Of a stretch of DNA of 64,000 nt, positions 1-64,000 are shown one piece after another. Position numbers and translations under genes: made by a program. The stretch is from positions 2,918,536 to 2,982,535 of the forward strand of contig OZ246960.1 of the NCBI GenBank assembly GCA_965232235.1, given 5' to 3'. Origin of the DNA: Candidatus Poribacteria bacterium (GTDB lineage Bacteria; Poribacteria; WGA-4E; JAJDTR01). Position 1 is the first letter of the stretch, and each line of letters opens with the position of its first letter. The notes below the pieces were generated by a model. That model searched no databases. It had not been told where the DNA came from and saw nothing but the letters and a program-made list of their open reading frames with translations.

Positions 1-1877
1 TGGGCAATGATGGCATCGGACAACTTATTCTGCAGCTTGATGAATTGGCGGAAGATGGCAGTTATCGTATTCGAGTGGTGGCTGTCGACAGGGCTGGCAA
101 TGGGACCGACGCACCATTCGAAAGAACTTTCCTCTTTTCCACGAACCTTCCCACGGTCGTGTCGACCGTTCCTGTAACGGCTCCTGCAGGAAGTGCATTT
201 ATTCGAACGCCACCGGAACAGGTCGAAGTCGAATTTCAGTCATCACCGAATCTGTCTACGGTCAAGCTAATTCACCCTAACGGTACCACCGTGCCCGGAC
301 TACAGATTCGAGATGGGAATCGCCTTATCTACCGTCTGTCACGGGAATTGGCTTCCGATGGCTCGGATGACGGTAGTTACACAATCTTGGTGACACCAGT
401 CAATAGTGCGGGGCGAAGTGGTGAACAGCAGCAGTATAACTTCATGTATGACTCCGTGGCGCCGGAAGTTGAGGGAATCCTACCGGTTGTCGAATCGCCG
501 GGCGTTAACAACGCGTTGAATGAGATTTTGGCGCTTGTCAACGATGCAAGCCCAAGTTCGTCTATTGACTGGGATGAATTGGACGACTCATGGGTGACCT
601 TCGAGAAGATTGGGGTCGAGAAAAATATTCGCGGCAGACTAACAACCGACAGAGACCAACTAATCAGTTTTCACTTGGAATCGCCGTTGGCTTCTGATGG
701 CAGTCAGGACGGGAAGTATCGCGTGATCGTCATGCCACGGGACCGAGCGGGTAATGTCGCCATACCGACAGCCCTTGAGTTTTTCCTCGACACCCGGCCG
801 CCAACTATCCACACCGATTCCCTCCTGATTAATGACCGACCACTATTTGTTAGCACCAAACATCCGGATTATCCCTCCGCGGACGGGAGTGGCAGCGGGG
901 TTGTAATTCAGGCAAGAATGTCCGACTCGGCGCCTGATGGAGCGGCGGGGCTTGGTGTAGATCTTTCGCAGTCATCGATTGTGGTGACTGCACCCGATGG
1001 TACGCCAGTTTCCGGGAACCTGATACAGAACGGTGCGGACACTATCGTGTTCAGGTCGGGCCCGCTGATTGCGGAAGGATTTTACCGAGTTGAAATCACG
1101 AGCGTTGGATTGGATATAGATGGGCTTGGATTTGCACCTACCGGCTCCATTACGACTCAGTTCTTGCATGAAACGAACGAACCTGTTGCGCAATTAACCG
1201 ATTTCGGTGGAAAAACCAGCCTGACCGATCAAGCATTGCCGCTGCGCGGTACGGCGACAGACCCGGTTTCGATTGTGCAGGAGGGGACTGGTGGCGAGCA
1301 AGGTGGTGCTGTTTCGGCGTCGGGAATTGCGTTTGTAGAAATTGTTGGCACGGGGCCAGACGGTGAACCAATCGATCCGGTGCTGGCCGTGGATAGAAGT
1401 GGCGCCGAGTCAGAACCTTGGAGCAGTTGGTCACTTGATTTTCTGCCTGCACGTTCCGGCGGATACGACCTTAATATTCGTGCGACAGACCGAGCCGGCA
1501 ACGTCGCTGTATACGATGGTGTCACTGTCAACCTATCCGTTTCTTTAACGTACCGCGGTTCCACCTATAGTTGGCCCAGCCCGCTAAAACGCTCAACAGG
1601 AGATCGTGCCCATTTTTCTTTTGATGTCAATATACGTAGCGGCTCCAAGATTAACATGACCTTAAGCGTCTATGATTTTTCCGGCGATCTTGTCTTTGAA
1701 GACACCTTCTCTAATATTAGCCCTGGCAGAGACAGCGATCAACTTGTGACATGGAATTTAAGGAACCAAGCCGGTGCGGCGGTTGCCCGCGGAGTCTATA
1801 TTTTCCGTCTTGAAGCCGAGGATATCGCAACCAAGAATCGGAGCAATGCAGTCGGAAAAATGCTCATCATCGAGTGA
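1..1877 (+). CDS. Secreted Ig-like-repeat protein with FlgD-Ig/T9SS-type C-terminal sorting domain; 5' end cut by window edge
   Basis: The frame is already open at nt 3 (GNDGIGQLILQLDEL precedes the TTG listed at 45). A DGSYxIxVxxxDxAGN-like motif recurs about 4 times, as in Ig-like repeats. The last ~90 aa (HFSFDVN..LSVYDFSGDLV..GVYIFRLEAED) resemble the FlgD-Ig type CTD of type IX secretion cargo. Confidence 0.6.
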   Translation, partial: GNDGIGQLILQLDELAEDGSYRIRVVAVDRAGNGTDAPFERTFLFSTNLPTVVSTVPVTAPAGSAFIRTPPEQVEVEFQSSPNLSTVKLIHPNGTTVPGLQIRDGNRLIYRLSRELASDGSDDGSYTILVTPVNSAGRSGEQQQYNFMYDSVAPEVEGILPVVESPGVNNALNEILALVNDASPSSSIDWDELDDSWVTFEKIGVEKNIRGRLTTDRDQLISFHLESPLASDGSQDGKYRVIVMPRDRAGNVAIPTALEFFLDTRPPTIHTDSLLINDRPLFVSTKHPDYPSADGSGSGVVIQARMSDSAPDGAAGLGVDLSQSSIVVTAPDGTPVSGNLIQNGADTIVFRSGPLIAEGFYRVEITSVGLDIDGLGFAPTGSITTQFLHETNEPVAQLTDFGGKTSLTDQALPLRGTATDPVSIVQEGTGGEQGGAVSASGIAFVEIVGTGPDGEPIDPVLAVDRSGAESEPWSSWSLDFLPARSGGYDLNIRATDRAGNVAVYDGVTVNLSVSLTYRGSTYSWPSPLKRSTGDRAHFSFDVNIRSGSKINMTLSVYDFSGDLVFEDTFSNISPGRDSDQLVTWNLRNQAGAAVARGVYIFRLEAEDIATKNRSNAVGKMLIIE

Positions 1878-1973
1878 CAAAGCTCCTTACTGGCAACGGG
1901 CAGCACTTGGGATAGAAACGAAAATGCCTTGCCGACATCTGTATGATTTTACGCATGGAAAGAGGAGATTCTA

Positions 1974-2927
1974 GTGCAAAGAATCGTCATATGTGTTAGC
2001 CTCTGTTTTGTTAGTCTGTCCGGTTGGGCAGCCAATATTCATGATGACGCCGGGACGGCAGGTGCAGCCTTTCTCAAGATTGATGGGGGTAGCCGACCAG
2101 CGGGCATGGGGGGCGCATTTGTTGGGCTTGCGAATGACATAAATACGATATTCTCGAATCCTGCAGGGTTAACTACTGTTCAGGCGCACGAACTGACGGC
2201 AATGCAAAATTTCGCATTTGCGGATATCAGTAACCAGTCGATTGGTTATGCACAACGTGAAGGCAACCTCGTTTGGGGCGCGAGTTTTCTAGGGGCTTTT
2301 ACTGAAATTGAACGTCGGATTGGCCCAAGCGATAATCCGGACAGCACGGTGAACGTCGGCGGATTTGCAGCAGGTCTCTCCCTTGCTTATCCTATATCCA
2401 GAAAGATTTCGGTTGGTGCGACGGGGAAAGCAATTTCGCAGCAACTCGATCTCCAAAATTCATTTGGTGGAGCAATTGATATAGGGGCTGTTTGGCGCGC
2501 AGTGGATAACCGCTTGGGGGTCGGAATCACCGCGCAGAATTTGGGGGTGCTCGACGAAAGTGAAGCTCTACCGAGAAGCATACGCGGAGGGTTTGCCTAC
2601 CATGTTCAAACGCCTTCAATTCAAGTTGAGGACGTACCGCCAAAGAATCTTTTCTCAATCGTTGCCGATATTGATGTGCCGATGATTGCAGCCTATCCTA
2701 CACTTCACATCGGAGCCGAGAATTGGTTTTATGATCTGATTGCGGCTCGAATCGGTTATAGCATCAGCAAGGGTGAAAACCCCAACAACGGAGTCACAAT
2801 TGGAATCGGAATTCGTCGCAAGGGTGAAGATTCCCTCAAAAGCATCCGATTTCAATTTGATTACGCGCTCGTCCCCGACGCAGATGTCGGAAACGCCCAC
2901 CGGCTAGCATTTATCACGCGATTCTAG
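1974..2927 (+). CDS. PorV/PorQ-family outer-membrane beta-barrel protein (T9SS-associated)
   Basis: GTG start lies 6 nt after GGAG (1964-1967). It has a signal peptide, the N-terminal motif AGTAGAAFLKIDGGSRPAGMGGAFVGLANDINTIFSNPAGL typical of PorV/UPF0164 barrels, and a C-terminal aromatic residue (..FITRF). Confidence 0.6.
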   Translation: MQRIVICVSLCFVSLSGWAANIHDDAGTAGAAFLKIDGGSRPAGMGGAFVGLANDINTIFSNPAGLTTVQAHELTAMQNFAFADISNQSIGYAQREGNLVWGASFLGAFTEIERRIGPSDNPDSTVNVGGFAAGLSLAYPISRKISVGATGKAISQQLDLQNSFGGAIDIGAVWRAVDNRLGVGITAQNLGVLDESEALPRSIRGGFAYHVQTPSIQVEDVPPKNLFSIVADIDVPMIAAYPTLHIGAENWFYDLIAARIGYSISKGENPNNGVTIGIGIRRKGEDSLKSIRFQFDYALVPDADVGNAHRLAFITRF

Positions 2928-3032
2928 CAGCCATTCCATTCGACGAACATCTCCGCTCAACACAGACTCCTTCCCGTGTCACAGTCAACTTGCCTAACAT
3001 AGTCAATTCCATTCATATTTACATATATTTTG

Positions 3033-3059
3033 GTAGGTGCGGTTTCCAACCGCACCTAC
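3033..3059. repeat. Perfect 12-bp inverted repeat hairpin GTAGGTGCGGTT-tcc-AACCGCACCTAC, related to the tail module of the dispersed repeat family
   Basis: Read directly: 3033-3044 is the exact reverse complement of 3048-3059. No T-run follows on either strand. The same GTAGGTG..GGTTTCC..AACCGCACC words recur at 17606-17631, 31569-31591, 35429-35455, 37466-37485 and 38113-38192. Confidence 0.8.
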
Positions 3060-3329
3060 GGGATCGTATAAATTCTTGGTTTTACTATAAACCGCGTCCG
3101 CCTCCAGTTGCAAACGTCGCATTTTTGATACTTACGGTGCAAGTCATACCACAATTTTCCCTCTCAACTCACCTCGAAATCAATCTTTTTGGACTAATTC
3201 TACTTGGTTAGGAAATTGCAATGCGTTGGGGTCATAGTGTTAGTGGTTTATGCTTGACTCTATGATTTGTCGTAGTAAACTCGATGAGTCCTCTTAACTC
3301 GATTAGGTTCAAACACCTGAAATCATTTA

Positions 3330-5696
3330 GTGATACGCTTGGCATCAAGTCGAAAGAAAAATGGTCTGATGTGCCAAAGATTTGGTAGGAACAACGGCGT
3401 CCTAATATTTTTGTTGATAACGATTTTTCCAACGCTCCTATTTGCTCGGGGGACCGGACGTATCAACGGGTACTTGTATGACAAGGTCACCGGAGAACCG
3501 CTCCCCTATGCGAATGTAATGTTGCAAAACACCCAGTTTGCCGCAACAACCGATGTGCGTGGATATTATGTATTGAGCGGCATACCACCGGGTAAATTCA
3601 ATCTAATCGTATCAGCGAAACGATTTGAGCGGGTCGAAAAGGAAATAGAAGTTCAATCCGACGGTGAAATGAGATTGGACATTGAGGTCGTACCGGCAGC
3701 TATCCAACTTGATGAAGTGGAGGTAACTGGCGAAAAAACGCGATTCAAAGAAGAGGTGGAAATCAGCCGCACTAATATCAGTTTCCAAGAGATCGTCAAT
3801 ACCCCATCATTTGTTGAAGCCGATGTATTTCGGACAATACAGCAACTCCCAAGCGTCTCTTCACAAAGCGACTTTAGTTCTGCGCTGGTCGTGCGTGGTG
3901 GTAGTCCCGATGAAAACCTGATATTGGTTGATGGCGCGGAGATTTATAATCCGTATCATCTTGTCGGGTTATTCTCGACGTTTAACGCCGATACCATTGC
4001 TGATGCGAAATTCTTGGCTGGCGGTTATCCCGCAGAATACCCCGGAAGATTGTCCTCCGTTTTGGACATTACATCAAGAGAGGGCAAGCAAGTCAAAGGA
4101 AAGGGAGAAATCTCACTCCTCAGTAGCAAAATGATGTTGGAAGGGCCGTTCTATAAGGGCGCCTGGATTATATCCGGTAGAAGGACCTATTTTGATCTCA
4201 TTGCAGACCGGTTCAATCAAGCAAGAGGAGAGGATCAGGACTGGAAATACTATTTTTGGGACGGCCAAATCAAGATTTTTAGCGACCTGAATTCCGAAAA
4301 CAGATTGACGTTTTCGACCTTCGACGGGCGCGATGTCTTGAAGTTCTTCTTCGATGAGGAGAATTCTGATGAAAAGACAGATTTTAGCTGGGATTGGGGA
4401 AATAACGCTCCCAGTCTAAAGTGGCGGTTTGTTCCTAACGCAACGTTCTTCTCGGAATTTGTGCTGACACACTCGAATTTTGATTTTGACTTAAATCTGA
4501 AAACCACAGAGATTGACAGTGATGGAAACCAAGATGAAACAATCGCCAGCGCCATCAATCAAATTCGGGATTTTTCAGCCTCGGAGCAGTTGACATGGTA
4601 TCTCTCTCCTAAGCACACCCTCAAAATGGGAGCGGCGATAAAGAATCTAAGCATGAAATTCAACTTTCATGTGGATAACGTCAATTTCTTTGACATCAAG
4701 CAAAGCCCTCACGTCCTCAGCGCTTTTTTTCAGGATAGATGGAAGGTCAATAACCTGCTCTCACTTCAACTGGGATTGCGGGGTGCCAAATATGAGTTAC
4801 ATGATAATATCTATCTCGATCCGCGTATCGGATTCAAATACTTGTTGTCTGAAGACTGGGCATTCAAGGGGAGTTGGGGCAGGTTCAATCAATTCCTTTT
4901 CACCGTCAATGATGAAGATCAAGTGCTTCAGATAGTCGATTTTTGGTTGCCGGTACCCGAAGAATTTGATGCGATCAAAAACCAGCATTTCATCCTTGGA
5001 ATAGAAAGATGGTTCAATCCGGGATTTACCGGGTCGATTGAAACCTATTATAAACCCTATAGCAATGTCCTCACCAACAATCCTGGTAACGATCCTGGTA
5101 TAGAGCTTGATGAATTCATAGCCGGTACAGGACGCGTGTGGGGATTAGAGTTATTTCTGAAGAAAACTACCGGAAAAGTTTCAGGTTGGCTAGGCTATTC
5201 ATACTCTAATGTTGAACGACGATTCGATTTCAACGGCGATGGGAAGTTCGAAGAAACGGAAAACCAAGCGTCCGAGATTTATGCGCCGAAATATTCTAGA
5301 CCACATTCGCTCAACTTGGTTGCCAGTTATCAGGTGAGTAAGAGAAATCGGGTGTCGCTGTCCTGGACCATGTCTAGCGGTCAACCGTACACACCGGTCG
5401 TCGGCAAAGTCTATCATGAGGACGGTGCACTGGATGATCCCTACGCGCGAGTTATCAGTATTCAGGGTAGACGGAATTCTTCCCGTTATCCGGCCTATAT
5501 TCGAGGAGATATCGCATGGATCAGAGACATCTCCCCCTTTGGAGTAAACGGGAAATTTAAGCTTCAGGTCATCAATTTTACAAATCACTACAACTATCTA
5601 GTCTATCTTTGGAATCATGATAGTTCGCCTTCAGAAGTTCGATCCATCAGCATGTTCCCAATCATCCCGTCTTTTGGATTGGAATTCGAGTTCTAG
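3330..5696 (+). CDS. TonB-dependent receptor with N-terminal carboxypeptidase-regulatory-like domain
   Basis: 788 aa. N-terminal GRINGYLYDKVTGEPLPYANVML..GYYVLSGIPPGKFNL looks like a CarboxypepD_reg fold. A plug region follows (DVFRTIQQLPSVS..LVVRGGSPDENLILVDG), then a long beta-barrel ending in an aromatic residue (..FGLEFEF). Start is GTG 3330 or ATG 3369. Confidence 0.85.
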   Translation: MIRLASSRKKNGLMCQRFGRNNGVLIFLLITIFPTLLFARGTGRINGYLYDKVTGEPLPYANVMLQNTQFAATTDVRGYYVLSGIPPGKFNLIVSAKRFERVEKEIEVQSDGEMRLDIEVVPAAIQLDEVEVTGEKTRFKEEVEISRTNISFQEIVNTPSFVEADVFRTIQQLPSVSSQSDFSSALVVRGGSPDENLILVDGAEIYNPYHLVGLFSTFNADTIADAKFLAGGYPAEYPGRLSSVLDITSREGKQVKGKGEISLLSSKMMLEGPFYKGAWIISGRRTYFDLIADRFNQARGEDQDWKYYFWDGQIKIFSDLNSENRLTFSTFDGRDVLKFFFDEENSDEKTDFSWDWGNNAPSLKWRFVPNATFFSEFVLTHSNFDFDLNLKTTEIDSDGNQDETIASAINQIRDFSASEQLTWYLSPKHTLKMGAAIKNLSMKFNFHVDNVNFFDIKQSPHVLSAFFQDRWKVNNLLSLQLGLRGAKYELHDNIYLDPRIGFKYLLSEDWAFKGSWGRFNQFLFTVNDEDQVLQIVDFWLPVPEEFDAIKNQHFILGIERWFNPGFTGSIETYYKPYSNVLTNNPGNDPGIELDEFIAGTGRVWGLELFLKKTTGKVSGWLGYSYSNVERRFDFNGDGKFEETENQASEIYAPKYSRPHSLNLVASYQVSKRNRVSLSWTMSSGQPYTPVVGKVYHEDGALDDPYARVISIQGRRNSSRYPAYIRGDIAWIRDISPFGVNGKFKLQVINFTNHYNYLVYLWNHDSSPSEVRSISMFPIIPSFGLEFEF

Positions 5697-5706
5697 GAGC
5701 AAAACC

Positions 5707-6708
5707 GTGCGAATTATAAGAATTTCGATGATTATGCTTTTGTCCACGATTTTTGTCTCATGCGAGCGAGAACTGGATGTTGCCGATTTCAGAGATGATT
5801 TCGGAAATTACCAACCGGAATTAAAAGTTACGGGGCGGCTTCGGCAGGATAATCCGGCAGATTCCATCATCCGGATAATAAGAACCGAGGCGATTACGGA
5901 TTCCGATGTATTCGACGGAATTGATAATGACGGAGATGGGAGAATCGATGAATACGATGAAACCCTCCCGCTTATCCAAGATACGACGGCTATCGTCACA
6001 GTGACAAATTTGAAGTCGGGTGAAGAATACGAGTTTCAGTATGTTGAGTTGGCTGATAGGATTGTCATTCGGTTTCATGAAGATTCCTTCGGCGAAGGTG
6101 TCACAAATGAAATCCCTGATGGAGGCTACAAACCCAAGTCAAACCGTTTTCAGGTTGAACTCTACGCCCCATATCGAATTGAAGTCTATTCCAAAGCGTT
6201 CGATAAAACGATTACCGGTGTAACTACGGTTTATCCACCGGTTGAATTCATCGATATTGATACACTCTTGACCTTTGATGACGACCACATAACACTAAAG
6301 ACCAATGATGAAAAGGCAATCTTTTGGAAATCGGATTTGAATGTAACTTCATACTTCGTTACAGTTGATGTATCGGAGCGCATCCATGAAGATAAACCGG
6401 GATCTGGATTCGTCACTTCAACTTCATACTCATCTTCATCATCCAGGGATAACGATCTGACGGAAAAGCATGGCATTTCTATCGGAAAAGAAAACTTCTT
6501 TGTGAGCCGGGCCTCAAATGCTGGCAAGGTCCTAAGAATCACGGTTGAAGCGCTCAGTCCGGAATATGGAAGTTATGTCTTTTCATCACTGCCATTGAAT
6601 GATGCGCGAAGATCAAATCTTCGGGATCAAGACGGGAAACCTGTGATGGGTGCTTTCGGCGCTACCGCGGCGACAAGCGTACATGTGGCGATAGAGGAAG
6701 CTAGATGA
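5707..6708 (+). CDS. Lipoprotein partnered with the TonB receptor (DUF4249-like, tentative)
   Basis: AGGAG (5695-5699) lies 7 nt before GTG 5707. It has a lipoprotein signal (VRIIRISMIMLLSTIFVSC) and a Ca-binding-like DGIDNDGDGRIDEYDE motif. The family name is from memory of the TBDR+DUF4249 gene pairing. Confidence 0.5.
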   Translation: MRIIRISMIMLLSTIFVSCERELDVADFRDDFGNYQPELKVTGRLRQDNPADSIIRIIRTEAITDSDVFDGIDNDGDGRIDEYDETLPLIQDTTAIVTVTNLKSGEEYEFQYVELADRIVIRFHEDSFGEGVTNEIPDGGYKPKSNRFQVELYAPYRIEVYSKAFDKTITGVTTVYPPVEFIDIDTLLTFDDDHITLKTNDEKAIFWKSDLNVTSYFVTVDVSERIHEDKPGSGFVTSTSYSSSSSRDNDLTEKHGISIGKENFFVSRASNAGKVLRITVEALSPEYGSYVFSSLPLNDARRSNLRDQDGKPVMGAFGATAATSVHVAIEEAR

Positions 6709-6998
6709 GGCGAAGCGTTCGCATAATCTGAAGCCAATCTCGGAAGTACCGCTGTCATCTTCAGTTTTATAGGGCTTCGGTTGAATACATTTGTGACCTC
6801 CAAAATGCCGAAACATGGTCTTGCCACCTAATTCTCAAACAGGTTCTAAAGGAAGTGGGATTCGTATATAGCCATATACCGAATCTTTTGATAGAAAAGA
6901 TAGGTGTGGGGGCGAGGTACTTTTGGCGAAGTGCTTTTTCTTTCCCCTATACCTTCCACTCACCACTTACTTACATTTAATGCCAATAGGGGGCTATC

Positions 6999-7637
6999 AT
7001 GTACAAGCGAATAGTAACAACAGTCATCACAGCAATAGTGCTTGTTGCAGTAGGAAGCCTTGGTATGTATCTCTATATGGTATCTCCACCGATCCCAAAG
7101 GTGAGGAAGCCTGAAATGGCATCCCATAAAGAGTTGGAACCTGAAGTATCAGAAGCTATTCCTGATGTTACTGATATAGAAGTTGAGGAATTTCTAGCTA
7201 TAGTTGAAGAATCAGAAACAGAGGAAGTATCAGTATCCCCCTATGGTTTTGGACCTTATCCTGAAGTGCCGTCAGATTACCCCGAGGAAGTAGCATGGGA
7301 ACAAGATATACCTGAAGGCATGGGTAAACTCGCTGAGTTATTCGATAGAGTCTTAATTGAATTGTGGAATAGAGGAAACAAGGTTACATCTATCTCTGGT
7401 AACAGTTATAGAATGTACCCAAAATTACCAGACACTATTTATGTTACTTGGGGATACGACACAGATGAAGATGGGAATCAATCAAGGTATGCTAGCATAT
7501 TATCGTCTGGTACAGGTGTAAGTGAGGAAACACTTGATTCTATTGTTGATACAGGCGTTGTACCACAAGGTATAACGGTGTTAGATTATGAGTCAGACTA
7601 CATTGACCCATATGATTTTCTTAACCTTAAACGCTGA
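6999..7637 (+). CDS. Hypothetical membrane-anchored acidic protein
   Basis: Single N-terminal TM helix (IVTTVITAIVLVAVGSLGMYLYMV) followed by an acidic, Glu-rich region. No family recognised. Confidence 0.5.
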   Translation: MYKRIVTTVITAIVLVAVGSLGMYLYMVSPPIPKVRKPEMASHKELEPEVSEAIPDVTDIEVEEFLAIVEESETEEVSVSPYGFGPYPEVPSDYPEEVAWEQDIPEGMGKLAELFDRVLIELWNRGNKVTSISGNSYRMYPKLPDTIYVTWGYDTDEDGNQSRYASILSSGTGVSEETLDSIVDTGVVPQGITVLDYESDYIDPYDFLNLKR

Positions 7638-7866
7638 AAGATGAATTTACCCTCAAAAACTAGACAGTACATTAAGGTGGATTTCGGGCTGGCAAAACGG
7701 TCATGTTAGGAGTCATAATGTTGGTGGACTACGCTTGCACCAAGGACGTGTTGTGGCGAACTCAAAGAATCGTCATCGCGATAGGGATGAGTTGATTATC
7801 GCCGCTGCACAGATGAGCAACAATTTATTTCCCACCGTTCAAGCGAGGTGGAATCAGGAGGAAAAA

Positions 7867-8547
7867 GTGCGAGCAAAAAGATTTCATAGTTGTATAGTGC
7901 TGTTACTGTTGTCGGGAGGTTTCTGGACCGGGTGTGCCGCGAGAATCGTAGATGATTCACAACTCCAATATCTCGACCCGGAATTTACGGTTAACTCGCT
8001 CTTCGATCACGGTTTGGGCCTACTCCCCGTGGTTGCGGGGCAAGGCCAGGAGGGATTGCGCAGACCGTTAGCAGCAAAACTTGAAGCCCATCTTGCCACT
8101 CAATTGCCGGAGGGAAGATTTTATGGAGCAATTCAGACGCTCGATCTGATTAACGAAGCGAGCTTGACTGAAGACTATGCACAGATGATTGGTGACTACG
8201 AGCAAGCCGCGATCCTCAATAGGAGAACACTCCACGCAATTGGTAAAGCGACAGGAATTAGATACCTCCTGCACGTGAAACTCTTAGATCAGTCTCGTAC
8301 CGAAAGATTAGCACCTGCGTTTCTATCTGACGAGGTCGTTAGCTTAGAGGGCAAAAACGTTAGTATCTTCGGACAGGTTTGGGATTGTGGGGTAGGTGAC
8401 GTTGTTTGGGAGGGTACGGGCGAAGTTGCTGCCGAGGCGGAAGTTGAATTCCAATATGTAAAACATGACATTGATTATCTGGTGAGAATGGCGGCACATT
8501 CTTTCCTGAACAACCTTCCGGGCATTGCAATTCCTCGCACCAATTAG
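7867..8547 (+). CDS. Hypothetical lipoprotein
   Basis: The ORF is listed from 7735, but a strong AGGAGG lies 5 nt before in-frame GTG 7867. That start gives a lipoprotein signal VRAKRFHSCIVLLLLSGGFWTGC. No family recognised. Confidence 0.55.
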   Translation: MRAKRFHSCIVLLLLSGGFWTGCAARIVDDSQLQYLDPEFTVNSLFDHGLGLLPVVAGQGQEGLRRPLAAKLEAHLATQLPEGRFYGAIQTLDLINEASLTEDYAQMIGDYEQAAILNRRTLHAIGKATGIRYLLHVKLLDQSRTERLAPAFLSDEVVSLEGKNVSIFGQVWDCGVGDVVWEGTGEVAAEAEVEFQYVKHDIDYLVRMAAHSFLNNLPGIAIPRTN

Positions 8548-8586
8548 GCGAGAATTGACCATATTATCTGATGAAGGTATAAACAC

Positions 8587-9261
8587 ATGAGAATCACAAG
8601 CACTACCAATCAATCTCTTAATGTGGCTTGGACGTTAAGCATGGGAATCGCTTTGACCGTGTTGTGTTTTCTATTCCTCGGTTGCGGCGGGTCAACCCGG
8701 AACGATCCATATCGTATTCCCGAACTTAAGCCGACAGGTTCCGGCAAAACTACGGTTCCCCAAAAATCCGTCACGGAACCGTCGTCATTACCGCCGAGCG
8801 CCGAAGTTAGCCAAGGTCGACTTCGTCCGTTGGTTGAAACCTTCAAATCACAACAGCCACAGAATTTCAATGCACTTAACGCTACCACGGTTGGCAGAGC
8901 ATACGGCCTCACGATCTTGTCCAACTGCGATTTAGATGTTTTGAAGGCGTTCATTGTTAAGGGATGGGCACCGATTGTGTCTTTACGCACTAGCGGACGC
9001 TCACGACTTTGGGCTATGGTCGGATACAGTCCAGCTGGTGAGGTTGTACTGGAGAACCCGGTGGACAATCGGAGGAGAACCTTGTCGGAAGGGGAATTCA
9101 CAACTCAATGGGAATTGGCTTCGGCTACCAGATGCGCCCTAATCACACCGGGCAGGTTAGATCAAGCGAAAGTCCAGATGGCGCTAGATCGGTATCTTCC
9201 TCAATCCAAAGTCGAGCGGGTTAGAGTATCTCGGTCTACGCAAGGGCGCGCTCGTAACTGA
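8587..9261 (+). CDS. Hypothetical lipoprotein
   Basis: Lipobox FLFLGCGG lies after a hydrophobic segment. An alternative start is ATG 8641. No family recognised. Confidence 0.55.
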   Translation: MRITSTTNQSLNVAWTLSMGIALTVLCFLFLGCGGSTRNDPYRIPELKPTGSGKTTVPQKSVTEPSSLPPSAEVSQGRLRPLVETFKSQQPQNFNALNATTVGRAYGLTILSNCDLDVLKAFIVKGWAPIVSLRTSGRSRLWAMVGYSPAGEVVLENPVDNRRRTLSEGEFTTQWELASATRCALITPGRLDQAKVQMALDRYLPQSKVERVRVSRSTQGRARN

Positions 9262-9373
9262 CCGTTTTGGTTCTTCGTCACGATTCGGACTGGAATCTGT
9301 GTGAAAGCAGTCATAATTCACACTGTTAAGATAAAATAGGGGACTGGTGTCCGATAGGAAGGAGGTTATGTAG

Positions 9374-12300
9374 ATGACGAGAAATACCGTCCGAGGCATC
9401 TTTTATGCGCTCATGATAGGTCTCTGTGCTGCTTGGAACCAAGTCCGAGCAAGCGATGCGGAACTTTCGGAGATTCTTGTCGGGGAAGACCTCCGCTACG
9501 TAGAGATCGGCGGTAATTATCTGTGGTTTGCAACCAGCAACGGTGTTAGTCGATATAATACCGAAACCCAGTCATGGGATTCCTTCAGTATCAAAGATGG
9601 GCTAATCAGCAACGAGGTAAACTGTATCGCCGTTGAGTGGAAGGAAGGAGTTTTTCGCAAGACTCCAACCCAGCGTGTGTGGTTCGGCACCGACTCCGGT
9701 CTGTCGGTATATGATATGAAGAATAACAAATGGCAGAGCTATACCGTCAAAGATGGTTTGATTGCGAACAAAATCGAGTGCATCTCTGCGCGTCGTGATT
9801 GGATCTGGGTGGGTACGGAGCAAGGCGCAAGCGCCTATCGGCGCAAAAAAGATCGTTGGCAGTCTTATTCAACGTTTTCGGGCATCGCGTCTCCTTCAGT
9901 AACAGCCATTTATCACGATTCCGCCTATGTTTGGATTGGCACGCACAGTGGCTTGGCTAGGTATAACTATAAGCACAAACAGTGGGAACACTTCACGCGG
10001 CAAAGTAGCTCGTGGATCGGCGCTCGGGGTGGCAATCGCGGTGTGCCTCGTTCTCCATTGCCTAGCGAACAAATTAACGACATCCAAGGCAGCGGGGATG
10101 TCGTTTATATTGCTACGGGCAACGGACTTTTGAGGGTAACAAACAAGAAGTTCCGGAGTGGAGTCGATATTGCGAGAGAGGACAAGGCGTATTCGAAATT
10201 AAAACTCCCTGGGAAATACAACGCCGATCTGCGGACGAGAAGCCGACGATTGTCACGTGGCGCTAATGCCGCACAGCTACGCGCAGCTGGAGCGGAATTT
10301 GACAGAGCGCAGAAATCATTCTCACGCGCCGCGGCGGACGCCTGGGCTGCCCTAGGTTGGCAAATCTACCAGCCTTCAACAGTCGTTCAAGACAGGGAAA
10401 AACGAGGGCGGATATCAGATCGGATCCTCGCACTGCAAATCTCCGCGGGTCAGGTATGGATGGCTACCAATGCAGGGCTCTTAAAGTTCGACACAAAGAT
10501 GCAGAGTTGGAATTGGCATCACCAAGAGATGGGGCTTGTGTCCGACCGGATTAGTTCACTGGGAATTACGGGAAACACAATCTGGATTGCCACCGACCAT
10601 GGGCTATCAAGATTTGGAACACTTTCGGGCAACTGGATAAACTATGTGGCAGAGCGGGCACTTCCGTCGGCCGACGTATTGGCGATTGGAGAAGATACTG
10701 ACGGAGTTTGGCTTGCAACTCCGAAGGCAATTAGTCTATTCAATCCGAACACGGAACGTTGGAAGACCTACACAAACGAAAACGGCTTGGGTGGTGGAAG
10801 GGTCGCGTGCCTAGATGTCGTTGGGAATTTTGTCTGGATCGGGACCGACCAAGGTATTTCACGGTTTGACAAATCCGATCAGACATGGATGTACTTCCGA
10901 GCAGCGAAGAGCGGGTTGGTGGCCGATGAGATCGCTACGACCCTAGTCGATGGAAAACAGATTTGGATCGGCACGCACCTCGGACTCAACAGATATGATA
11001 ACACTACGGGAGAGTGGACCGCCTTTTCTACACGTTTAGGGTTGGCGGGCAATCGAATTACCGACCTCGCCGCTGATCCAAGCTATGTGTGGGTTGGCAC
11101 CGAACAAGGGCTGTCCCGTTACAACAAATCGGCTGGGAGTTGGAACACGATTCCCGAATTGGGAACGGTTGCGATACTTGCAATTGTCCAAAATGACAAA
11201 ACACTTGCAGTCTCAACGGAGCATGGAATTTATCTCCATGATGGCGAATTGCGTTGGCGTCGGCTTCAAATTCAACCGGAGCAGCCCAGTGATACCCTTG
11301 TTCTTAATGGAAATCTTCTCTGGTTGGGTGGATGGCGGCACCTGGTACGGCATGATATTCAATCCGGTCAGACCCGCAAGTTTACCGAAGAAGACGCCCA
11401 AGGGCTTTCTCGAGTGCGAGTACACGACATCAAGAACTCACTTCGCTATATTTGGGTCGCAACAGATGGAGGAATATACAGGTATAACAAGGCAGATAAT
11501 ACATGGTGGAGTCACACCCCAAGTCGAGCACGCGGCGCCACGGAAGTCCTCGCTGATCGAAACATATTGGCAATCGCTGTCGGGGACGAATTTCTCTTTT
11601 TCGGCACCCCAAGAGGGATTAGCAGGTACGACAAAATAGCGGATTCATGGCTGAACTATACCGAGAAAGACGGCTTAATCCATCGCTATGTTTCTAGCTT
11701 AGCTTGGGACGGAGAATTTCTGTGGGCTGGAACGCATGGCGGGTTGAGCAAATACAGTGTGGGCACTGACCTGTGGACTAACTTCACACGTGCCGACGGG
11801 CTGTGCGACAATCGCATAAATGCGATTGTCGCAGACAATAATGTGCTGTGGATTGCGACCAAAGCAGGTATTTCGCGTTTTGACGCACATGCGGGAACTT
11901 GGGAGACATTTACTACCGACGATGGGCTTCCGCACAACGTTGTCTGGACAGTGGCAATTGATGATGATAAGGTCTGGATTGGAACAAACAACGGCGCGGC
12001 AAGATACGACAGTTCAGAAAATAAGTGGCAAGTTTACACGACGGTTGATGGTCTGATTAACAATGTCGTCAATTCTATCAATATTGACGGCAAGTATATC
12101 TTCCTAACTGGCCCTTCCGGGGTGACGATTTTAGACACAGAGATTGGTTCCATATCCCCGTATTCACGCAAAGACGGTTTAATTGCTAGTGAAGCCAAAA
12201 GTATAGGATCTAAGGAGAAGTATCACTGGATTGGCACTATCGACGGTATCACACTCTACAACCAGATTACCGATCTTTCCCGCGACTTTACGGTGGGGGC

Positions 12301-13669
12301 AGGGTTGCCTTCCAACAACATACAGGTTGTTGCGGTCGATGACGATGAAATCTGGTTCGGTACGGACGCCGGATTAGCACGGCATCATTGGAGAAGTGGC
12401 GTCTGGACGGTCTATTCTGAGGCATCCACGGAGGTTGCCTCCACTCCCTTGGATTTAATGAGTAACAACGTGAAATCAGTGGTTGCTGATGGGGATGATT
12501 TGTGGGTTGGATCCCGAGTGGGATTGGCTCGTTATGACAAAATCTTGCATACTTGGTATGTCGCCGATTTGAGCTATGATCCGCTCAGAAACCTGGAGAT
12601 CACTGAGACAGTTGAACTTAAACGAACCGTCGATAAGACAGTCGACGCTGTTGAGGAGGCGCTACAAGCAACATCGCCCACAACGGAACAAAAGGTTTAC
12701 GTTGAATACAATCCTGATGTGGCGCAAGAAAAAGCAATGCAATTTCTCCATGAAGCGATAATTCAGAAGACTCCCACGCCGAATGATCCAATTTTCCCGT
12801 CTCCATTTTTGGACCTCAAGATTTCCTTGCCTTCGCACCCTGTAGTTCGCGTCATCGAACCAGTTTTAAGCACTCTCTGGATTGGCACAGAGGCGGGAGT
12901 CATCATTTATGACAAGGCGAATGAGGAGGTGATCGCGACGCATCCCTTGCTTCCGTGGGTGCGGGACATCAAATATCATCAGGGCAGAATTTGGGTGCTG
13001 TGCGATGACATGATTTCGATTCGAGATTTGAAAGCCGATTCATGGGTGCTTATATCAGGACGGCAATTGGTAGAGCAAACACGTGCTAAGACTTCCGTAG
13101 GCTACACTGAAAAGATTGAAACCGCTTCCGAAGACTGGGGTATTGTCGATTGTACAGCAATGGTGTTTGTGAACAATCAAATCTGGATCGGACGCGAAAG
13201 TGGGTTAAAAATCTTTAATGTGAATTTTCCACAATTCGAGTTGGCGTCCGAATTTGACATCCCGGAATACCTTCGGGAGGCAGAAATTACCGCGCTTGGT
13301 TTCGACGGACGCGACACTTGGATAGGAACCAGGAATGGACTGTATCAATACCATCCAAAGACTGGCGAGTGGACTCCCTACACCGTTCTAAACGGTATCG
13401 CCGGTAATGAGATAAGTACCATAACTGCAGGCGATAAGCATGTTTGGGTTGGCACGGCAGGTGAGGGGCTTAGTCGGTACGACAAATCACAACAGGAATG
13501 GGTGAGTTTTAGGCTTGAAGACGGTGTAGCGGACAACAACATCCGCAGCATAGCGCTTGATGGGAAGTACATTTGGATTGGTACGTTCTCGGCGGGAGTT
13601 TGCCGTTACGACCTGACGACTGAACTCTGGACGACCTATCAGACAGCAGATCAGCTCGCGCAAAGATAA
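9374..13669 (+). CDS. Very large secreted beta-propeller protein built from 'two-component regulator propeller'-type repeats
   Basis: 1431 aa. GGAGG lies upstream of ATG 9374 and there is a signal peptide. More than 20 copies of the ~45-aa repeat W(I/V)GT..GLSRY(D/N)....W..YT..DGL..N.V are visible. No Y_Y_Y, kinase or HTH output domain is visible. Confidence 0.8.
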   Translation: MTRNTVRGIFYALMIGLCAAWNQVRASDAELSEILVGEDLRYVEIGGNYLWFATSNGVSRYNTETQSWDSFSIKDGLISNEVNCIAVEWKEGVFRKTPTQRVWFGTDSGLSVYDMKNNKWQSYTVKDGLIANKIECISARRDWIWVGTEQGASAYRRKKDRWQSYSTFSGIASPSVTAIYHDSAYVWIGTHSGLARYNYKHKQWEHFTRQSSSWIGARGGNRGVPRSPLPSEQINDIQGSGDVVYIATGNGLLRVTNKKFRSGVDIAREDKAYSKLKLPGKYNADLRTRSRRLSRGANAAQLRAAGAEFDRAQKSFSRAAADAWAALGWQIYQPSTVVQDREKRGRISDRILALQISAGQVWMATNAGLLKFDTKMQSWNWHHQEMGLVSDRISSLGITGNTIWIATDHGLSRFGTLSGNWINYVAERALPSADVLAIGEDTDGVWLATPKAISLFNPNTERWKTYTNENGLGGGRVACLDVVGNFVWIGTDQGISRFDKSDQTWMYFRAAKSGLVADEIATTLVDGKQIWIGTHLGLNRYDNTTGEWTAFSTRLGLAGNRITDLAADPSYVWVGTEQGLSRYNKSAGSWNTIPELGTVAILAIVQNDKTLAVSTEHGIYLHDGELRWRRLQIQPEQPSDTLVLNGNLLWLGGWRHLVRHDIQSGQTRKFTEEDAQGLSRVRVHDIKNSLRYIWVATDGGIYRYNKADNTWWSHTPSRARGATEVLADRNILAIAVGDEFLFFGTPRGISRYDKIADSWLNYTEKDGLIHRYVSSLAWDGEFLWAGTHGGLSKYSVGTDLWTNFTRADGLCDNRINAIVADNNVLWIATKAGISRFDAHAGTWETFTTDDGLPHNVVWTVAIDDDKVWIGTNNGAARYDSSENKWQVYTTVDGLINNVVNSINIDGKYIFLTGPSGVTILDTEIGSISPYSRKDGLIASEAKSIGSKEKYHWIGTIDGITLYNQITDLSRDFTVGAGLPSNNIQVVAVDDDEIWFGTDAGLARHHWRSGVWTVYSEASTEVASTPLDLMSNNVKSVVADGDDLWVGSRVGLARYDKILHTWYVADLSYDPLRNLEITETVELKRTVDKTVDAVEEALQATSPTTEQKVYVEYNPDVAQEKAMQFLHEAIIQKTPTPNDPIFPSPFLDLKISLPSHPVVRVIEPVLSTLWIGTEAGVIIYDKANEEVIATHPLLPWVRDIKYHQGRIWVLCDDMISIRDLKADSWVLISGRQLVEQTRAKTSVGYTEKIETASEDWGIVDCTAMVFVNNQIWIGRESGLKIFNVNFPQFELASEFDIPEYLREAEITALGFDGRDTWIGTRNGLYQYHPKTGEWTPYTVLNGIAGNEISTITAGDKHVWVGTAGEGLSRYDKSQQEWVSFRLEDGVADNNIRSIALDGKYIWIGTFSAGVCRYDLTTELWTTYQTADQLAQR

Positions 13670-13759
13670 ACCAACCGTGCGTATCCAAATGTTGGCCGGA
13701 ATGAAGCAGGTGAGTGAAAAACTGGTCGAAGGTGCAAAAGCGAGTTAGGACGGAGGACG

Positions 13760-14995
13760 ATGAGAGGTGGGGATACAACGCATCTTCAATCGGCAAAGCG
13801 TAAACAAGCTCCTGACAATTTAGTGACATATCCTTCCCTTTCAAACGCCTTCCTGAGCCAGCGTCCACGCAGATTTCGAATCGCACTCACCTCATGGCTG
13901 CTGTCTCTGTTGTGCAACCTCTTGATTCTTTATCTTTTCACATTACTCCCGCAACGCTACCCAGAGACTTCCGATGATGCGCTACAGGTGGACATGGTCA
14001 TCGTGCCGACTGAACGGTCACCGAAAGCTCTCGTTACCCCACGTTCGAGGTCGGCTCGCTCTAGCCAACCCATCAAAATGACTCCGCCACAGCAACGCTC
14101 CGCTCCGTCACCTGCCGTACCGCTCGTCACGTACGCGCGTCCCGCTGAACGAGTTCCACACGAACCAATGCTAACATCCCACGACGAGCCAATGCCGGTA
14201 GAGACCCATCAAATTAGCATTGATCTGAACGCTCGCTTAACTGATTCCATTCCAAATGCAACTGTGCGTTCCGAAGTAGAATCTGGACGAAAGATGAGCC
14301 TTTCTGTTGACACTCCGGCTCGAAAAGAGGGCTGGCTGGAGAAGTTGCGGGGAGAAATCGGACCCCCGCCGCAGGCTCAAGTGAGCGGCTCCGGCAGAGA
14401 AATGCAAGGTCATTATCACGTTGCTACCGTGCAGCACGATGACGCTGTCGATTCTGTCCGGACCAAAGTACTGAGTCGACTAGTGGGAGCGATGAATCGC
14501 TGGACAAAAGTGCGCACGAAACTGCTCCCGGGGTACACGCTATTAGCAGACCCGGAAATTCAGCGTATTCCACTGGTGTACATAACGGCGACAAGTGCAT
14601 TCGCCTTTTCCGAACAGGAGCGTGCCAATCTGAACACATACCTTCAAAACGGTGGGACACTCCTTTTTTCCGACCTCTCACAGGACTGGGGAAATGAGGG
14701 CGCAATCGCAAATTCAATCCGCTTTGAACTCTGGAAAATATTGGGCGAAAACGCAGGTTTTCATCCTGCCGAACCGGGAGAGCCAATCTGCAATAGTTTC
14801 TTTGAATTCAAGAAGGGCCCACCGCTGGTAGAAAAGAAACGAGGACAATTCTATGTACTGCGACTGGATGGGCGGATTGCCGTATTCTATGATGCGGCAG
14901 GAATAGGCTTGAAGTGGATGGAAAATGACGCCGACGAGAAGTGGATGCGGTGGGGAGTTAACCTAATTATGCATACGCTTGCTGCTTCGAGATAA
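13760..14995 (+). CDS. Membrane-anchored protein with Pro/Ser-rich linker and DUF4159-like C-terminal domain
   Basis: GGAGG lies before the ATG. It has one TM helix (LTSWLLSLLCNLLILYLFTLL) and a Pro-rich spacer. The C-terminus (IPLVYITATSAFAFSEQERANLNTYLQNGGTLLFSD..) resembles DUF4159 from memory. Confidence 0.55.
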   Translation: MRGGDTTHLQSAKRKQAPDNLVTYPSLSNAFLSQRPRRFRIALTSWLLSLLCNLLILYLFTLLPQRYPETSDDALQVDMVIVPTERSPKALVTPRSRSARSSQPIKMTPPQQRSAPSPAVPLVTYARPAERVPHEPMLTSHDEPMPVETHQISIDLNARLTDSIPNATVRSEVESGRKMSLSVDTPARKEGWLEKLRGEIGPPPQAQVSGSGREMQGHYHVATVQHDDAVDSVRTKVLSRLVGAMNRWTKVRTKLLPGYTLLADPEIQRIPLVYITATSAFAFSEQERANLNTYLQNGGTLLFSDLSQDWGNEGAIANSIRFELWKILGENAGFHPAEPGEPICNSFFEFKKGPPLVEKKRGQFYVLRLDGRIAVFYDAAGIGLKWMENDADEKWMRWGVNLIMHTLAASR

Positions 14996-15039
14996 CCACC
15001 TCAGATTCGCAATCTTGACCTGATGCGGTAAGACCGAGA

Positions 15040-15816
15040 TTAGGACAGCATCATCTGGTGGGATTTGGTGAAGCAGCGGCGGCGGACAATATGGACGACG
15101 ATTGAAGCACCAATTGCCGTGGACGCTACCAACATTAGCATCACGAGAATTTGGTACTTGATGGCGGTCAGCGGCTGAGTGCCCGATAGAATCTGGCCAG
15201 TCATCATGCCCGGTAGCGAAACTAACCCAACCGTCATCAGCGCGTTGATTGAAGGAATCATCCCCGCTTTGATGACTGCCCGAAGAATGTCGCCGGTTGC
15301 CTCTTGATAGGTAGCGCCCAAACATAAAGCCAACTCGATTGTATCAGACTCTTTCCGCAGATCCGAAAACAGCCGGTCCAAAGAAATTGATATGGCGTTC
15401 ATGGAGTTGCCGATGATCATGCCACCGAGTGGGATAAAATATTGCGGGGTGTACCACGGCTTGACTTGCAAGATTGCGCCGGTCACGACAAAGGCAACAA
15501 TCATATAACTTACAACCATGGATACAAAGGTAGGCGTAAAAACATGGACTTTTTTCTCTTTAACGCGTCCGCTGATTGTCTGTGCCGCCCAGAAAATCAT
15601 CCACGTATAACAGAGAATTACCAAATACGGATTCTTGATGTCAAAGATGAACTTGAGAATGTATCCAACCAGAAATAGTTGGGCAAACGTCCGCAAAGTT
15701 CCCCAGGCAAGGTCTTTCTCCAACCTCAACTTGAAAAGGAGAGATCCGACACCGGCAACCACAACAAACGCCACGCAGAATACCAACTGAAGTGGAGTGA
15801 TCTCGATAATATTCAT
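15040..15816 (-). CDS. fetB: FetB/YbbM-family (UPF0014) ABC-type exporter permease
   Basis: Close similarity by eye to E. coli FetB: ..QLFLVGYILKFIF.., IPLGGMIIGNSMNA, TVGLVSLPGMMTGQIL, AIKYQILVM. It overlaps the upstream ATPase gene by 4 nt (ATGA). Confidence 0.85.
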   Translation of the reverse strand: MNIIEITPLQLVFCVAFVVVAGVGSLLFKLRLEKDLAWGTLRTFAQLFLVGYILKFIFDIKNPYLVILCYTWMIFWAAQTISGRVKEKKVHVFTPTFVSMVVSYMIVAFVVTGAILQVKPWYTPQYFIPLGGMIIGNSMNAISISLDRLFSDLRKESDTIELALCLGATYQEATGDILRAVIKAGMIPSINALMTVGLVSLPGMMTGQILSGTQPLTAIKYQILVMLMLVASTAIGASIVVHIVRRRCFTKSHQMMLS

Positions 15817-16478
15817 GCGGATACCTCTTCTAACCTATCCGGTTGGAGGAGAAATCTTCGTGAATTTGCCCGCTTGAGCGTAAAATCGAGATGAGTCACA
15901 AGAATGATGCTAATCCCATTTTCGATATTCAACCGTTCTAGGGAATCTTCAACAATCTCCTTGGACTGTTGGTCAAGCGCCGATGTTGGTTCATCGCACA
16001 GAAGGATTTCAGGCTTGACAAGCAGCGTGCGAATCAAGGCAATTCGCTGTTTTTGCCCCACGGAAAGATTCATTGCGTCATCACTCAATTTAACGCCTTC
16101 AAGTAGAAACGTCGCCATCCACATCTGTTTTTCATCCTGGCCGTGCAACTTTTGGGTGCCTGCCGAGCGGAATTGGAACGGGAAATAAAAATTGTCTTCG
16201 ACCGAGCCGGGAGTCATTATAGGAGTCTGCTGGACATAGCCGATTTTACGTCTCAATGAAGTGACTTCATATGTCACAATCGGTTTGCCATCAATCAGAA
16301 CCTCCCCTGCTGTGGCTTCTTGTAGGCGATTCATCAGGCGCAATAAACTGGACTTACCGACTCCGGATGCTCCCTGAACGAGGATGAATTCCCCTGTATC
16401 TACCACTAGATTGATACCCTGAAATAGAGGAGGTTTCCCATCGTGGGCCAAAGACACATTTCTCAATTCGATTTTCAT
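15813..16478 (-). CDS. fetA: FetA/YbbL-like ABC transporter ATP-binding protein
   Basis: Walker A GASGVGKSS, signature LSVGQKQR and Walker B ILLCDEPTSALD are present. It is translationally coupled to the fetB-like permease. Confidence 0.8.
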   Translation of the reverse strand: MKIELRNVSLAHDGKPPLFQGINLVVDTGEFILVQGASGVGKSSLLRLMNRLQEATAGEVLIDGKPIVTYEVTSLRRKIGYVQQTPIMTPGSVEDNFYFPFQFRSAGTQKLHGQDEKQMWMATFLLEGVKLSDDAMNLSVGQKQRIALIRTLLVKPEILLCDEPTSALDQQSKEIVEDSLERLNIENGISIILVTHLDFTLKRANSRRFLLQPDRLEEVSA

Positions 16479-16556
16479 GTTGGGTCACGGAGTTGCACCC
16501 TTACTGATCGCGACAAGCGTCACAAAGCGTATTCCGCATTTACATTCTCAACGTAA

Positions 16557-17573
16557 TTAAAAACTTCGTCCGCTTGCTTCGATAAACGGTTGCAGCTCTT
16601 CAACCAGCCGTAGGAATGTGTCAGGGCTAAGCGATTGCGCACCATCGGAAAGCGCCTGATCGGGATTAGGGTGCATTTCGATCATGAGCCCGTCCGCGCC
16701 TGCGGCGACAGCAGCCTTTGCCATGGACGGAACAAATTCCGAATCTCCGGTGCCGTGACTCGGATCCGCAATGATGGGCAAATGACTCATTTTCTTGATT
16801 ACGGGAATTGCATTCAAATCGAATGTGTTGCGGGTCGCCGTTTCAAATGTGCGAATACCTCGCTCACATAGCAAAACGTTGTAGTTGCCGCCAGAGAGGA
16901 CATATTCGGCTGAAAGCAAGAGCTCATCCACCTTAGACATCATGCCGCGCTTAATCATGACCGGCTTTTTGGCCTTTCTCAGGCGTGAGAGAAGCCCGTA
17001 ATTCTGCATGTTCCGCGCTCCAATCTGGATGATGTCGGTATACTTCTCCACAAGTTGCAAATCGTAACTATCAAGCAATTCGGTGATAATCAACAACCCG
17101 GTTTTGTCTCGCGCTTCGGCGAGGTATTCCAGCCCTTCTTCTCCGAGTCCTTGAAAACTATATGGAGACGTACGCGGTTTGAAAGCGCCGCCCCTCAAAA
17201 TCTGCGCACCGGACTCCTTGACGGTTTCGGCTGCTTCCAAGATTTGCGCGCGGCTTTCAACGGAGCATGGTCCCGCCATCAAGATCATGCGATCGCCGCC
17301 AATCTCAAGATTGCCGATACGAAAAACACTTCGCTCCGACCTATATTCCCTGCCCGACAATTTATAGGGTTCAAGAATCGGCACAACTTTATCAACAGCG
17401 TGCATAGACTCTAGCTGCTGGAGCTCGTACTTGCCGCGTTCATCCCCGATTGCCGCAATGACAGTGCGCTCTGTTCCTTGAATCGGGTGGGGCGTGTACC
17501 CGAGCTCCTCAATTCTGGCAATGACGGCATCAATGTATTTCTGCTCCGTCTCTGCACTCATAACAATGACCAC
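16557..17573 (-). CDS. aroF: 3-deoxy-7-phosphoheptulonate (DAHP) synthase, type I-beta with N-terminal ferredoxin-like regulatory domain
   Basis: Motifs: [45 protein letters not shown] ~70-aa N-terminal extension resembles the Thermotoga-type enzyme. AGGAGA lies 8 nt before GTG 17573. Confidence 0.85.
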
Positions 17574-17605
17574 TTTTCCTATCTCCTGTGTGTTTTAAGG
17601 GTGAG

Positions 17606-17631
17606 TTGTAGGTGGTTTTCTCAACAGAGCC
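17606..17631 (+). repeat. Tail-module relative of the dispersed repeat family (TTGTAGGTGGTTTTCTCAACAGAGCC)
   Basis: Matches the 3033-3059 hairpin sequence GTAGGTGCGGTTTCCAACCGCACC with a few substitutions or indels. It lies 33 nt from the aroF start. Confidence 0.5.
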
Positions 17632-18001
17632 GGAATCCTGTCGTTGCCGAATTCTAACGTTCTAGGACTCTCGCGCTCCTTTTTGTCGTATCGAAACCCT
17701 TTGCTATTTCGGACGGGATTTTGACACAGCCGAGATTAGTATCGGTTTTCGATCAACAATTCCAGTTATCAATCTTACGATTCAATTTAGTTTTGCGATT
17801 CATCAACTTTTGGCTATCGACTGCATTAATTCAAGCAATTCGGGACTAATACAATTTCTGTAATTGTTTAGACCATCAATCTATATCGACGATGTCGGTT
17901 TGCAGTAGTGCAATTCATGGCACGTCCGCTCTGGGCATGTAAACTCCTGATTAGTCGGAATTAGCATTGTACTTCCCTACTCGGTGCGTTCCTTGCCTGC
18001 T

Positions 18002-18027
18002 CGGTCTGGATTGGCAAATCCAGACCG
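18002..18027. other. Perfect 11-bp stem / 4-nt loop hairpin (CGGTCTGGATT-ggca-AATCCAGACCG)
   Basis: Read directly. No U-run follows on either strand, so it is not a canonical intrinsic terminator. It lies in the 1.3-kb ORF-free aroF/citrate synthase divergent region. Confidence 0.8.
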
Positions 18028-18111
18028 GTGGACTAAACAGTTACCAATTTCTCTAGAATGGCAGCGCAAAACTCGCAAACGGCGCGAATTGAAGTCGCGA
18101 TTCGGAGATTG

Positions 18112-18149
18112 AATAATCTCGATCGCGTTCCTTGTTCAGTCACTCGATC
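18112..18149 (-). repeat. Core unit of the dispersed repeat family, minus orientation
   Basis: The reverse complement reads GATCGAGTGACTGAACAAGGAACGCGATCGAGATTATT. The family consensus is GATCAAGCGACTGAATAGGGAGCGCGATAGAGATC. Confidence 0.75.
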
Positions 18150-18459
18150 CTACGGGGCGCTTCACTGTGTAACAGCTAAAGTCCTAACGAAATGATTGTT
18201 TCACTCTATGCACTATTATTCAAGAGAAATGGTATTTCCCGAAGAAAATTACGGAGGTAGTTCACCATTATAGAATAACATATCTGTTGGCTAGTTACAA
18301 GAACACGCGGAAATGTTTAACCGAACATGATTCAGTATGAAATATTAAGAATATTAATCCATTTTCGGGGCGAAATCAAAGTGAGTGGGGTGGCGGAATT
18401 ATGCAATTTCTGAGGGCGTTGTACGCGAATCTTCCAGTGGGCGCTGCCTTTCTTTTGAC

Positions 18460-18488
18460 TTGACTTTCGGGACTGCTTTTGCTAAAAT
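18460..18488 (+). promoter_or_regulatory. Sigma70-like promoter candidate (TTGACT-17 nt-TAAAAT)
   Basis: -35 TTGACT at 18460-18465, exact 17-nt spacer, -10 TAAAAT at 18483-18488. It would give a ~390-nt leader before the citrate synthase ATG (18886). The promoter consensus of this lineage is unknown. Confidence 0.4.
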
Positions 18489-18885
18489 AGCATTGGGATA
18501 GCGCCGAATTTATATTACGTAAATTCTCTGCTGCTTCATAATTGGAATTTTATTTGAGAACCTACCGGAATACGGTCCGTCCAAAGGTAGCCCACGCCTT
18601 CCCTGTTTTCCTCACGAAGTCGATTCGTTACGAGTATTCGGGGCGCCCATATCCAGGACATGCATTCTGTTTGCTACCAATGTGATATCCATGGCAAAGG
18701 GATTGTCCTGTTGGATTAGACATTGGTGAGTGGGAAAGCCGCTGAGGCAGTTTTCCGGTCAAACTTGCCGTGCCACGTTTTCGGAGCAATCTCCGGCAAT
18801 TTGCCAAGTTTAGTGGGAAACCGCGCAATTATGAATACGGAATTGTTTTCACATGCCATATCGTGTCGGCCGTAGGAGGGGTTGT

Positions 18886-20034
18886 ATGTCACATGAATTT
18901 GTGCCCGGTCTTGAAGGGGTACCGATCGCTGAATCCGCAATCAGTTTTGTAGATGGGCTAAAGGGAGTCTTGGAATACCGAGGCATCCGCATACAAAATC
19001 TTGCCGAACACAGTACGTATGAGGAAACTGCTCATCTGTTGCTCAAAGGCGATTTGCCAGATCAAGCAGCGCTTGATAATCTAATCCATGAGTTGGCTAA
19101 CCACCGAAAGCTCGAATCGCAAATCATTGATTTAATTAGATGTTTGCCCGAATACGGACATCCCATGGATGCCGTGCAAGCGGCAATTGCAGCCTTGGGC
19201 ATGTTTCATCCTGCTAAAGATGTCTCCAATGTTGCGGAAAACCACCTTTCTTGTATTCGCTTGATTGCCAAGCTTCCTTCCGTCGTTAGTGCGTTTGAGA
19301 GGTTCCGAAACGGTGCTGAAATTCGTTCCCCTCGAGAGGACCTTGGACATGCCGCCAATTTCTTATACACACTTACGGGTGAGGAGCCCAATCATGTAAG
19401 CGTAAAGGCTCTTGACGTGTGTCTAATATTGCATGCCGACCATACGATGAATGCCTCAACGTTTAGCGGGCGCGTGACAGGATCCACGTTGGCGGATCCG
19501 TACACGGTAGTCAGTTCGGCGGTTGGCACGCTGTCAGGACCATTACACGGCGGTGCAAACGAACAGGTGCTTGATATGCTCAGTGAGATTGGATCGGTTC
19601 AAAATGTGGAAACCTATATTGAGAAAAAGATGGCGAACAAAGACCGAATCATGGGCTTTGGGCACCGTGTGTATAAGACTAAAGACCCGCGCGCGATTAT
19701 CCTGAGACGCCTGGCAGACGAAATGACGGAGGAGCACGGATCGACCGAGTTGTATGAGATAGCCTTGAGGGTCGATGAAATCGTCACTGATAGGTTGGGT
19801 GAGAAGGGAATATTTGCAAATGTTGATTTCTACTCAGGTATCGTTTACGATGCTCTGGGGATCCGGCCAGATGCTTTTACTCCAATCTTTGCCATGGGGC
19901 GAGTCGCTGGATGGCTTGCGCACTGGTTGGAGCAACTTATCGACAATCGAATCTTTAGACCGACCCAAATATACGCAGGGGAACACGACATTCCATACCT
20001 TCCGGTGGAGCAGCGCGGCGGAAAATCAAGCTAG
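18886..20034 (+). CDS. gltA: Citrate synthase (short, Bacillus/archaeal-type ~380 aa)
   Basis: AGGAGG lies 6 nt before ATG 18886 (the ORF is listed from 18853). Motifs: FVPGLEGV, GPLHGGANE, GFGHRVYKTKDPR, NVDFYSG. Confidence 0.9.
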   Translation: MSHEFVPGLEGVPIAESAISFVDGLKGVLEYRGIRIQNLAEHSTYEETAHLLLKGDLPDQAALDNLIHELANHRKLESQIIDLIRCLPEYGHPMDAVQAAIAALGMFHPAKDVSNVAENHLSCIRLIAKLPSVVSAFERFRNGAEIRSPREDLGHAANFLYTLTGEEPNHVSVKALDVCLILHADHTMNASTFSGRVTGSTLADPYTVVSSAVGTLSGPLHGGANEQVLDMLSEIGSVQNVETYIEKKMANKDRIMGFGHRVYKTKDPRAIILRRLADEMTEEHGSTELYEIALRVDEIVTDRLGEKGIFANVDFYSGIVYDALGIRPDAFTPIFAMGRVAGWLAHWLEQLIDNRIFRPTQIYAGEHDIPYLPVEQRGGKSS

Positions 20035-20048
20035 AATGAGGAACAACA

Positions 20049-21299
20049 GTGATAGAATTTGAAAAACTTCAGGTGCCTGCAGAAGGCGAAACAATCAGTA
20101 AAGTAAACGGACGGCTAGAAGTACCGAGTCAGCCGATAATTCCGGTCATTGAAGGCGACGGTATCGGACGTGATATTATGAAAGCCACGCGCCAAGCGAT
20201 CGACGCCGCAATTGAATCAGCGTATGGAAGCGAAAAACGTATCGTGTGGTTTGATGTTTTTGCCGGCGAAAATGCAAATGCCGAATATGGTGAATGGCTG
20301 CCGCAGGACACCTTCAATGCTATCAAACATTTTCGTGTTGCCCTGAAGGGCCCATTGACAACACCGGTGGGTGGCGGATTTCGAAGCTTAAACGTAACGC
20401 TGCGCCAAGTATTGGACCTGTATGCCTGTGTTCGTCCGGTGCGCTATTTTCAAGGCGTGCCAGCTCCTGTTACTCACCCCGAAAACATGAACGTCGTGAT
20501 TTTCCGTGAGAATACCGAAGACGTTTATGCTGGCATCGAGTGGGCGAAAGGAACGCCCGAAGCCAAAAAGGTGATTGACTTTCTTCACGCCGACATGGGC
20601 GTGGAGGTGCGTGAAGATTCCGGGATTGGCATTAAACCCATTAGCGTATTCGGTACAAGCCGCCTTGTGCGGATGGCGATTCAGTACGCTATCGACCACA
20701 ACCGTTCCAGCGTCACCTTTGTCCACAAGGGCAATATCATGAAGTTCACCGAAGGCGCCTTTCGTGATTGGGGCTATCAGGTTGCGGAGGATGAGTTCAT
20801 TGATACGACAATCACCGAAGACAATGTCTACGACGATCATGATGGGAAAGCCCCGGATGGAAAAATCGTCGTGAAGGATCGGATTGCCGACAGTATGTTA
20901 CAGCAAATCTTGACGCGAACTGCCGAATATGATGTAATCGCTACGCCAAACCTGAATGGCGACTACCTCTCCGATGCTTGTGCAGCACAGGTAGGTGGTA
21001 TCGGGATGGCGCCCGGCGGAAATATTGGCGACGAGACTGCGCTTTTTGAAGCAACTCACGGCACCGCTCCCAAATATACCGATCAGGATGTCGTCAATCC
21101 AAGCTCGTTGATTCTCTCCGCAGTGATGATGCTTGAGCATCTCGGTTGGCAGGAGGCAGCAGATTTGGTCATCCATGGGCTTGAGCAAACAATTCTGCAA
21201 AAGCGCGTGACTTACGACCTTGAACGGTTAATGGACGGAGCGACGAAAGTGCGTACTTCTGAATTTGCCGCCGCAATCATTGAAAATTTCACGGCTTGA
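20049..21299 (+). CDS. icd: NADP-dependent isocitrate dehydrogenase (homodimeric type)
   Basis: The N-terminus parallels E. coli Icd (..[28 protein letters not shown]). Motifs: [25 protein letters not shown] lies upstream of GTG 20049. Confidence 0.9.
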
Positions 21300-21329
21300 T
21301 TAGATGTGATTCTGTGGTACTTTTTCTGA

Positions 21330-22268
21330 ATGGAGGAACGCGTGGGTAGAAAGAAAATCAGTGTTATTGGCGCGGGAAATGTCGGCGCGACAGCAGCGTT
21401 TCTGGTTGCTCAAAAGCAACTTGGCGATGTCGTGATGGTGGATATAATCGACGGCATTCCGCAAGGCAAAGCCCTTGACATGGGACAAACCGCGCCAATT
21501 GAGGCTTTTGACGCGAACATCACGGGAGCAGTCGATTTTGACGCTACTGCCGGGTCGAATTTGGTGATTATCACCTCGGGTTCTCCTCGAAAGCCGGGTA
21601 TGACTCGCGAGGATCTCTTGCAAACGAACGCCAACATTGTTGGGAGCGTCACGGAAAATGTAGTGAGGCGCTCACCGGATTGTGTAATCGTCATGTTGAC
21701 CAACCCACTCGACATCATGACCTATCATGCGTGGAAGGTTTCGGGATTTCCCGCTCACCGCGTTGTTGGACAAGCTGGCGTCCTTGACTCGGCACGATTT
21801 CGGTATTTTATTTCGCTTGAATTGGGTGTATCTGTCGAGGATATCCACGCGCTCGTTCTTGGCGGACACGGCGACACCATGGTACCTCTTCCCCGCTATA
21901 CGACGGTTAACGGTGTTCCAATCACTCAACTCATTCCCCCCAACCGGATTGAAGAGATGGCGCAGCGGACTCGTGATGGCGGCGCCGAAGTGGTCGATTT
22001 GTTGAAGACAAGTGGGTATTACGCTGCGGGGGCTTCTCTCGCTGAAATGGCGGAAGCCATAATCCTTGATAGGAAACGTTTGCTTCCCTGTTCAGCGTAT
22101 CTTACAGGACAGTACGGCATTGATGACCTGTATATAGGAGTCCCAATTAAGCTTGGCGGCGGCGGCGTTGAACAGGTTATCGAAATCGACCTGACTGATG
22201 ACGAGCTTCAGGCATTACAAACATCTGCCAAGACGTACCGCGAAGGAATTGCTCTCCTGAGCAAGTAA
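21330..22268 (+). CDS. mdh: Malate dehydrogenase (LDH-like family)
   Basis: Motifs: KISVIGAGNVGAT, GSPRKPGMTREDLL, MLTNPLD, GGHGDTMVPL. An alternative GTG start is at 21342. Confidence 0.9.
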   Translation: MEERVGRKKISVIGAGNVGATAAFLVAQKQLGDVVMVDIIDGIPQGKALDMGQTAPIEAFDANITGAVDFDATAGSNLVIITSGSPRKPGMTREDLLQTNANIVGSVTENVVRRSPDCVIVMLTNPLDIMTYHAWKVSGFPAHRVVGQAGVLDSARFRYFISLELGVSVEDIHALVLGGHGDTMVPLPRYTTVNGVPITQLIPPNRIEEMAQRTRDGGAEVVDLLKTSGYYAAGASLAEMAEAIILDRKRLLPCSAYLTGQYGIDDLYIGVPIKLGGGGVEQVIEIDLTDDELQALQTSAKTYREGIALLSK

Positions 22269-22381
22269 TTGCTTCGGTTGCGGGAGATGACACCTGAATA
22301 TTGTGCTGTAAAATCATGTAGGGTTGTCTTGGATAAGAGTTCGAGCAGGACGCGATGAGTTACGGAGGCTGAAGAACAAGA

Positions 22382-23143
22382 ATGGCGGAACTCGCCGATA
22401 TTGAAAACGAATTTATCCGCGAAGAGATTGAGGAGTTTCTTGAACGACCCGATGAAATAGAACGGACGATTCAGGCGTTCACCCATGCTACCCCCGAGAT
22501 GCAAGCGATCGCCGCAGCGCTAATTGACGGAGACAATGATGCGGTGGACGAATTGACCAAAGAAGCCTTGGATGTCGGGACTGAAGCGCTGGAAATTATG
22601 GACGACGGACTCATTTCCGGCATGGGTGTTGTTGGCATAAAGTTTCGGGAAAACTTCATATTCGTGCCAGAGGTGCTTGCTTGTGCACGTGCAATGAAGG
22701 CAGGTATGGCGTACGTTGAGCCCATATTGTCCGCTTCCGGGGTCGAACCCGTCGGAACGGTAATCATGGGAACAGTGAAAGGCGACCTACACGATATTGG
22801 GAAGAATCTTTGCATTATGATGTTACGCGGTGCCGGCTTTGTTGTTCACGACCTGGGCGTAGATACTTCGGATGATGAGTTCATTGAGGCATTCGAGGAG
22901 TATGATGCGAAAGTGTTGGGGATGTCTGCCCTGTTGACGACCACTATGCCAAATATGGGTAAGACAATCGAAGCGTTTATTGACGAGGATCTTCGTGAGG
23001 ACGTTAAAATTATGGTCGGTGGAGCCCCCGTGACACAGGAGTTTGCCGATGATATGGGCGCCGACGGGTACGGCAAGGATGCCCTCGCATGTGTGGCATT
23101 GGCAAAGAGATTTGTTGAAGAAGAGGATGAGGAAGAGTTCTGA
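22382..23143 (+). CDS. Cobalamin-binding corrinoid protein (MtaC/MtbC/MttC-like)
   Basis: B12-binding DxHxxG motif (GDLHDIGKN), then MSALLTTT and VGGAP. An N-terminal helical cap domain and an acidic C-terminal tail are present. Confidence 0.8.
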   Translation: MAELADIENEFIREEIEEFLERPDEIERTIQAFTHATPEMQAIAAALIDGDNDAVDELTKEALDVGTEALEIMDDGLISGMGVVGIKFRENFIFVPEVLACARAMKAGMAYVEPILSASGVEPVGTVIMGTVKGDLHDIGKNLCIMMLRGAGFVVHDLGVDTSDDEFIEAFEEYDAKVLGMSALLTTTMPNMGKTIEAFIDEDLREDVKIMVGGAPVTQEFADDMGADGYGKDALACVALAKRFVEEEDEEEF

Positions 23144-23161
23144 AATTCGTGACGGTGCATA

Positions 23162-25063
23162 ATGCAGAAAATCGACAAGAAAGAATACCAGAAACGACTT
23201 GACAGAATCACTGAAATGTTTGAGGACATGGTGCTGCATGCGGATGAGCAATCCACGTATCGGTGCCCCTACAAGAATCGTTTCGATCAATGTACAGCAA
23301 AATTCGGGTGTCGCAATCAACGCAAGCCACCTACCAAAGGTGATTTACTTCTATGTGGCGGAGATGACCGCATAGATTATCGAAGTGCCTGGGAAACGGA
23401 ATCCATAGAAGGCGCTCATCTTGAGGACATTGAGTACGGCATGGGTACAATAGAACACGATGGAAAAGCCCGGAAATTATCGTCCGGAAAAACCATCTTT
23501 GATTATGCTGATGAGCTTGCTGTTCAAGTGCCAACATCCTGTTTTCGAACCGGACAATGCCATGAGTGTATCGTTGAGGTAAAGTCGGGCATGGAGGCTT
23601 TACGCCCTCGAAATGAGGTAGAATCGTTTCTTCGAGGGGACCACCGTCTGGCTTGTCAGGCAGTGGTTCAGGATCCTGACGTTGATATAGTATTCACTCC
23701 ATTGAGGCGCACGCCCAAAATTCTCACCCTGACAGATGATAAACCGATAAAGCTTAATCCGTTAGTTACCCGCCGGGGCGATAGTGTTTATTATGACGGC
23801 GAAAACATCGACAGATATCGGGGCCACCTTTATGGCTTGGCTATCGATCTCGGTACGACGACCATCGTCGTTGATTTGGTTGATTTGGAAACCGGAAAAA
23901 GCGTTCACGTCAGTTCGTTTGAGAACCCGCAGCGGTTTGGCGGAAGTGATGTGATGCATCGCATCTCATACGACGCCGAATTCGGAGGAGAGTTGCGCAA
24001 AGCGGTCATTAATGCACTTAATCACGAAATCTTGGAGATGGGAGAACGGCTTGGTTTTGTTCGTCAAGAAATCTATGAGATTGTCTTGGTGGGCAATTCG
24101 ACCATGCGGGACATCTTCTTCAAGCTCGATGTGCAGAGCATCGGTCAAAAACCTTACAAATCCACAATAGAACACGAATTTCTGAAGGGTGAGCGCGAGA
24201 CGACTTCACTCATTGAGAAAACGCGGCGTATAGGAATTCGCGCCAACCCGAGAGCCGTTGTTTACGGTTTGCCTCTGATTGCAAGCCACGTTGGCGCCGA
24301 TGTTGCGGCAGATCTTGTGGCAATTGATATCGCCTCACAGGATGAGGTGGTGATGCTAGTCGACGTTGGTACCAACACCGAAGTGGTTGTGGGACACGCA
24401 GGCAGGTTGGTGGCAGCTTCCTGTCCGGCGGGACCCGCTTTTGAGGGCGGTGGGATTGAATACGGCATGCCCGGATACGATGGCGCCATAGAGTCTATTC
24501 ATTTAAACAACGGTCAAACTGACTATCGGACTATTGGCGGTGTCGTACCCCAAGGCATCTGCGGATCCGGCTTAATCGATCTTCTGGCAGAGCTCCGCAA
24601 CAACAATCTAATGACGCCCATGGGCGTTTTCACGGAAAAGAAACAGCGCAAGATAGCAGTTATTCCCGAACATGGAATCACTTTGTCACGTGATGATGCC
24701 AGCAATCTTGCCCAAGCGAAAGCCGCGAATTATTGCGGTCAATTCATCGTAATGCGAGAATTCGGTGTTAACCCGGCGGATGTGAAGAACCTATATTTGG
24801 CCGGCGGGTTCGCCAACTTTGTTGATGCGCGCAACGCAATCGACATCGGATTCTTGGCGCCTGTAGCCGACGAGCGTATTGTCAAGATTGGCAACGCGGC
24901 GGTACAAGGGGCTAGGGAAGTGTTGCTGTCGCGGGAGAAACGTGAGTCAATCGAAGATTTGGTCAAAAAGATTGAGCACGTCGAATTGGAGACTACGCCG
25001 GATTTCTTTGAAGTGTTCGTCGAGGGCTGCCAGTTCAAACCGATGCCAACGGAGTTCGTGTAA
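23162..25063 (+). CDS. RACE-type corrinoid reductive activator (2Fe-2S ferredoxin + ASKHA ATPase domain) with extra N-terminal Cys-rich segment
   Basis: Plant-type ferredoxin Cys pattern (SCFRTGQCHECIVEV ... LACQ). ASKHA phosphate motifs follow (AIDLGTTTIVVDL, VDVGTNTEVV, GICGSG). The first ~100 aa carry four further Cys. Confidence 0.75.
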   Translation: MQKIDKKEYQKRLDRITEMFEDMVLHADEQSTYRCPYKNRFDQCTAKFGCRNQRKPPTKGDLLLCGGDDRIDYRSAWETESIEGAHLEDIEYGMGTIEHDGKARKLSSGKTIFDYADELAVQVPTSCFRTGQCHECIVEVKSGMEALRPRNEVESFLRGDHRLACQAVVQDPDVDIVFTPLRRTPKILTLTDDKPIKLNPLVTRRGDSVYYDGENIDRYRGHLYGLAIDLGTTTIVVDLVDLETGKSVHVSSFENPQRFGGSDVMHRISYDAEFGGELRKAVINALNHEILEMGERLGFVRQEIYEIVLVGNSTMRDIFFKLDVQSIGQKPYKSTIEHEFLKGERETTSLIEKTRRIGIRANPRAVVYGLPLIASHVGADVAADLVAIDIASQDEVVMLVDVGTNTEVVVGHAGRLVAASCPAGPAFEGGGIEYGMPGYDGAIESIHLNNGQTDYRTIGGVVPQGICGSGLIDLLAELRNNNLMTPMGVFTEKKQRKIAVIPEHGITLSRDDASNLAQAKAANYCGQFIVMREFGVNPADVKNLYLAGGFANFVDARNAIDIGFLAPVADERIVKIGNAAVQGAREVLLSREKRESIEDLVKKIEHVELETTPDFFEVFVEGCQFKPMPTEFV

Positions 25064-25085
25064 GTGACGTGTGGGGGCATATCTG

Positions 25086-26675
25086 ATGAATACGGCCCAC
25101 GAGCAGGCAGGTGCTTGGCAAAAGCGTCCGCTGCGCCAACTGCTTGAGGAAACAGATACATTTGTTACTTGCGTCGAACTGGTGACCTCGCGCGGCGTAA
25201 TCACGGATCGCAATGGCAGACGCGTACTCGATTTGGCTAGGAAGCTCACCGAACACCCGCGCATACATGCGCTAAGCATTACCGATAATCCTGGCGGCAA
25301 CGCCATGCTCAGCGCCGACACGCTTGGAACGGATCTTATCTCGCGAGGCCAGGAAGTTGTTATCCACCTGTCGTGCAAAGACTGGAACCGCAACGCTCTC
25401 CAGAGTCGCGGCTGGCAGCTCGCGAGCGAGGGATTCAACAATGTGCTCGCTTTGTCTGGTGACTATCCCAACGATGGCTATCAGGGACACGCAAGCCCGG
25501 TTTTTGACACCGATTCGGTTGGTCTGCTCAGGATGTTCTCGGATATGAACGCCGGGATGAGCGTTGCGACTGGAAAAAAAAAGGAAGTACTAAAACGCAC
25601 CAACTTCTATCTCGGCGCCGTAATTAACAACCACAAACGCTATGAACGTGAGGTGATGCCGCAGTATTTCAAGCTTGCAAAAAAGGTGGAAAACGGAGCA
25701 ACGTTTATCATCAATCAGATTGGCTACGACTCACGTAAGCAGGACGAGTTATTGAAGTATATGTCAATGCACGGTATCAACGTGCCGGTGCTTGGCAACG
25801 TCTACGTGTTGAGTCGAACGGCGGCGCGGTACTTTAACGCTGGGAATATCCCGGGCGTTACCGTAACCGACGATTTGCTAAGACTGGTTGAAAAGCAAGC
25901 CAAGTCGCGCGATAAGGGCAAAGCCTTTTTCTTAAACTTTGCTGCGAAACAGTGTGCGGTTGCGAAGGGGTTGGGCTATCGCGGCGTCTACCTCGGTGGG
26001 CATCTGCAATACAAGGATTATGAGAAAATTCTGCAGATAACCGATGAAATCGGCGCCGATGACTGGAAGGAGTTCGCGAAGGAAATCCGTTTCGGTTACG
26101 CCGACGAATTCTACTTCTTCGAACCAGCGCCAGAGACGGGGCTCAGTTCAACCGAAGTCAACCGAAGCTACCTCTTTTCGAAACGGCCTGAAGCCCTACA
26201 AGCGGCAAGGCGGGACCTGTCATTGGGCTACAAGGTAAACAGAGGTTTGCACGGAGCGGCATTTGAAGAAGGAACGCTTGGCTTCAAAGCCGGACAGAAA
26301 CTTTTTCGGGCGGTTGACAAAGCCGGCGTTCCCGTACAGAACGCCGTGCATGCAGCCGAACACGCCATTAAAGCAGTGATGTTTGATTGCCGTGATTGCG
26401 GCGATTGTTCGTTGCCGGAAATCGCTTTTCTCTGCCCCGAATCTCAATGCGTAAAGAACCAGCGTAACGGCCCCTGCGGCGGCACACGTCAAGGAAAATG
26501 TGAAATTGGCGAAAAGGATTGCATCTGGGGACGAGCCTACGAGAGGCTGAAAGCCTACGGCGAAGAGGAAAGCATGATGGAGGGACCGGCAATCTTCAAG
26601 AACGGCATGTTGAAGGGGACAAGCGCGTGGGCAAACACGTTTTTGGGACGAGATCATCACGCCCGCAAGAAATAA
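25086..26675 (+). CDS. metF: Methylenetetrahydrofolate reductase with Cys-rich C-terminal (MTHFR_C/MetV-like) domain
   Basis: The N-terminal ~330 aa are an MTHFR-like TIM barrel (VELVTSRG.., ITDNPGGN.., DSVGLL). The C-terminus has CRDCGDCSLPEIAFLCPESQCVKNQRNGPCGG. Start is ATG 25086 or GTG 25071. Confidence 0.75.
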   Translation: MNTAHEQAGAWQKRPLRQLLEETDTFVTCVELVTSRGVITDRNGRRVLDLARKLTEHPRIHALSITDNPGGNAMLSADTLGTDLISRGQEVVIHLSCKDWNRNALQSRGWQLASEGFNNVLALSGDYPNDGYQGHASPVFDTDSVGLLRMFSDMNAGMSVATGKKKEVLKRTNFYLGAVINNHKRYEREVMPQYFKLAKKVENGATFIINQIGYDSRKQDELLKYMSMHGINVPVLGNVYVLSRTAARYFNAGNIPGVTVTDDLLRLVEKQAKSRDKGKAFFLNFAAKQCAVAKGLGYRGVYLGGHLQYKDYEKILQITDEIGADDWKEFAKEIRFGYADEFYFFEPAPETGLSSTEVNRSYLFSKRPEALQAARRDLSLGYKVNRGLHGAAFEEGTLGFKAGQKLFRAVDKAGVPVQNAVHAAEHAIKAVMFDCRDCGDCSLPEIAFLCPESQCVKNQRNGPCGGTRQGKCEIGEKDCIWGRAYERLKAYGEEESMMEGPAIFKNGMLKGTSAWANTFLGRDHHARKK

Positions 26676-26758
26676 GATGACGGTTCATTGCGTGTTCACA
26701 TGAGATGGTCCAATTGCGAACCTAAGTATCCATCGTAGCTATGCATATCTAACACATC

Positions 26759-27793
26759 ATGAAAATGAACGGCAGAGAATTTATTATCATTGGCGAAAAC
26801 GTCCATACCACGCGCGTGGTGCTGCGAAAGGGCAAACTGGTCACCAATAACCCTGACGGTGTTGAATCCGTTCGTTATCTTGACGCCGGGAAAAAGCGAC
26901 GCTATTTGACTATCCCCGAAGATGTAAAAAAAACTCAGGATTATGAAGAGGGGCGGATCAAACACGTAAAGATCGCCGTTCAGGCGGCGATGAACGGCAA
27001 AGGTGCCGAAGCGTCTGAAGGTCTACATTACGTGCATCGACTGGTCCAACGCCAAGTGGATGCTGGCGCCGATTTCATGGACTTGAATGTTGATGAAATC
27101 TCGCTGCGTCCTCAGGAACAGAAAGAGGCGATGCAGTGGCTGGTGCGAACAGTGCAAGAAATGTGTCCCGTACCGCTATCCGTGGATTCATCGAACGTCG
27201 AGACTATTCAAGCGGGGTTGGCAGCTGGCGATGGGAGAGCCGGTCGAATGCTGCTGAACTCTGCGTCTTTGGAACGACTTGAGGCGTTGGATCTCGCGAA
27301 ACAGTATGACTCGCAGGTCATCGTGACGGCAGCGGGAGAATCCGGCATGCCGCAGGACGATGCAGAACGAATCGCCAACGCTTCTCGCATGGTGGACGCC
27401 GCTCTGGATAGAGGCATCTCGATTGAGGACATATTCATTGATGTTCTCATATTTCCAATTTCGGTTGACAGTGCGTTCGGCGTCCATGCCTTTGACACAA
27501 TTCGCCAACTCCGCGCCAAGTATGGCCCCGACATTCACATTACCGGCGGCTTTAGTAATGTGTCCTTCGGCTTACCGTGTCGCCGCATCGTCAATGATGC
27601 TTTTATGTGCTTGGCGATTGACGCCGGAGCGGATAGTGGAATTATCGATCCGGTCACCAGCCGACCATCCAAGGTGTTCTCCGTTGACAGGGAATCGCGA
27701 GCGTATCAGCTCGCTGAAGATATGCTGCTTGGGCGCGATCGATTTTGCAAAAACTTCTTGCGGGCATACCGCAAAGGGGAATTGGAAGTTTAA
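26759..27793 (+). CDS. Pterin-binding methyltetrahydrofolate:corrinoid methyltransferase (AcsE/MtrH/DHPS-like)
   Basis: Motifs FIIIGENVHTT, GADFMDLNVDE, LSVDSS, LNSAS and GGFSNVSFGLP match the pterin-binding barrel of methyl-THF methyltransferases. Confidence 0.7.
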   Translation: MKMNGREFIIIGENVHTTRVVLRKGKLVTNNPDGVESVRYLDAGKKRRYLTIPEDVKKTQDYEEGRIKHVKIAVQAAMNGKGAEASEGLHYVHRLVQRQVDAGADFMDLNVDEISLRPQEQKEAMQWLVRTVQEMCPVPLSVDSSNVETIQAGLAAGDGRAGRMLLNSASLERLEALDLAKQYDSQVIVTAAGESGMPQDDAERIANASRMVDAALDRGISIEDIFIDVLIFPISVDSAFGVHAFDTIRQLRAKYGPDIHITGGFSNVSFGLPCRRIVNDAFMCLAIDAGADSGIIDPVTSRPSKVFSVDRESRAYQLAEDMLLGRDRFCKNFLRAYRKGELEV

Positions 27794-27797
27794 CTCG

Positions 27798-28064
27798 ATG
27801 GCGACGTATCAGATACTCTACTGGAAGCATATTCCGGCTCAAGTCAGAGCCTTTGAAGGGAAAAAGCCGATTTCTCAGCCCATGCCCCATCGATTTCAGA
27901 CCGACATTGATCGGACCGCTATGAAGGAAGGCTTGACCGGAACCGACGAGTATCTCGACCAATGGCAATGGACAGAAAAACGCCAACGACTAGGTGATGC
28001 CCGCGACGTTTTGCAGGAATTAGTCAAGGAGCTCGAATCGGAATACGACAGCAGAGCTCACTGA
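27798..28064 (+). CDS. Small conserved protein commonly found next to pterin-binding methyltransferases ('virulence factor'-type domain, from memory)
   Basis: Only the last 89 aa of listed ORF 27360..28064 (MATYQILYWKHIPAQVRAFEG..) lie outside the upstream gene. ATG 27798 sits 4 nt after that gene's stop. The family assignment is a recollection, not a search result. Confidence 0.5.
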   Translation: MATYQILYWKHIPAQVRAFEGKKPISQPMPHRFQTDIDRTAMKEGLTGTDEYLDQWQWTEKRQRLGDARDVLQELVKELESEYDSRAH

Positions 28065-28077
28065 GCCGGATTATCGT

Positions 28078-28140
28078 GATCAATAATGCGGAGCTAGCGA
28101 ACCATAGGCATATCACAACCGCTCAGAATCCACATTCAAC
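28078..28140 (+). repeat. Degenerate copy of dispersed repeat family (unit + tail)
   Basis: GATCAATAATGCGGAGCTAGCGAACCATAGGCATATCACAACCGCTCAGAATCCACATTCAAC aligns with the unit and with tail ..CTAACCGCACCGACACCCAACACTTAAC at 38178-38208. Confidence 0.4.
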
Positions 28141-28211
28141 TAGCAAGCCAAAAATCATCATAAGGATTGGAAACATTCAAGAATTGATATAATTCAGGGA
28201 GTCTGCCGATT

Positions 28212-29279
28212 ATGGATACAACGATTCAATCCATTTTGGAGAAAGCGTTAGCCGGTGAGCGCTTAGACTTTGACGATGGTCTAACCCTCTTCAAGAGTAC
28301 CGACCTAATATCCATAGGGAGCGCGGCTGACGTTATTCGCCAACGCAAACACCCGGACAGCGTAATTACTTATGTAGTTGATCGCAACATCAACTACACA
28401 AACTGGTGCTATGTGGATTGCGATTTCTGTGCCTTCTACCGGCATAAGAATGACCCTGATGCTTATGTTATGGAACGAGAAGAGTTGGGGCAGAAGATTC
28501 AAGAGACCATCGATCTGGGTGGTGTGCTTATCCTCATGCAAGGTGGCTTGCATCCCAAGCTGAAACTCGATTGGTACGAAGATCTCCTCCGCTGGATTAA
28601 AGAAAACTATGAGATTCACATTCATGGGTTCTCGCCCCCGGAACTTGATTGGTTCGCAAAAATCAACCGACTCAGCCTTAAGGAAACATTGACGCGACTG
28701 CGGGATGCGGGGCTGGATTCGATACCTGGCGGCGGCGCGGAAATTCTTACCGATCACGCTCGAGATGAAATCAGTCCCAAGAAGTGCACGGCGGATGAAT
28801 GGCTGGAGGTCATGCGGCAAGGGCATTACGTGGGCTTGAAGTCAAGTGCGACCATGATGTATGGGCACGTCGAAAGTTACGGCGAACGTGTCGAACATCT
28901 TGTTCGCCTCCGTGAGTTACAGGACGAGACCGGAGGATTCACTGCATTCATCTGCTGGTCGCTCCAACCCAACAACACTCGAATGGACTATATCCCTCCC
29001 GCTGGCAGTTTCGAGTATCTCAAAACGCTGGCGATTTCCAGACTCATGCTTGACAATTTTGACAACTTTCAATCTTCATGGGTGACTCAAGGACCCAAAA
29101 TCGGTCAGTTGTCGCTTAAGTTTGGCGCAAACGACATGGGCGGAACGATGATCGAAGAGAATGTCGTGAGCAAGGCGGGAACTGTCTACTGCATGCCCAT
29201 TGAGGAGATTGAAAGGACGATTACAGATTTGGGATTGATGCCGAAGCGGCGGAATTTCTTTTATGAATTGCTCAATTGA
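28212..29279 (+). CDS. Futalosine-pathway radical SAM enzyme (MqnC/MqnE family)
   Basis: Radical SAM CxxxCxxC (CYVDCDFCAF). The overall pattern (DRNINYTN.., LMQGGLHP, SATMMYGHVE, FICWSLQP) fits menaquinone-via-futalosine synthases. I cannot separate MqnC from MqnE by eye. Confidence 0.75.
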   Translation: MDTTIQSILEKALAGERLDFDDGLTLFKSTDLISIGSAADVIRQRKHPDSVITYVVDRNINYTNWCYVDCDFCAFYRHKNDPDAYVMEREELGQKIQETIDLGGVLILMQGGLHPKLKLDWYEDLLRWIKENYEIHIHGFSPPELDWFAKINRLSLKETLTRLRDAGLDSIPGGGAEILTDHARDEISPKKCTADEWLEVMRQGHYVGLKSSATMMYGHVESYGERVEHLVRLRELQDETGGFTAFICWSLQPNNTRMDYIPPAGSFEYLKTLAISRLMLDNFDNFQSSWVTQGPKIGQLSLKFGANDMGGTMIEENVVSKAGTVYCMPIEEIERTITDLGLMPKRRNFFYELLN

Positions 29280-29339
29280 GGTTTGCAGAACAATATTTAG
29301 AATCTGAGTTTTTCATAATAGACCATACCTGGAGGACTT

Positions 29340-30236
29340 ATGACGCAAAGTGTCGTGACAGAAACTAACCTGACCGGCGTACCACTTTTTAACAGAGGAA
29401 AAGTGCGGGATCTCTACGATCTGGATGACAAACTCTTGATGATTTCAACAGATCGGATTTCGGCGTTTGATTACGTCCTCCCGGATGGCATCCCGTGTAA
29501 AGGCAACGTTCTGACCGCATTGTCAGAGTTTTGGTTCGATAACACGAATTCAATCGTGGACAACCACCTGATTACTACAGATGTCGGGGCGTATCCTGAC
29601 GTATTGAAACCGCATACTGACGTGATCAAGGGTAGATCCATGTTGGTGCGCAAAGCTGATAGAATTGACATCGAATGTGTGGTACGGGGTTACATCACCG
29701 GATCAGCGTGGTCGGAATACAAGGTAGACGGCACGGTTTGCGGCGAGAAATTACCAGAAGGTTTGCGTGAATCCGATCGATTGCCTCAGCTCATCTTTAC
29801 CCCTGCCACGAAAGCGGAGGAGGGAGAACATGACGAGAACATCTCGATTGCGAGGATGGAGGAGTTAATCGGAAAAGATTTGTCAAAGCGAGTCATGGAG
29901 GCAAGTTTCGCACTTTTCGAATCCGCTAGCCAACATGCAGAGAAGGTTGGGATAATCCTTTGCGACACGAAGTTTGAGTTTGGACTGCTGGATGACAACT
30001 TGATTCTTATCGACGAGGTGTTTACACCCGACTCCTCGCGATTCTGGCCGAAAGACGAATACGAACCGGGCAAGTCACAAAGTAGTTTTGACAAACAGTT
30101 CGTGCGAGATTACCTCTCTGAAGTTGGTTGGAACAAACAGCCGCCCGCTCCCCACTTACCAGAGGACGTAATAAACCGTACTAGCGAAAAATACTTAGAG
30201 GCTTACCGATTGATTGTTGGGCGGGAATTGACTTAA
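29340..30236 (+). CDS. purC: Phosphoribosylaminoimidazole-succinocarboxamide (SAICAR) synthase, long form
   Basis: Motifs: GKVRDLYD, STDRISAFD, ECVVRGYITGS, CDTKFEFG, DEVFTPDSSRFW. Confidence 0.9.
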   Translation: MTQSVVTETNLTGVPLFNRGKVRDLYDLDDKLLMISTDRISAFDYVLPDGIPCKGNVLTALSEFWFDNTNSIVDNHLITTDVGAYPDVLKPHTDVIKGRSMLVRKADRIDIECVVRGYITGSAWSEYKVDGTVCGEKLPEGLRESDRLPQLIFTPATKAEEGEHDENISIARMEELIGKDLSKRVMEASFALFESASQHAEKVGIILCDTKFEFGLLDDNLILIDEVFTPDSSRFWPKDEYEPGKSQSSFDKQFVRDYLSEVGWNKQPPAPHLPEDVINRTSEKYLEAYRLIVGRELT

Positions 30237-30300
30237 GACAGCAGGACGGGTAGATGACAGGGCTGCGTGCGATTAAGCAGTGTGATGTGTGAATCGAGAC

Positions 30301-30780
30301 TTACTCCACAAGAAACAGGTGACTACGCTCAAATAGTTCGTCTACGTCAATTTCAACAATCCATTCACCTTTCGGGAATCCGTTGGCTGGGCGTTCTATA
30401 TAGAACCATGTAATCTGTTCTCCGGTCGCGGAGGAGAACGTCTCGCGCTCCTCTCGGAAGGGAGGATCGTCCAAAGCCCTGTCCGGAGAAAACCAACTAA
30501 CATCAACTACATGACGGCCCTCGACATTCGTCCAGTAGATCCACAAAAAAATCCTATCACTCGTGTCGGAAAAGAAGACGTCAGTGATTCCATCGGGACG
30601 ATCGTCAATCACCGAAATTGCCAAAGCCGAGTCTAAGATTGCAGGCTCACCTCTGAAAACCCCGGTAGATCCGCTCCCTCCGGAACCCGCTTCATCGCAC
30701 CCACTGACAATTATTACGCCCCAGAGCAGGACCAGACCGATCGTCCAAACAGCAGCCTTGTTCATTGTGTTTCTCCTCAA
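30301..30780 (-). CDS. Hypothetical lipoprotein
   Basis: Signal peptide with lipobox (IIVSGCDEA). No family recognised. Confidence 0.5.
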   Translation of the reverse strand: MRRNTMNKAAVWTIGLVLLWGVIIVSGCDEAGSGGSGSTGVFRGEPAILDSALAISVIDDRPDGITDVFFSDTSDRIFLWIYWTNVEGRHVVDVSWFSPDRALDDPPFREERETFSSATGEQITWFYIERPANGFPKGEWIVEIDVDELFERSHLFLVE

Positions 30781-30944
30781 GTTTCTAGCGTAGTATCGTA
30801 CTAATCATACCTAACCTGTCATCGCCTGTCAACCGAAAAAAGCAACTTACTGCGGCAAGATTATTGTAGGATGGCAGCTAGGGAGCCGAGTTCATTTTCC
30901 TCACCAACTGGTTTTGATGACAACATGAGAAGGGTTCCCGGAAT

Positions 30945-31415
30945 TTGGATAATGCCAAAACTCAGCACCGATGTGCCGCCGGAATTGTCGTACGCCTGAA
31001 CAAAGATTGCGTCGAATTCTTATTGTTAAAACAGATATGGACGACCGGCGAGGTTCAATGGGTCATGCCTAAGGGACACATTGAAAAAAGCGAAACCTGC
31101 GAGCAAGCAGCGATTCGCGAGGTGAGAGAAGAAGTCGGTCTTGAGGAACTTCGGCTTATTGCATGCTTGGGCAAGCAGGAGTTGCAGTATCGTGACGAGC
31201 ACGAAATTCAACACAAGAAAGTAGTCAGTTGGTATCTGATGGAAACACCCTATGAATCCCATCTTACTATCAAGGTTGAAAAGGGATTTGTCGAATCGAA
31301 GTGGCTTCCATACGAGGATGCGCGGAAACTGTGTTCATATGAAGACTTTCGAGAGTGGATAGATACGGCAGCAGATAATCTTAGGAATTACAGGCAACAC
31401 TCAGCCCCTGTTTGA
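30945..31415 (+). CDS. NUDIX hydrolase
   Basis: Nudix box GHIEKSETCEQAAIREVREEVGL. TTG start as listed. Its TGA stop (31413-31415) lies inside the leader module of a repeat element. Confidence 0.8.
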   Translation: MDNAKTQHRCAAGIVVRLNKDCVEFLLLKQIWTTGEVQWVMPKGHIEKSETCEQAAIREVREEVGLEELRLIACLGKQELQYRDEHEIQHKKVVSWYLMETPYESHLTIKVEKGFVESKWLPYEDARKLCSYEDFREWIDTAADNLRNYRQHSAPV

Positions 31416-31506
31416 AGAGTACAGTTTGCAGGGTGCGATCAAGCGAACGGATTGGGATCGCGATAGAAAATCCCATAGCAAATCCCGCGCGGTAGGGATA
31501 CATCGC
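31406..31506 (+). repeat. Repeat-family element I: leader module + one core unit + tail
   Basis: Leader CCCTGTTTGAAGAGTACAGTTTGCAGGGTG (31406-31436). Unit GATCAAGCGAACGGATTGGGATCGCGATAGAAAATCCC (31437-31474). Tail ATAGCAAATCCCGCGCGGTAGGGATACATCGC follows. Confidence 0.8.
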
Positions 31507-31609
31507 AGTACAGAAGAATCTGATTACTCAAGAAAGATGTATAATCATCAATTGCAATGACTATAGACGCTACCTGCGGTTTCCTAAGACGTGTGAAAAG
31601 TTACAGTTT

Positions 31610-33118
31610 ATGAACCAGTATGATTTAACAGTTATTGGTGGTGGTAGTGCCGGGTTGGTCTTGGCAGTTGCAAGCGCCAAATTGGGCAAATCCACCGCTC
31701 TCGTTGAGAAACATCGGCTAGGTGGGGATTGCTTGTGGACCGGATGCGTACCGTCGAAAGCGATCCTCAAAGCGGCAAAGGTTGCCAACTATGTGAAGGA
31801 AGCAGAGAAGTACGGAATCAAAGTGAACGGCGCCCAGGTAGATTTCGAACGGGTGATTGGACATATCACCTCGGCACAGCAGACCATCGAAAAAGAGCAT
31901 GACAATCCAGAGCGGTTCCGCGAGATGGGAATAGATGTCATTTTTGGCAATGGTCGGTTTGATTCGCCGCAATCATTCATTGTAGAAGATCGGGAAGAAT
32001 CGCAAACAAGAAGGCTCGAAAGTAAAAAGTTTGTAATCTCAACAGGATCGCGTCCCGCAATTCCAGCGATACCCGGACTTGAATCTGGCGGTTTTCTTCA
32101 CAGCGAAAACATCTGGGGTTTGAAAAAACTCCCCTCAAAACTTATGGTGGTAGGCGCGGGTCCCATTGGAGTCGAGTTGGGGCAGGCATTTCATCGTCTC
32201 GGAACAGAAGTCATCATTGTTCAAAAAAGCGATCGAATTTTGCCCAAAGAGGAACCCGAAGTCTCTGAAAGAATGTTGAACTACCTCAGAGAGGAAGGCA
32301 TCACGATTCTTCCGGGAACGCGTCTGATCGAAGTCACCAATCATGACTGGAGCCCACTATATGGCGACCGTCATAATGAAGCGCGCTTGGGACACTACTC
32401 GGTCAAACTTGACATCGCCGGCGAGGCTTGCTGTTTGGATGTAGATCAGATTCTGGTTGCGGTCGGACGACAACCCAATACTGAAGACTTGGGACTAGAT
32501 GAGATTGGCGTAGAGGTTGCGCCTAGTGGGATATGCGTAAATAAAAGACTACAGACGACGGTAAGTAATATTTTTGCTGCCGGTGATGTGATTGGACATT
32601 ATCTCTTCACCCATGTCGCGGCGTTTCAAGCAGCGCAACTTGTTCGCAATATTTTCTTCCCCGGCTCTAACGCAATAGATTATTCTGTCGTGCCTTGGAC
32701 TACGTTCTGTGATCCGGAAGTTGCTCGGTGCGGAATGACGGAAGCGGAAGCCCGAGACAAACATGGGGAGATCGACGTGTTCGCCGTTGAATTACGCGAT
32801 GTCGATCGTGCTATCGCGGAGGGAGAAACCAAGGGATTCATCAAAGTAATTGCAACAAAATGGACCGGCAACATTCTTGGTGTCCATCTCGTGTGTCCGG
32901 CCGCTGGAGAGGTCATCCACGAGTTTGTCCTTGCCATGAAGGAAGGCATCCCGCTGCGTAAGTTAAGCAGCGTGATCCATGTCTATCCGACGTTCTCAAG
33001 CATCGTTTGGCGCGTCGCCGGTAAATGGTTTGCGGAAGGCAAGTTGATTCAAACACTGCGGGGCATCCTAAGTACAACGGGAGGAGATGGGAATAAAGAA
33101 AGGCATAAGTTGCGATAA
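31610..33118 (+). CDS. Class I pyridine nucleotide-disulfide oxidoreductase (dihydrolipoyl dehydrogenase / mercuric-reductase-like)
   Basis: FAD motif VIGGGSAG, redox-active disulfide CLWTGCVPSK, second Rossmann VVGAGPIGVELG and a C-terminal dimerisation domain. No NmerA domain or C-terminal Cys pair, so the substrate is unassigned. Confidence 0.75.
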   Translation: MNQYDLTVIGGGSAGLVLAVASAKLGKSTALVEKHRLGGDCLWTGCVPSKAILKAAKVANYVKEAEKYGIKVNGAQVDFERVIGHITSAQQTIEKEHDNPERFREMGIDVIFGNGRFDSPQSFIVEDREESQTRRLESKKFVISTGSRPAIPAIPGLESGGFLHSENIWGLKKLPSKLMVVGAGPIGVELGQAFHRLGTEVIIVQKSDRILPKEEPEVSERMLNYLREEGITILPGTRLIEVTNHDWSPLYGDRHNEARLGHYSVKLDIAGEACCLDVDQILVAVGRQPNTEDLGLDEIGVEVAPSGICVNKRLQTTVSNIFAAGDVIGHYLFTHVAAFQAAQLVRNIFFPGSNAIDYSVVPWTTFCDPEVARCGMTEAEARDKHGEIDVFAVELRDVDRAIAEGETKGFIKVIATKWTGNILGVHLVCPAAGEVIHEFVLAMKEGIPLRKLSSVIHVYPTFSSIVWRVAGKWFAEGKLIQTLRGILSTTGGDGNKERHKLR

Positions 33119-33300
33119 ACGTAATACTCCTTGTTGATTTCAGCGACTCTTTCACGGAATAATCTTGACGTTGTGAGATACTCCTCGCATTTTTTGATTG
33201 ACGAGACATTGATTGTGTGTTACGCTAAAGGCAAAGTGGTAATTGACTATGGAAGTCCTGTTCAGCAAAGGTGCAATCTTGGTCACTTGCCGGGCTATAT

Positions 33301-34277
33301 TAACCAATGGTGCTAGTTTGAAATTTGGAGGTTAATGGGCATAACATTCCATTTCGGCTTTGTTTTGGCGCGAAATGTATCATGGTCATGAGACGATTTC
33401 CTCAATTCTACCGTTAATTTGAGTATCGGTAGTTATCAAATAACGGGAGGAAATCTAGACTCATGACCATAGAAGATTTTACCACAGAATTGTTTTGTTG
33501 TGTTGATGATAAACTCTCACAGCACGGCAAGAATCGTAAGCATAGCCAAGCCAAACTCTATCCGTCCGAAGTGGTTACTATTGCCATGCTCTTTGCACTC
33601 AAAGGCGTGAGCAATCGAGCCTTCTATCGCTGGATAGCAAACAATTTCAAACACTTATTCCCAAGATTACCCCATCGCACTCGATTGTCCCGCTTGTTTG
33701 ATGGGCATCGACATCTTATTGACGTGTTCATGGCGGCACCTTCGCTTATCGGTGTAATTGACACTTACGGCATTGAATTGATTCACCCGCGTCGAGAAGG
33801 ACGTTCTAAGCGTCAAATCGGACGCAAAGGCATTTCTAATCAACGATGGATTGTAGGTGGAAAGCTTTGCCTGCTGCACAACCATCTCGGACTTATTGTG
33901 AACTGGGACTGCGACACGGCCAATGTACATGATGGGAGTGCCTTTCAACACCTCGTTGATGGAGTTAATGACCAGATGGTTGTGTTTGCCGATGAAGGGT
34001 TTGCCAAAGCAGATTGGTTTCCTTCAAACTTGCGTCTGTGCCGACGTGGTGAGTGGAATTCTCGCATGCTGGTCGAAACCGTTCTGTCCATGTTAACGCT
34101 CGTGTGTCATTTTAAGAAAGTCATGCATCGTCGTTGGAGTTACTTCAAAACGCGAGTCGGCTTTACAATGGCTTTGTTTAATCTCTTGGTGCAGTGGAAT
34201 GGTTTACCAGTTCACGATAATGGCGTTGTGCCTTTGTCAATAGCCCAATTCAGTCTCTAAACTAGCACCAAAGGTTA
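33301..34277 (+). mobile_element. IS982-like insertion sequence (977 bp), single transposase ORF
   Basis: Terminal inverted repeats are TAACCAATGGTGCTAGTTT (33301-33319) and AAACTAGCACCAAAGGTTA (34259-34277), 17 of 19 matching. The transposase stop codon lies inside the right IR. No clear target-site duplication was seen. Confidence 0.75.
33463..34260 (+). CDS. DDE transposase (IS982-like; family assignment tentative)
   Basis: N-terminal FCCVDD motif. Candidate DDE residues lie in VIDTYGIEL, VFADEGFA and LVETVLSML. Confidence 0.75.
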   Translation: MTIEDFTTELFCCVDDKLSQHGKNRKHSQAKLYPSEVVTIAMLFALKGVSNRAFYRWIANNFKHLFPRLPHRTRLSRLFDGHRHLIDVFMAAPSLIGVIDTYGIELIHPRREGRSKRQIGRKGISNQRWIVGGKLCLLHNHLGLIVNWDCDTANVHDGSAFQHLVDGVNDQMVVFADEGFAKADWFPSNLRLCRRGEWNSRMLVETVLSMLTLVCHFKKVMHRRWSYFKTRVGFTMALFNLLVQWNGLPVHDNGVVPLSIAQFSL

Positions 34278-34391
34278 TTACACTTTTTGTGGTATGGACT
34301 AGCGATCTGTGCTAAAATAAAGGTATAAACAGATAGAGCGTCAGGACGTTTATCAAGATATATTTTAACCTTATCTTTTTAGGAGGGAACC

Positions 34392-35264
34392 ATGAGAAAC
34401 ATGACAGTAGTTGTGGTTGTTAGTGTTTTCATTTTTGGGGCGATTCTGAGCGGATGCGGCAAGCTCAGTACGGAAGAGTTCGAGGGTTGGAAAAGCGAGT
34501 ACGTTGCGTCTAATGACAAAGCGTTCGCCGACATGGATGGCAGGGCTTCCAAGTTGGAGAGTGGACTGGAACAGCAAAAGTCGGACTTGGGCCAAGCAAT
34601 TGAGGATGCACGTGATGATGCTATAGCTGCATCTCATCTTGGAGATGCTGACACCATCAAGAGATCCGAAGAATTCGCGGCGAGCGGGGATGCCAAGGTT
34701 CGAGATGAACTGATGCAAGCTGTGAACGCTGCTGGCGAAAGCGCCCAGAGTTTTGCGAAATCCGAGGACGACAAACTGCGTAAAAACATCAGCAGTTTGG
34801 AAGCGCAGGCAAATTCAACTGCGCAAAGCGTAAGCGATCTGAAAAATGACCTGATGACGGCAAAGAAGGAATTGGAAGACGCGATGGCTGTCAAGGCGAT
34901 GAGCGCAGCAACGGTCCAATTTGCTAGCGGGAAAACCAGCTTGAGTTCGGAAGCCAAGGCTATGCTTGATAAGGCGGTGGCTACGATAAAAGCGCACCCG
35001 TATGCTGTGGTTGTCGTTTCCGGCCATGCGGATGGTACACCGGTGTTGAGCGGAAAATATCGTAGTAACTGGGATCTTTCTCAAGCACGCGCTAGTTCCG
35101 TGGCAAACTATCTTAAGGAGAGTGGCGTAACGAACGACATCAAAACCATCGCCCGCGGTCATACCATGCCGGTTGCGAGTGTGAATACAAAAGACGGACG
35201 CGCCGTAAACCGGCGTGCGGATGTGGTTGTCTATCCTCCTGGAACTATGCCTGCTGGAATGTAG
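34392..35264 (+). CDS. OmpA-family lipoprotein with coiled-coil spacer
   Basis: Lipobox ILSGCG and a long helical Ala/Glu/Lys region. The C-terminal OmpA domain has FASGKTSL, NWDLSQARASSVANYL and NRRADVVV. Confidence 0.85.
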   Translation: MRNMTVVVVVSVFIFGAILSGCGKLSTEEFEGWKSEYVASNDKAFADMDGRASKLESGLEQQKSDLGQAIEDARDDAIAASHLGDADTIKRSEEFAASGDAKVRDELMQAVNAAGESAQSFAKSEDDKLRKNISSLEAQANSTAQSVSDLKNDLMTAKKELEDAMAVKAMSAATVQFASGKTSLSSEAKAMLDKAVATIKAHPYAVVVVSGHADGTPVLSGKYRSNWDLSQARASSVANYLKESGVTNDIKTIARGHTMPVASVNTKDGRAVNRRADVVVYPPGTMPAGM

Positions 35265-35286
35265 AACTTGATTCACCGCGATATGG

Positions 35287-35328
35287 GGGAAATTGGGAAG
35301 TGTTGTTTTTCCTAATTTCCCTTTTTTT
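35287..35328 (+). terminator. Rho-independent terminator of the OmpA-family gene
   Basis: 13-bp stem GGGAAATTGGGAA / TTCCTAATTTCCC (one G-U pair), 9-nt loop, then TTTTTTT (35322-35328). It starts 22 nt after the stop codon. Confidence 0.85.
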
Positions 35329-35428
35329 ATCAACTTGCTTGGATTTCTGAATGAAGCGTTGAAGGCACGAAACTGCATTAATTAGGGCGCATCCGCATTC
35401 TAACAGCGCCATGCCGCCGATAATTCAT

Positions 35429-35455
35429 CGGTTTCCTAACACACCAATTACCCCC
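35429..35455 (+). repeat. Tail-module relative of dispersed repeat family (CGGTTTCCTAACACACCAATTACCCCC)
   Basis: 15 of 17 identical to CGGTTTCCAACCGCACC of the 3033-3059 hairpin. It also resembles 38174-38195. Confidence 0.5.
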
Positions 35456-35740
35456 ATTGCGATTGTCTCATTTTAGCTTCAACTTGATTCATATGTTGTA
35501 GATTTGATACTGTGTGGAGACAATCATTCCGATTTCGAGTGCGTTGTCATAGTTCGGAACTTTTCTTCTCGTTCGGCGTATTGTCTACAGGCACGATGAG
35601 TTTCGCGTCGTGTTGGATTCAACGTGAAATCGAGGAAATGTCAAGAGTTTCGTAGTGATAACGTTTTGGCATATAAATTGCGCAAATCTGTTCCGTAGAA
35701 TCGTTGGTCACAAAATCACTCAAACTGTAAGGAGGGCAAA

Positions 35741-36448
35741 ATGAAGAGGTTAAAATCTCATTTCGGTATTCTTCTGACGATTTGCCTGATCACCGGGTTG
35801 ACTGCGTTTAGCAACGCGGAAATCGAGAACCTGAAATTTGAACTGTTCGGCGTTGTTAATGGTGATGATGAAAGACAGATTAGACGGCGGTTGGAGCCGT
35901 GGGCGGAACCCGATGGCGTGACCTTCCACACGCCTATTGATAAAAATGGGCGGGAGCGGTTATTTAGCACCCTTATCAAGGTAAAACCGAGAACGGATGA
36001 CAAATTCTCTGAATCGCATACACTCGATACCTACCAAATTCTTCAGCAGTTGAAAGATCAACGTTTTCGAGGGCGCCAGGCGGGTAGTCAACCGTGGATA
36101 GTCAAGTCTGAGGCAAAAATCAAGGGAGAACTCTTCGCACATCCCGGATGGGCGCGCAGCTACATCCGTAATGTTCCATTTTGGAGGCATTGGCGAGCCC
36201 AAACGTCGGTAATCAATCATGCAATGTTGGCGGGAACTTGGGAACAGAAAGTGGTTTTTAGCCACAATGACCTGTTCGATAGGCTTCGGCACGACGCCGC
36301 CGAGACCGACAAAGAGGTTGAAGTGGAGGGTGTTATCGCCGGATTTGATGGTCCATATCCGGTAGTGTCAATCCGTAGCTATCGCTTCGACAAAAAAGCC
36401 AAAGCAAAACAGGCAAAAGGAACAGAAGAGTCCTCGGAGGAGCAATAA
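35741..36448 (+). CDS. Hypothetical secreted protein with Lys/Glu-rich tail
   Basis: AGGAGG lies upstream of the ATG and there is a signal peptide. No family recognised. Confidence 0.55.
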   Translation: MKRLKSHFGILLTICLITGLTAFSNAEIENLKFELFGVVNGDDERQIRRRLEPWAEPDGVTFHTPIDKNGRERLFSTLIKVKPRTDDKFSESHTLDTYQILQQLKDQRFRGRQAGSQPWIVKSEAKIKGELFAHPGWARSYIRNVPFWRHWRAQTSVINHAMLAGTWEQKVVFSHNDLFDRLRHDAAETDKEVEVEGVIAGFDGPYPVVSIRSYRFDKKAKAKQAKGTEESSEEQ

Positions 36449-36537
36449 TCCCCCTATCAATCTTCAGGGGCAATACGGAATGAGGGGGTGCGCCAATAAA
36501 CTTTTTCGTGCTTCATCGAATAATCGTTGCCCTACGT

Positions 36538-36573
36538 AAAACGAGCCCCAATTTGTTAATTGGGGCTCGTTTT
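36538..36573. terminator. Bidirectional intrinsic terminator between convergent genes
   Basis: Perfect 16-bp stem AAAACGAGCCCCAATT / AATTGGGGCTCGTTTT with a 4-nt loop. A-run and T-run flanks allow function on both strands. Confidence 0.85.
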
Positions 36574-36599
36574 ATTGCGATTGGATTCAAATACTTGAT

Positions 36600-37070
36600 T
36601 TAGTTCAGGCGATCTAATTCGTCCAGTACAGCCGTTACAGCCAGCGTGTTATCCGGCGGCGCATCTTCGACATGCGTGAAAGCCACCTTTCCATTTTTGT
36701 CAATGACAATCACGCCGCGGTTTGTGATTCCTACCTCGTCAAGCGCCATCCCGAATTCCTTCGACACTTCGAGATTCATGTCCGCCAATAGCGGAAAATC
36801 AACGCCGCCCAGGTGTTCACACCAAGCTTTGTGAGCGAATGCCGAATCGCGATTGATGGCGATAATCTCAGCGTTTTTTGCGCGAATTTCGCGAAGCTTC
36901 TCGTTGAAATCGGGAATTTGAACTGAGCACACCGGGGAGAAATCCAGGGGATAGAAAACGACGACCAAATTCTTGCCCTCAAAATCTTTAAGGGACACCT
37001 CGGTGTCTTCTTGACCAAGTGATCCGGCGAGTGTAAAATCCGGAGCATCACTTCCGACTTCCAATGCCAT
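36600..37070 (-). CDS. Peroxiredoxin (AhpC/TSA-redoxin family)
   Basis: Peroxidatic Cys context FYPLDFSPVCSVQ. The ~155-aa thioredoxin-fold length fits. Confidence 0.85.
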   Translation of the reverse strand: MALEVGSDAPDFTLAGSLGQEDTEVSLKDFEGKNLVVVFYPLDFSPVCSVQIPDFNEKLREIRAKNAEIIAINRDSAFAHKAWCEHLGGVDFPLLADMNLEVSKEFGMALDEVGITNRGVIVIDKNGKVAFTHVEDAPPDNTLAVTAVLDELDRLN

Positions 37071-37250
37071 TTATTACAACCTCCTAAAATTGTGGTTCAG
37101 GGATTGTGGGTATTTATGACGCCTTAAATCCGTACCTGCTTAAGGTCAAATTCTATCATAGGGCAAAGCGGGTGTCAACGGAATCTCAAAATTTCTGCTT
37201 CCCAAATCTGTCGGTCGAGGCTTAAATTATCTAGGTCGCTACTTAACTAA

Positions 37251-37641
37251 GGTGCTACCCATTCCTGTAGGTCAAGATCAAGTGACTGGATAAGGAACGC
37301 GACAGCAACTGCTTCATAGGGATCAAGTTAAGGAAGTTCGTCTAGTATTGGTGGAGTTCTTCGCCGCAAAACCCTTAACTTAGTCCCCATTGAGCTAGGA
37401 GTAAATCTCAATTTCACCCCATACGGTAGATGCGATCAAGCGACTGAAGAAGGGCGCGATGGAGTTCCCTTTCCAACCGCTCCGGTCCCCACGGAAACCA
37501 GTGTCATGAGTCACCATCTGTGGTGCACCCATCGACGAATGGGTTGGTATTCCATCGCCCATGTCTACATGGAGATTAACAGTTTAAGACATTAGAAACC
37601 GCGTGAATTGCGACCCAAAACGCTTAACTTGATCCTATAGG
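37251..37641 (+). repeat. Cluster of repeat-family fragments including an inverted-repeat pair
   Basis: Unit GATCAAGTGACTGGATAAGGAACGCGACAGCAAC starts at 37276. Unit + tail GATCAAGCGACTGAAGAAGGGCGCGATGGAGTTCCCTTTCCAACCGCTCCGG is at 37434-37485. Inverted repeat ATAGGGATCAAGTTAAG (37316-37332) pairs with CTTAACTTGATCCTAT (37623-37638). Confidence 0.7.
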
Positions 37642-37843
37642 CACGCGATAGCAATCGGTTCTAGCCCTACCGTCTTATAGGATAGGTCAGGATAAGTCAG
37701 AAACTTAGTCAATGTAAGCAAACTCGACTCAATTCGTCGCGCGCAATGATTGAGATAGATTGCATTTACAAGATTGCAGGCGATCCTATATAGAATTATT
37801 TGATGGCGGCAGAGGCGCTTGACTCAATAGCGGAAACGCACTC

Positions 37844-37872
37844 TTGACACAGTCTAGCTTCTATGTTAGAAT
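37844..37872 (+). promoter_or_regulatory. Sigma70-like promoter candidate (TTGACA-17 nt-TAGAAT)
   Basis: -35 TTGACA at 37844-37849, 17-nt spacer, -10 TAGAAT at 37867-37872. It would give a ~415-nt leader containing repeat copy 38101-38215 before the ThDP-enzyme ATG. Confidence 0.45.
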
Positions 37873-38100
37873 TTTGGAGTCTGTAGTCCCCGGTTTTTTC
37901 GTTTTAACTCGGAGTCTGAATTTTGCTAAAAACTACATCGTGATTTCCGTCGTGAGGTAGTCAATGCAAAGAATAATGAGTAACCGATCCACCTGTCGCT
38001 GGTTGCCGAAATCAACATAACAATCATCAGCTTGTCAATCGGTTCTTAAGTGGTTTATTCGTTAAGTGTTTAATGCTTACGAGACTGGCAAAAGAAACCC

Positions 38101-38215
38101 GTGCTACCACACCGGTAGGTGCGATCAAGTGACCGAATAGGATCCAACGAGTGAATAGCGAGTGCGATAAGGATCCCTTTCTAACCGCACCGACACCCAA
38201 CACTTAACCACATTT
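38101..38215 (+). repeat. Repeat-family element: ~1.5 core units + tail
   Basis: GTGCTACCACACCGGTAGGTGC is followed by GATCAAGTGACCGAATAG, GGATCCAACGAGTGAATAGCGAGTGCGATAAGGATCC, then tail CTTTCTAACCGCACCGACACCCAACACTTAACCACATTT. The two GGATCC words (38140, 38171) can pair. Confidence 0.8.
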
Positions 38216-38293
38216 ACTTAGAAAATAAACCATTGAGTTTGTTGTCCTTAGTTTATTTGTGTGTGTCATGTCATCGCAGTTTTGGAGATTGTA

Positions 38294-39916
38294 ATGCGAG
38301 CAAACGAGGCGGTTGCGAAAATACTGAAACTTGAAGGAGTCGAATATCTTTTCTGTTTTCCTGCAAACGACCTGATTGAGGCGTGTGCAAAAGTTGACAT
38401 CCGTCCAATCATGACGAGGACCGAGCGCACGTTAATCAACATGGCGCACGGCTATAGTCTTGTATCCAATGGCAAGCGAATTGGGGTTGGATGTGTGCAA
38501 GGGGGCCCCGGAAGCGAGAATGCGTTCGCAGGCGTTGCCCACGCTTTCGCGGATTCTGCACCTGTTCTCATGCTGCCTGGCGGAATTCCCCAATCGGAAC
38601 GGAGTATTCCACCGGGGTTTGAGTCAATCAGGCACTATGGCGGAATTACCAAGTGGGTGGCGGAAGTCAACATGGCGGAACGTACCCCGAATATGATGCA
38701 TCGAGCATTTCACCTGCTTCGATCAGGACAACCGGGCCCAGTGATGCTTGAGATTCCAAGTAATGTCATGAGCGATGATGTAGACGACGATTTTGAGTAT
38801 AAGCCGCCGAAACCTGCTAAACCCGCGGCAAATCCGGACGATATCACAGCCGCAGTTAATGCGCTGCTTGCATCCGAGAATCCTCTGCTTCACGTGGGAC
38901 AAGGCACGCTTTACGCGGAAGCAACTGACGAACTCGTTGAATTCGCGGAGCTGCTTCAGATTCCTGTAATGACTACCATGGCTGGCAAGAGCGCATTTCC
39001 GGAGAGTCATCCGCTATCAATCGGTGCAAGCGGATATAAAGGCGTGAAACGCGTCGCGCCGTTCCTTGACAGAGCTGACCTCGTCTTCGGACTCGGATCC
39101 GGATTCTCCACACAGGTGATGTGCACGAACATTCCACCCGGCAAAATCCTTGTTCAGAACTCCATTAGCGAAACCGACATCAGCAAGGAATACTTAATCG
39201 ACTACCCGATCCTTGGGGACGCGAAACTGGTGTTACGTCAACTAATTGATGAGGTCAAACGTCAAGGCGGTGGGGAAAATGGTAACCCGAAACTTGTTCA
39301 AGAAATCAAGACCGTCAAGGACAAATGGCTTGAGATGTGGATGCCGAAACTTACCTCGGACGAGGTGCCAATCAACCCCTATCGAGTGATTTGGGATTTG
39401 ATGAACACAGTCGATCGCACAAAGACGATGGTCACTCACGACTCCGGGAATCCACGCGATCAGATGTTGCCGTTTTACCAATCAATTATTCCACACGGCT
39501 ACATTGGTTGGGGAAAATCGACCCAGCTGGGATTTGGCTTGGGCTTAATCATGGGGGCAAAACTTGCCGCGCCGCAAAACTTGGCTGTCAACATAATGGG
39601 CGATGCAGCGTTTGGTATGGCGGGAATGGACTTTGAGACTGCTGCACGGGAGCGCATCCCCATTCTGACAATCATCCTCAACAACTCCGCGCTAGGCAAT
39701 TATAAATCCTACATGCCGGTTTCGACAGAACGATACGGTACACCGTACCTTTCCGGCGATTACGCGAAAGTTGCCGAGGGTTTGGGCGGCTACAGCGAGC
39801 GAGTCGAAGACCCAGCCGAGATTATTCCGGCAATCAATCGAGCACAGAAAGAGATGGAAGCCGAAAAGCCCGCATTGCTTGAGATAATAACGCGAGAGGA
39901 AGGAGAATTCTCTTAA
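38294..39916 (+). CDS. Thiamine-diphosphate-dependent enzyme (acetolactate synthase-like family; substrate unassigned)
   Basis: GGAGA lies 5 nt before ATG 38294 (the ORF is listed from 38261). It has three-domain ALS-like length and the ThDP motif GDAAFGMAGMDFETAARERIPILTIILNN. Confidence 0.8.
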   Translation: MRANEAVAKILKLEGVEYLFCFPANDLIEACAKVDIRPIMTRTERTLINMAHGYSLVSNGKRIGVGCVQGGPGSENAFAGVAHAFADSAPVLMLPGGIPQSERSIPPGFESIRHYGGITKWVAEVNMAERTPNMMHRAFHLLRSGQPGPVMLEIPSNVMSDDVDDDFEYKPPKPAKPAANPDDITAAVNALLASENPLLHVGQGTLYAEATDELVEFAELLQIPVMTTMAGKSAFPESHPLSIGASGYKGVKRVAPFLDRADLVFGLGSGFSTQVMCTNIPPGKILVQNSISETDISKEYLIDYPILGDAKLVLRQLIDEVKRQGGGENGNPKLVQEIKTVKDKWLEMWMPKLTSDEVPINPYRVIWDLMNTVDRTKTMVTHDSGNPRDQMLPFYQSIIPHGYIGWGKSTQLGFGLGLIMGAKLAAPQNLAVNIMGDAAFGMAGMDFETAARERIPILTIILNNSALGNYKSYMPVSTERYGTPYLSGDYAKVAEGLGGYSERVEDPAEIIPAINRAQKEMEAEKPALLEIITREEGEFS

Positions 39917-40142
39917 AAACCCGTCCACGGCACATCCCGTGCAACTCTCTGGTAATGATGGCGATTCATGACTAGGATAGCCATCATTATCAACCTGTCC
40001 TCGCATCAAACTTTGTCAATCAGCCTATCGATAATCAGCCACCCCTCCCAAAGTAAACAGATAAATCGATCCGACCGGTTCGCGTAGAAATTCTATCTGG
40101 AATTCTGATTATTGGAATGAAAACAAGATAGGGAGATTAACA

Positions 40143-40622
40143 GTGAAATGGCTGACGGTTCTTTTACTGGTTGGAATAAGCTGTTCTTACGGCGCATGTG
40201 CTCCGCGCGCTTCCGTGGATCCCCCTGATGCGGCAGTAGCCCATTTTAATTGGGGAATAGACTACGCAAATAAAGGCGATCTGGACCAGTCAATAACCGA
40301 GTTCAAACTGGCTATCAAGCGAGACGTTAGGTGGGCAAAACCCTACTACAATTTGGGCGTAGCATACAGCCTGCAAGAAAAATGGAATCATGCAATTTTC
40401 GCTTGGAAAAGAACTGTCTACATTGATCCCGGTTATGCTAGTGCACATTACAATCTTGCCCGCGCATACGCGCGCGGAAATCATCGCGACCTATCAATAA
40501 CACACCTTCGTGATGCGGTCTCTCATGATAAGGAACTTATCAAGGCAATTCAAACTGACCAAAATTTTGACACGATTCGTGAAAGCCAAGAATTTCGAGA
40601 GTTCATCCGTTCGATTCAATAG
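40143..40622 (+). CDS. TPR-repeat protein (secreted or lipoprotein)
   Basis: Signal peptide. Three TPR-like units with the ..A..YNLG.AY.. pattern are visible (YYNLGVAY, HYNLARAY). Confidence 0.75.
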   Translation: MKWLTVLLLVGISCSYGACAPRASVDPPDAAVAHFNWGIDYANKGDLDQSITEFKLAIKRDVRWAKPYYNLGVAYSLQEKWNHAIFAWKRTVYIDPGYASAHYNLARAYARGNHRDLSITHLRDAVSHDKELIKAIQTDQNFDTIRESQEFREFIRSIQ

Positions 40623-40661
40623 CACTCGTTTTTAGTCCCAAGTGTCCAACAAAAGAGTCCG

Positions 40662-43391
40662 ATGCAACTGAATCAGTCAGAAAAAAGGTTCAATCTAATC
40701 CTCACAATCACTCTAACGCTGATTGTCGGTGTTCAGGCTGGCGGAGCACAAACAGAATCCGCCAGGAATCAACGCGAGCAGTTGATTGAAGATTTTGCGC
40801 AGCGTGCGACCGCGACTCTTAAAGGACAAGTGATCTGGAAAAACAAAGATCTTTCCCAAACAACCGTGCAGGTTTACAGAGATAAGACATTGACCAATTT
40901 GTACACCGGTGTTACCAAAATTGAAGGTGGACGCTTTTCCATAAAGGTTGAACCGGGTAGCTATTATGTTGTAGCTTTCGTTGACGTGAACAGGTCAGGG
41001 AAATTCGACGATGGAGACGGAATGGGAATTTTGGGAATTGCGGATTGGCGCAATACTGGTCAACAGAAGCAGTTGCTCAAGGTTGGCCCGCAACAGACTG
41101 TTTCCGGGCTGATGATTCACGTGACAGCGAGAAATCAAAGGGGGAAAATCGTTAGTGCGCAGCACTATCGGCCGGATCCAATCGACCAGTTCAGGTCAGA
41201 ACTTGAACAATCCTCTTCTGGCGTTAATGGAAGTATCAGTTATGCCACTCGCGCTTCTGTTGAAAAAACCTCTATACGCGCCTATACGGATCTTTCTTGG
41301 AAATACCTGGCAGCGAAATCCGGCGTTGGGGGTGATGGGAGTTTCACTCTTCATTTGAAGCCCGGTAAATATTATTTGATGGTCATTATTGATTGGAACG
41401 ATTCGAATCTTATTGATCACGGGGATTGGTTGGGTATCCACGGAATAAGGAGCCTACAAAATCGGAAGGCGTTTCCCGAACCCATTCTGGTCGCCGCCAA
41501 TAAATTCACGGAAGGCGTCCAAATTCAGATTTCAGGAAAGCAGCTTGAAAGCGGTCGAGTCGTCCCACTTGTTGACGCCGATCCTGATTCGTCTCCCTTG
41601 AATGACAACATTATCGAAGTCTCTGGAAAAGTCTTATGGCGTGGCCGTAATCTTGATGGCTGCGTCTTACAGGTCTATGTGCACCCCACCTTGATACGAC
41701 CTGTTCAGCAAGTGGGAGTTGAGGCGGACGGCAACTTCAAGCTTCAACTGCGTCCGGGAGATTATTATATGATAGCCAGCGTAGACGCGGACGGGAATGG
41801 TCAATACGGTTCCGGTGACGGAGTCGGCGGTTACGGTACGTTGGATATGTCAACTAGACCGCCTGCGGCACTTACCCTTAAGAATGGCGAAGATCCCAAA
41901 ATCGAAATTGTCGTGAGCGCGCAGTATGGCGTAGACGGGCAACTTAAGCCAATCGAGTCTAAACATAAAATTGTCCAATCCAGCGAAGCCGAGACAGGAC
42001 TATCGGGACGCATAATATGGGATGGCAAGGATTTCATGGGGGGTATCCTGTCACTCTCCGATACGCCGACTTTTAGCACTGTTATTCCGATAGCTCTCGA
42101 CTTGAAAGACGACGGCCGGTTTAAAGTGTCCGTTCCCCCGGGCGATTATTACGTAACAGCCGCTATCGATGTTGACGCAGATGGACAGACGGGTCTGAAG
42201 GATGGGGTTGGAGTCTATGGCACACGCCAACCCGTGCGCGGTAAACCGCAATTGGTTTCCGTGTTTGATGATTTTATTACTCCGCATATCGACATAGAGA
42301 TATTCGCAATGTACGTTGATTCGGAAGGCAACATCGCCGAATTTGAGGATGGTCACCGTTCCGAAATCAAATATCAACATGGCAACCCCGACGACATTTT
42401 TCGATTTACCCGTTTTGGACGCGAACTTGAGGAGTGGTGCTATTGGACACTCGGACACCGTTTCACTTTTTCGCTCACTCCAACCGGTTGGAAATTACAC
42501 GACCAACAGGAGTTCGAACCACGGGTAAACCAGCAACAGCTCGCACAAGCGCAACATGAGCTTGAGGGCGCAGAAAAGCCTTCTGATGTGCACATTGCTT
42601 TAGAATCGACCTCACTGAATGTCGCATTTTACTATAGTTACGATGGGATCATATGGGAATATCACCCAATGGGCGCGTTAAATCCAATAGGGGCGGGCAG
42701 TAACCCGACCGTTGCCCAGAATGGACGGATCGCCTACTTGGATACTGAAGGAAACGTGTTGGGGCAAAATGCCGGTTCTCGGGAATCGGGAGTGCTGTTG
42801 AACCGACAGGAACTGGCAAAGGAAGTCGTGATTTCTCCGGCAGGCGACTACATAGCGTTCACTCAGCAGCAAATTAATCGGCAGCGAATTGTTATCCGGC
42901 ATCTGGCCTCGAATAGCGTATTCCTTCTTCCTTCTACCGCGCAAGAGATGGGAACGCCAAGCTGGAGCCGCAATGGAGAAATCTTGGCATATAGCACACG
43001 TGGAAGTATTGAAAACGTAGATAGTACGGCAGGTCGAAATATCTTTGCGTATGATCGGGTCAACGAACGCGTAGAGCCGATTGTAATTGGTAATGAAGAT
43101 GATGCCGATCCTGCATGGTCACCATCTGATGCGAACCTTGTTGCATTCTCGCGTGCCGAAGGAAATCATCGCCAAATTTGGCTTATCAGATTCAATAGAC
43201 GAGGTGAATCGTCAGAGAACCAACTTACCCGGCACGGTGGCGAAAACCCGGTCTGGCTCCCGGATGGTTCCACAATCCTATACGAAAACAATGGTCAACT
43301 GTGGTTAATATCGCGCGATGGAGTCGATACCCGACCCGTTGTTCACAAAGGCCAAATAATGTATGGCAATGATCCATGCGTTGTTCCCTGA
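40662..43391 (+). CDS. Large secreted protein: four tandem ~135-aa beta-sandwich modules (DUF2141-like, tentative) + C-terminal TolB-like PD40 propeller
   Basis: Four paralogous modules end in (V/I)D.(N/D)..G..D.GD(G/W).G(I/Y/G).G (FVDVNRSGKFDDGDGMGILG, IIDWNDSNLIDHGDWLGIHG, SVDADGNGQYGSGDGVGGYG, AIDVDADGQTGLKDGVGVYG). C-terminal PD40-like motifs: PSWSRNGEILAYS, PAWSPSDANLVAFS, NPVWLPDGSTILYE. Confidence 0.7.
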   Translation: MQLNQSEKRFNLILTITLTLIVGVQAGGAQTESARNQREQLIEDFAQRATATLKGQVIWKNKDLSQTTVQVYRDKTLTNLYTGVTKIEGGRFSIKVEPGSYYVVAFVDVNRSGKFDDGDGMGILGIADWRNTGQQKQLLKVGPQQTVSGLMIHVTARNQRGKIVSAQHYRPDPIDQFRSELEQSSSGVNGSISYATRASVEKTSIRAYTDLSWKYLAAKSGVGGDGSFTLHLKPGKYYLMVIIDWNDSNLIDHGDWLGIHGIRSLQNRKAFPEPILVAANKFTEGVQIQISGKQLESGRVVPLVDADPDSSPLNDNIIEVSGKVLWRGRNLDGCVLQVYVHPTLIRPVQQVGVEADGNFKLQLRPGDYYMIASVDADGNGQYGSGDGVGGYGTLDMSTRPPAALTLKNGEDPKIEIVVSAQYGVDGQLKPIESKHKIVQSSEAETGLSGRIIWDGKDFMGGILSLSDTPTFSTVIPIALDLKDDGRFKVSVPPGDYYVTAAIDVDADGQTGLKDGVGVYGTRQPVRGKPQLVSVFDDFITPHIDIEIFAMYVDSEGNIAEFEDGHRSEIKYQHGNPDDIFRFTRFGRELEEWCYWTLGHRFTFSLTPTGWKLHDQQEFEPRVNQQQLAQAQHELEGAEKPSDVHIALESTSLNVAFYYSYDGIIWEYHPMGALNPIGAGSNPTVAQNGRIAYLDTEGNVLGQNAGSRESGVLLNRQELAKEVVISPAGDYIAFTQQQINRQRIVIRHLASNSVFLLPSTAQEMGTPSWSRNGEILAYSTRGSIENVDSTAGRNIFAYDRVNERVEPIVIGNEDDADPAWSPSDANLVAFSRAEGNHRQIWLIRFNRRGESSENQLTRHGGENPVWLPDGSTILYENNGQLWLISRDGVDTRPVVHKGQIMYGNDPCVVP

Positions 43392-44728
43392 TGACACGAC
43401 GACTCTGGCGTGCACGTAAAAATATGATTTCACTCAATCGCGTGTCAATGGTCCTAATATACTCGCTAATGTCAGTGGCGAACGCCGGTTTCACGCAATG
43501 GCTGCTTGTGCCCATGGACCAAGTTCAAACCAATCATCTCAAAGCATACGGCTTGACCTACTGGACACTCGAAGCGCCGCGAGAATACAATGCGAAGTGG
43601 CTGCTAAACTATCGCGGCGGTGCGTTTCTTCTAATCGATTCGCCTGATGTACAAGCCAAAGCACAGCAAATGGGCGTCAGTTTTGAGCCCATCTCCAATC
43701 TAGAATACGGCGGTATTCAAGCAACGATGGAGGGCAACAACATGGACGAAATCCTTCTGGAGAAAGCGCCGAAAATCGCTGTCTATGCACCACCCGATAA
43801 TACCCCATATCGCGATCCGTGGGATGATGCGGTGAAGCTCGCGCTGAACTATGCGCAAATACCGTACGATAAAATTTGGGATGAACAAGTTGAAGCCGGA
43901 GTTTTATTGCTGGGCAAGTACGATTGGCTCCATTTGCACCATGAAGACTTCACCGGGCAACATGGAAAGTTTTACCGAGCTTTCAAGGGTGCGGTGTGGT
44001 ACCAACAGCGTGTGCGTTTGTTTGAAGAAGCCGCTGCCAAAGCCGGATTTAATCGTGTGCCGGCTCACAAGGGATTCATATCCCAACGAATCCAAGATTA
44101 TGTGGTTGGTGGAGGATTCATTTTTGCAATGTGTTCTGCGCCTGAAACACTAGACATCGCGTGTGCGACGGGAGCAGGACGCGTCGACATTGTTGAACCG
44201 GAGTTGGATGGCACGCCGCTACAACCGAATTATCAAGCAGAGCTGGATTTTGAGCGAACCTTCGCATTCGAGAAATTCATGCTTTACACGAATCCAAATA
44301 GATATGAGTTTTCCGATATAGACAATCCTCAGCCTGACCATAACCCGCTATCGGGCGTTGAAGACTTCATTCTGTTTGAATTCGCCGCCAAGCACGATCC
44401 GATACCTACAATGCTCACACAGAATCATGTGAGTAGGGTGCGCGGTTTCCTAGGACAAACTACGTCCTTCAACAAAGCCACCATTCGCGATACCGTGACG
44501 ATTCTCGGTGAAATTGAGGGCAGCCGATATGCGAAGTACATCCACGGAAAATTGGGGAAGGGTACCTTCACTTTTCTCGGAGGGCACGATCCGGAAGATT
44601 ACAGGCATACCGTTGGCGAGGGCAGAATCCCCACCAACCTCGATCTCCATAAACACTCACCGGGGTATCGACTCCTTTTAAACAACATACTATTTCCGGC
44701 TGCAAAAAAGAAGCCGCAAAAAACGTGA
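43391..44728 (+). CDS. Hypothetical secreted protein (possibly class-I glutamine-amidotransferase-like fold)
   Basis: ATG 43391 overlaps the upstream stop (TGATGA). It has a signal-like N-terminus. The pattern PKIAVYAP..WDDAVKLAL..YDWLHLHHEDFTGQ..GGGFIFAMCSAPE suggests a GATase1/ThuA-like sheet. No firm family call. Confidence 0.5.
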   Translation: MTRRLWRARKNMISLNRVSMVLIYSLMSVANAGFTQWLLVPMDQVQTNHLKAYGLTYWTLEAPREYNAKWLLNYRGGAFLLIDSPDVQAKAQQMGVSFEPISNLEYGGIQATMEGNNMDEILLEKAPKIAVYAPPDNTPYRDPWDDAVKLALNYAQIPYDKIWDEQVEAGVLLLGKYDWLHLHHEDFTGQHGKFYRAFKGAVWYQQRVRLFEEAAAKAGFNRVPAHKGFISQRIQDYVVGGGFIFAMCSAPETLDIACATGAGRVDIVEPELDGTPLQPNYQAELDFERTFAFEKFMLYTNPNRYEFSDIDNPQPDHNPLSGVEDFILFEFAAKHDPIPTMLTQNHVSRVRGFLGQTTSFNKATIRDTVTILGEIEGSRYAKYIHGKLGKGTFTFLGGHDPEDYRHTVGEGRIPTNLDLHKHSPGYRLLLNNILFPAAKKKPQKT

Positions 44729-44887
44729 AATGTGATTTGGGCAATCATAGGAATTGCGGATTTGCACTCCGGGCCGTGTTCGATAGAGAGCGATTTGTAA
44801 TCGCGTGACCTCATACCGTTTGAAGAGGCTATTCTCTCCGCGCTCCGCCGTTATTCTTGTGTACTTTGGGTTTTTCGCGACTGCACT

Positions 44888-46990
44888 ATGAAACTTGCTA
44901 CATTGGCAACCTGCAATCTCAACCAGTGGGCACTTGACTACAGTGGTAATCTTGAGCGGATAATTGAATCCATACAAGTTGCCAAGAACAGAGGTGCTCG
45001 ATATCGATTGGGACCGGAACTCGAAATTCCGGGTTACGGTTGCGAGGACGCTTTTTTGGAAGATGACACCTTTCTCCATTCGTGGGAATGTCTTGGCGAA
45101 ATTCTTAAAGGTGACCTGACAGATAATATCCTCTGCGACACCGGCATGCCCGTTATGCACAAAAATGTGCGGTACAATTGCAGAGTCATCGTGTTAAACG
45201 GGAAGATTCTCTTTATACGTCCCAAACTAGTGCTTGCCGCCGATCGAAATTATCGAGAACCACGATGGTTCGTTCCTTGGCAATTACCCGGTAAATTGGA
45301 AGAACACTACCTACCAAGGATGATTCGGGAAATCACGGGGCAAGCTACAGTACCTTTTGGCGATGGCGCTATTGCCACGCGGGATACGGCCCTCGCGCCC
45401 GAAACCTGCGAGGAACTTTTCGCACCCAATAGCCCGCATGTCCATCTTGGTCTTGATGGGATCGAAATTTTCGCGAACGGATCGGGTTCGCATCACGAAC
45501 TAAGAAAGCTTAACCAGCGGGTAGACCTTATACGAAACGGCACATCGAAAAATGGAGGTGTCTATCTCTACTCCAATCAGAAGGGGTGCGATGGTGGACG
45601 CCTTTACTTCGACGGATGTGCGCTTATTGCGGTCAACGGGGAGGTTGTTGCACAAGGGGAGCAATTTTCGTTGCAAGATGTCGAAGTCGTTACTGCTACG
45701 GTGAACCTTGAGGATGTTCGGTCATACCGCGGTGCCATGGTTAGCCGATCCGTTCAAGCGAGTCAATCTCAGCCAATAACACGCATTGATGTAGATTTTG
45801 ATTTGACAGTGGATGAATATCGGCGTGCGCCTTCTGAGCCAACAAAAGTCCGATACCATCTCCCGGAAGAGGAGATTGCGTATGGGCCTAGTTGCTGGCT
45901 ATGGGATTACCTCAGGCGTTCTGGTGCGTGCGGTTATTTTCTGCCAATTTCCGGCGGATCCGATAGCTCGTCTGTAGCAATCATGGTTGGCTCAATGTGT
46001 CAGATGGTGGCGAATGAGGCGGCAAACGGAAATCAACAAGTTATTCTCGAAGTTCGCCGATTGATTGGAAAAGACGACACGGATTACATCCCGACAGACG
46101 CGCGCGAACTGGCAAACCGCCTCCTCTACACCTGCTATATGGGCACGAAAAATAGTTCCGAGGCGACACGAAGTCGTGCAAAGGCTTTAACGGATCAGAT
46201 TGGTTCGTTCCACTTGGATGCCAACATTGATTCTATAGTAACCTCTATGTTTGAACTCTTTGTACGCCTGACGGGAAAAGCGCCTCGATTTAAAGTTGAG
46301 GGAGGCATAGATGCCGAAAACGCCGCCTTACAGAATATTCAAGCGCGCTTGCGCATGGTATTATCCTATTTCTTGGCACAACTTTTACCGTGGGTGAGAG
46401 GCACGCAAGGAGGGTTGCTGGTATTGGGAACTGCCAATGTGGATGAGAGTTTGCGCGGCTACATGACTAAGTACGATTGCAGCAGCGCGGATATCAACCC
46501 GATTGGCGGCATTAGCAAAACAGATCTTCGTTCGTTTCTGCGATGGGCATCTGGAAATCTCGGATATACCGCCCTCACTGAAATCGTCGAAGCCCCGCCA
46601 ACCGCCGAATTGGAGCCGTTGACCGAGACACATGTACAGGAAGATGAAGCGGATATGGGTATGACTTACGCGGAACTCAGCCGTTTTGGCAGATTGCGGA
46701 AAATTCACCGATGCGGTCCGGTGAGCATGTTTGAAAAGCTTGTTCACGAGTGGACGCATCTCGCTCCCGGCGAAGTTGCTGTGAAAGTTAAGAGATTCTT
46801 CCGATATTATGCCATCAATCGTCACAAGATGACGACCCTTACTCCGTCGTATCACGCGGAATCCTATTCGCCGGACGACAATCGATTCGATCTTCGTCAG
46901 TTTCTCTACAATGTAAGATGGACGTGGCAATTCCAGAAAATGGATCAGCTTGTGGAAAAAATGCAGGAGAGAAACAGAACGCGGGATTAA
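44888..46990 (+). CDS. nadE: Glutamine-dependent NAD+ synthetase, long eukaryote-like (Qns1/NADSYN1-type) form
   Basis: The N-terminal CN-hydrolase domain is nearly collinear with yeast Qns1 ([38 protein letters not shown]). The C-terminal synthetase domain has the SGGSDSS P-loop. Confidence 0.9.
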
Positions 46991-46991
46991 G

Positions 46992-48638
46992 ATGGGTCTA
47001 AAGCTGGTAGGCGTTCAATCATTAAAGCATTCAGTCTCACCCAAATCTAACAGCATATTCACAGCTTTGCGGTGCACGGATTTTTGCCCGCTCTACCCTC
47101 CACTTTTCACCTTTAGTGCATGCCTTGTTTTCATCTCCATCCTTGTGGTCAGTCCGGTGAATGCTGCGCCGGACGCGGTTTTCCATTTCGACGAATGGGT
47201 GAACTTTGCTCTCGAAAGATTGGAAACCGATGGCGTGACTGGCGGATTTCATCGGCACACGCGCCCCCGCACACGTCATCAGATTGCAGAGGTGATTCGA
47301 CAAGCGCAGCGTCGGGTTGCCAGTGAAAAGAGTATGCAAGCCCCCACAACAATAGAACTTCTGGAAAAATTAGAACGTGAGTTCGCTACGGAGTTAGCCC
47401 GCCTTTCGGGTCAAAACGATGAAGATGGTTTGCGCGCGCGCGGCGCTATCGAGTTGCGGAGTAGACGGGCCAACCCAAAACTCGGTCCCGCTTTTGAAGG
47501 TGCGTTTTATTATGGTGCGGGCGACTGGCTGACGTTGCATCAAGAGTTTGAGATTACGAACTTGCCGGGGAAATATCCGATTCTCGGCAACACGGCTTCC
47601 AAACGACTAAAGCCTTGGCGCGGGGATTTCACGGCAGATTTCAAAAGAGTCTATATGCGATTTCCAATTTCCAAACTTGAACTTCTCATAGGACGCGATC
47701 AACTTTTCTGGGGCACAGGATTCCGCGGTGCGGTTGGAGTCTCTGACAACTCGCCCCCATTCGATCTCATTTTGCTGACCGGCAAATTTGGTAGAGTGAG
47801 AGGTACGTCTTTCACCGCACAGCTTGACAAGACTTGGCATGACGAAGGCACGCGCCGCTATCTCGCTAGTCGTTATCTCGCGGGACACCGATTGGATTAC
47901 CAGATCAACGACCGCGTTGAGGTCGGAGTCTCGGAGTTAATCTTGTATGGCGGAGAAACACGATGGGTCGAGTGGCAGTATTTCAATCCTATCTTGCCGT
48001 ACTATGCGAGCCAACACAATTCCGATACGGACGACAATGCAATGTTTCTTTTCGAGGGGGCGGTTCGTCCTGTTGACGGGTTTCGTCTGTACGCTGAATT
48101 ACTGATGGATGATGTCCAGTACGTTAAGTCGGGTGATCCCGACGCCGTAGCATGGCTTGCTGGACTAGAATGGAACCGTACACTCGAATCACGCCGGTTA
48201 GGGGTTCGCGCCGAGTACGCGCGTGTAAATCGGTGGGCGTACACGCACCTCATTCAAGAGAATCAGTACACCCATTTCGGTTCGATTATTGGGCATGAAA
48301 TTGGAACGGATGCAGATGTATCTTATATCGAAGGAAACTATCTGATAACCGCTGACGCCCGAATAAACCTGTTCTTCGAATTGGAACGTCAAGGCGAGGC
48401 AGGCATTGAAGACCGCTTTGTTGGTGAAGATTTTCGCTCAATCTCGTTTCCATCCGGCGTCGTCGAGCGACGGCACAGTTTTGGATTTCGGTTGGTGTAC
48501 GAACCGCTTCGTGCATGGCAACTGGATTTGTCATATCAACACGACTACACTGTAAACAAGCACCATCAGAGCGGCATCGGTCAGAACTCCAATCATCTTG
48601 AGTTCCAGTTCCGATATCTCTGGGAACGAAGTCTTTAG
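46992..48638 (+). CDS. Capsule-assembly Wzi-family outer-membrane protein (tentative)
   Basis: Internal ATG 46992 avoids overlap with nadE. It has a signal sequence and a beta-barrel-like C-terminus ending ..FQFRYLWERSL. The GRDQLFWGTGFRGAVGVSDNSPPFD motif resembles Wzi from memory. Confidence 0.55.
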   Translation: MGLKLVGVQSLKHSVSPKSNSIFTALRCTDFCPLYPPLFTFSACLVFISILVVSPVNAAPDAVFHFDEWVNFALERLETDGVTGGFHRHTRPRTRHQIAEVIRQAQRRVASEKSMQAPTTIELLEKLEREFATELARLSGQNDEDGLRARGAIELRSRRANPKLGPAFEGAFYYGAGDWLTLHQEFEITNLPGKYPILGNTASKRLKPWRGDFTADFKRVYMRFPISKLELLIGRDQLFWGTGFRGAVGVSDNSPPFDLILLTGKFGRVRGTSFTAQLDKTWHDEGTRRYLASRYLAGHRLDYQINDRVEVGVSELILYGGETRWVEWQYFNPILPYYASQHNSDTDDNAMFLFEGAVRPVDGFRLYAELLMDDVQYVKSGDPDAVAWLAGLEWNRTLESRRLGVRAEYARVNRWAYTHLIQENQYTHFGSIIGHEIGTDADVSYIEGNYLITADARINLFFELERQGEAGIEDRFVGEDFRSISFPSGVVERRHSFGFRLVYEPLRAWQLDLSYQHDYTVNKHHQSGIGQNSNHLEFQFRYLWERSL

Positions 48639-48861
48639 CGCACGCAAATCCGGAACGCTAGCCCTCTTGGCTGTAGCTGCCATTCCAGTTGAGTAATCCA
48701 AGCGGAATTACGTTGGCATAAATTCAGGACTGACATGTATTTGCCGGGTTCATGAAACATGGGACTCTTGTTCCTAGTTAACGACATTCGAATGTGCCTG
48801 CATGGAATCACCCATACCCTATCATTTCACGAGTCAGGTTGGCAAACGGCGAGAAAACGAG

Positions 48862-48890
48862 TTGGTATTTTCCCAATGATGGGTTATAAT
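48862..48890 (+). promoter_or_regulatory. Sigma70-like promoter candidate (TTGGTA-17 nt-TATAAT)
   Basis: -35 TTGGTA at 48862-48867, 17-nt spacer, perfect -10 TATAAT at 48885-48890. It lies ~160 nt upstream of the 49054 gene. Confidence 0.45.
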
Positions 48891-49053
48891 ATCCTTTAGG
48901 CAATCGGGCGACCCTCAAGCTGCATGACTTAGTTTTCAAGTCGATTGCTAGGCGCGCTTAATTCGTATTATGGCAACGGGAATACGTCCAACAGAGTGAG
49001 TTGCGTGTCGCAGTGATATCTTATGTCTTTACACTCTGAACTCAAGAGGTGAT

Positions 49054-49605
49054 ATGTCTCGAAAAAATGAGATTCTATTGACACTCAGCCAGATTTTTTT
49101 TGGGGCTGTAGTTGGTCTGGTTGGCGGTGGACTGTGCCTTTTCATCTTTGAAAATTTTTTCTGGGGAATAATAATCGCGGATCGCGTCCAGCACGGATTC
49201 TGGGTAGGAGTATTCCTACTTATCTCTTTTGGTATAACCTATGGTGCCACGGTTGCCGGAGTCGCCGAGAGTGTTCGGTTTGCGGGATTGAAGTTTGGCG
49301 TCCATATTGGTCGCAGAGGAACGTATCAGGGTGCCTTTCTGGGAGCCCCGGCGATTGTTGCCCTCATGTCTCTACTAAACATTCCGTGGGCGGAGTTAAT
49401 TCCGCAAAATCTACTTATCTCACTTCTTTTGCCCGTGTTTCGGGCGCTCGCCTTTCTTATCTCTTTGCCGCTGCGTGTTCTACTGTTGCTTAGATGTCCT
49501 CCCGAACTTTTGTACATTCTCGCTGCGCCAATTGGTGCGATTTTGGGATACCGGCTGAGCCGGAGTACAAACAAAGAGACTGAGTCTCTCGCGGGCGATT
49601 ATTGA
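49054..49605 (+). CDS. Hypothetical integral membrane protein
   Basis: 4-5 predicted TM helices. GAGG lies upstream of the ATG. No family recognised. Confidence 0.55.
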   Translation: MSRKNEILLTLSQIFFGAVVGLVGGGLCLFIFENFFWGIIIADRVQHGFWVGVFLLISFGITYGATVAGVAESVRFAGLKFGVHIGRRGTYQGAFLGAPAIVALMSLLNIPWAELIPQNLLISLLLPVFRALAFLISLPLRVLLLLRCPPELLYILAAPIGAILGYRLSRSTNKETESLAGDY

Positions 49606-49680
49606 AAATTTCTTGCTAAGTGGTAGGAATTCTGGCTTTCGATTGGGTCTAATCCGTGGATAGAATGGAGCTATCGCAGA

Positions 49681-51114
49681 ATGAACTATCTTGATGAGAG
49701 TGATGACAAACCAAGAGATGAGTGCGGTGTTTTCGGCATTTTTGGGCATCCGAGAGCAGCCGAGTTAACCTATCTTGGATTACGCGCACTTCAACATCGG
49801 GGACAAGAAAGCGCTGGAATTGCCGCATCAAGTAAAGAAGATTTCCACCACCATTTGGGAATGGGGCTCGTCGATCACGTGTTTGACTCGGAAACACTGT
49901 CCAAGCTAGAGGGGTATGTTGCAATTGGGCATAATCGTTATTCAACCGCGGGTAGCAGCAATCTCGAAAATGCCCAACCACTCATTCGGACGTACAAGGG
50001 CGGCCCCTTGGCAATTGCTCACAACGGAAACCTCGTAAATGCGACTCGGGTGCGGAATAATCTGGTGGATACGGGGTCAATCTTCCTTTCCTCCACGGAC
50101 ACCGAGGTACTTGCCCATTTGATCGCGAGGTCCTCGCAGCATTACTTGGAAGATCGCGTCGTTGATGCCTTGAAGGAGGTAAGAGGGGCATTTTCCATTC
50201 TCATCATGAGTAAGGGTATTCTAATCGCCGCTCGAGATCCGTACGCTTTTCGACCACTCTGGCTCGGACGACTGAATGACGCACATGTGCTTGCCTCCGA
50301 AACCTGCGCGTTTGACGTCATTGAAGCCGAAACCGTTCGCGAGATTGAACCGGGCGAGCTTGTTACCATTACCGGGGCTGGACGCCCCCCGTCATCATTC
50401 AGATTTCATGATCGCTTGCCCGAACTGTCACAATGCATCTTTGAATATATTTATCTCGCGCGACCCGATAGCCATGTTTTTGGTGAACTGGTTAATCGTC
50501 CAAGGCGTGAACTTGGACGCCAACTAGCGCGCGAATGTCCCGCTGATGCGGATGTGGTTATATCTGTGCCAGATTCGGCGACTCTCGCCGCTCTTGGTTA
50601 CTCGGAAGAATCGGGAATCCCTTTCGATATGGGGCTCTACCGAAACTCGTTCGTTGGACGCTCGTTCATGCATCCATCTCACCAGATACGCGAACTGATG
50701 GTCAAGGTGAAGTTGAATCCGATTCGGAATATTCTCGAAGGGAAGCGCGTTGCGGTAATCGATGATTCCATTATGCGAGGGCCCACTTCTCGCCAACTCG
50801 TAAAACTCATACGTGAGGGCGGGGCGCGACAGGTTCATGTCCGTATCGCATCTCCTCCCAATCGGTTTCCGTGCTTTTACGGCGTTGACACGCCAACCCG
50901 GAAAGAGCTGATTGCGAGTTCCCATACTGTTGATGAGATACGCAAATATATTCGAGCGGATAGCCTTGGTTATCTCAGCACGGAGGGATTGCTGAAGGGA
51001 GTCAAGTCCAGCAAGGATTTCTGTACAGCCTGCTTTGATGGAAAATATCCGGTCGAATTTAGCGGTGAACAGGGTAATCAGCTTTCCTTGGGGATTGCGG
51101 AAGACGCAGTATAA
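49681..51114 (+). CDS. purF: Amidophosphoribosyltransferase
   Basis: A propeptide precedes the catalytic CGVFGI. PRPP-binding loop VAVIDDSIMRGPTS and C-terminal Fe-S Cys residues (CFYG..., CTACFDGKYP) are present. Confidence 0.92.
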   Translation: MNYLDESDDKPRDECGVFGIFGHPRAAELTYLGLRALQHRGQESAGIAASSKEDFHHHLGMGLVDHVFDSETLSKLEGYVAIGHNRYSTAGSSNLENAQPLIRTYKGGPLAIAHNGNLVNATRVRNNLVDTGSIFLSSTDTEVLAHLIARSSQHYLEDRVVDALKEVRGAFSILIMSKGILIAARDPYAFRPLWLGRLNDAHVLASETCAFDVIEAETVREIEPGELVTITGAGRPPSSFRFHDRLPELSQCIFEYIYLARPDSHVFGELVNRPRRELGRQLARECPADADVVISVPDSATLAALGYSEESGIPFDMGLYRNSFVGRSFMHPSHQIRELMVKVKLNPIRNILEGKRVAVIDDSIMRGPTSRQLVKLIREGGARQVHVRIASPPNRFPCFYGVDTPTRKELIASSHTVDEIRKYIRADSLGYLSTEGLLKGVKSSKDFCTACFDGKYPVEFSGEQGNQLSLGIAEDAV

Positions 51115-51192
51115 TCGGTATACGGACTACACGCGGAGCATGGCGGAGCGTCGGCTCACGGTTTAGCCTTAGACAAATTTGGGAGACGGTTC

Positions 51193-51552
51193 ATGCGTCG
51201 GCGAATGAAGCGCAGCATTCGGAGCAATTATTTTGTACCTAACTCGAAGACCTTCAAACAAGTCCATTCGGACCAAGGGCGGTACACGATGTATGCCCTC
51301 ATCATCTGCGCGATTATTGGCATGGCATTGAGCAAACTGTTGCATCTTGTTATTCCCGTGCTCAACCCGACGATTGCCAGAAGCAGTGTACCTGATGTGG
51401 CAAATCTGGTTGCCTTTGGGTTTAGCGCAATTCTGTTGATAATCCTGCTCTTAAATATGAAATCAATAATGAATGTGGTTGTGTCGGCAAACGAGAAACG
51501 TCGTTTAAAGGCTTTTAACGAACGACGAAAATCCAATCGGACTAATGACTGA
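51193..51552 (+). CDS. Possible small membrane protein (two TM helices, basic tail)
   Basis: GGGAGA lies 6 nt before ATG 51193. Two hydrophobic helices and a basic C-terminus are present. A competing antisense ORF (51228..51587) lacks such features. It overlaps the purM start by 8 nt. Confidence 0.4.
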   Translation: MRRRMKRSIRSNYFVPNSKTFKQVHSDQGRYTMYALIICAIIGMALSKLLHLVIPVLNPTIARSSVPDVANLVAFGFSAILLIILLLNMKSIMNVVVSANEKRRLKAFNERRKSNRTND

Positions 51553-52585
51553 ACAAGGTTTGACCTATGCGGGCGCTGGCGTTTCATTTAGCGCAAAAGA
51601 AGAAACCACTGACCGCCTGAAGCGCATACTTAAATCGACATACCGCCCCGAAGTATTGAGCGAGGTTGGGCATTTTGGAGCGCTTTTCGCACTCGGCAAC
51701 TACGACGAGCCTGTTTTGGTTTCGAGTACGGACGGCGTCGGTACAAAGCTTAAGATTGCCTTCATGACCGGACGCCATGACACAGTTGGATTTGACATTG
51801 TTGCCCATTGCGCGAATGATATCCTCGTTCAAGGAGCCGAACCGCTGTTTTTCTTGGACTATATTGGCACGAGTAAGTTGTATCCGGACGTTGTGGAACA
51901 GATTGTAACTGGGCTGGCAGCCGGATGTCGGGAAATTAATTGCGCGTTCATTGGCGGTGAAACGGCGGAGTTGCCAGAATTCTACCGGGAGGGCGAATAT
52001 GATCTTGTGGGGACAATTGTTGGCGTTGTGGAGCGATCTAAGGTAATTACCGGAAATGAAATACGGCCGGGCGATCGGTTAATTGGTCTAAGTTCACTAG
52101 GGCTGCACACAAACGGTTTTTCCCTCGCTCGCCGAATATTGCTGGATGTTTGTGACTACAATCCCACAGACTATATCTCCGATTTCGGAATGACACTTGA
52201 GGAGGAATTGCTCAAGAAACACAAGAGCTATGTCGGCGCTATTCTGAATCTGCGAAAGCACTGTGGCATAAAGGGAATGGCACACATTACTGGGGGAGGT
52301 TTGCCGGGAAACATGCTTCGCGTATTGCCTCCGGACTGCAGCGCGATAATCCGCAAGGGTACTTGGGAGATTCCGCCGATATTTGGGCTCCTCCAGGAAA
52401 AAGGGCGCGTCGAATCGGACGAAATGTACCGAGTTTTCAATATGGGAATCGGAATGGTATTGGCGGTCGCAAAAGATCAGCTCGACATGGCACTTTATGT
52501 GTTAACCGAATCCGGCGAATCGCCGTCCTGCATTGGCGAAATTGTTGATGGAGAGCGTCAAGTCACATTGTCTGAAACCGCTTAA
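51545..52585 (+). CDS. purM: Phosphoribosylformylglycinamidine cyclo-ligase (AIR synthetase)
   Basis: Motifs: LTYAGAGV, STDGVGTKL, DIVAHCANDILVQGAEPLFFLDY, GGETAE, HITGGG. Confidence 0.92.
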   Translation: MTEQGLTYAGAGVSFSAKEETTDRLKRILKSTYRPEVLSEVGHFGALFALGNYDEPVLVSSTDGVGTKLKIAFMTGRHDTVGFDIVAHCANDILVQGAEPLFFLDYIGTSKLYPDVVEQIVTGLAAGCREINCAFIGGETAELPEFYREGEYDLVGTIVGVVERSKVITGNEIRPGDRLIGLSSLGLHTNGFSLARRILLDVCDYNPTDYISDFGMTLEEELLKKHKSYVGAILNLRKHCGIKGMAHITGGGLPGNMLRVLPPDCSAIIRKGTWEIPPIFGLLQEKGRVESDEMYRVFNMGIGMVLAVAKDQLDMALYVLTESGESPSCIGEIVDGERQVTLSETA

Positions 52586-52633
52586 CCGTGCGTAATTGAC
52601 CAGGCAAGCTCACATCTGTACACTATCAAGACT

Positions 52634-53473
52634 TTATTTCCGCTGTCCAATTGCCAACATTAGCGTGTTCTCTAGCAGCATGGCGCGTGTCATCGGGCCC
52701 ACTCCTCCCGGCACAGGCGTAATGAACCCCGCGACCTTCCTGACCGATTCATAATCAACATCTCCGACAGCACGATTGTCGACGCGCGAGATTCCCACAT
52801 CAATCACAACTACCCCATCCGACACCATGGATTCTGTAACCATTCCCGGTTTGCCGGCTGCTACGACCAAAATTTCCGCATTTCGAGTTTCCTCAGCGAG
52901 GTCTCGAGTCCGAGTATGGCAGTATGTGACGGTAGCATTGCGGTTAAGTAGCATCTGTCCAACCGGTTTGCCGACAAGACTACTTCGTCCCAAGCAGACG
53001 GCGCGTTTTCCCTGAATCTCTACCCCTGTCGACTCGATTAAACGAATGACTCCCGTGGGGGTGCACGGCGTCACCCGTTCGCGGTTGATGAGGAGATTGC
53101 CTAAGTTAATAGGGCTGAGACCATCGGCATCTTTTTCCGGAGAAATGGTGTCAATCACAGCTTGCCCGTCTACTCCGGTCGGCAAAGGCATTTGCACAAT
53201 GATGCCATGAACATCCTCGCGCTCGTTCAGGTACTGAACCTGGCCGATGATTTCCGATTGCGTCGTGTTCGCTGGCATTTTGTAAACTTCCGACTGAAAC
53301 TTGACCCGTTTGCAATCCTTTTCTTTGTTAGCAACATAAATAGTGGACGCGGGGTCGTCTCCTACCTGAACTACGGCAAGCCCCGGAGTGAAATCCAGTT
53401 TTTTCACTCGGCGTCGGATTTGGCTGCGAATCGATTTGGCTAACTGACTGCCATCAATAATTTCAGCTGGCAT
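52634..53473 (-). CDS. folD: Bifunctional methylenetetrahydrofolate dehydrogenase/methenyl-THF cyclohydrolase
   Basis: Motifs: IIDG..LA, PGLAVVQVGDDPAS..YV, GIIVQMPLP, PCTP.G, GRS.LVGKP, TVTYCHTRT, PGGVGPMT. Confidence 0.92.
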   Translation of the reverse strand: MPAEIIDGSQLAKSIRSQIRRRVKKLDFTPGLAVVQVGDDPASTIYVANKEKDCKRVKFQSEVYKMPANTTQSEIIGQVQYLNEREDVHGIIVQMPLPTGVDGQAVIDTISPEKDADGLSPINLGNLLINRERVTPCTPTGVIRLIESTGVEIQGKRAVCLGRSSLVGKPVGQMLLNRNATVTYCHTRTRDLAEETRNAEILVVAAGKPGMVTESMVSDGVVVIDVGISRVDNRAVGDVDYESVRKVAGFITPVPGGVGPMTRAMLLENTLMLAIGQRK

Positions 53474-53656
53474 CTAGTCCTTACTCCCGTGATGAAATTC
53501 GTACGTGATTAATTCCCCCATCTATGTTGCCGATGCTGGATCGTTGTCTTGCAAGCTATTCCACGTCCTTCGAACCGTGCGAATTATATCACATTCTACG
53601 ACTTCTTTTTGAGGTCTTTTTTCCCCGTTCACAATTAGATTCTTTCTTTGCTTTAA

Positions 53657-53883
53657 GAGCCTGTTTGAAAAGTACACTTGTAGGGTGAAATCAACCAAGC
53701 GGATAGCGCGGGATCAAGCGAATGGATAATGAGTGCGATAGTGAATCCCGATAGAAATCCATCAAGCGACTGAACAGGGAGCGCGATAGAGATCGCACAC
53801 GTATGTAGCGGACAAGAAAAAACCTGAAAAGACTTTTGCAAATGACCAAAAATGGTTTTGCGACCGATTATTCAAACACGTTC
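53657..53883 (+). repeat. Repeat-family element II: leader + about 3 core units + tail; possibly MITE-like
   Basis: Leader CCTGTTTGAAAAGTACACTTGTAGGGTG (53660-53687). Units at 53688-53711 (partial), 53712-53749 and 53761-53794. Imperfect inverted ends GAGCCTGTTTGAA / TTCAAACACGTTC (11 of 13) are flanked by TAA on both sides. Confidence 0.75.
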
Positions 53884-54046
53884 TAAGTGATGACGCATCC
53901 GTAGTATTCGAATACGGTTAGGCGTTATTTCGCCATAACCCCATTGAGAAGATTCCATCTTGACATATTGACTTGATTTTGGGATAATCGGACCGTGAGG
54001 AACAGTCGTCAGAATACGGAGGGATACGAAAGGAAGGGTACGATTA

Positions 54047-55222
54047 ATGATGCGCGTTGGCGTTGGACAGAGCCAAAAGACCGTTTTGGTTGATGCCCTT
54101 GAAGGTGCCACCACGATTGCAATGGGTAACGCACAGCTGGCGAAGGCAGATTTAGCAGTTGTTTTCGCTACGGTAGATTATCAAGCTGACTACGGGGAAC
54201 TCTTTAACACGATTCATGAGATATCGGGGTGTGACAATCTTGTCGGCTGCAGCGGAATGAGTGTACTCACCTCGGCAGGGGAGTTTGAAGGTGAACCTGC
54301 CGTTGCCGTGCTTGTCCTACGGTCGGAAGACGTTTCCGTAATGCCCTTCTTGGTTTCATCGGATGATTCCGCAACGATTGGACCAGCGATACGCGAGTGC
54401 ATATCGTCCAAGTTTCGCGAAAACTCGCTCCTGGTTGTGTTACCGGATGCACGCTGTATTAGCCCTGAAGCGCTTGTGCACCAACTCGGCGAAGATGGAA
54501 CCAGGCTCCCAATTGTGGGAGCAGCAGCATCGGGCAGCCCAGACGGTCAATACATTTATGAGTGGCGTGATAAGGAGGTCGTGGAAGCGGGGGTTGCAGG
54601 GCTGTTGCTGACGGGTGCAATCCATACCGAAATAGGAGTAGCACAAGGCTGCCAACCAATTGGGCACCTACTGCAAATCACCCGTGCGGAGGGGAACGTC
54701 ATTTACGAAGTCGACAGCAATCCTGCACTTGACAGTCTGCAAGGGGCCCTTGAATCCTTGACAGCCGAAGATCTTCGTGAATCAGGGCGTGTTGTGTTTG
54801 TAGGCATTGCAATGGATAAGGAAAATCCGGTGCCTCGGCGCGGTGATTTCCTCGTGCGTAATCTGGTCGGTTATGACAAGGATAGTGGCGCAATCGCTGT
54901 ATCTGAAGGCGTGTCGGCAGGTCAGCTTATACAATTTCACTTGCGAAATCCATCCTCCGCGAATAAAGAGATTCAAGAAATTGTCCTTGATTTGCATGAG
55001 CGAACACGTGAACGTCCGCCAGCTTTCGGAATGTATTTCAACTGCTTGGGAAGAGGGAAGGGACTATACGGGAAGGCGAATCACGATATTCGGATTATCA
55101 AGCAGAGATTTCCGGATCTCCCGATTATCGGTTTCTTTGGCAATGCGGAATTTGCTCCAATCGGCGGGCGGAATTTTGCCCATGCTTACACCGGTGCGCT
55201 TGTACTTTGCTCCGAAGGGTGA
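54047..55222 (+). CDS. Stand-alone FIST-domain protein (FIST_N + FIST_C), no output domain
   Basis: Pattern AVVFATVDY..GCSGMSVL.., LLVVLPD, VAQGCQPIG, and C-terminal IIGFFGNAEFAPIGG..FAHAYTGALVL typical of FIST_C. Confidence 0.7.
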   Translation: MMRVGVGQSQKTVLVDALEGATTIAMGNAQLAKADLAVVFATVDYQADYGELFNTIHEISGCDNLVGCSGMSVLTSAGEFEGEPAVAVLVLRSEDVSVMPFLVSSDDSATIGPAIRECISSKFRENSLLVVLPDARCISPEALVHQLGEDGTRLPIVGAAASGSPDGQYIYEWRDKEVVEAGVAGLLLTGAIHTEIGVAQGCQPIGHLLQITRAEGNVIYEVDSNPALDSLQGALESLTAEDLRESGRVVFVGIAMDKENPVPRRGDFLVRNLVGYDKDSGAIAVSEGVSAGQLIQFHLRNPSSANKEIQEIVLDLHERTRERPPAFGMYFNCLGRGKGLYGKANHDIRIIKQRFPDLPIIGFFGNAEFAPIGGRNFAHAYTGALVLCSEG

Positions 55223-55311
55223 TATTACGGTCAAAAACTCGCCCGATGTCGTTTTGGATTAAGAATAATCCAGGCCGTATCGTTCACCACGGTGCAATAG
55301 AGAAAACACAA

Positions 55312-56463
55312 ATGATCAGTAGTAGGAAGATTCACGTTGTGATCGTTGGCGCCGGTATTGTTGGAGCCGTAATCGCTTACTGCCTGTCACGTCGCGACAA
55401 TGTCAATGTAACAGTTCTGGAAAAGTCCGACCCGGGGTTGGGTGCATCGGGGCACTCCTTTGCTTGGCTGAATTCCTTCGGAAAGGATCCGGTAGGATAT
55501 CACAATCTGAACTGTCGATCCATGGACATGTGGCATCGATTTGCCCACGCACTTGACCGAGACATTGGGTTCCAATGTGGCGGACAACTCCGATGGGAAA
55601 ACACCGACGAAGGAGCACGGGCATTGCGCCAACGTGTCAAACAGTTACAGGAACGGGGATACGCCTGTCGGACCATTACCGCAGCGGAGATGCATCAACT
55701 AGAACCCGGCTTGTTGCCCGGCACCGTAAAGGCAGCATCGTTGTCACAAGCCGATGGTTGCGTCGAACCGCTCAAAGCCATCGAAGCATGTTTGGAGAAG
55801 ACGCGTGAACGTGGAGCCGCAGTACACATGCGAACTCCCGTAACCGGCATGTCTCTTGGAAATGGTACGAACACATCACGACAAGTCAAGGCACTAATTA
55901 CACCGTGCGATGAGTTCAATTGCGACATCGTGGTGCTGGCGGGCGGCATTCACACGAAGCAACTTGCCGCTATGGCTGGAGTGTCTATCCCTCAACAGGA
56001 AAGCCCGGGCGTGGTTGTTCGCACCACTCCTTGTCCGCCCCTGCTATGTTGCGTTTCCGTTATCCATGCGCCGAAGAGTGATGTCCATCGTCGTGATGTT
56101 CACCTGCGGCAATCATCGGACGGAACACTGGCGATTGGTCAAGGCTCCCAAGAGAGCCTAAATCGCGACGATTCACAGGAACATGCCGACGAATTGCTCG
56201 ACCGGGCAAGACACTACCTACCATCAATTTCGGATGCCTCGGCTATCCCGGTACCGGTCGGTTATCGTCCAATGCCGATTGACGGTTTCCCGGTGCTCGG
56301 GTTCGTATCAGCCGTTCCCAATCTCTATGTTGCGTTTATGCACAGCGGCGTCACATTGGCTCCGCTAGTAGGCGAATTTGCAGCGCGGGAGATTGTGGAT
56401 GGAGCGCGTATTAAGATGCTGAAGCCTTACCGGCCTGAGCGATTTGGACCGGATGCCCAATAA
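55312..56463 (+). CDS. FAD-dependent oxidoreductase (DAO/glycine-sarcosine oxidase-like family)
   Basis: Dinucleotide-binding start KIHVVIVGAGIVGAVIAYCL at internal ATG 55312 (the ORF is listed from 55207). The ~380-aa DAO-family length fits. Confidence 0.75.
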   Translation: MISSRKIHVVIVGAGIVGAVIAYCLSRRDNVNVTVLEKSDPGLGASGHSFAWLNSFGKDPVGYHNLNCRSMDMWHRFAHALDRDIGFQCGGQLRWENTDEGARALRQRVKQLQERGYACRTITAAEMHQLEPGLLPGTVKAASLSQADGCVEPLKAIEACLEKTRERGAAVHMRTPVTGMSLGNGTNTSRQVKALITPCDEFNCDIVVLAGGIHTKQLAAMAGVSIPQQESPGVVVRTTPCPPLLCCVSVIHAPKSDVHRRDVHLRQSSDGTLAIGQGSQESLNRDDSQEHADELLDRARHYLPSISDASAIPVPVGYRPMPIDGFPVLGFVSAVPNLYVAFMHSGVTLAPLVGEFAAREIVDGARIKMLKPYRPERFGPDAQ

Positions 56464-56694
56464 ACGAGATTGTGGCAGAGTCCGTGTCAGGTGGATACTC
56501 CGTTTAGTTTGAAAGTCATTTTGACCAAGAACTACACGAGTGAGACTCACGAAAATCGGTTTGTAGGGACGATCTCCTGGTCACGACTGCATATGCGTGG
56601 AAGGCCAAGATGCCGCGCCTACGGAATTGCCCCACAAGTCTATTTGTGTATGGATTAACGTGAATGACTATAACAGCGTAGGCTAGGCATTATC

Positions 56695-57192
56695 ATGAAT
56701 ATTGGGTACGAGGTTTATGAAAATTACCTCCAATCCTTCGGCAGCCGTCTGAAATCGTCCTTTGGTAGTGAGAGAATTCTCTCCATTGCACTTTTCGGAT
56801 CTGTTGCGAGAAGGCAAGCCCGATCGGACAGTGATATTGACCTCTTGGTAGTCCACAAAGAAGTGGATTTCAACCCGGTACACCGGTCTGTCGATATTGT
56901 TCTTGCGTTAAGGGAGGAAAACGAGTATAAGCGCCTTATTGAGCAAGAGCTGAATCCGCAGCCTTTTTGCATCTTCATGACCGAGGGTGAACTTTGGGAT
57001 AGACCGCACATCTTACTCGACATTCTCGTCGAAGGCATCCTGCTATATGACATAGGCGTATTGGAGTCTCGCCTCCAAGCACTGAGAGAGCGGCTCAACG
57101 CCTTGGGATCGAAACGAGTTGCGTTACCGGACGGGACATGGTATTGGGATTTGAAACCGGACTGGAAGCCGGGTGAGATAATCGAGTTATGA
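56695..57192 (+). CDS. Nucleotidyltransferase-domain protein (MNT-type, putative antitoxin)
   Basis: Minimal NTase motif GSVARRQARSDSDIDLLV. It overlaps the downstream HEPN gene by 4 nt (ATGA). Confidence 0.75.
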   Translation: MNIGYEVYENYLQSFGSRLKSSFGSERILSIALFGSVARRQARSDSDIDLLVVHKEVDFNPVHRSVDIVLALREENEYKRLIEQELNPQPFCIFMTEGELWDRPHILLDILVEGILLYDIGVLESRLQALRERLNALGSKRVALPDGTWYWDLKPDWKPGEIIEL

Positions 57193-57599
57193 ACAATACC
57201 GACCTAAATGGCAGGCTAATCCTAGAGTCTCAGATGATCATGGAGGAAGCAAGACGTGCATTCAACAGCGAAGCTTGGAATCTCGTCGTACGAAGGTCGC
57301 AAGAGGTGGTTGAATTGTCGCTGAAGGGGCTTTTGAAGCTCATGGGTGTCGAATCTCCGAAAACACACGATGTTGGTGACACCTTCGCCAAAGTCTGTAC
57401 GGATAAGAAAATTGCGATTTCGAGTCGGAAACTGGCGGAGATGCAACGGATTTCTCATCAGTTGGCACGTGATCGGGCACCTGCGTTTTATATGGAGAAA
57501 GAATATTCACGAGAACAAGCTAGCCAAGCCTTGCAGTCCGCCGAAACAGTGTTAACCGAAGCCGAAGAAATGACTCAAAGACTTAATTTAGCCAGGTAA
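57189..57599 (+). CDS. HEPN-domain protein (putative toxin partner of MNT)
   Basis: ~136-aa all-helical protein. The pattern EEARRAF..W.LVVRRSQEVVELSLKGLL...G...PKTHDV matches the classic HEPN fold context, and it is coupled to the MNT gene. Confidence 0.65.
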   Translation: MNNTDLNGRLILESQMIMEEARRAFNSEAWNLVVRRSQEVVELSLKGLLKLMGVESPKTHDVGDTFAKVCTDKKIAISSRKLAEMQRISHQLARDRAPAFYMEKEYSREQASQALQSAETVLTEAEEMTQRLNLAR

Positions 57600-57639
57600 T
57601 ACTAATCTCTATCGAATTAATACGCGGAGTACGTTAATT

Positions 57640-58659
57640 GTGAAAGCGGCAGTATTTGAGCAAACAGGTAAACTGAGTATACGGGACAAGCCTATTCCGA
57701 ATCTCGTCTCTGGCGATGTCCTTATCAAGGTCGATCTGTGCGGTGTCTGTGCTTCCGACCTCGCCGCCCTCAACGGGGACGTTACGGATTATTCACCTCC
57801 TGTCGTGATGGGGCATGAACTTGCCGGTGTTGTTGTCGACAGCCGACATTCTAATGTAATGGTCGGCGACAAAGTTACTGTCAACCCAATGCTCTCGTGT
57901 GGAACCTGCGAATACTGTCAAGCCGACCTAGACAAATATTGTGAAAACATTGAAGGGATTGGACACGATATTGACGGCGGATACGCCGAATACATGCGCA
58001 TGCCGAAACACGGGATAGACACCGGCAAACTCATTTCTGTCCCGCAATCAATCACCGCGGAAGCCCTCCTTTTTCTTGAGCCTTTGGGGTGTTGTCTCAA
58101 TGCGATGCGCGAGACCATTTTTGACAAGAGTGTGGCAATCTTGGGCGCTGGTCCCATCGGACTCCTGTTCGCCCAATTGACCAAAAAAAGCGGCTTGCAG
58201 ACGTTCGTGTTAGAGCCGCTTGCTCATCGTCGCGGAGCGGCAGAGAAAATTGGTGTAGAAGCGGCTATTGACATCACAGAGGAACGCATTGCCGCGCTTA
58301 TTGAGACTACCAATGGCGGTGTAGACACCGTCATATCGGCGACGACGAACAATCAACGTGCTATTGACCTTGCGTTCAAAGTTGCCCGGCGTGGAGGCTG
58401 CATCAACTTCTTCGGACTTGCTCCCGCCGGACAGGAAATTCGGGTCAATCTAGAACACTTTCACTACATGGGCAACAAATTGATGGCGTCGTGGGCGTTC
58501 TCACGATGGAGTCTGAACGAGTCTCGCCGGATACTTATCGGACAGGAGCTTGATTTTACGCCACTACTCACGCATCGATTTCCCGTTAAACAAGCGGTTG
58601 AAGCATTTGAAAACGCGCGGAAACAGCAAGGTGTGAAAAGCGTTCTTACCGGCGCATGA
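57640..58659 (+). CDS. Zinc-dependent medium-chain alcohol/polyol dehydrogenase
   Basis: Catalytic Zn ligands CGVCASD..GHELAGVV, structural Zn cluster CGTCEYCQADLDKYC and NAD motif LGAGPIG. GTG start. Confidence 0.85.
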   Translation: MKAAVFEQTGKLSIRDKPIPNLVSGDVLIKVDLCGVCASDLAALNGDVTDYSPPVVMGHELAGVVVDSRHSNVMVGDKVTVNPMLSCGTCEYCQADLDKYCENIEGIGHDIDGGYAEYMRMPKHGIDTGKLISVPQSITAEALLFLEPLGCCLNAMRETIFDKSVAILGAGPIGLLFAQLTKKSGLQTFVLEPLAHRRGAAEKIGVEAAIDITEERIAALIETTNGGVDTVISATTNNQRAIDLAFKVARRGGCINFFGLAPAGQEIRVNLEHFHYMGNKLMASWAFSRWSLNESRRILIGQELDFTPLLTHRFPVKQAVEAFENARKQQGVKSVLTGA

Positions 58660-58861
58660 ATTGCACCAGATTGAACGGTGCGGGCAAAGCGTGTGGACAT
58701 ATCGGTTCACTTTGAGCGTAGAAGCAAGAATATAACCGTAATATTACTGGCACTGAAACTGCATTCAATATACTTGCAATACTTGCACAACGATCGCGAA
58801 TCTCCCAACTTGAACACATAGGCACCACATCCAAACAACTCACTCTTCTTGAGCGCTATTC

Positions 58862-59785
58862 GTGATGAAGACCTTGAAGGCATTCCTTGAACTCATCCGA
58901 TATCCCCTCTTTGCCATCCCGATTGTCGCCACTCTGCCGGGGACTCTAATTGCGTCCGAGGGGCGAATAAACTGGCGTGTCGGAGTAACGTTGTTGACAG
59001 CCCTGCTCGGGTACTTCGCGGGGATGATGAAAAACGATTACTTCCACCGGGGACAAGATGCGGTCGCGAATCCGCACCGTCCGCTTCCGTCACACCGATT
59101 AACTCCCCGGCAGGTAATGATTACGGCGAGCACTATCTATATCGTCTGCGTTATTCTAGGATTTGTGCTCCATTTCAAGGCAGGGCTACTCGTGGTTGCT
59201 CTTGTGATGATTTCCCACTGTTACAACGCCATTTTCAAAGAGCGCGGAGTATTGGGAAGCATCAGTCTACCAATCGGCATTGGGTTGCTAAACGTATTTG
59301 GCGCGTTAGCCGTGAGCGGCGGGGTACCGCGCTTGGCTTGGTATGCGTTTGCCGCAACAATGCTCTACGATTGCGGCACGCACATTACGACAACTTTCAA
59401 GGACATTGAGCGTGACAAGAAAATCGGGATAACTACCACTCCCCTACAGTTGGGCATCAAACCTGCGCTCGCCGTTTCCGCCATTGCAACAATCTGTGCC
59501 TTCATCGTTGCGGCTTTGCCGCACTGGTTGGAAGGCGTCAGTTGGCACTACACTCTATGGATTCTCTGTGCGTTGATTGCCACGAGTATTACCCGACTGC
59601 CGCTCTATCTGGAGGCAAACGAAAAGAACGGTTATCGCGCATTGAAGGGTTCCATGGTTGGCGCCATAACATTTTTTCCCTGTCTAATTGGCGTCCAATT
59701 CTCGATATGGCAGTCCGCGCTAGTCATTGTGCCGCTCCTCTTGATAACGCTGGTTCTATTGCAGATCACGAAGCGGGAAGTTTAG
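58862..59785 (+). CDS. UbiA-superfamily prenyltransferase with atypical first Asp-rich motif
   Basis: 8-9 TM helices. The first motif NDYFHRGQD (59033-59059) has His where the canonical NDxxDxxxD has Asp. The second motif is FKDIERDKKIG. Confidence 0.75.
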   Translation: MMKTLKAFLELIRYPLFAIPIVATLPGTLIASEGRINWRVGVTLLTALLGYFAGMMKNDYFHRGQDAVANPHRPLPSHRLTPRQVMITASTIYIVCVILGFVLHFKAGLLVVALVMISHCYNAIFKERGVLGSISLPIGIGLLNVFGALAVSGGVPRLAWYAFAATMLYDCGTHITTTFKDIERDKKIGITTTPLQLGIKPALAVSAIATICAFIVAALPHWLEGVSWHYTLWILCALIATSITRLPLYLEANEKNGYRALKGSMVGAITFFPCLIGVQFSIWQSALVIVPLLLITLVLLQITKREV

Positions 59786-60036
59786 CTCGACTTTGTACAA
59801 ATGTACAACGATTGGATTGTACGGAAAGGCGTACAAAACCAAACTCGTACGCGGGAATCAAGCGACTGAATAGGGAGCGCGATAGAAATCCCCTTGCCCC
59901 GCCGTGATGGCACTGGAATCCGCCGCCGACTTTTTCAATGGTCAACCAAAAAGACCAGATGGTTAAAATCTCTCCCACTTTTCTTCAACGCTTGAATGAC
60001 ACCGTTCGTTGTCTCGCTCAAATGTACAAAGTCGAG
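59786..60036 (+). mobile_element. 251-bp MITE-like element carrying one core unit of the repeat family
   Basis: Perfect 14-bp terminal inverted repeats CTCGACTTTGTACA (59786-59799) and TGTACAAAGTCGAG (60023-60036). The 5-bp direct repeat TTTAG lies on both flanks (59781-59785, 60037-60041). Internal unit AATCAAGCGACTGAATAGGGAGCGCGATAGAAATCCCC is at 59856-59893. No ORF with coding features. Confidence 0.85.
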
Positions 60037-60041
60037 TTTAG

Positions 60042-60240
60042 GACCTGTTTGAAACGTACACTTGTCGGGTGAGATTAAACGAACGATCAACTGAGTGAAT
60101 AGCGAAGGATCAAGCGACTGAATAAGGAGATCACGGGAGATCAAACGAACGAATAGTGAGTGCGATAGAGATCTTGATAGCGATCGCATTAGAGATTCCA
60201 TAGAGATCCACTGATCGCCATCCACAAAACACTTACCTTC
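60042..60240 (+). repeat. Repeat-family element III: leader + about 4 tandem core units + tail
   Basis: Leader GACCTGTTTGAAACGTACACTTGTCGGGTG (60042-60071). Units at 60073-60107, 60108-60136 and 60139-60173, plus degenerate 60174-60223. Tail CCACAAAACACTTACC follows. Confidence 0.8.
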
Positions 60241-60303
60241 GACATAAGGTCTTGCGACTTACCATCTAACGGGAAACATACAGAAAGAGTTTGGAAGTGT
60301 AAA

Positions 60304-61332
60304 ATGCAGTACATACTGATTGCACTGCTTTCTGCAGTTCTGTTTGGTGCATCGACGCCCATAGGGAAGATACTCCTTAACAGCCTTCCGCCTTTCCAAC
60401 TCGCGGGATTGCTGTATATCGGAGCGGCGATTGGTGTTCTCCCTTTCTCGATAAGACTGAGAAGCGCGAAGAAAATTCATCGGATTGGGAAACGCAATAT
60501 ACTTCGGCTAATCGGAGCAATCTCCTTTGGTGGAGTCGCGGGGCCCGTGTTGCTCCTGTTTGGATTGCAAAAGGCGCCGGCAGCCTCCGTAGCGATGTGG
60601 CTAAACATGGAACTAGCCGCTACCGCTATTCTAGGGTGTCTGCTATTCCGAGAATATCTGGGCGGCTATGGATGGGTAGGAGTTCTCGGTACTATTGCAG
60701 CATCGATGACGTTGTCGTGGCACGGAGGGACAATCGGCATGTATGCCCTGCTGCTTGTTGCCGCAGCCAGCATCTGCTGGGGAATAGACAATCATTTGAC
60801 AGCTTTGATTGACGGGATTACTCCAACTCAAAGCACATTTTGGAAGGGTGCGATTGCGGGCGGGACGAATCTAATTATAAGCGTTATGCTAGAACCGTAT
60901 GGGAAAACGGCGTGGATTCTGGCATCTAGTATAATTGTAGGAGTGTTCTCGTACGGATTCAGTATTAGTCTTTACATCTTGGCGGCACAAAATCTTGGCG
61001 CAACCCGGAGTCAAATGATTTTCGCGAGCGCACCGTTCTTTGGAGTAGCTTTATCCATTATTCTTTTGAACGAGAGCATATCAGCCGTCCAAGTCACGGC
61101 TGCCGCGATTCTCGTTATCTCGCTGACTGTATTGTTTCGAGATCGACACTCCCATTCGCATACCCATGAACCTCTACACCACAAGCATAGACACAGACAT
61201 GACGATGGCCACCACGACCATGTTCACACTGGAGACGAAGACTCGGGCTATCACAGTCATTGGCACACACATGAACCGATGACCCATGCACATCCCCACT
61301 GGTCAGATATCCACCATCGGCACCAGCACTAG
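60304..61332 (+). CDS. DMT/EamA-family permease with C-terminal histidine-rich tail
   Basis: 10 TM helices in two EamA-like halves. The last 61 aa (61147-61329) contain 24 His (HSHSHTHEPLHHKHRHRHDDGHHDHVH...HHRHQH). Confidence 0.8.
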   Translation: MQYILIALLSAVLFGASTPIGKILLNSLPPFQLAGLLYIGAAIGVLPFSIRLRSAKKIHRIGKRNILRLIGAISFGGVAGPVLLLFGLQKAPAASVAMWLNMELAATAILGCLLFREYLGGYGWVGVLGTIAASMTLSWHGGTIGMYALLLVAAASICWGIDNHLTALIDGITPTQSTFWKGAIAGGTNLIISVMLEPYGKTAWILASSIIVGVFSYGFSISLYILAAQNLGATRSQMIFASAPFFGVALSIILLNESISAVQVTAAAILVISLTVLFRDRHSHSHTHEPLHHKHRHRHDDGHHDHVHTGDEDSGYHSHWHTHEPMTHAHPHWSDIHHRHQH

Positions 61333-61444
61333 TCCACTTGCCGAGAGGGACTCGGACAATAAAGAGTCGAGGTTCCGGAACAGGATAGCGCATATACCGA
61401 TGAATGACTGTGGGTGAGACGCCGGTCGCCCCCGACTGTACACT

Positions 61445-62242
61445 ATGAACATGACAACCGCACTCGCAAGGCTCGGTGTTGACGATTACACACTGAGCAC
61501 GAGCGATAGAAGAACGCTAGACGACGACGGATACTTGGTCCTTGAGAACCTGATGACATCGGAGGAAGTTGCCGCCTTCGTCCAACGTCTAAACGCACGC
61601 GCGGAAATTGAGGGTGAAGATGCCGGAAAGGAGGTACACCAGGAGCAAGGCACAATTCGGCTGAGCAATTTGATTGACAAGGATCCGATTTTTGAGAAAT
61701 GTGTGACATCACCCCGGCTTTTGGCGGCAATTCGGCACGTTCTTGGCGATGAGTTTAAATTTTCCTCGTTGAACAGTCGTGCCGCGTTACCCGGGCATGG
61801 ACGACAGGGGTTGCACGCTGATTGGGGTGGAGCTGTAACGCCGGGTGACTATTTTGTATGTAACTCTATTTGGCTACTTTCCGATTTTACTCGGCAAAAC
61901 GGAGCTACTCGTGTTGTACCGGGATCACATCGCTGCGGGCAAACCGCGGCAGACGTGATGTCCGATACAAAAGCCGATCATCCGGATCAGGTTCAACTCA
62001 TCGGAGAGGCCGGCACCGTTGTCGTGTTTAATTCTCACCTCTGGCATGGCGGCATGAAGAACGAAACAGACGCTCCGAGGCGAGCAATGCATGCCTATTT
62101 CTGCCGCAGAGATCAGCGTCAACAACTAGATCAGCGCAAGTGGATCCGCAAGGAAACACTTGCCAGGCTTTCCCTCGAAAGTAAGGTTATTCTTGATGTG
62201 GCGGATGTCGACGAAGGTAGTGAAAACATTGAGAATTTGTAA
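61445..62242 (+). CDS. Phytanoyl-CoA dioxygenase (PhyH) family Fe(II)/2-oxoglutarate oxygenase
   Basis: HxD facial-triad motif (GLHADW), distal His (FNSHLWHGG) and Arg (RRAMHAYF). ~265-aa length fits. Confidence 0.75.
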   Translation: MNMTTALARLGVDDYTLSTSDRRTLDDDGYLVLENLMTSEEVAAFVQRLNARAEIEGEDAGKEVHQEQGTIRLSNLIDKDPIFEKCVTSPRLLAAIRHVLGDEFKFSSLNSRAALPGHGRQGLHADWGGAVTPGDYFVCNSIWLLSDFTRQNGATRVVPGSHRCGQTAADVMSDTKADHPDQVQLIGEAGTVVVFNSHLWHGGMKNETDAPRRAMHAYFCRRDQRQQLDQRKWIRKETLARLSLESKVILDVADVDEGSENIENL

Positions 62243-62266
62243 CCCGGGAAGTAAGGAGGCAAACTC

Positions 62267-63061
62267 ATGACGAAACTGACCCCCGAGGAAATTAGATTTT
62301 TTAGAGACGAAGGTTTTCTCATCAAACGCGGAATCATGGATGCATATCTTACAGCGCAAGCTCGTGGGAGATTGTGGGAGAACGCTCCGCCTGAACTTGA
62401 TCGTGACAATCCCGATACATGGGTTGGGCCGATTCAGGAATACAGACAAAAGAAAGGCGAAAAGGGCGATGATGGCGGCGGGTATGGGTGGTGGTACCGC
62501 AGTATCGGCAGCGAAGAGTGGATGGCACGAATGCTGGTTGCCCATCCCCCAATTTGGGAGATAGTGGAGCAAATGCTAGGTGAAGGCGAAGTCGTTAAAC
62601 CCGACCGAATCCGTGGCATCTATTGCCGCCTTCCCGAAGGCAGTTCCCCGAGAAAACCCCTTGGTTGTCATGTCGACGCCCACGCATTTCATCTGGGCGT
62701 TGTGGGATATATTGATGATGTCGCGCCGAATGGGGGAGGCCTTACGGTTTGGCCCAGAAGCCACCGTGTTTTCTATTTCAGTAATCAAAGGCGGCATCTG
62801 AGAGACAATACGGAACAATACACGAAAAGCCTCGAATACTTCAAGCACAGAACTCCAATCGATTGTCATGGACGAGCCGGCGATGTTGTCTTTTGGCATC
62901 ACCGGTTGGCGCATTCTGCGGGCAGCAATCGATCAAAAGGAATTCGTAAGGCAGTATTGGGTGATTATGTAAAAAAGAACATTGAAAGTACAATGAACGA
63001 ACCGCCTTGTGAAGATATGTGGGAGGAATGGCCTGGAATCCCGCCAAATGGGAAACGGTAG
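62267..63061 (+). CDS. PhyH-family Fe(II)/2-oxoglutarate oxygenase (divergent paralog)
   Basis: N-terminal LTPEEIRFFRDEGFLI, HxD (GCHVDAH) and distal His (FWHHRLAHSAG). AGGAGG lies upstream of the ATG. Confidence 0.7.
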   Translation: MTKLTPEEIRFFRDEGFLIKRGIMDAYLTAQARGRLWENAPPELDRDNPDTWVGPIQEYRQKKGEKGDDGGGYGWWYRSIGSEEWMARMLVAHPPIWEIVEQMLGEGEVVKPDRIRGIYCRLPEGSSPRKPLGCHVDAHAFHLGVVGYIDDVAPNGGGLTVWPRSHRVFYFSNQRRHLRDNTEQYTKSLEYFKHRTPIDCHGRAGDVVFWHHRLAHSAGSNRSKGIRKAVLGDYVKKNIESTMNEPPCEDMWEEWPGIPPNGKR

Positions 63062-63133
63062 ACACTCCGAAGCGACACTGCCTCGCCCCAAAGGTTGGAC
63101 GCCTAGCCGATTTCTGACACCCACCATGATGTG

Positions 63134-64000
63134 ATGACCTTTACCGAGCAGATTAAAGCCCATGCACAGAGATTGGGATTCGAGTTGATTGGCGTTACCC
63201 CTGCCGAGGAAAGTCAAACCATCCGGCTCTATGAGAGGTGGTTGGAAAACGGATACGCCGGGGAAATGGGGTATCTTGAAAAACACCTTCGGTTGAAGCG
63301 TGATCCACGCCATTGCCTGCCTGAAGCAAAGTCGGTCGTCAGTTTGGCAATCAATTATTATACGCTTGATCCTGCCCGAGAACTAGTCGAAAATCCTGCA
63401 AGAGGTCAAATCTCACGGTACGCCTGGGGAGATGATTACCACGAGGTTATTCGCGCTAAATTGCGTAAACTCGCAGAATTCATTGACGAGGCTGGGGGTA
63501 AAAAACTTAAGCAAAAGATTTACGTGGACACGGGACCAATTATCGAGCGTGAATACGCCCAGAAGGCAGGCATCGGATGGATTGGCAAAAATACGAACTT
63601 CATCAACTGGCGGTCGGGTTCATGGCATTTTCTCGCCGAGATTCTCGTAGGCATCGAGTTGGATTACGATTGGCAGTTGCCGCATGGGAGTTGCGGCACG
63701 TGCACCCTTTGCATTGAAGCCTGTCCGACGGATGCAATTGTTGCCCCGAATGTCCTTGATTCTCGCCTTTGCATATCGTACCTTACCATCGAGTTGAAGG
63801 ATAGTATTCCAAGCGAATTACGCCCACAGATGGGCAACCTAATCTTCGGCTGCGACATCTGCCAAGAGGTATGCCCATGGAATAGCAAGGCGACACCGTC
63901 ATCTGAACCGGGATTTCACCCTCGGGAGGAAAACATCGCACCCAAACTGCTTTCCCTTATCGATATGACGCAAGCCGAATTTAGCAAACGCTTTAAGAAT
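63134..64000 (+). CDS. queG: Epoxyqueuosine reductase, 3' end beyond window
   Basis: This ORF is not in the supplied track because it runs off the window. ATG 63134 opens a frame that stays open to nt 64000 (289 codons). The translation is MTFTEQIKAHAQRLGFELIGV..YLEKHLRLKRDP..ISRYAWGDDYH..GIGWIGKNTN, with ferredoxin motifs CGTCTLCIEACPT and CDICQEVCPWN. Confidence 0.88.
   Translation, partial: MTFTEQIKAHAQRLGFELIGVTPAEESQTIRLYERWLENGYAGEMGYLEKHLRLKRDPRHCLPEAKSVVSLAINYYTLDPARELVENPARGQISRYAWGDDYHEVIRAKLRKLAEFIDEAGGKKLKQKIYVDTGPIIEREYAQKAGIGWIGKNTNFINWRSGSWHFLAEILVGIELDYDWQLPHGSCGTCTLCIEACPTDAIVAPNVLDSRLCISYLTIELKDSIPSELRPQMGNLIFGCDICQEVCPWNSKATPSSEPGFHPREENIAPKLLSLIDMTQAEFSKRFKN

Follow-up and report, generated by a model that had tools for sequence, protein, structure and literature searches.

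What kind of element is repeated between the genes of this stretch of Candidatus Poribacteria DNA, analysed here over its full length of 64,000 nucleotides (the window)? The first-pass annotation described a non-coding, dispersed and modular intergenic repeat, and this description is upheld. A covariance model of 140 copies of a 37-nt unit, with which the window was scanned with filters off, recovers nine full units at the places where the repeat had been reported (E-values from 2.5e-11 to 3.3e-5; Table 1), and three partial units (60082-60116, 60105-60141 and 38121-38141) are detected with the covariance model or nhmmer. Shuffled sequence gives none, with 0 pattern matches in 100 dinucleotide shuffles against 2-7 in the real window. 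Decay is visible in the bit scores of the window units, which spread from 64 to 34. The first of the partial units is a lone 5' module and the second is a unit whose 3' half is degenerate; the 3' boundary of the array (60166-60215) is common to L115-L117 in an orthologue comparison.

Table 1. Repeat units and the elements that carry or accompany them in the window.
Feature	Position	Strand	Evidence
Empty REP-B palindrome GTAGGTGCGGTTTCCAACCGCACCTAC, host hairpin without unit	3033-3059	+	0 mismatches; 0 matches expected
Unit, 5' end abutted by GTAG	18110-18152	-	covariance model, 34.5 bits
Leader, 5' end of composite A (CCTGTTTGAA..GTACA..G[T/C]AGGGTGC), truncated copy	31407-31437	+	sequence
Full unit, then 12-nt tail repeat 31463-31486	31434-31476	+	45 bits; Tandem Repeats Finder, period 12
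Decayed unit, 3' module mutated	37273-37315	+	covariance model, 35.9 bits
REP-B hairpin interrupted by unit 37431-37472; arms GGTAGATGC ... AACCGCTCC	37425-37484	+	sequence; 3' part is the earlier "tail"
Decayed unit, 1-nt stem deletion, in REP-B hairpin	37431-37472	+	covariance model, 35.2 bits
REP-B hairpin interrupted by units; arms GGTAGGTGC ... AACCGCACC	38114-38192	+	sequence; 3' part is the earlier "tail"
Full unit in REP-B hairpin; 5' module 38121-38141 ahead of unit	38138-38180	+	42.3 bits
Leader, 5' end of composite A, truncated copy	53660-53687	+	sequence
Full unit	53709-53751	+	covariance model, 56.4 bits
Full unit	53757-53799	+	covariance model, 51.9 bits
MITE-P1, 251 bp, 14-bp terminal inverted repeats (CTCGACTTTGTACA / TGTACAAAGTCGAG), carries unit 59853	59786-60036	+	sequence
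Full 37-nt unit with 3-nt flanks, highest-scoring copy	59853-59895	+	covariance model, 63.8 bits, E=2.5e-11
Leader, 5' end of composite A, truncated copy	60044-60072	+	sequence
Two partial units	60082-60141	+	nhmmer, E=1.7e-6 and 0.057; covariance model, 19.6 bits
Full unit, final one in head-to-tail array	60136-60178	+	covariance model, 58.6 bits
12-nt 3' module (GATAGAGATCYY) in tandem, array end	60166-60215	+	sequence; orthologue comparison

The core consensus drawn up earlier is correct overall and wrong at the covarying positions. Four of the proposed units or relatives (28078-28140, 6950, 58810-58850 and 17606) are missed by both the covariance model and the HMM, also when hits up to E<=10 are admitted. 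The supposed shorter relative at 3033 is instead a perfect, empty REP palindrome, GTAGGTGCGGTTTCCAACCGCACC. Those at 31576 and 35428 share the GGTTTCC core of this palindrome and nothing beyond it; the core has 3 matches in the window against 0.59 expected, and 2 of 100 shuffles reach 3.

Aligned over ~310 copies, the unit has sharp borders and invariant bases, and its flanks carry no information. It folds into a weak hairpin. From AUC/GAU inwards, the stem passes through an AA/GC mismatch, two base pairs, a tandem G·A and two more base pairs to a GRAUA loop. Pairing in the inner helix reaches 98.2%, with compensatory changes at 4/4 Watson-Crick pairs; beside these and the tandem G·A, three further pairs are invariant. 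RNAalifold independently gives the same helix. G·U cells outnumber non-pairs by 97 to 10; thus, only one strand folds. The unpaired bases are >97% invariant in the ~310 copies, as opposed to 114 distinct stem haplotypes among 313 units, and A8 A9 and G27 C28, situated between helices P1 and P2, are invariant in at least 98%. The hairpin energy is only -5.9 kcal/mol, and the hairpin is absent from the minimum-energy fold under DNA parameters.

Outside the window, hundreds of units were found in Candidatus Poribacteria genomes. The density in loci picked regardless of unit content is ~0.17 per kb, and the copy number extrapolates to roughly 1,000 units per genome. At least 114 stretches in genome contigs match, all of them Poribacteria but one MAG, with no unit match in 1.5 Mb from other phyla (79 RAYT loci included) or among IMG/VR viral contigs. 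Among the sequences searched, the unit is confined to a sub-lineage of Candidatus Poribacteria (sponge symbionts). As the first-pass annotation had supposed, no RNA family of Rfam accounts for it: there is no match at gathering score in the window or in 142 kb of loci, and at E<=10 the full unit or the composite described below is never covered. The weak Rfam matches (snoR100, Fibro-purF, STnc470 and two others) are at chance level.

The unit had been placed between a shared leader and a shared tail. The leader is indeed present at three places (31407, 53660 and 60044), where it opens, as the 5' half of an A-B(n)-C composite, a ~129-nt element termed composite A. Its ends are constant, a head of ~64 nt and a tail of ~65 nt, and enclose from 0 to several short modules; six copies contain no unit, five contain one, and at least two have units at two sites. 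Unit-sized indels distinguish paralogous copies, and the true 3' half is absent from the window. The proposed arrangement of fixed head, variable units and tail therefore exists in composite A (0, 1 or 2+ units), although the leader and the proposed tail belong to separate elements. The tail sequence, found at 37467 and 38175, comprises the final CCC of the unit and, from a separate REP hairpin tagged with GTAG, the loop and the 3' arm. The stem drawn within the leader is not supported: the partner of CCTG is the GTAG head of a REP, and in some half of 14 copies one side is altered while the other is not.

The connection to REPs and RAYTs had gone unnoticed. The REP-B palindrome flanks Poribacteria-specific RAYT genes in inverted orientation, which identifies the GTAG-tagged palindromes as true REPs; the genes score 180, 126 and 106 bits with NF047646, for which 80 bits was the cut-off for a RAYT call. 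The densest unit cluster contains a RAYT (L049) flanked by unit-bearing REPs. At three RAYT loci, units lie within the upstream REP, yet the regular RAYT flanks are REP-B palindromes and not units. Two species that share a RAYT gene at 99% identity differ in the REP upstream of it, which holds a unit in one of them and none in the other. The preferred location of the units is close to the tip of GTAG-tagged palindromes; 29% of units have GTAG in the 14 nt upstream of them, compared to a background of 4-8%, and in ~7% it abuts the unit. Another host is MITE-P1, where the highest-scoring unit of the window occupies the loop of a GGCGGG/CCCCGCC hairpin. This MITE occurs with and without the unit, and its copy in the window is bordered by a 5-bp target duplication, TTTAG (59781-85 and 60037-41). 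A clean cut-and-paste footprint of the unit itself was not found; inserts replace 1-3 nt and have no target duplication.

In a census of the family, 92% of 383 units are intergenic. Unit density is alike across all types of intergenic region, and the genes flanking units are unrelated to one another. The units form head-to-tail arrays plus some tail-to-tail doublets; CRISPR-like regular spacing with unique spacers was not found, the units being mostly solitary or abutting and irregularly spaced. Type III toxin-antitoxin RNA repeats, ~36-nt tandem arrays located just ahead of a toxin gene, were also considered and do not fit, the flanking genes being housekeeping genes. At orthologous spacers of related species, the presence and number of units vary through gain, loss and decay, so the variable unit number claimed earlier is seen between species. 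A common orientation of unit and downstream gene, as claimed earlier, is refuted at the family level: between co-directional genes, the census of 383 units counts 109 in sense and 95 in antisense orientation, in addition to 57 divergent, 28 convergent and 31 genic units.

The unit behaves as mobile DNA. It probably belongs, as a variant not described before, with the selfish intergenic repeats of the REP/BIME/BOX type rather than with gene regulators. We consider it reasonably likely that a REP/RAYT-BIME-like mosaic of such repeats, present in one Candidatus Poribacteria lineage, includes the unit as a structured module, and the unit is probably read as single-stranded DNA. In the E. coli REP, 10 bp are interrupted by an AA/GC mismatch without which RAYT does not bind, whereas the enzyme makes no contact with the tip of the hairpin (PMC3479197). 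By analogy, a RAYT-like Y1/HUH enzyme may recognise the hairpin of the unit in single-stranded DNA; the two helices around the invariant AA/GC mismatch provide the layout that E. coli TnpA-REP requires in a REP substrate. Since the enzyme would not contact the hairpin tip, a unit at the tip of a REP could be tolerated and carried along during REP copying. Slippage between GATC-bounded modules could then expand and contract the arrays.

Several observations run against this mosaic reading. No enzyme is tied to the unit, whose distribution follows neither the L049-type RAYT, found in one Poribacteria genome only, nor the L086-type, which is phylum-wide and common in species without the unit (0 units at 57 such loci, 185 kb). 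GTAG is missing near 71% of units, unlike in classical REP families, where it is kept in >90% of members (PMC3733652). Neighbours within 400 nt are mainly direct (153) and less often inverted (39; 27 convergent and 12 divergent), unlike REPINs. The weakness of the hairpin, its absence from the minimum-energy DNA fold and the failure to find a clean cut-and-paste footprint count against this reading as well. The tandem G·A and the GNRA-like pentaloop look more like a protein-binding motif of RNA, and the intact invariant bases beside varying stems could instead reflect selection on each copy.

In a rival reading, the unit works as RNA: its hairpin would be bound by an RNA-binding protein specific to the lineage, and its spread as a DNA repeat would be secondary. 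Such hairpins would be transcribed in untranslated regions and in long ORF-free, unit-rich stretches acting as multi-site RNAs. Phage boxB has a loop with a GNRA-like fold, which the Y-GRAUA-R loop of the unit could also take. The invariant tandem G·A lies between Watson-Crick pairs, only one strand tolerates G·U pairs, and the weakness of the fold would imply a protein partner. The predominance of co-oriented neighbours, an ORF-poor ~3-kb stretch with 9-11 co-oriented units and an excess of sense over antisense units in short spacers (23 vs 10) also fit, as does the invariance of the unpaired bases across so many stem haplotypes. However, orientation to flanking genes is near random overall, the uninformative flanks hold no conserved promoter or terminator at a set distance, Rfam has no match, and copies decay and differ in presence among close species. 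G·T pairs are, moreover, common in REPs too (PMC3733652). We regard a functional RNA as rather doubtful.

An autonomous mobile element, whose candidate enzyme would target the hairpin loops of REPs or similar palindromes and make the unit a "parasite of parasites", appears unlikely. The unit does occupy the same relative position, directly after GTAGGGTGC, GTAGGTGC, GTAGGCGGG and GTAGGAGGGA, in at least four unrelated GTAG palindromes. The unit-sized insertions and deletions in composite A, the orthologous REP-B site with a unit in one species and without one in another, and a distribution that tracks neither RAYT family are likewise in keeping with independent movement. Nevertheless, most units have no GTAG nearby, complementarity between flanks (-7.6 kcal/mol) is barely above the control (-7.2 kcal/mol), and no target duplication, fixed junction or candidate enzyme was found. 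Taken broadly, the notion that the unit is more than a passenger, either an element invading REP loops or a selected protein-binding RNA or single-stranded DNA module at ~1,000 sites in one Poribacteria lineage, is one we entertain only tentatively. If true, a dedicated recognition protein would be required in either case, and a REP-loop invader would be a parasite of REPs and among the smallest self-defined mobile elements known.

A role as a site in double-stranded DNA, for example one that a nucleoid protein binds or one where GATC is methylated or sequestered, is very unlikely. BIME motifs bind the host proteins IHF and gyrase, which offers a parallel, and two GATC sites bound each unit even though GATC is under-represented in the window (231 observed vs 344±17 expected). 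The second GATC is often missing, because position 35 is A instead of G in 113/310 copies, and compensatory changes and one-strand G·T tolerance would be meaningless in a duplex. The cis-regulatory 5' leader implied by the first-pass annotation is highly improbable: the unit is directed at the downstream gene in all 5/5 unit-bearing spacers of the window, which is not significant because 43/50 window genes are on the + strand, and the balanced census refutes it at the level of the family; the unrelated downstream genes, the units in convergent spacers and the variation between orthologues also argue against it.

Among known systems, MITEs are represented by two unit carriers (59786-60036 in the window, and L116), which are classical in their terminal inverted repeats and target duplications; the unit itself has neither. 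IS1397 and ISKpn1 reportedly insert into REP loops, so that the REP hairpin loop is a favoured harbour there as well, but these are full insertion sequences encoding a transposase, whereas the Poribacteria unit is 37 nt long and non-coding. The BOX elements of S. pneumoniae and S. suis (boxA-boxB(n)-boxC; PMC3049150) resemble composite A in having fixed ends and a variable number of internal modules, and also in that module number differs among genomes and the module folds by itself. By eye, no sequence relation is visible between these repeats from different phyla, and, unlike BOX, the unit is also found in REP loops, MITEs and solitary copies, the window copies being without the 3' half of the composite.

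The closest comparison is with the REP/BIME and RAYT system of the GTAG superfamily (PMC3733652, PMC3479197, PMC3116915). The unit differs in being palindromic only in part, with a weak hairpin and an invariant tandem G·A; in having GTAG close to a minority of copies and a head-to-tail arrangement in place of inverted REPIN doublets; and in sitting within the loops of other REPs, with no cognate RAYT assigned. It shares with these repeats a length of 20-40 nt, an extragenic location and ~1,000 copies per genome, the occurrence as singletons, clusters and tail-to-tail dimers, and covarying stems with G·T pairs. Its two helices split by an AA/GC mismatch appear, in architecture as judged from sequence, to correspond to those of the E. 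coli REP, and unit-bearing genomes contain RAYT genes flanked by GTAG palindromes that often hold the unit.

The unit, a 37-nt hairpin-forming intergenic repeat, recurs across the window. The core consensus proposed in the first-pass annotation has two matches in the window when up to three mismatches are allowed, and a degenerate form has seven; neither form has a match in 100 dinucleotide shuffles. A repeat search returned eight plus-strand copies and one minus-strand copy, as well as a shared leader. A covariance model built on 140 unit copies, run unfiltered across the entire window, finds nine full units, eight of them on the plus strand, along with three partial ones; together with the empty shuffles, this bears out the repeat family and most of the positions first assigned to it. 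Additional copies suggested at 28078-28140, 6950, 58810-58850 and 17606 are undetected even at E≤10. Scores in the window grade from 64 to 34 bits, indicating decay of the unit copies.

Units, host repeats and related features in the window
Feature	Start	End	Strand	Source or remark
Full unit	18110	18152	-	covariance model
Full unit	31434		+	covariance model
Full unit	37273		+	covariance model
Full unit	37431		+	covariance model
Full unit	38138		+	covariance model
Full unit	53709		+	covariance model
Full unit	53757		+	covariance model
Full unit	59853		+	covariance model
Full unit	60136		+	covariance model
Partial units (three)				covariance model scan; within the 60.1-kb and 38.1-kb arrays
5' or 3' module alone, in tandem	38121
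5' or 3' module alone, in tandem	60082
5' or 3' module alone, in tandem	31463	31486
5' or 3' module alone, in tandem	53741	53760
5' or 3' module alone, in tandem	60166	60215
Palindrome GTAGGTGCGGTTTCYAACCGCACC	3033	3059		intact, empty
Palindrome GTAGGTGCGGTTTCYAACCGCACC	37425	37484		interrupted by units
Palindrome GTAGGTGCGGTTTCYAACCGCACC	38114	38192		interrupted by units
MITE-P1	59786	60036		251 bp; 59781-60041 with target duplication
ORF-free stretch	37071	38260		three units
96-aa ORF	59935	60225	-	probable artefact

In about 310 gap-free aligned copies, information is confined to positions 4-40, with none in the flanks, and the consensus reads GATCAAgcGAnyGrATArnGAgyGCGATAGaratccc. At A5-A9, G12 A13, G16, A18, A20, G23 A24 and G27-G33, at least 96% of copies agree, and the variable positions are strongly coupled to their partners: 14-22 (GC 104, AT 100, CG 91), 11-25 (CG 231, TA 52, GC 13), 10-26 (GC 116, GT 103, AT 46, CG 33) and 15-21 (TA 136, CG 87, TG 81). 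The fold comprises a helix P1 (positions 5-7 with 29-31), an AA/GC mismatch (8 and 9 with 27 and 28), an inner part in which tandem G·A/A·G is enclosed by two Watson-Crick pairs on either side, a G-R-A-U-A loop and the 3' tail AGAGAUCCC. In the 140-sequence alignment the inner helix is 98.2% paired, and each of its four pairs shows compensatory changes; neither shuffles nor slid registers came near this. RNAalifold independently recovered the same helix, plus an invariant AUC/GAU helix. G·U cells number 97 vs 10 for non-pairs of every type, so folding is possible on the unit's own strand alone. The fold is weak, the RNA consensus scoring -5.9 kcal/mol, and the hairpin is absent from the minimum-energy structure under DNA parameters. 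The stem occurs in 114 distinct haplotypes among 313 units. Pairing in an outer GGGATC/GATCCC helix reaches only 73% and its covariation is weak, and flank complementarity in general hardly exceeds the control.

The unit is bipartite, with a 5' module (GATCAA and the hairpin) and a 12-nt 3' module, each of which is also found alone in tandem. Each unit has up to two GATC sites. GATC is depleted in the window as a whole (231 sites vs 344±17 in shuffles), a pattern that restriction or methylation directed at GATC might explain.

Poribacteria live as symbionts of sponges and have not been cultivated. Across bacteria and archaea, sampled at one genome per species, at least 114 stretches match the exact degenerate unit pattern; among the matches listed, all stretches lie in Candidatus Poribacteria MAGs save for one MAG. 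This collection is without the window's own genome, and its closest FolD is 92% identical. No unit was found in 1.5 Mb of non-Poribacteria loci (79 of these being RAYT loci) or in IMG/VR viral contigs. Density was estimated from loci anchored on FolD, picked irrespective of the unit: the close clade has 32 units in 187 kb and the clade at 70% FolD identity 16 in 125 kb, compared with 9-12 in the 64 kb of the window. The overall density is about 0.15 units per kb, or roughly a thousand in a genome of 6 Mb. At such copy numbers, assembly breaks and false ORFs are to be expected; the 96-aa ORF in the window is probably an artefact of the repeat array and the MITE. A set of 57 RAYT loci (185 kb) from other Poribacteria species contains no units, indicating that the unit is a trait of a sub-lineage and not of the phylum, and it could serve as a lineage marker.

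The leader described in the first-pass annotation corresponds to the initial 30 nt of a repeat of about 129 nt, composite A, which is common in unit-bearing genomes and consists, in order, of CCTGTTTGAAAAGTACA, GTAGGGTGCGCActGCGCACC, GCCCCagcGGGG, GAAGGTGTGTAGAAACGCC and GCCCCAGCGGGGCGACAGG. Six copies of composite A are unit-free, in five a single unit replaces CG at a fixed site, and further copies have units at two sites. The proposed BOX-like A-B(n)-C design holds for composite A as a whole; the window's three copies retain its 5' part only. The local leader stem is not supported: the partner of its CCTG is the GTAG head of an internal palindrome, and pairing is disrupted in roughly half of 14 copies. 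The shared tail is the unit's last CCC joined to the loop and 3' arm of REP-B, the GTAG-tagged palindrome GTAGGTGCGGTTTCYAACCGCACC, which is present in the window both empty and interrupted. Unit 59853, carried by MITE-P1, lies inside the loop of another GTAG palindrome. This MITE has 14-bp perfect terminal inverted repeats and a 5-bp TTTAG target duplication, and unit-free copies of it exist. A second MITE family with one unit was recognised at comparison locus L116:13830-14030 as an insertion of 197 nt when aligned with four orthologues; its inverted ends measure 12 bp (GTAACTGTTTAG) and its duplication 8 bp (AAAATTTC). Overall, 29% of units have a GTAG no more than 14 nt upstream vs a background of 4-8%, at offsets of -9, -8 and -4.

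The insertion point of MITE-P1 coincides exactly with the stop codon of UbiA, whose TAG falls within the TTTAG duplication, and at least 14 additional ends of its family, with YTWAG duplications, were seen in other Poribacteria loci. The 1.2-kb ORF-free stretch lies between AhpC and a TPP enzyme gene. It contains a further repeat (CCAACCGCTCCGGTCCCCACGGAAACCAGTGTCATGAGTCACC...), which recurs in loci L035, L050, L067 and L074, and sigma-70-like TTGACA/TAGAAT boxes near 37855-37885.

Genes adjoining the units in the window (NUDIX, disulphide reductase, AhpC, TPP enzyme, FolD, FIST, UbiA, EamA, DAHP synthase and citrate synthase) share no theme. The suggestion that units point toward the downstream gene did not survive a census of 383 units based on simple ORF calls, in which 109 units between co-directional genes are sense and 95 antisense; 57 lie in divergent spacers, 28 in convergent spacers and 31 inside ORFs. 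Density per kb is similar across all spacer types, and a mild sense excess (23 vs 10) is confined to short spacers. The five of five downstream-pointing spacers in the window are not significant, since 43 of its 50 called genes lie on the plus strand. This strong bias and a GC skew that is positive across the window are consistent with a single replichore. No clear pattern relates unit strand to chromosome position or local GC skew.

Nine species share synteny with window 43-63 kb, and units vary in nearly every spacer. The FolD|FIST spacer has two units in the window; two species carry one or two there, and seven carry none. In UbiA|EamA there are at least three in the window, three species have one or two, and the spacer is unit-free in the four others that could be compared. 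Other spacers, empty in the window, hold three or four in syntenic species. The UbiA|EamA array has a 3' edge common to four genomes, while its content varies. Neighbouring units within 400 nt are arranged head-to-tail (153), tail-to-tail (27, often 0-20 nt apart) or head-to-head (12). A search for clean single-unit insertions between orthologues found larger mosaics, the REP-B pair excepted. Between L124:7318-7424 and L127:7344-7450, a spacer of about 35 nt flanked by two convergent units is reverse-complemented from one species to the other, pointing to inversion of the segment between inverted units. Higher-order repeats were also observed, with three units at an exact 122-nt period in L126:4502-4788 and a repeat of about 258 nt in L047:1880-2600.

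A tblastn search with an approximate E. coli RayT sequence matched three Poribacteria ORFs, all of which NCBIfam assigns to REP-associated tyrosine transposases (180, 126 and 106 bits vs a cut-off of 80). One (L049:2654-3232, OZ244829.1) lies where units are most densely clustered, with about 20 of them in some 16 kb, and is flanked on both sides, in inverted orientation, by GTAGGGTGC-unit-GCGCACC palindromes. Its nearest relatives are cyanobacterial (59% identity) and its best 80 relatives include no other Poribacteria genome, a sequence comparison that suggests horizontal acquisition. The L086-type RAYT is Poribacteria-specific (62 loci, more than 40 species), with identity falling sharply to 35-46% outside the phylum. 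It is flanked by GTAGGYGCGGTTTCYAACCGCRCC, in plus orientation upstream and minus downstream, and this inverted arrangement marks the palindrome as a true REP. RAYTs are usually single-copy; genomes often carry 2-4 copies of the Poribacteria-specific type (L275-L335, L345), OZ253447.1 and CBDBPM01 among them. RAYT genes that are 99% identical differ in the REP upstream of them: that of L275 has no unit, and in that of L276 an 84-nt unit array replaces GG, with no duplication. In L324, a unit sits inside yet another GTAG palindrome. All ten ORFs between inverted units that were checked for a transposase encode ordinary enzymes, and tblastn with approximate IS200 and IS608 TnpA sequences gave no matches.

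The unit has the life style of mobile DNA and folds on one strand. Its AA/GC mismatch between helices is invariant, and E. coli TnpA-REP needs such a mismatch between two REP helices (PMC3479197); by analogy with that structure, a RAYT-type enzyme probably recognises the unit as single-stranded DNA. The E. coli enzyme makes no contact with the tip of the hairpin (PMC3479197), so a unit located there would be tolerated and copied together with its REP. Against such recognition, no RAYT follows the distribution of the unit, most units have no nearby GTAG, the hairpin is weak as DNA, and the tandem G·A and pentaloop resemble an RNA motif. The last resemblance would fit a functional RNA hairpin, a less likely reading; covariation-based screens could easily misread the unit as a regulatory RNA. 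By eye, hammerhead and other small ribozymes, CsrA GGA sites and K-turns misfit in register and required bases. There is no relevant Rfam match, either at gathering score in the window and 18 loci or at E≤10 in two stretches. A "Poribacteria-1" RNA motif, reportedly from Weinberg 2017, was not found in the material of that paper searched, and Rfam gave no match. A dedicated mobile element that targets loops is less probable still, and identification of the unit as a MITE, a CRISPR array or an Rfam family was rejected. If, under the favoured reading of the unit as a module of a REP/RAYT mosaic, a RAYT-type enzyme reads it, such enzymes would have a wider substrate range; if something else does, the unit would point to a new protein.

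The literature searched on Poribacteria and repeats yielded no description of the unit or of intergenic repeats, and Rfam no entry. The unit works as a module of the REP/BIME or BOX kind. It departs from REPs in two defining features, since most copies have no GTAG tag and inverted doublets are not its main form; the A-B(n)-C design of composite A resembles that of BOX elements (PMC3049150). To the REP/RAYT picture the unit adds a further layer, a conserved structured cargo with clear covariation and one-strand folding that is lodged in REP loops and other repeats.

What the first reader, a model, noticed from the sequence alone, without database searches (positions are those of the whole stretch)
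59781..60041. 251-bp MITE with perfect 14-bp TIRs and 5-bp TSD inserted exactly at the UbiA-family gene stop codon
CTCGACTTTGTACA (59786-59799) is the exact reverse complement of TGTACAAAGTCGAG (60023-60036); 16 of 18 match if the arms are extended. The pentamer TTTAG flanks both ends (59781-59785 and 60037-60041). This is the classic footprint of a non-autonomous transposon. The left TSD copy supplies the TAG stop of the prenyltransferase gene. Removing the element would place that stop directly against the leader of repeat element III, so the MITE landed at the junction between a gene end and another family member. The element carries one core unit of the dispersed family, five GTAC(A) words within 60 nt near its left end, and a right half (GACTTTTTCAATGGTCAACCAAAAAG..) homologous to 53832-53858 of element II. 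This links the dispersed repeats to a mobile, probably recently active, element. No transposase in the window has matching ends.
Basis: seen in the sequence. Interest (0 to 1): 0.65.

Follow-up and report, generated by a model that had tools for sequence, protein, structure and literature searches.

The report
IS701-derived MITE in a Poribacteria genome
The 251-bp segment is a real miniature transposon, one copy of a large and apparently undescribed family in sponge-symbiont Poribacteria that borrows the transposase of a 1.45-kb IS701-family insertion sequence; this copy is an old, fixed insertion just after a gene's stop codon, so it is ordinary in kind.

Summary
CTCGACTTTGTACA (59786-59799) is the exact reverse complement of 60023-60036. 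TTTAG flanks both ends, and the left TTTAG holds the TAG stop of the UbiA-family gene.

The element is a genuine MITE. A scan of species-representative genomes with its right end found at least 113 loci, almost all in Candidatus Poribacteria MAGs. Copies paired with the left arm are mostly 217-218 bp, with a second group at 249-258 bp. Their 5-bp flanks are identical in 55 of 81 pairs, against 13 expected. The target consensus is CTWAG.

Elements of 1445-1451 bp with the same ends encode an IS701-family transposase. The MITE's last 109 bp are 86% identical to the 3' end of that IS and keep a 26-codon remnant of the transposase gene.

The 251-bp form is the 218-bp backbone plus one 34-nt "core" unit, which sits in a conserved GTAG-headed hairpin. 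The "leader" next to the element is the left inverted repeat of a second MITE family with the same target, which explains the abutting insertions.

Sister lineages (UbiA 89-92% identical) lack the element. All close strains carry it. Its own sample shows no autonomous copy and no near-identical paralog. "Recently active" is therefore not supported for this copy.

The parts
59781..59785 (.). Left copy of the 5-bp target-site duplication TTTAG. It contains the TAG stop (59783-59785) of the UbiA-family gene.
   Evidence: TTTAG/TTTAG also flanks two other family copies, L040 and L079. The family target consensus is C-T-W-A-G, with T at position 2 and A at position 4 in 55 of 55 perfect duplications.
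59786..59803 (+). Left terminal inverted repeat: 14 nt perfect (CTCGACTTTGTACA), 16 of 18 when extended.
   Evidence: The same 14-mer (one mismatch or fewer) lies 156-565 bp upstream of the right end in 65 copies, and 1445-1451 bp upstream in 10 full-length elements.
59786..59850 (+). Left subterminal region with repeated (T)GTAC(A) words. It is specific to the MITE and shares only about the first 17 nt with the full-length IS.
   Evidence: Alignment of 35 copies. BLAST against the full-length IS gives no left-end hit beyond the TIR. That the TGTACAA words are transposase-binding sites is inference only.
59847..59902 (+). REP-like hairpin of the MITE backbone. The family consensus is GTAGG-CGGGG...CCCCG-CC. 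In this copy the head is GTAC, the 5' arm is GCGGG (59851-59855) and the 3' arm is CCCGC (59898-59902). The core unit splits the hairpin.
   Evidence: pairs 65-85 are paired in 23-25 of 25 sequences, and one G-C to A-U double change occurs in 3 sequences. GTAG-headed hairpins number 377 in the loci against 20 in shuffles.
59857..59890 (+). One 34-nt core unit (ATCAAGCGACTGAATAGGGAGCGCGATAGAAATC). This is the difference between the 251-bp form and the 217/218-bp form.
   Evidence: The 218-bp copies lack exactly this block. Eight other 249-253-bp copies carry it at the same element position, 71. Its read depth is about 50-100 times that of the flanks in the sample.
59928..60036 (+). Right module, derived from the 3' end of the parent IS701-family IS. 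It holds a remnant of the last 26 or so codons of the transposase gene (59929-60006) plus the right TIR.
   Evidence: 86% identity to the last 109 nt of the 1445/1451-bp elements. tblastn of the transposase against the window hits only 59929-60006: 69% over 26 aa, E 6e-6. Other contigs in the sample match from 59927-59940 to 60036-60042.
60019..60036 (-). Right terminal inverted repeat. In the full-length IS the transposase stop codon TAA lies here; in this copy it reads CAA.
60037..60041 (.). Right copy of the 5-bp target-site duplication TTTAG.
60042..60060 (+). Neighbour, not part of the element: the left TIR of a type-B MITE (GACCTGTTTGAAACGTACA; family consensus ARCCTGTTTGAAAAGT). It is followed by core units up to about 60190. 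No right TIR is recognisable.
   Evidence: there are 40 forward and 42 reverse type-B ends in the loci and window, the elements are 127-290 bp, and they are flanked by CTWAG-like pentamers. Type-A copies very often abut ...ACAGGCT|CTWAG| or |CTWAG|AGCCTGT....

Best explanation
Window 59786-60036 is one copy of a non-autonomous transposon (MITE) family of Candidatus Poribacteria.

Composition. The family backbone is 217-218 bp. It is a chimera of four parts: a 14-17-nt terminal inverted repeat, a MITE-specific left part with TGTACAA-like words, a GTAG-headed GC-rich hairpin, and the last 110 or so bp of a 1.45-kb IS701-family insertion sequence, including the end of its transposase gene. The 251-bp subfamily, to which this copy belongs, carries one extra 34-nt core unit inside the hairpin.

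Mobilisation (inferred, not shown). A DDE transposase of the IS701 family, supplied in trans by a full-length copy, recognises the shared ends CTCGACTTTGTACAAA. It makes a 5-bp staggered cut at a CTWAG-like target and inserts the element. Gap repair then duplicates the pentamer.

This insertion. The target was the TTTAG that contains the UbiA stop codon. That pentamer was also the flank of an older type-B MITE with the same target preference. Each insertion regenerates the target at both of its ends, which is why these elements pile up end to end. The coding sequence was left intact.

Age. The insertion happened after this lineage split from sister lineages whose UbiA is 89-92% identical. It is now fixed. 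In this organism's sample no closely related autonomous copy is detectable, so this copy is most likely an immobile relic.
For: Shown:
1. TIR, TSD and stop-codon geometry.
2. At least 113 loci carry the 20-nt right end, almost all in at least 9 Poribacteria MAGs.
3. TIR pairs have length modes of 217-218 bp (24 copies) and 249-258 bp (13 copies), with a tail to 866 bp.
4. The 5-bp flanks are identical in 55 of 81 pairs, against a mean of 12.9 (maximum 26) when the flanks are re-dealt. The matches include rare pentamers such as ATGAG, CTCAT, GTAAG, GTTAG, ATTAG, CTAAT and CTAAC. They are therefore duplications, not part of the repeat.
5. Ten elements of 1445-1451 bp have the same ends and matching TSDs. 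Each encodes one ORF of about 450-467 aa that matches NCBIfam NF049999, IS701-family transposase (333.6 bits, cutoff 170), and Pfam DDE_5 (5.9e-27).
6. The MITE's right 109 nt are 86% identical to the IS 3' end, and a 26-aa transposase remnant is present.
7. Eight other copies have the 251-type architecture, with the core unit at position 71.
8. Orthologous UbiA-EamA spacers in lineages with 92%, 90% and 89% identical UbiA lack the element. The spacer is 248-274 nt or 167 nt, against 518 nt here.
9. IS copies are 97-100% identical within OZ242354 and 98.8-99.9% within CAXXCS01. The 217-bp MITEs in OZ244829 are 97-98.6% identical within each subfamily. The system is or was recently active elsewhere.
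10. A 5-bp duplication has a precedent within IS701: ISAba11 makes a characteristic 5-bp direct repeat (PMC7885321).

Inferred: trans-mobilisation, TGTACAA words as binding sites, and the order of the type-B and type-A insertions.
Against: - No exact empty site (...GGGAAGTTTAGGACCTG...) was found. The lineages that lack the element read GAAGTTTGAGCC... and are diverged in the spacer (83% identity over the alignable part). Insertion is the parsimonious reading, not a demonstrated one.
- A scan of JGI metagenomes for the gene end found nothing.
- No transposition was observed, and no transposase with these ends was found in the window or, at 80% nt identity or more, in the contigs of the window's own sample.
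- Only the first 17 or so nt of the left end are shared with the IS, so the MITE is not a simple internal-deletion derivative.
The window's own genome was not scanned as such.
Confidence: 0.9

Rival explanations
1. A full-length IS701-family element inserted here and then decayed in place by internal deletion. On this reading the 251-bp piece never transposed as a short element.
For: The right 109 nt derive from the IS 3' end and both TIRs are those of the IS.
Against: The same short architecture recurs at more than 30 (218-type) and 8 (251-type) other loci in several genomes, each with its own TSD. That architecture is the left MITE-specific 70 nt, the hairpin and the right module, with the core unit at position 71. 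The left 130 nt have no counterpart inside the IS. Independent in-situ deletions would not give identical breakpoints.
Confidence: 0.03
2. The element is part of a REP/BIME-like mosaic that spreads by a HUH (RAYT-type) enzyme or by recombination. On this reading the inverted ends and TTTAG are incidental.
For: The backbone holds a GTAG-headed GC-rich hairpin. Some larger copies hold arrays of 84-nt inverted hairpin doublets. GTAG hairpins are strongly enriched in these genomes. GTAG-tagged REPs are a known superfamily (PMC3733652).
Against: HUH/Y1 transposition makes no target duplication, by established knowledge of IS200/IS605 and RAYTs. Here a 5-bp duplication is matched in 55 of 81 copies. 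The ends are shared with a DDE-transposase IS that has the same TSD. The hairpin is internal, not terminal.
Confidence: 0.03
3. Chance inverted repeat around a local repeat; not a mobile element.
For: A single window cannot exclude it. The 14-mer search with 2 mismatches gave 2 or more hits in 6 of 100 shuffles.
Against: The family evidence. The expected number of perfect 14-nt inverted repeats at this spacing is 0.18 per window.
Confidence: 0.01
4. This reading does not exclude a MITE origin. The fixed copy has been co-opted, for example as a structured 3' UTR or RNA-stability element for the UbiA transcript, or as a spacer or insulator upstream of the EamA gene.
For: - It sits immediately after a stop codon and is fixed in all close strains.
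- The internal hairpin is conserved, with one compensatory change and many G-U-compatible variants on the + strand.
- REP-type hairpins downstream of genes are thought to act as RNA elements (PMC3733652).
- A sponge metatranscriptome contains fragments of other copies.
Against: - No promoter-like or intrinsic-terminator-like site lies in the element.
- There is no Rfam match.
- The covariation is thin.
- The RNA evidence is weak, comes from other copies, and may include DNA.
- Fixation is equally expected for a neutral relic.
Confidence: 0.12

Closest known systems
Bacterial MITEs derived from insertion sequences (for example MITEAba12 of Acinetobacter, PMC6382973; Correia elements of Neisseria, from my own knowledge)
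   Same: Short, non-coding, with TIRs shared with an autonomous IS. Fixed-length TSD, many intergenic copies, and mobilisation in trans.
   Different: The parent here is an IS701-family element. The host is an uncultivated sponge-symbiont phylum. The element carries a REP-like hairpin that hosts variable numbers of a 34-nt unit. Only the right 110 bp and the terminal 17 or so nt come from the IS.
IS701 family of insertion sequences, in particular ISAba11
   Same: - The full-length relatives match the IS701 transposase models.
- They are 1445-1451 bp, within the family range of 1400-1550 bp (PMC2266710).
- They have one ORF and short TIRs.
- The 5-bp direct repeat matches that of ISAba11 (TATAG, ATTTA; PMC7885321).
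   Different: - The classical IS701 TSD is exactly 4 bp (PMC2266710); here it is 5 bp with consensus CTWAG.
- The ends CTCGACTTTGTACA fit the published end consensus ---YACT-Y--YR only in part.
- The window copy itself encodes no transposase.
Mosaic intergenic repeats: BOX elements of Streptococcus pneumoniae and BIMEs of E. coli (from my own knowledge); GTAG-tagged REPs (PMC3733652)
   Same: Modular build with a variable number of an internal unit (0, 1, 2, 3 or more core units; 84-nt hairpin doublets in arrays). GTAG head followed by a GC-rich palindrome. Preference for positions downstream of genes.
   Different: Those elements have no TIR plus TSD and no DDE partner. Here the modules ride inside a classical cut-or-copy DDE MITE.

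Membership tests
MITE (prokaryotic miniature inverted-repeat transposable element) | Short (under about 600 bp) and without a transposase gene | tested here: met
   251 bp. The two ORFs overlapping it have no Pfam hit. Only a 26-codon transposase remnant is present.
MITE (prokaryotic miniature inverted-repeat transposable element) | Terminal inverted repeats | tested here: met
   14 of 14 perfect, 16 of 18 extended. The ends are conserved across 35 aligned copies.
MITE (prokaryotic miniature inverted-repeat transposable element) | Target-site duplication of fixed length | tested here: met
   TTTAG/TTTAG here. 55 of 81 family pairs are perfect, against 12.9 expected.
MITE (prokaryotic miniature inverted-repeat transposable element) | Multiple copies at unrelated loci | tested here: met
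   At least 65 short TIR-paired copies in at least 9 MAGs. In the window's own sample, depth at the element ends is about 13-15 times the flanking depth.
MITE (prokaryotic miniature inverted-repeat transposable element) | Ends shared with an autonomous element that can supply the transposase | tested here: met
   Elements of 1445-1451 bp with the same ends and the same TSD, encoding an IS701-family transposase. They were found in other Poribacteria genomes, not in the window's sample.
MITE (prokaryotic miniature inverted-repeat transposable element) | Presence/absence polymorphism at orthologous sites (evidence of mobility) | tested here: inconclusive
   Absent in lineages with 89-92% identical UbiA. 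Present in all close strains. An exact empty site with identical flanks was not found.
IS701 family (parent element, judged on the full-length relatives) | DDE transposase matching IS701-family profiles | tested here: met
   NF049999 transpos_IS701_3, 333.6 bits (cutoff 170). PF13546 DDE_5, 5.9e-27.
IS701 family (parent element, judged on the full-length relatives) | Length 1400-1550 bp, single ORF (PMC2266710) | tested here: met
   1445-1451 bp, with one ORF of about 450-467 aa.
IS701 family (parent element, judged on the full-length relatives) | 4-bp target duplication (2008 family definition, PMC2266710) | tested here: not met
   The TSD is 5 bp. The same departure is documented for ISAba11, which is classed in IS701 (PMC7885321). 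It therefore argues for a subgroup, not against membership.
IS701 family (parent element, judged on the full-length relatives) | Catalytic DDE residues intact and transposition activity | not tested
   The residues were not mapped. Near-identical copies within a genome (97-100%) suggest recent activity.
GTAG-tagged REP (for the internal hairpin only) | Unpaired GTAG tag next to a GC-rich palindrome, in high copy number (PMC3733652) | tested here: met
   The family consensus is CGTAGG-CGGGG-CATCTTG-CCCCG-CC. GTAG hairpins number 377 against 20 in shuffles. In the window copy the tag is mutated to GTAC.
GTAG-tagged REP (for the internal hairpin only) | Association with a RAYT (Y1 HUH) gene | not tested
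   No RAYT search was made in Poribacteria genomes.

The most novel reading that the evidence does not exclude
The 34-nt core unit may be a separate self-spreading or self-expanding module, not just MITE filler. It would home to one precise place: between the 5' arm and the loop of GTAG-headed REP-like hairpins. It is found there in three unrelated host contexts:
- type-A MITEs: GTAGGCGGGA|core|CCCTTGCCCCGCC
- type-B MITEs: GTAGGGTGCG|core
- free hairpins: GTAGGTGCG|core|CCTCTAACCGCACC

On this reading the IS701-derived MITE acts as a vehicle that carries a REP-like landing pad, and its cargo, around the genome. That would be a three-level nesting of non-coding mobile DNA in an uncultivated symbiont.
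Probability: 0.2. Interest if true: 0.6.

Novelty: new member of a known kind. Interest (0 to 1): 0.35.

Why it matters
- It explains a conspicuous set of intergenic repeats in Poribacteria, major uncultivated sponge symbionts. These are two MITE families that share one target (CTWAG), plus nested small modules.
- It gives annotators exact ends, target and parent IS. Spurious ORFs over these repeats can then be masked, such as the 96-aa ORF 59935..60225.
- It adds a 5-bp-TSD, CTWAG-targeting subgroup with MITE derivatives to the IS701 family.
- Presence/absence of individual copies could serve as strain markers in sponge microbiome studies.
- For this particular locus the consequence is small, because the UbiA reading frame is untouched.

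Tried and rejected
- Rfam at gathering thresholds over the whole window: no match.
- Cyanobacterial origin, suggested by a GCGATCGC word: rejected, since there are only 3 HIP1 sites in 64 kb.
- Minus-strand ORFs over the element (59935..60225, 96 aa; 59766..59978, 70 aa): no Pfam hit. The apparent peptide is the reverse strand of a transposase remnant, so they are spurious.
- Exact-protein look-ups for the 307-aa UbiA ORF from GTG and for EamA: not on record. This was solved by a homology search from the ATG start.
- Empty-site search: no joint skipping 59786-60041 in nine runs. The JGI metagenome scan for the gene end gave 0 hits.
- Autonomous partner in the window's own sample: the interior of both IS subtypes is uncovered at 80% likeness or more in X1, X4 and X6. 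An 84%-identical 1-kb piece exists in X5, from another host. Contigs show presence, not absence.
- Promoter and terminator scan of 59600-60400: nothing in the element.
- Metatranscriptome X25: only short fragments of other copies, so inconclusive.
- Literature: no paper links Poribacteria and MITEs, and none describes IS701-derived MITEs of this kind.
- Homology of 59928-59954 to 53832-53858 (element II): not significant.
Full report
**1.

In one search the bases 59786-59799 read CTCGACTTTGTACA and 60023-60036 read TGTACAAAGTCGAG, its exact reverse complement. Extending inward gives 16 of 18 matches. TTTAG lies at 59781-59785 and again at 60037-60041. ORF 58862..59785 is a UbiA-family prenyltransferase (Pfam PF01040, E 5.6e-37; translation). 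Its TAG stop is the last three bases of the left TTTAG. The 14-mer occurs nowhere else in the window, even with two mismatches allowed. The window contains exactly one perfect inverted repeat of 14 nt or more at 100-700 nt spacing, where local shuffles give 0.18.

**2. Where the window comes from.**

Public runs that hold this stretch include a sponge metagenome and several coded host organisms. Nearly all are in Candidatus Poribacteria MAGs. A few are in Chloroflexota MAGs, and one is in a 1.9-kb low-coverage contig binned as Vibrio. UbiA homologs that carry a name are labelled Candidatus Poribacteria. The window is therefore from a poribacterial sponge symbiont.

**3. It is a member of a MITE family.**

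I paired each right end with the nearest upstream CTCGACTTTGTACA, allowing one mismatch. The element lengths have a main mode at 217-218 bp (24 copies) and a second group at 249-258 bp (13 copies). A tail runs to 565 bp, with a few copies at 804-866 bp.

The five bases outside the two ends are identical in 55 of 81 non-redundant pairs. Re-dealing the right flanks among copies gives a mean of 12.9 and a maximum of 26. The matches include rare pentamers: ATGAG, CTCAT, GTAAG, GTTAG, ATTAG, CTAAT, CTAAC and TTTAG. The pentamer is therefore a duplicated target and not an extension of the inverted repeat. The target consensus is C-T-W-A-G, with T at position 2 and A at position 4 in all 55.

The window copy aligns end to end with the others. 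It is 79-88% identical to eight 249-253-bp copies and 74-85% identical to the 216-219-bp copies.

**4. The autonomous partner.**

Ten elements of 1445-1451 bp have the same ends and matching 5-bp duplications. Each carries a single ORF of about 450-467 aa on the strand that corresponds to the window's + strand. The ORF matches NCBIfam NF049999, "IS701 family transposase", at 333.6 bits against a cutoff of 170. It also matches Pfam DDE_5 at 5.9e-27. Its TAA stop lies inside the right inverted repeat.

Copies are 97-100% identical within genome OZ242354 and 98.8-99.9% within CAXXCS01. The IS is, or recently was, active in those genomes.

The size fits the family range of 1400-1550 bp. The classical family TSD is 4 bp (PMC2266710), but the IS701-family element ISAba11 makes a "characteristic 5-bp direct repeat" (PMC7885321). 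A 5-bp duplication therefore has a precedent within the family.

**5. Anatomy of the MITE.**

Element positions 143-251 (window 59928-60036) are 86% identical to the last 109 nt of the 1445/1451-bp IS. tblastn of the transposase against the whole window hits only 59929-60006: 69% identity over 26 residues, E 6e-6. The right module is therefore the 3' end of the transposase gene plus the inverted repeat.

The left part shares only about its first 17 nt with the IS. The rest is MITE-specific and rich in (T)GTAC(A) words, which also occur at both ends of the IS. That these are transposase-binding sites is my inference.

In the middle lies a hairpin. The family consensus is CGTAGG-CGGGG-CATCTTG-CCCCG-CC. 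It is paired in 23-25 of 25 distinct 218-type copies and has one G-C to A-U double change in three of them.

The 251-bp form differs from the 218-bp form by exactly one 33-34-nt block inserted between the 5' arm and the loop of this hairpin. Larger copies carry two or three units, or other cargo.

**6. Why it sits against "repeat element III".**

The "leader" (60042 onward, similar to 53658 onward and 31405 onward) is the left inverted repeat of a second MITE family. I call it type B. Its ends are ARCCTGTTTGAAAAGT...ACTTTTCAAACAGGYT, it is 127-290 bp long, and it is flanked by the same kind of pentamer. Type-A copies very often abut type-B ends...ACAGGCT|CTWAG|A-element or A-element|CTWAG|AGCCTGT....

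Each insertion duplicates the CTWAG-like target and so leaves a fresh target at both of its ends. Successive insertions therefore stack end to end. Here the TTTAG was at once the end of the UbiA gene, the flank of the type-B element, and the target of the type-A element. Element II of the window (53658-53883) is a type-B copy with a degenerate right end, TTCAAACACGTT, and flanks TTAAG/CTAAG. Element III has no recognisable right end.

**7. Age and activity of this copy.**

UbiA orthologs were found by homology search and their contigs fetched.

- In four contigs with 92%-identical UbiA the UbiA-EamA spacer is 248-274 nt, against 518 nt here. It reads GAAGTTTGAGCCGTC... straight from the stop codon into a degenerate leader-like sequence followed by a core-unit repeat, with no type-A element.
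- The 89% lineage has a 167-nt spacer with neither element.
- The 90% lineage has other genes inserted.
- In all of them the stop codon is at the same codon (TGA or TAA).

By contrast, every close strain seen in nine runs from at least four coded host organisms and a sponge metagenome has contigs that cross a junction of the filled site or match its flanks. No contig joins 59785 to 60037 or 60042.

In the window's own sample, depth at the element ends is about 13-15 times the flanking depth. The long paralogous pieces differ from this copy by 10-20%; for example, a full-length copy has 48 differences in 269 nt. When the two IS subtypes are laid on that sample, only their terminal 110 or so nt are covered at 80% likeness or more. 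Another host's sample has an 84%-identical 1-kb piece.

I conclude that the insertion post-dates the split from the 89-92% lineages. It is fixed, and it belongs to an old family that probably has no close autonomous partner in this organism. "Recently active" applies to other poribacterial genomes, not to this copy. An exact empty site was not found, also not in JGI metagenomes. Insertion, rather than precise loss in the relatives, is therefore the parsimonious reading and not a proven one.

**8. Function.**

No promoter-like or intrinsic-terminator-like site lies in the element, and there is no Rfam match. One sponge metatranscriptome holds only short fragments of other copies and of core arrays. 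The UbiA frame is unchanged. I therefore treat the copy as a neutral relic. A role as a structured 3' region is possible but unsupported.

**9. Side finding: REP-like hairpins and the core unit.**

The MITE's hairpin has the form of a GTAG-tagged REP, that is, an unpaired GTAG next to a GC-rich palindrome (PMC3733652). Hairpins headed by GTAG number 377 in the 880 kb of fetched loci, against 20 after shuffling, and they fall into several sequence classes. The window has an intact one at about 3033-3059.

Two 804-866-bp type-A copies contain 5.8 tandem copies of an 84-nt unit made of two such hairpins in inverted orientation. This resembles BIME or REPIN-like arrays.

Core-unit arrays have GTAG within 16 nt upstream in 38% of 198 cases, against 2.9% at random positions. 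The arm just upstream of the array is often complementary to sequence just downstream (34% against 17%). Examples are GTAGGTGCG|core|CCTCTAACCGCACC and GTAGGCGGGA|core|CCCTTGCCCCGCC.

The core unit thus sits at the same place in REP-like hairpins of different sequence and in different host elements. Whether it spreads on its own is open. This is my "novel case".

**10. Verdict.**

The finding is a real, well-defined MITE. In kind it is ordinary, a new member of a known class. I found no description of it in the searchable literature.

Noticed in passing
window 53653-53888; 31402-31490; 60042-60190: A second MITE family (type B). TIRs are ARCCTGTTTGAAAAGT / ACTTTTCAAACAGGYT, typical length is 127-290 bp, and the flanks are CTWAG-like, as for type A. 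The window has three left ends (31407, 53660, 60044). Element II (53658-53883) has a degenerate right end, TTCAAACACGTT, and flanks TTAAG/CTAAG. No autonomous type-B element was seen in the fetched loci.
   Followed up: partly
window 18116-18148(-), 31438-31485, 37277-37310, 37435-37472, 38118-38180, 53690-53794, 59857-59890, 60086-60190: The 34-nt core unit (ATCAAGCGAGTGAATAGCGAGTGCGATAGAGATC, itself built of 11-12-nt sub-repeats ending in ATAG) occurs singly or in short arrays. It is typically placed just after a GTAGG-like head and a short GC arm, that is, inside REP-like hairpins (for example 38108 GTAGGTGCG|core x2|TTTCTAACCGCACCG). Its depth in the sample is 50-100 times the single-copy depth.
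   Followed up: partly
window about 3033-3059; loci L003, L005:2919-3722, L038, L108:6197-7062: GTAG-tagged REP-like hairpins (for example GTAGGTGCGGTTTCCAACCGCAC) are strongly enriched in Poribacteria loci: 377 against 20 in shuffles. In L005 and L108, 84-nt doublets of inverted hairpins form 5.8-copy tandem arrays inside type-A MITEs. No search for a RAYT gene was made.
   Followed up: partly
L009, L041, L053, L061 (Chloroflexota MAG JAJRYT01), L015 (Promineifilaceae), L047 and L099 (Ardenticatenaceae), L095 (1.9-kb contig binned as Vibrio): The same 20-nt IS end occurs in MAGs of another phylum. Examples are a 1262-bp stretch between the two ends with a 414-codon open frame (L041) and a 156-bp MITE-like copy (L053). 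The interiors are only about 70% identical to the poribacterial ones. This could be an old shared IS lineage, horizontal transfer among co-resident symbionts, or binning error. It is not resolved.
   Followed up: no
window 56695-57599: A nucleotidyltransferase/HEPN gene pair (a candidate toxin-antitoxin type module) lies upstream of the dehydrogenase-UbiA genes. In the 92% sister lineage three of four contigs instead carry a restriction-modification pair (RE_XamI, Eco57I-type methylase) directly upstream of UbiA (L114, L116, L117). The neighbourhood is therefore a hotspot of defence-gene exchange.
   Followed up: no
window 59080-59174: In run X6 the strain's contig differs from the window at 13 positions within about 95 nt of the UbiA gene, but at none from 59690 into the MITE. 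This looks like a recombination patch rather than uniform divergence.
   Followed up: no
window 59935-60225 (-): A 96-aa ORF that gene callers may report runs over core units, the type-B TIR and the type-A right module. It has no Pfam hit and is the reverse strand of repeat DNA, so it is almost certainly spurious.
   Followed up: yes
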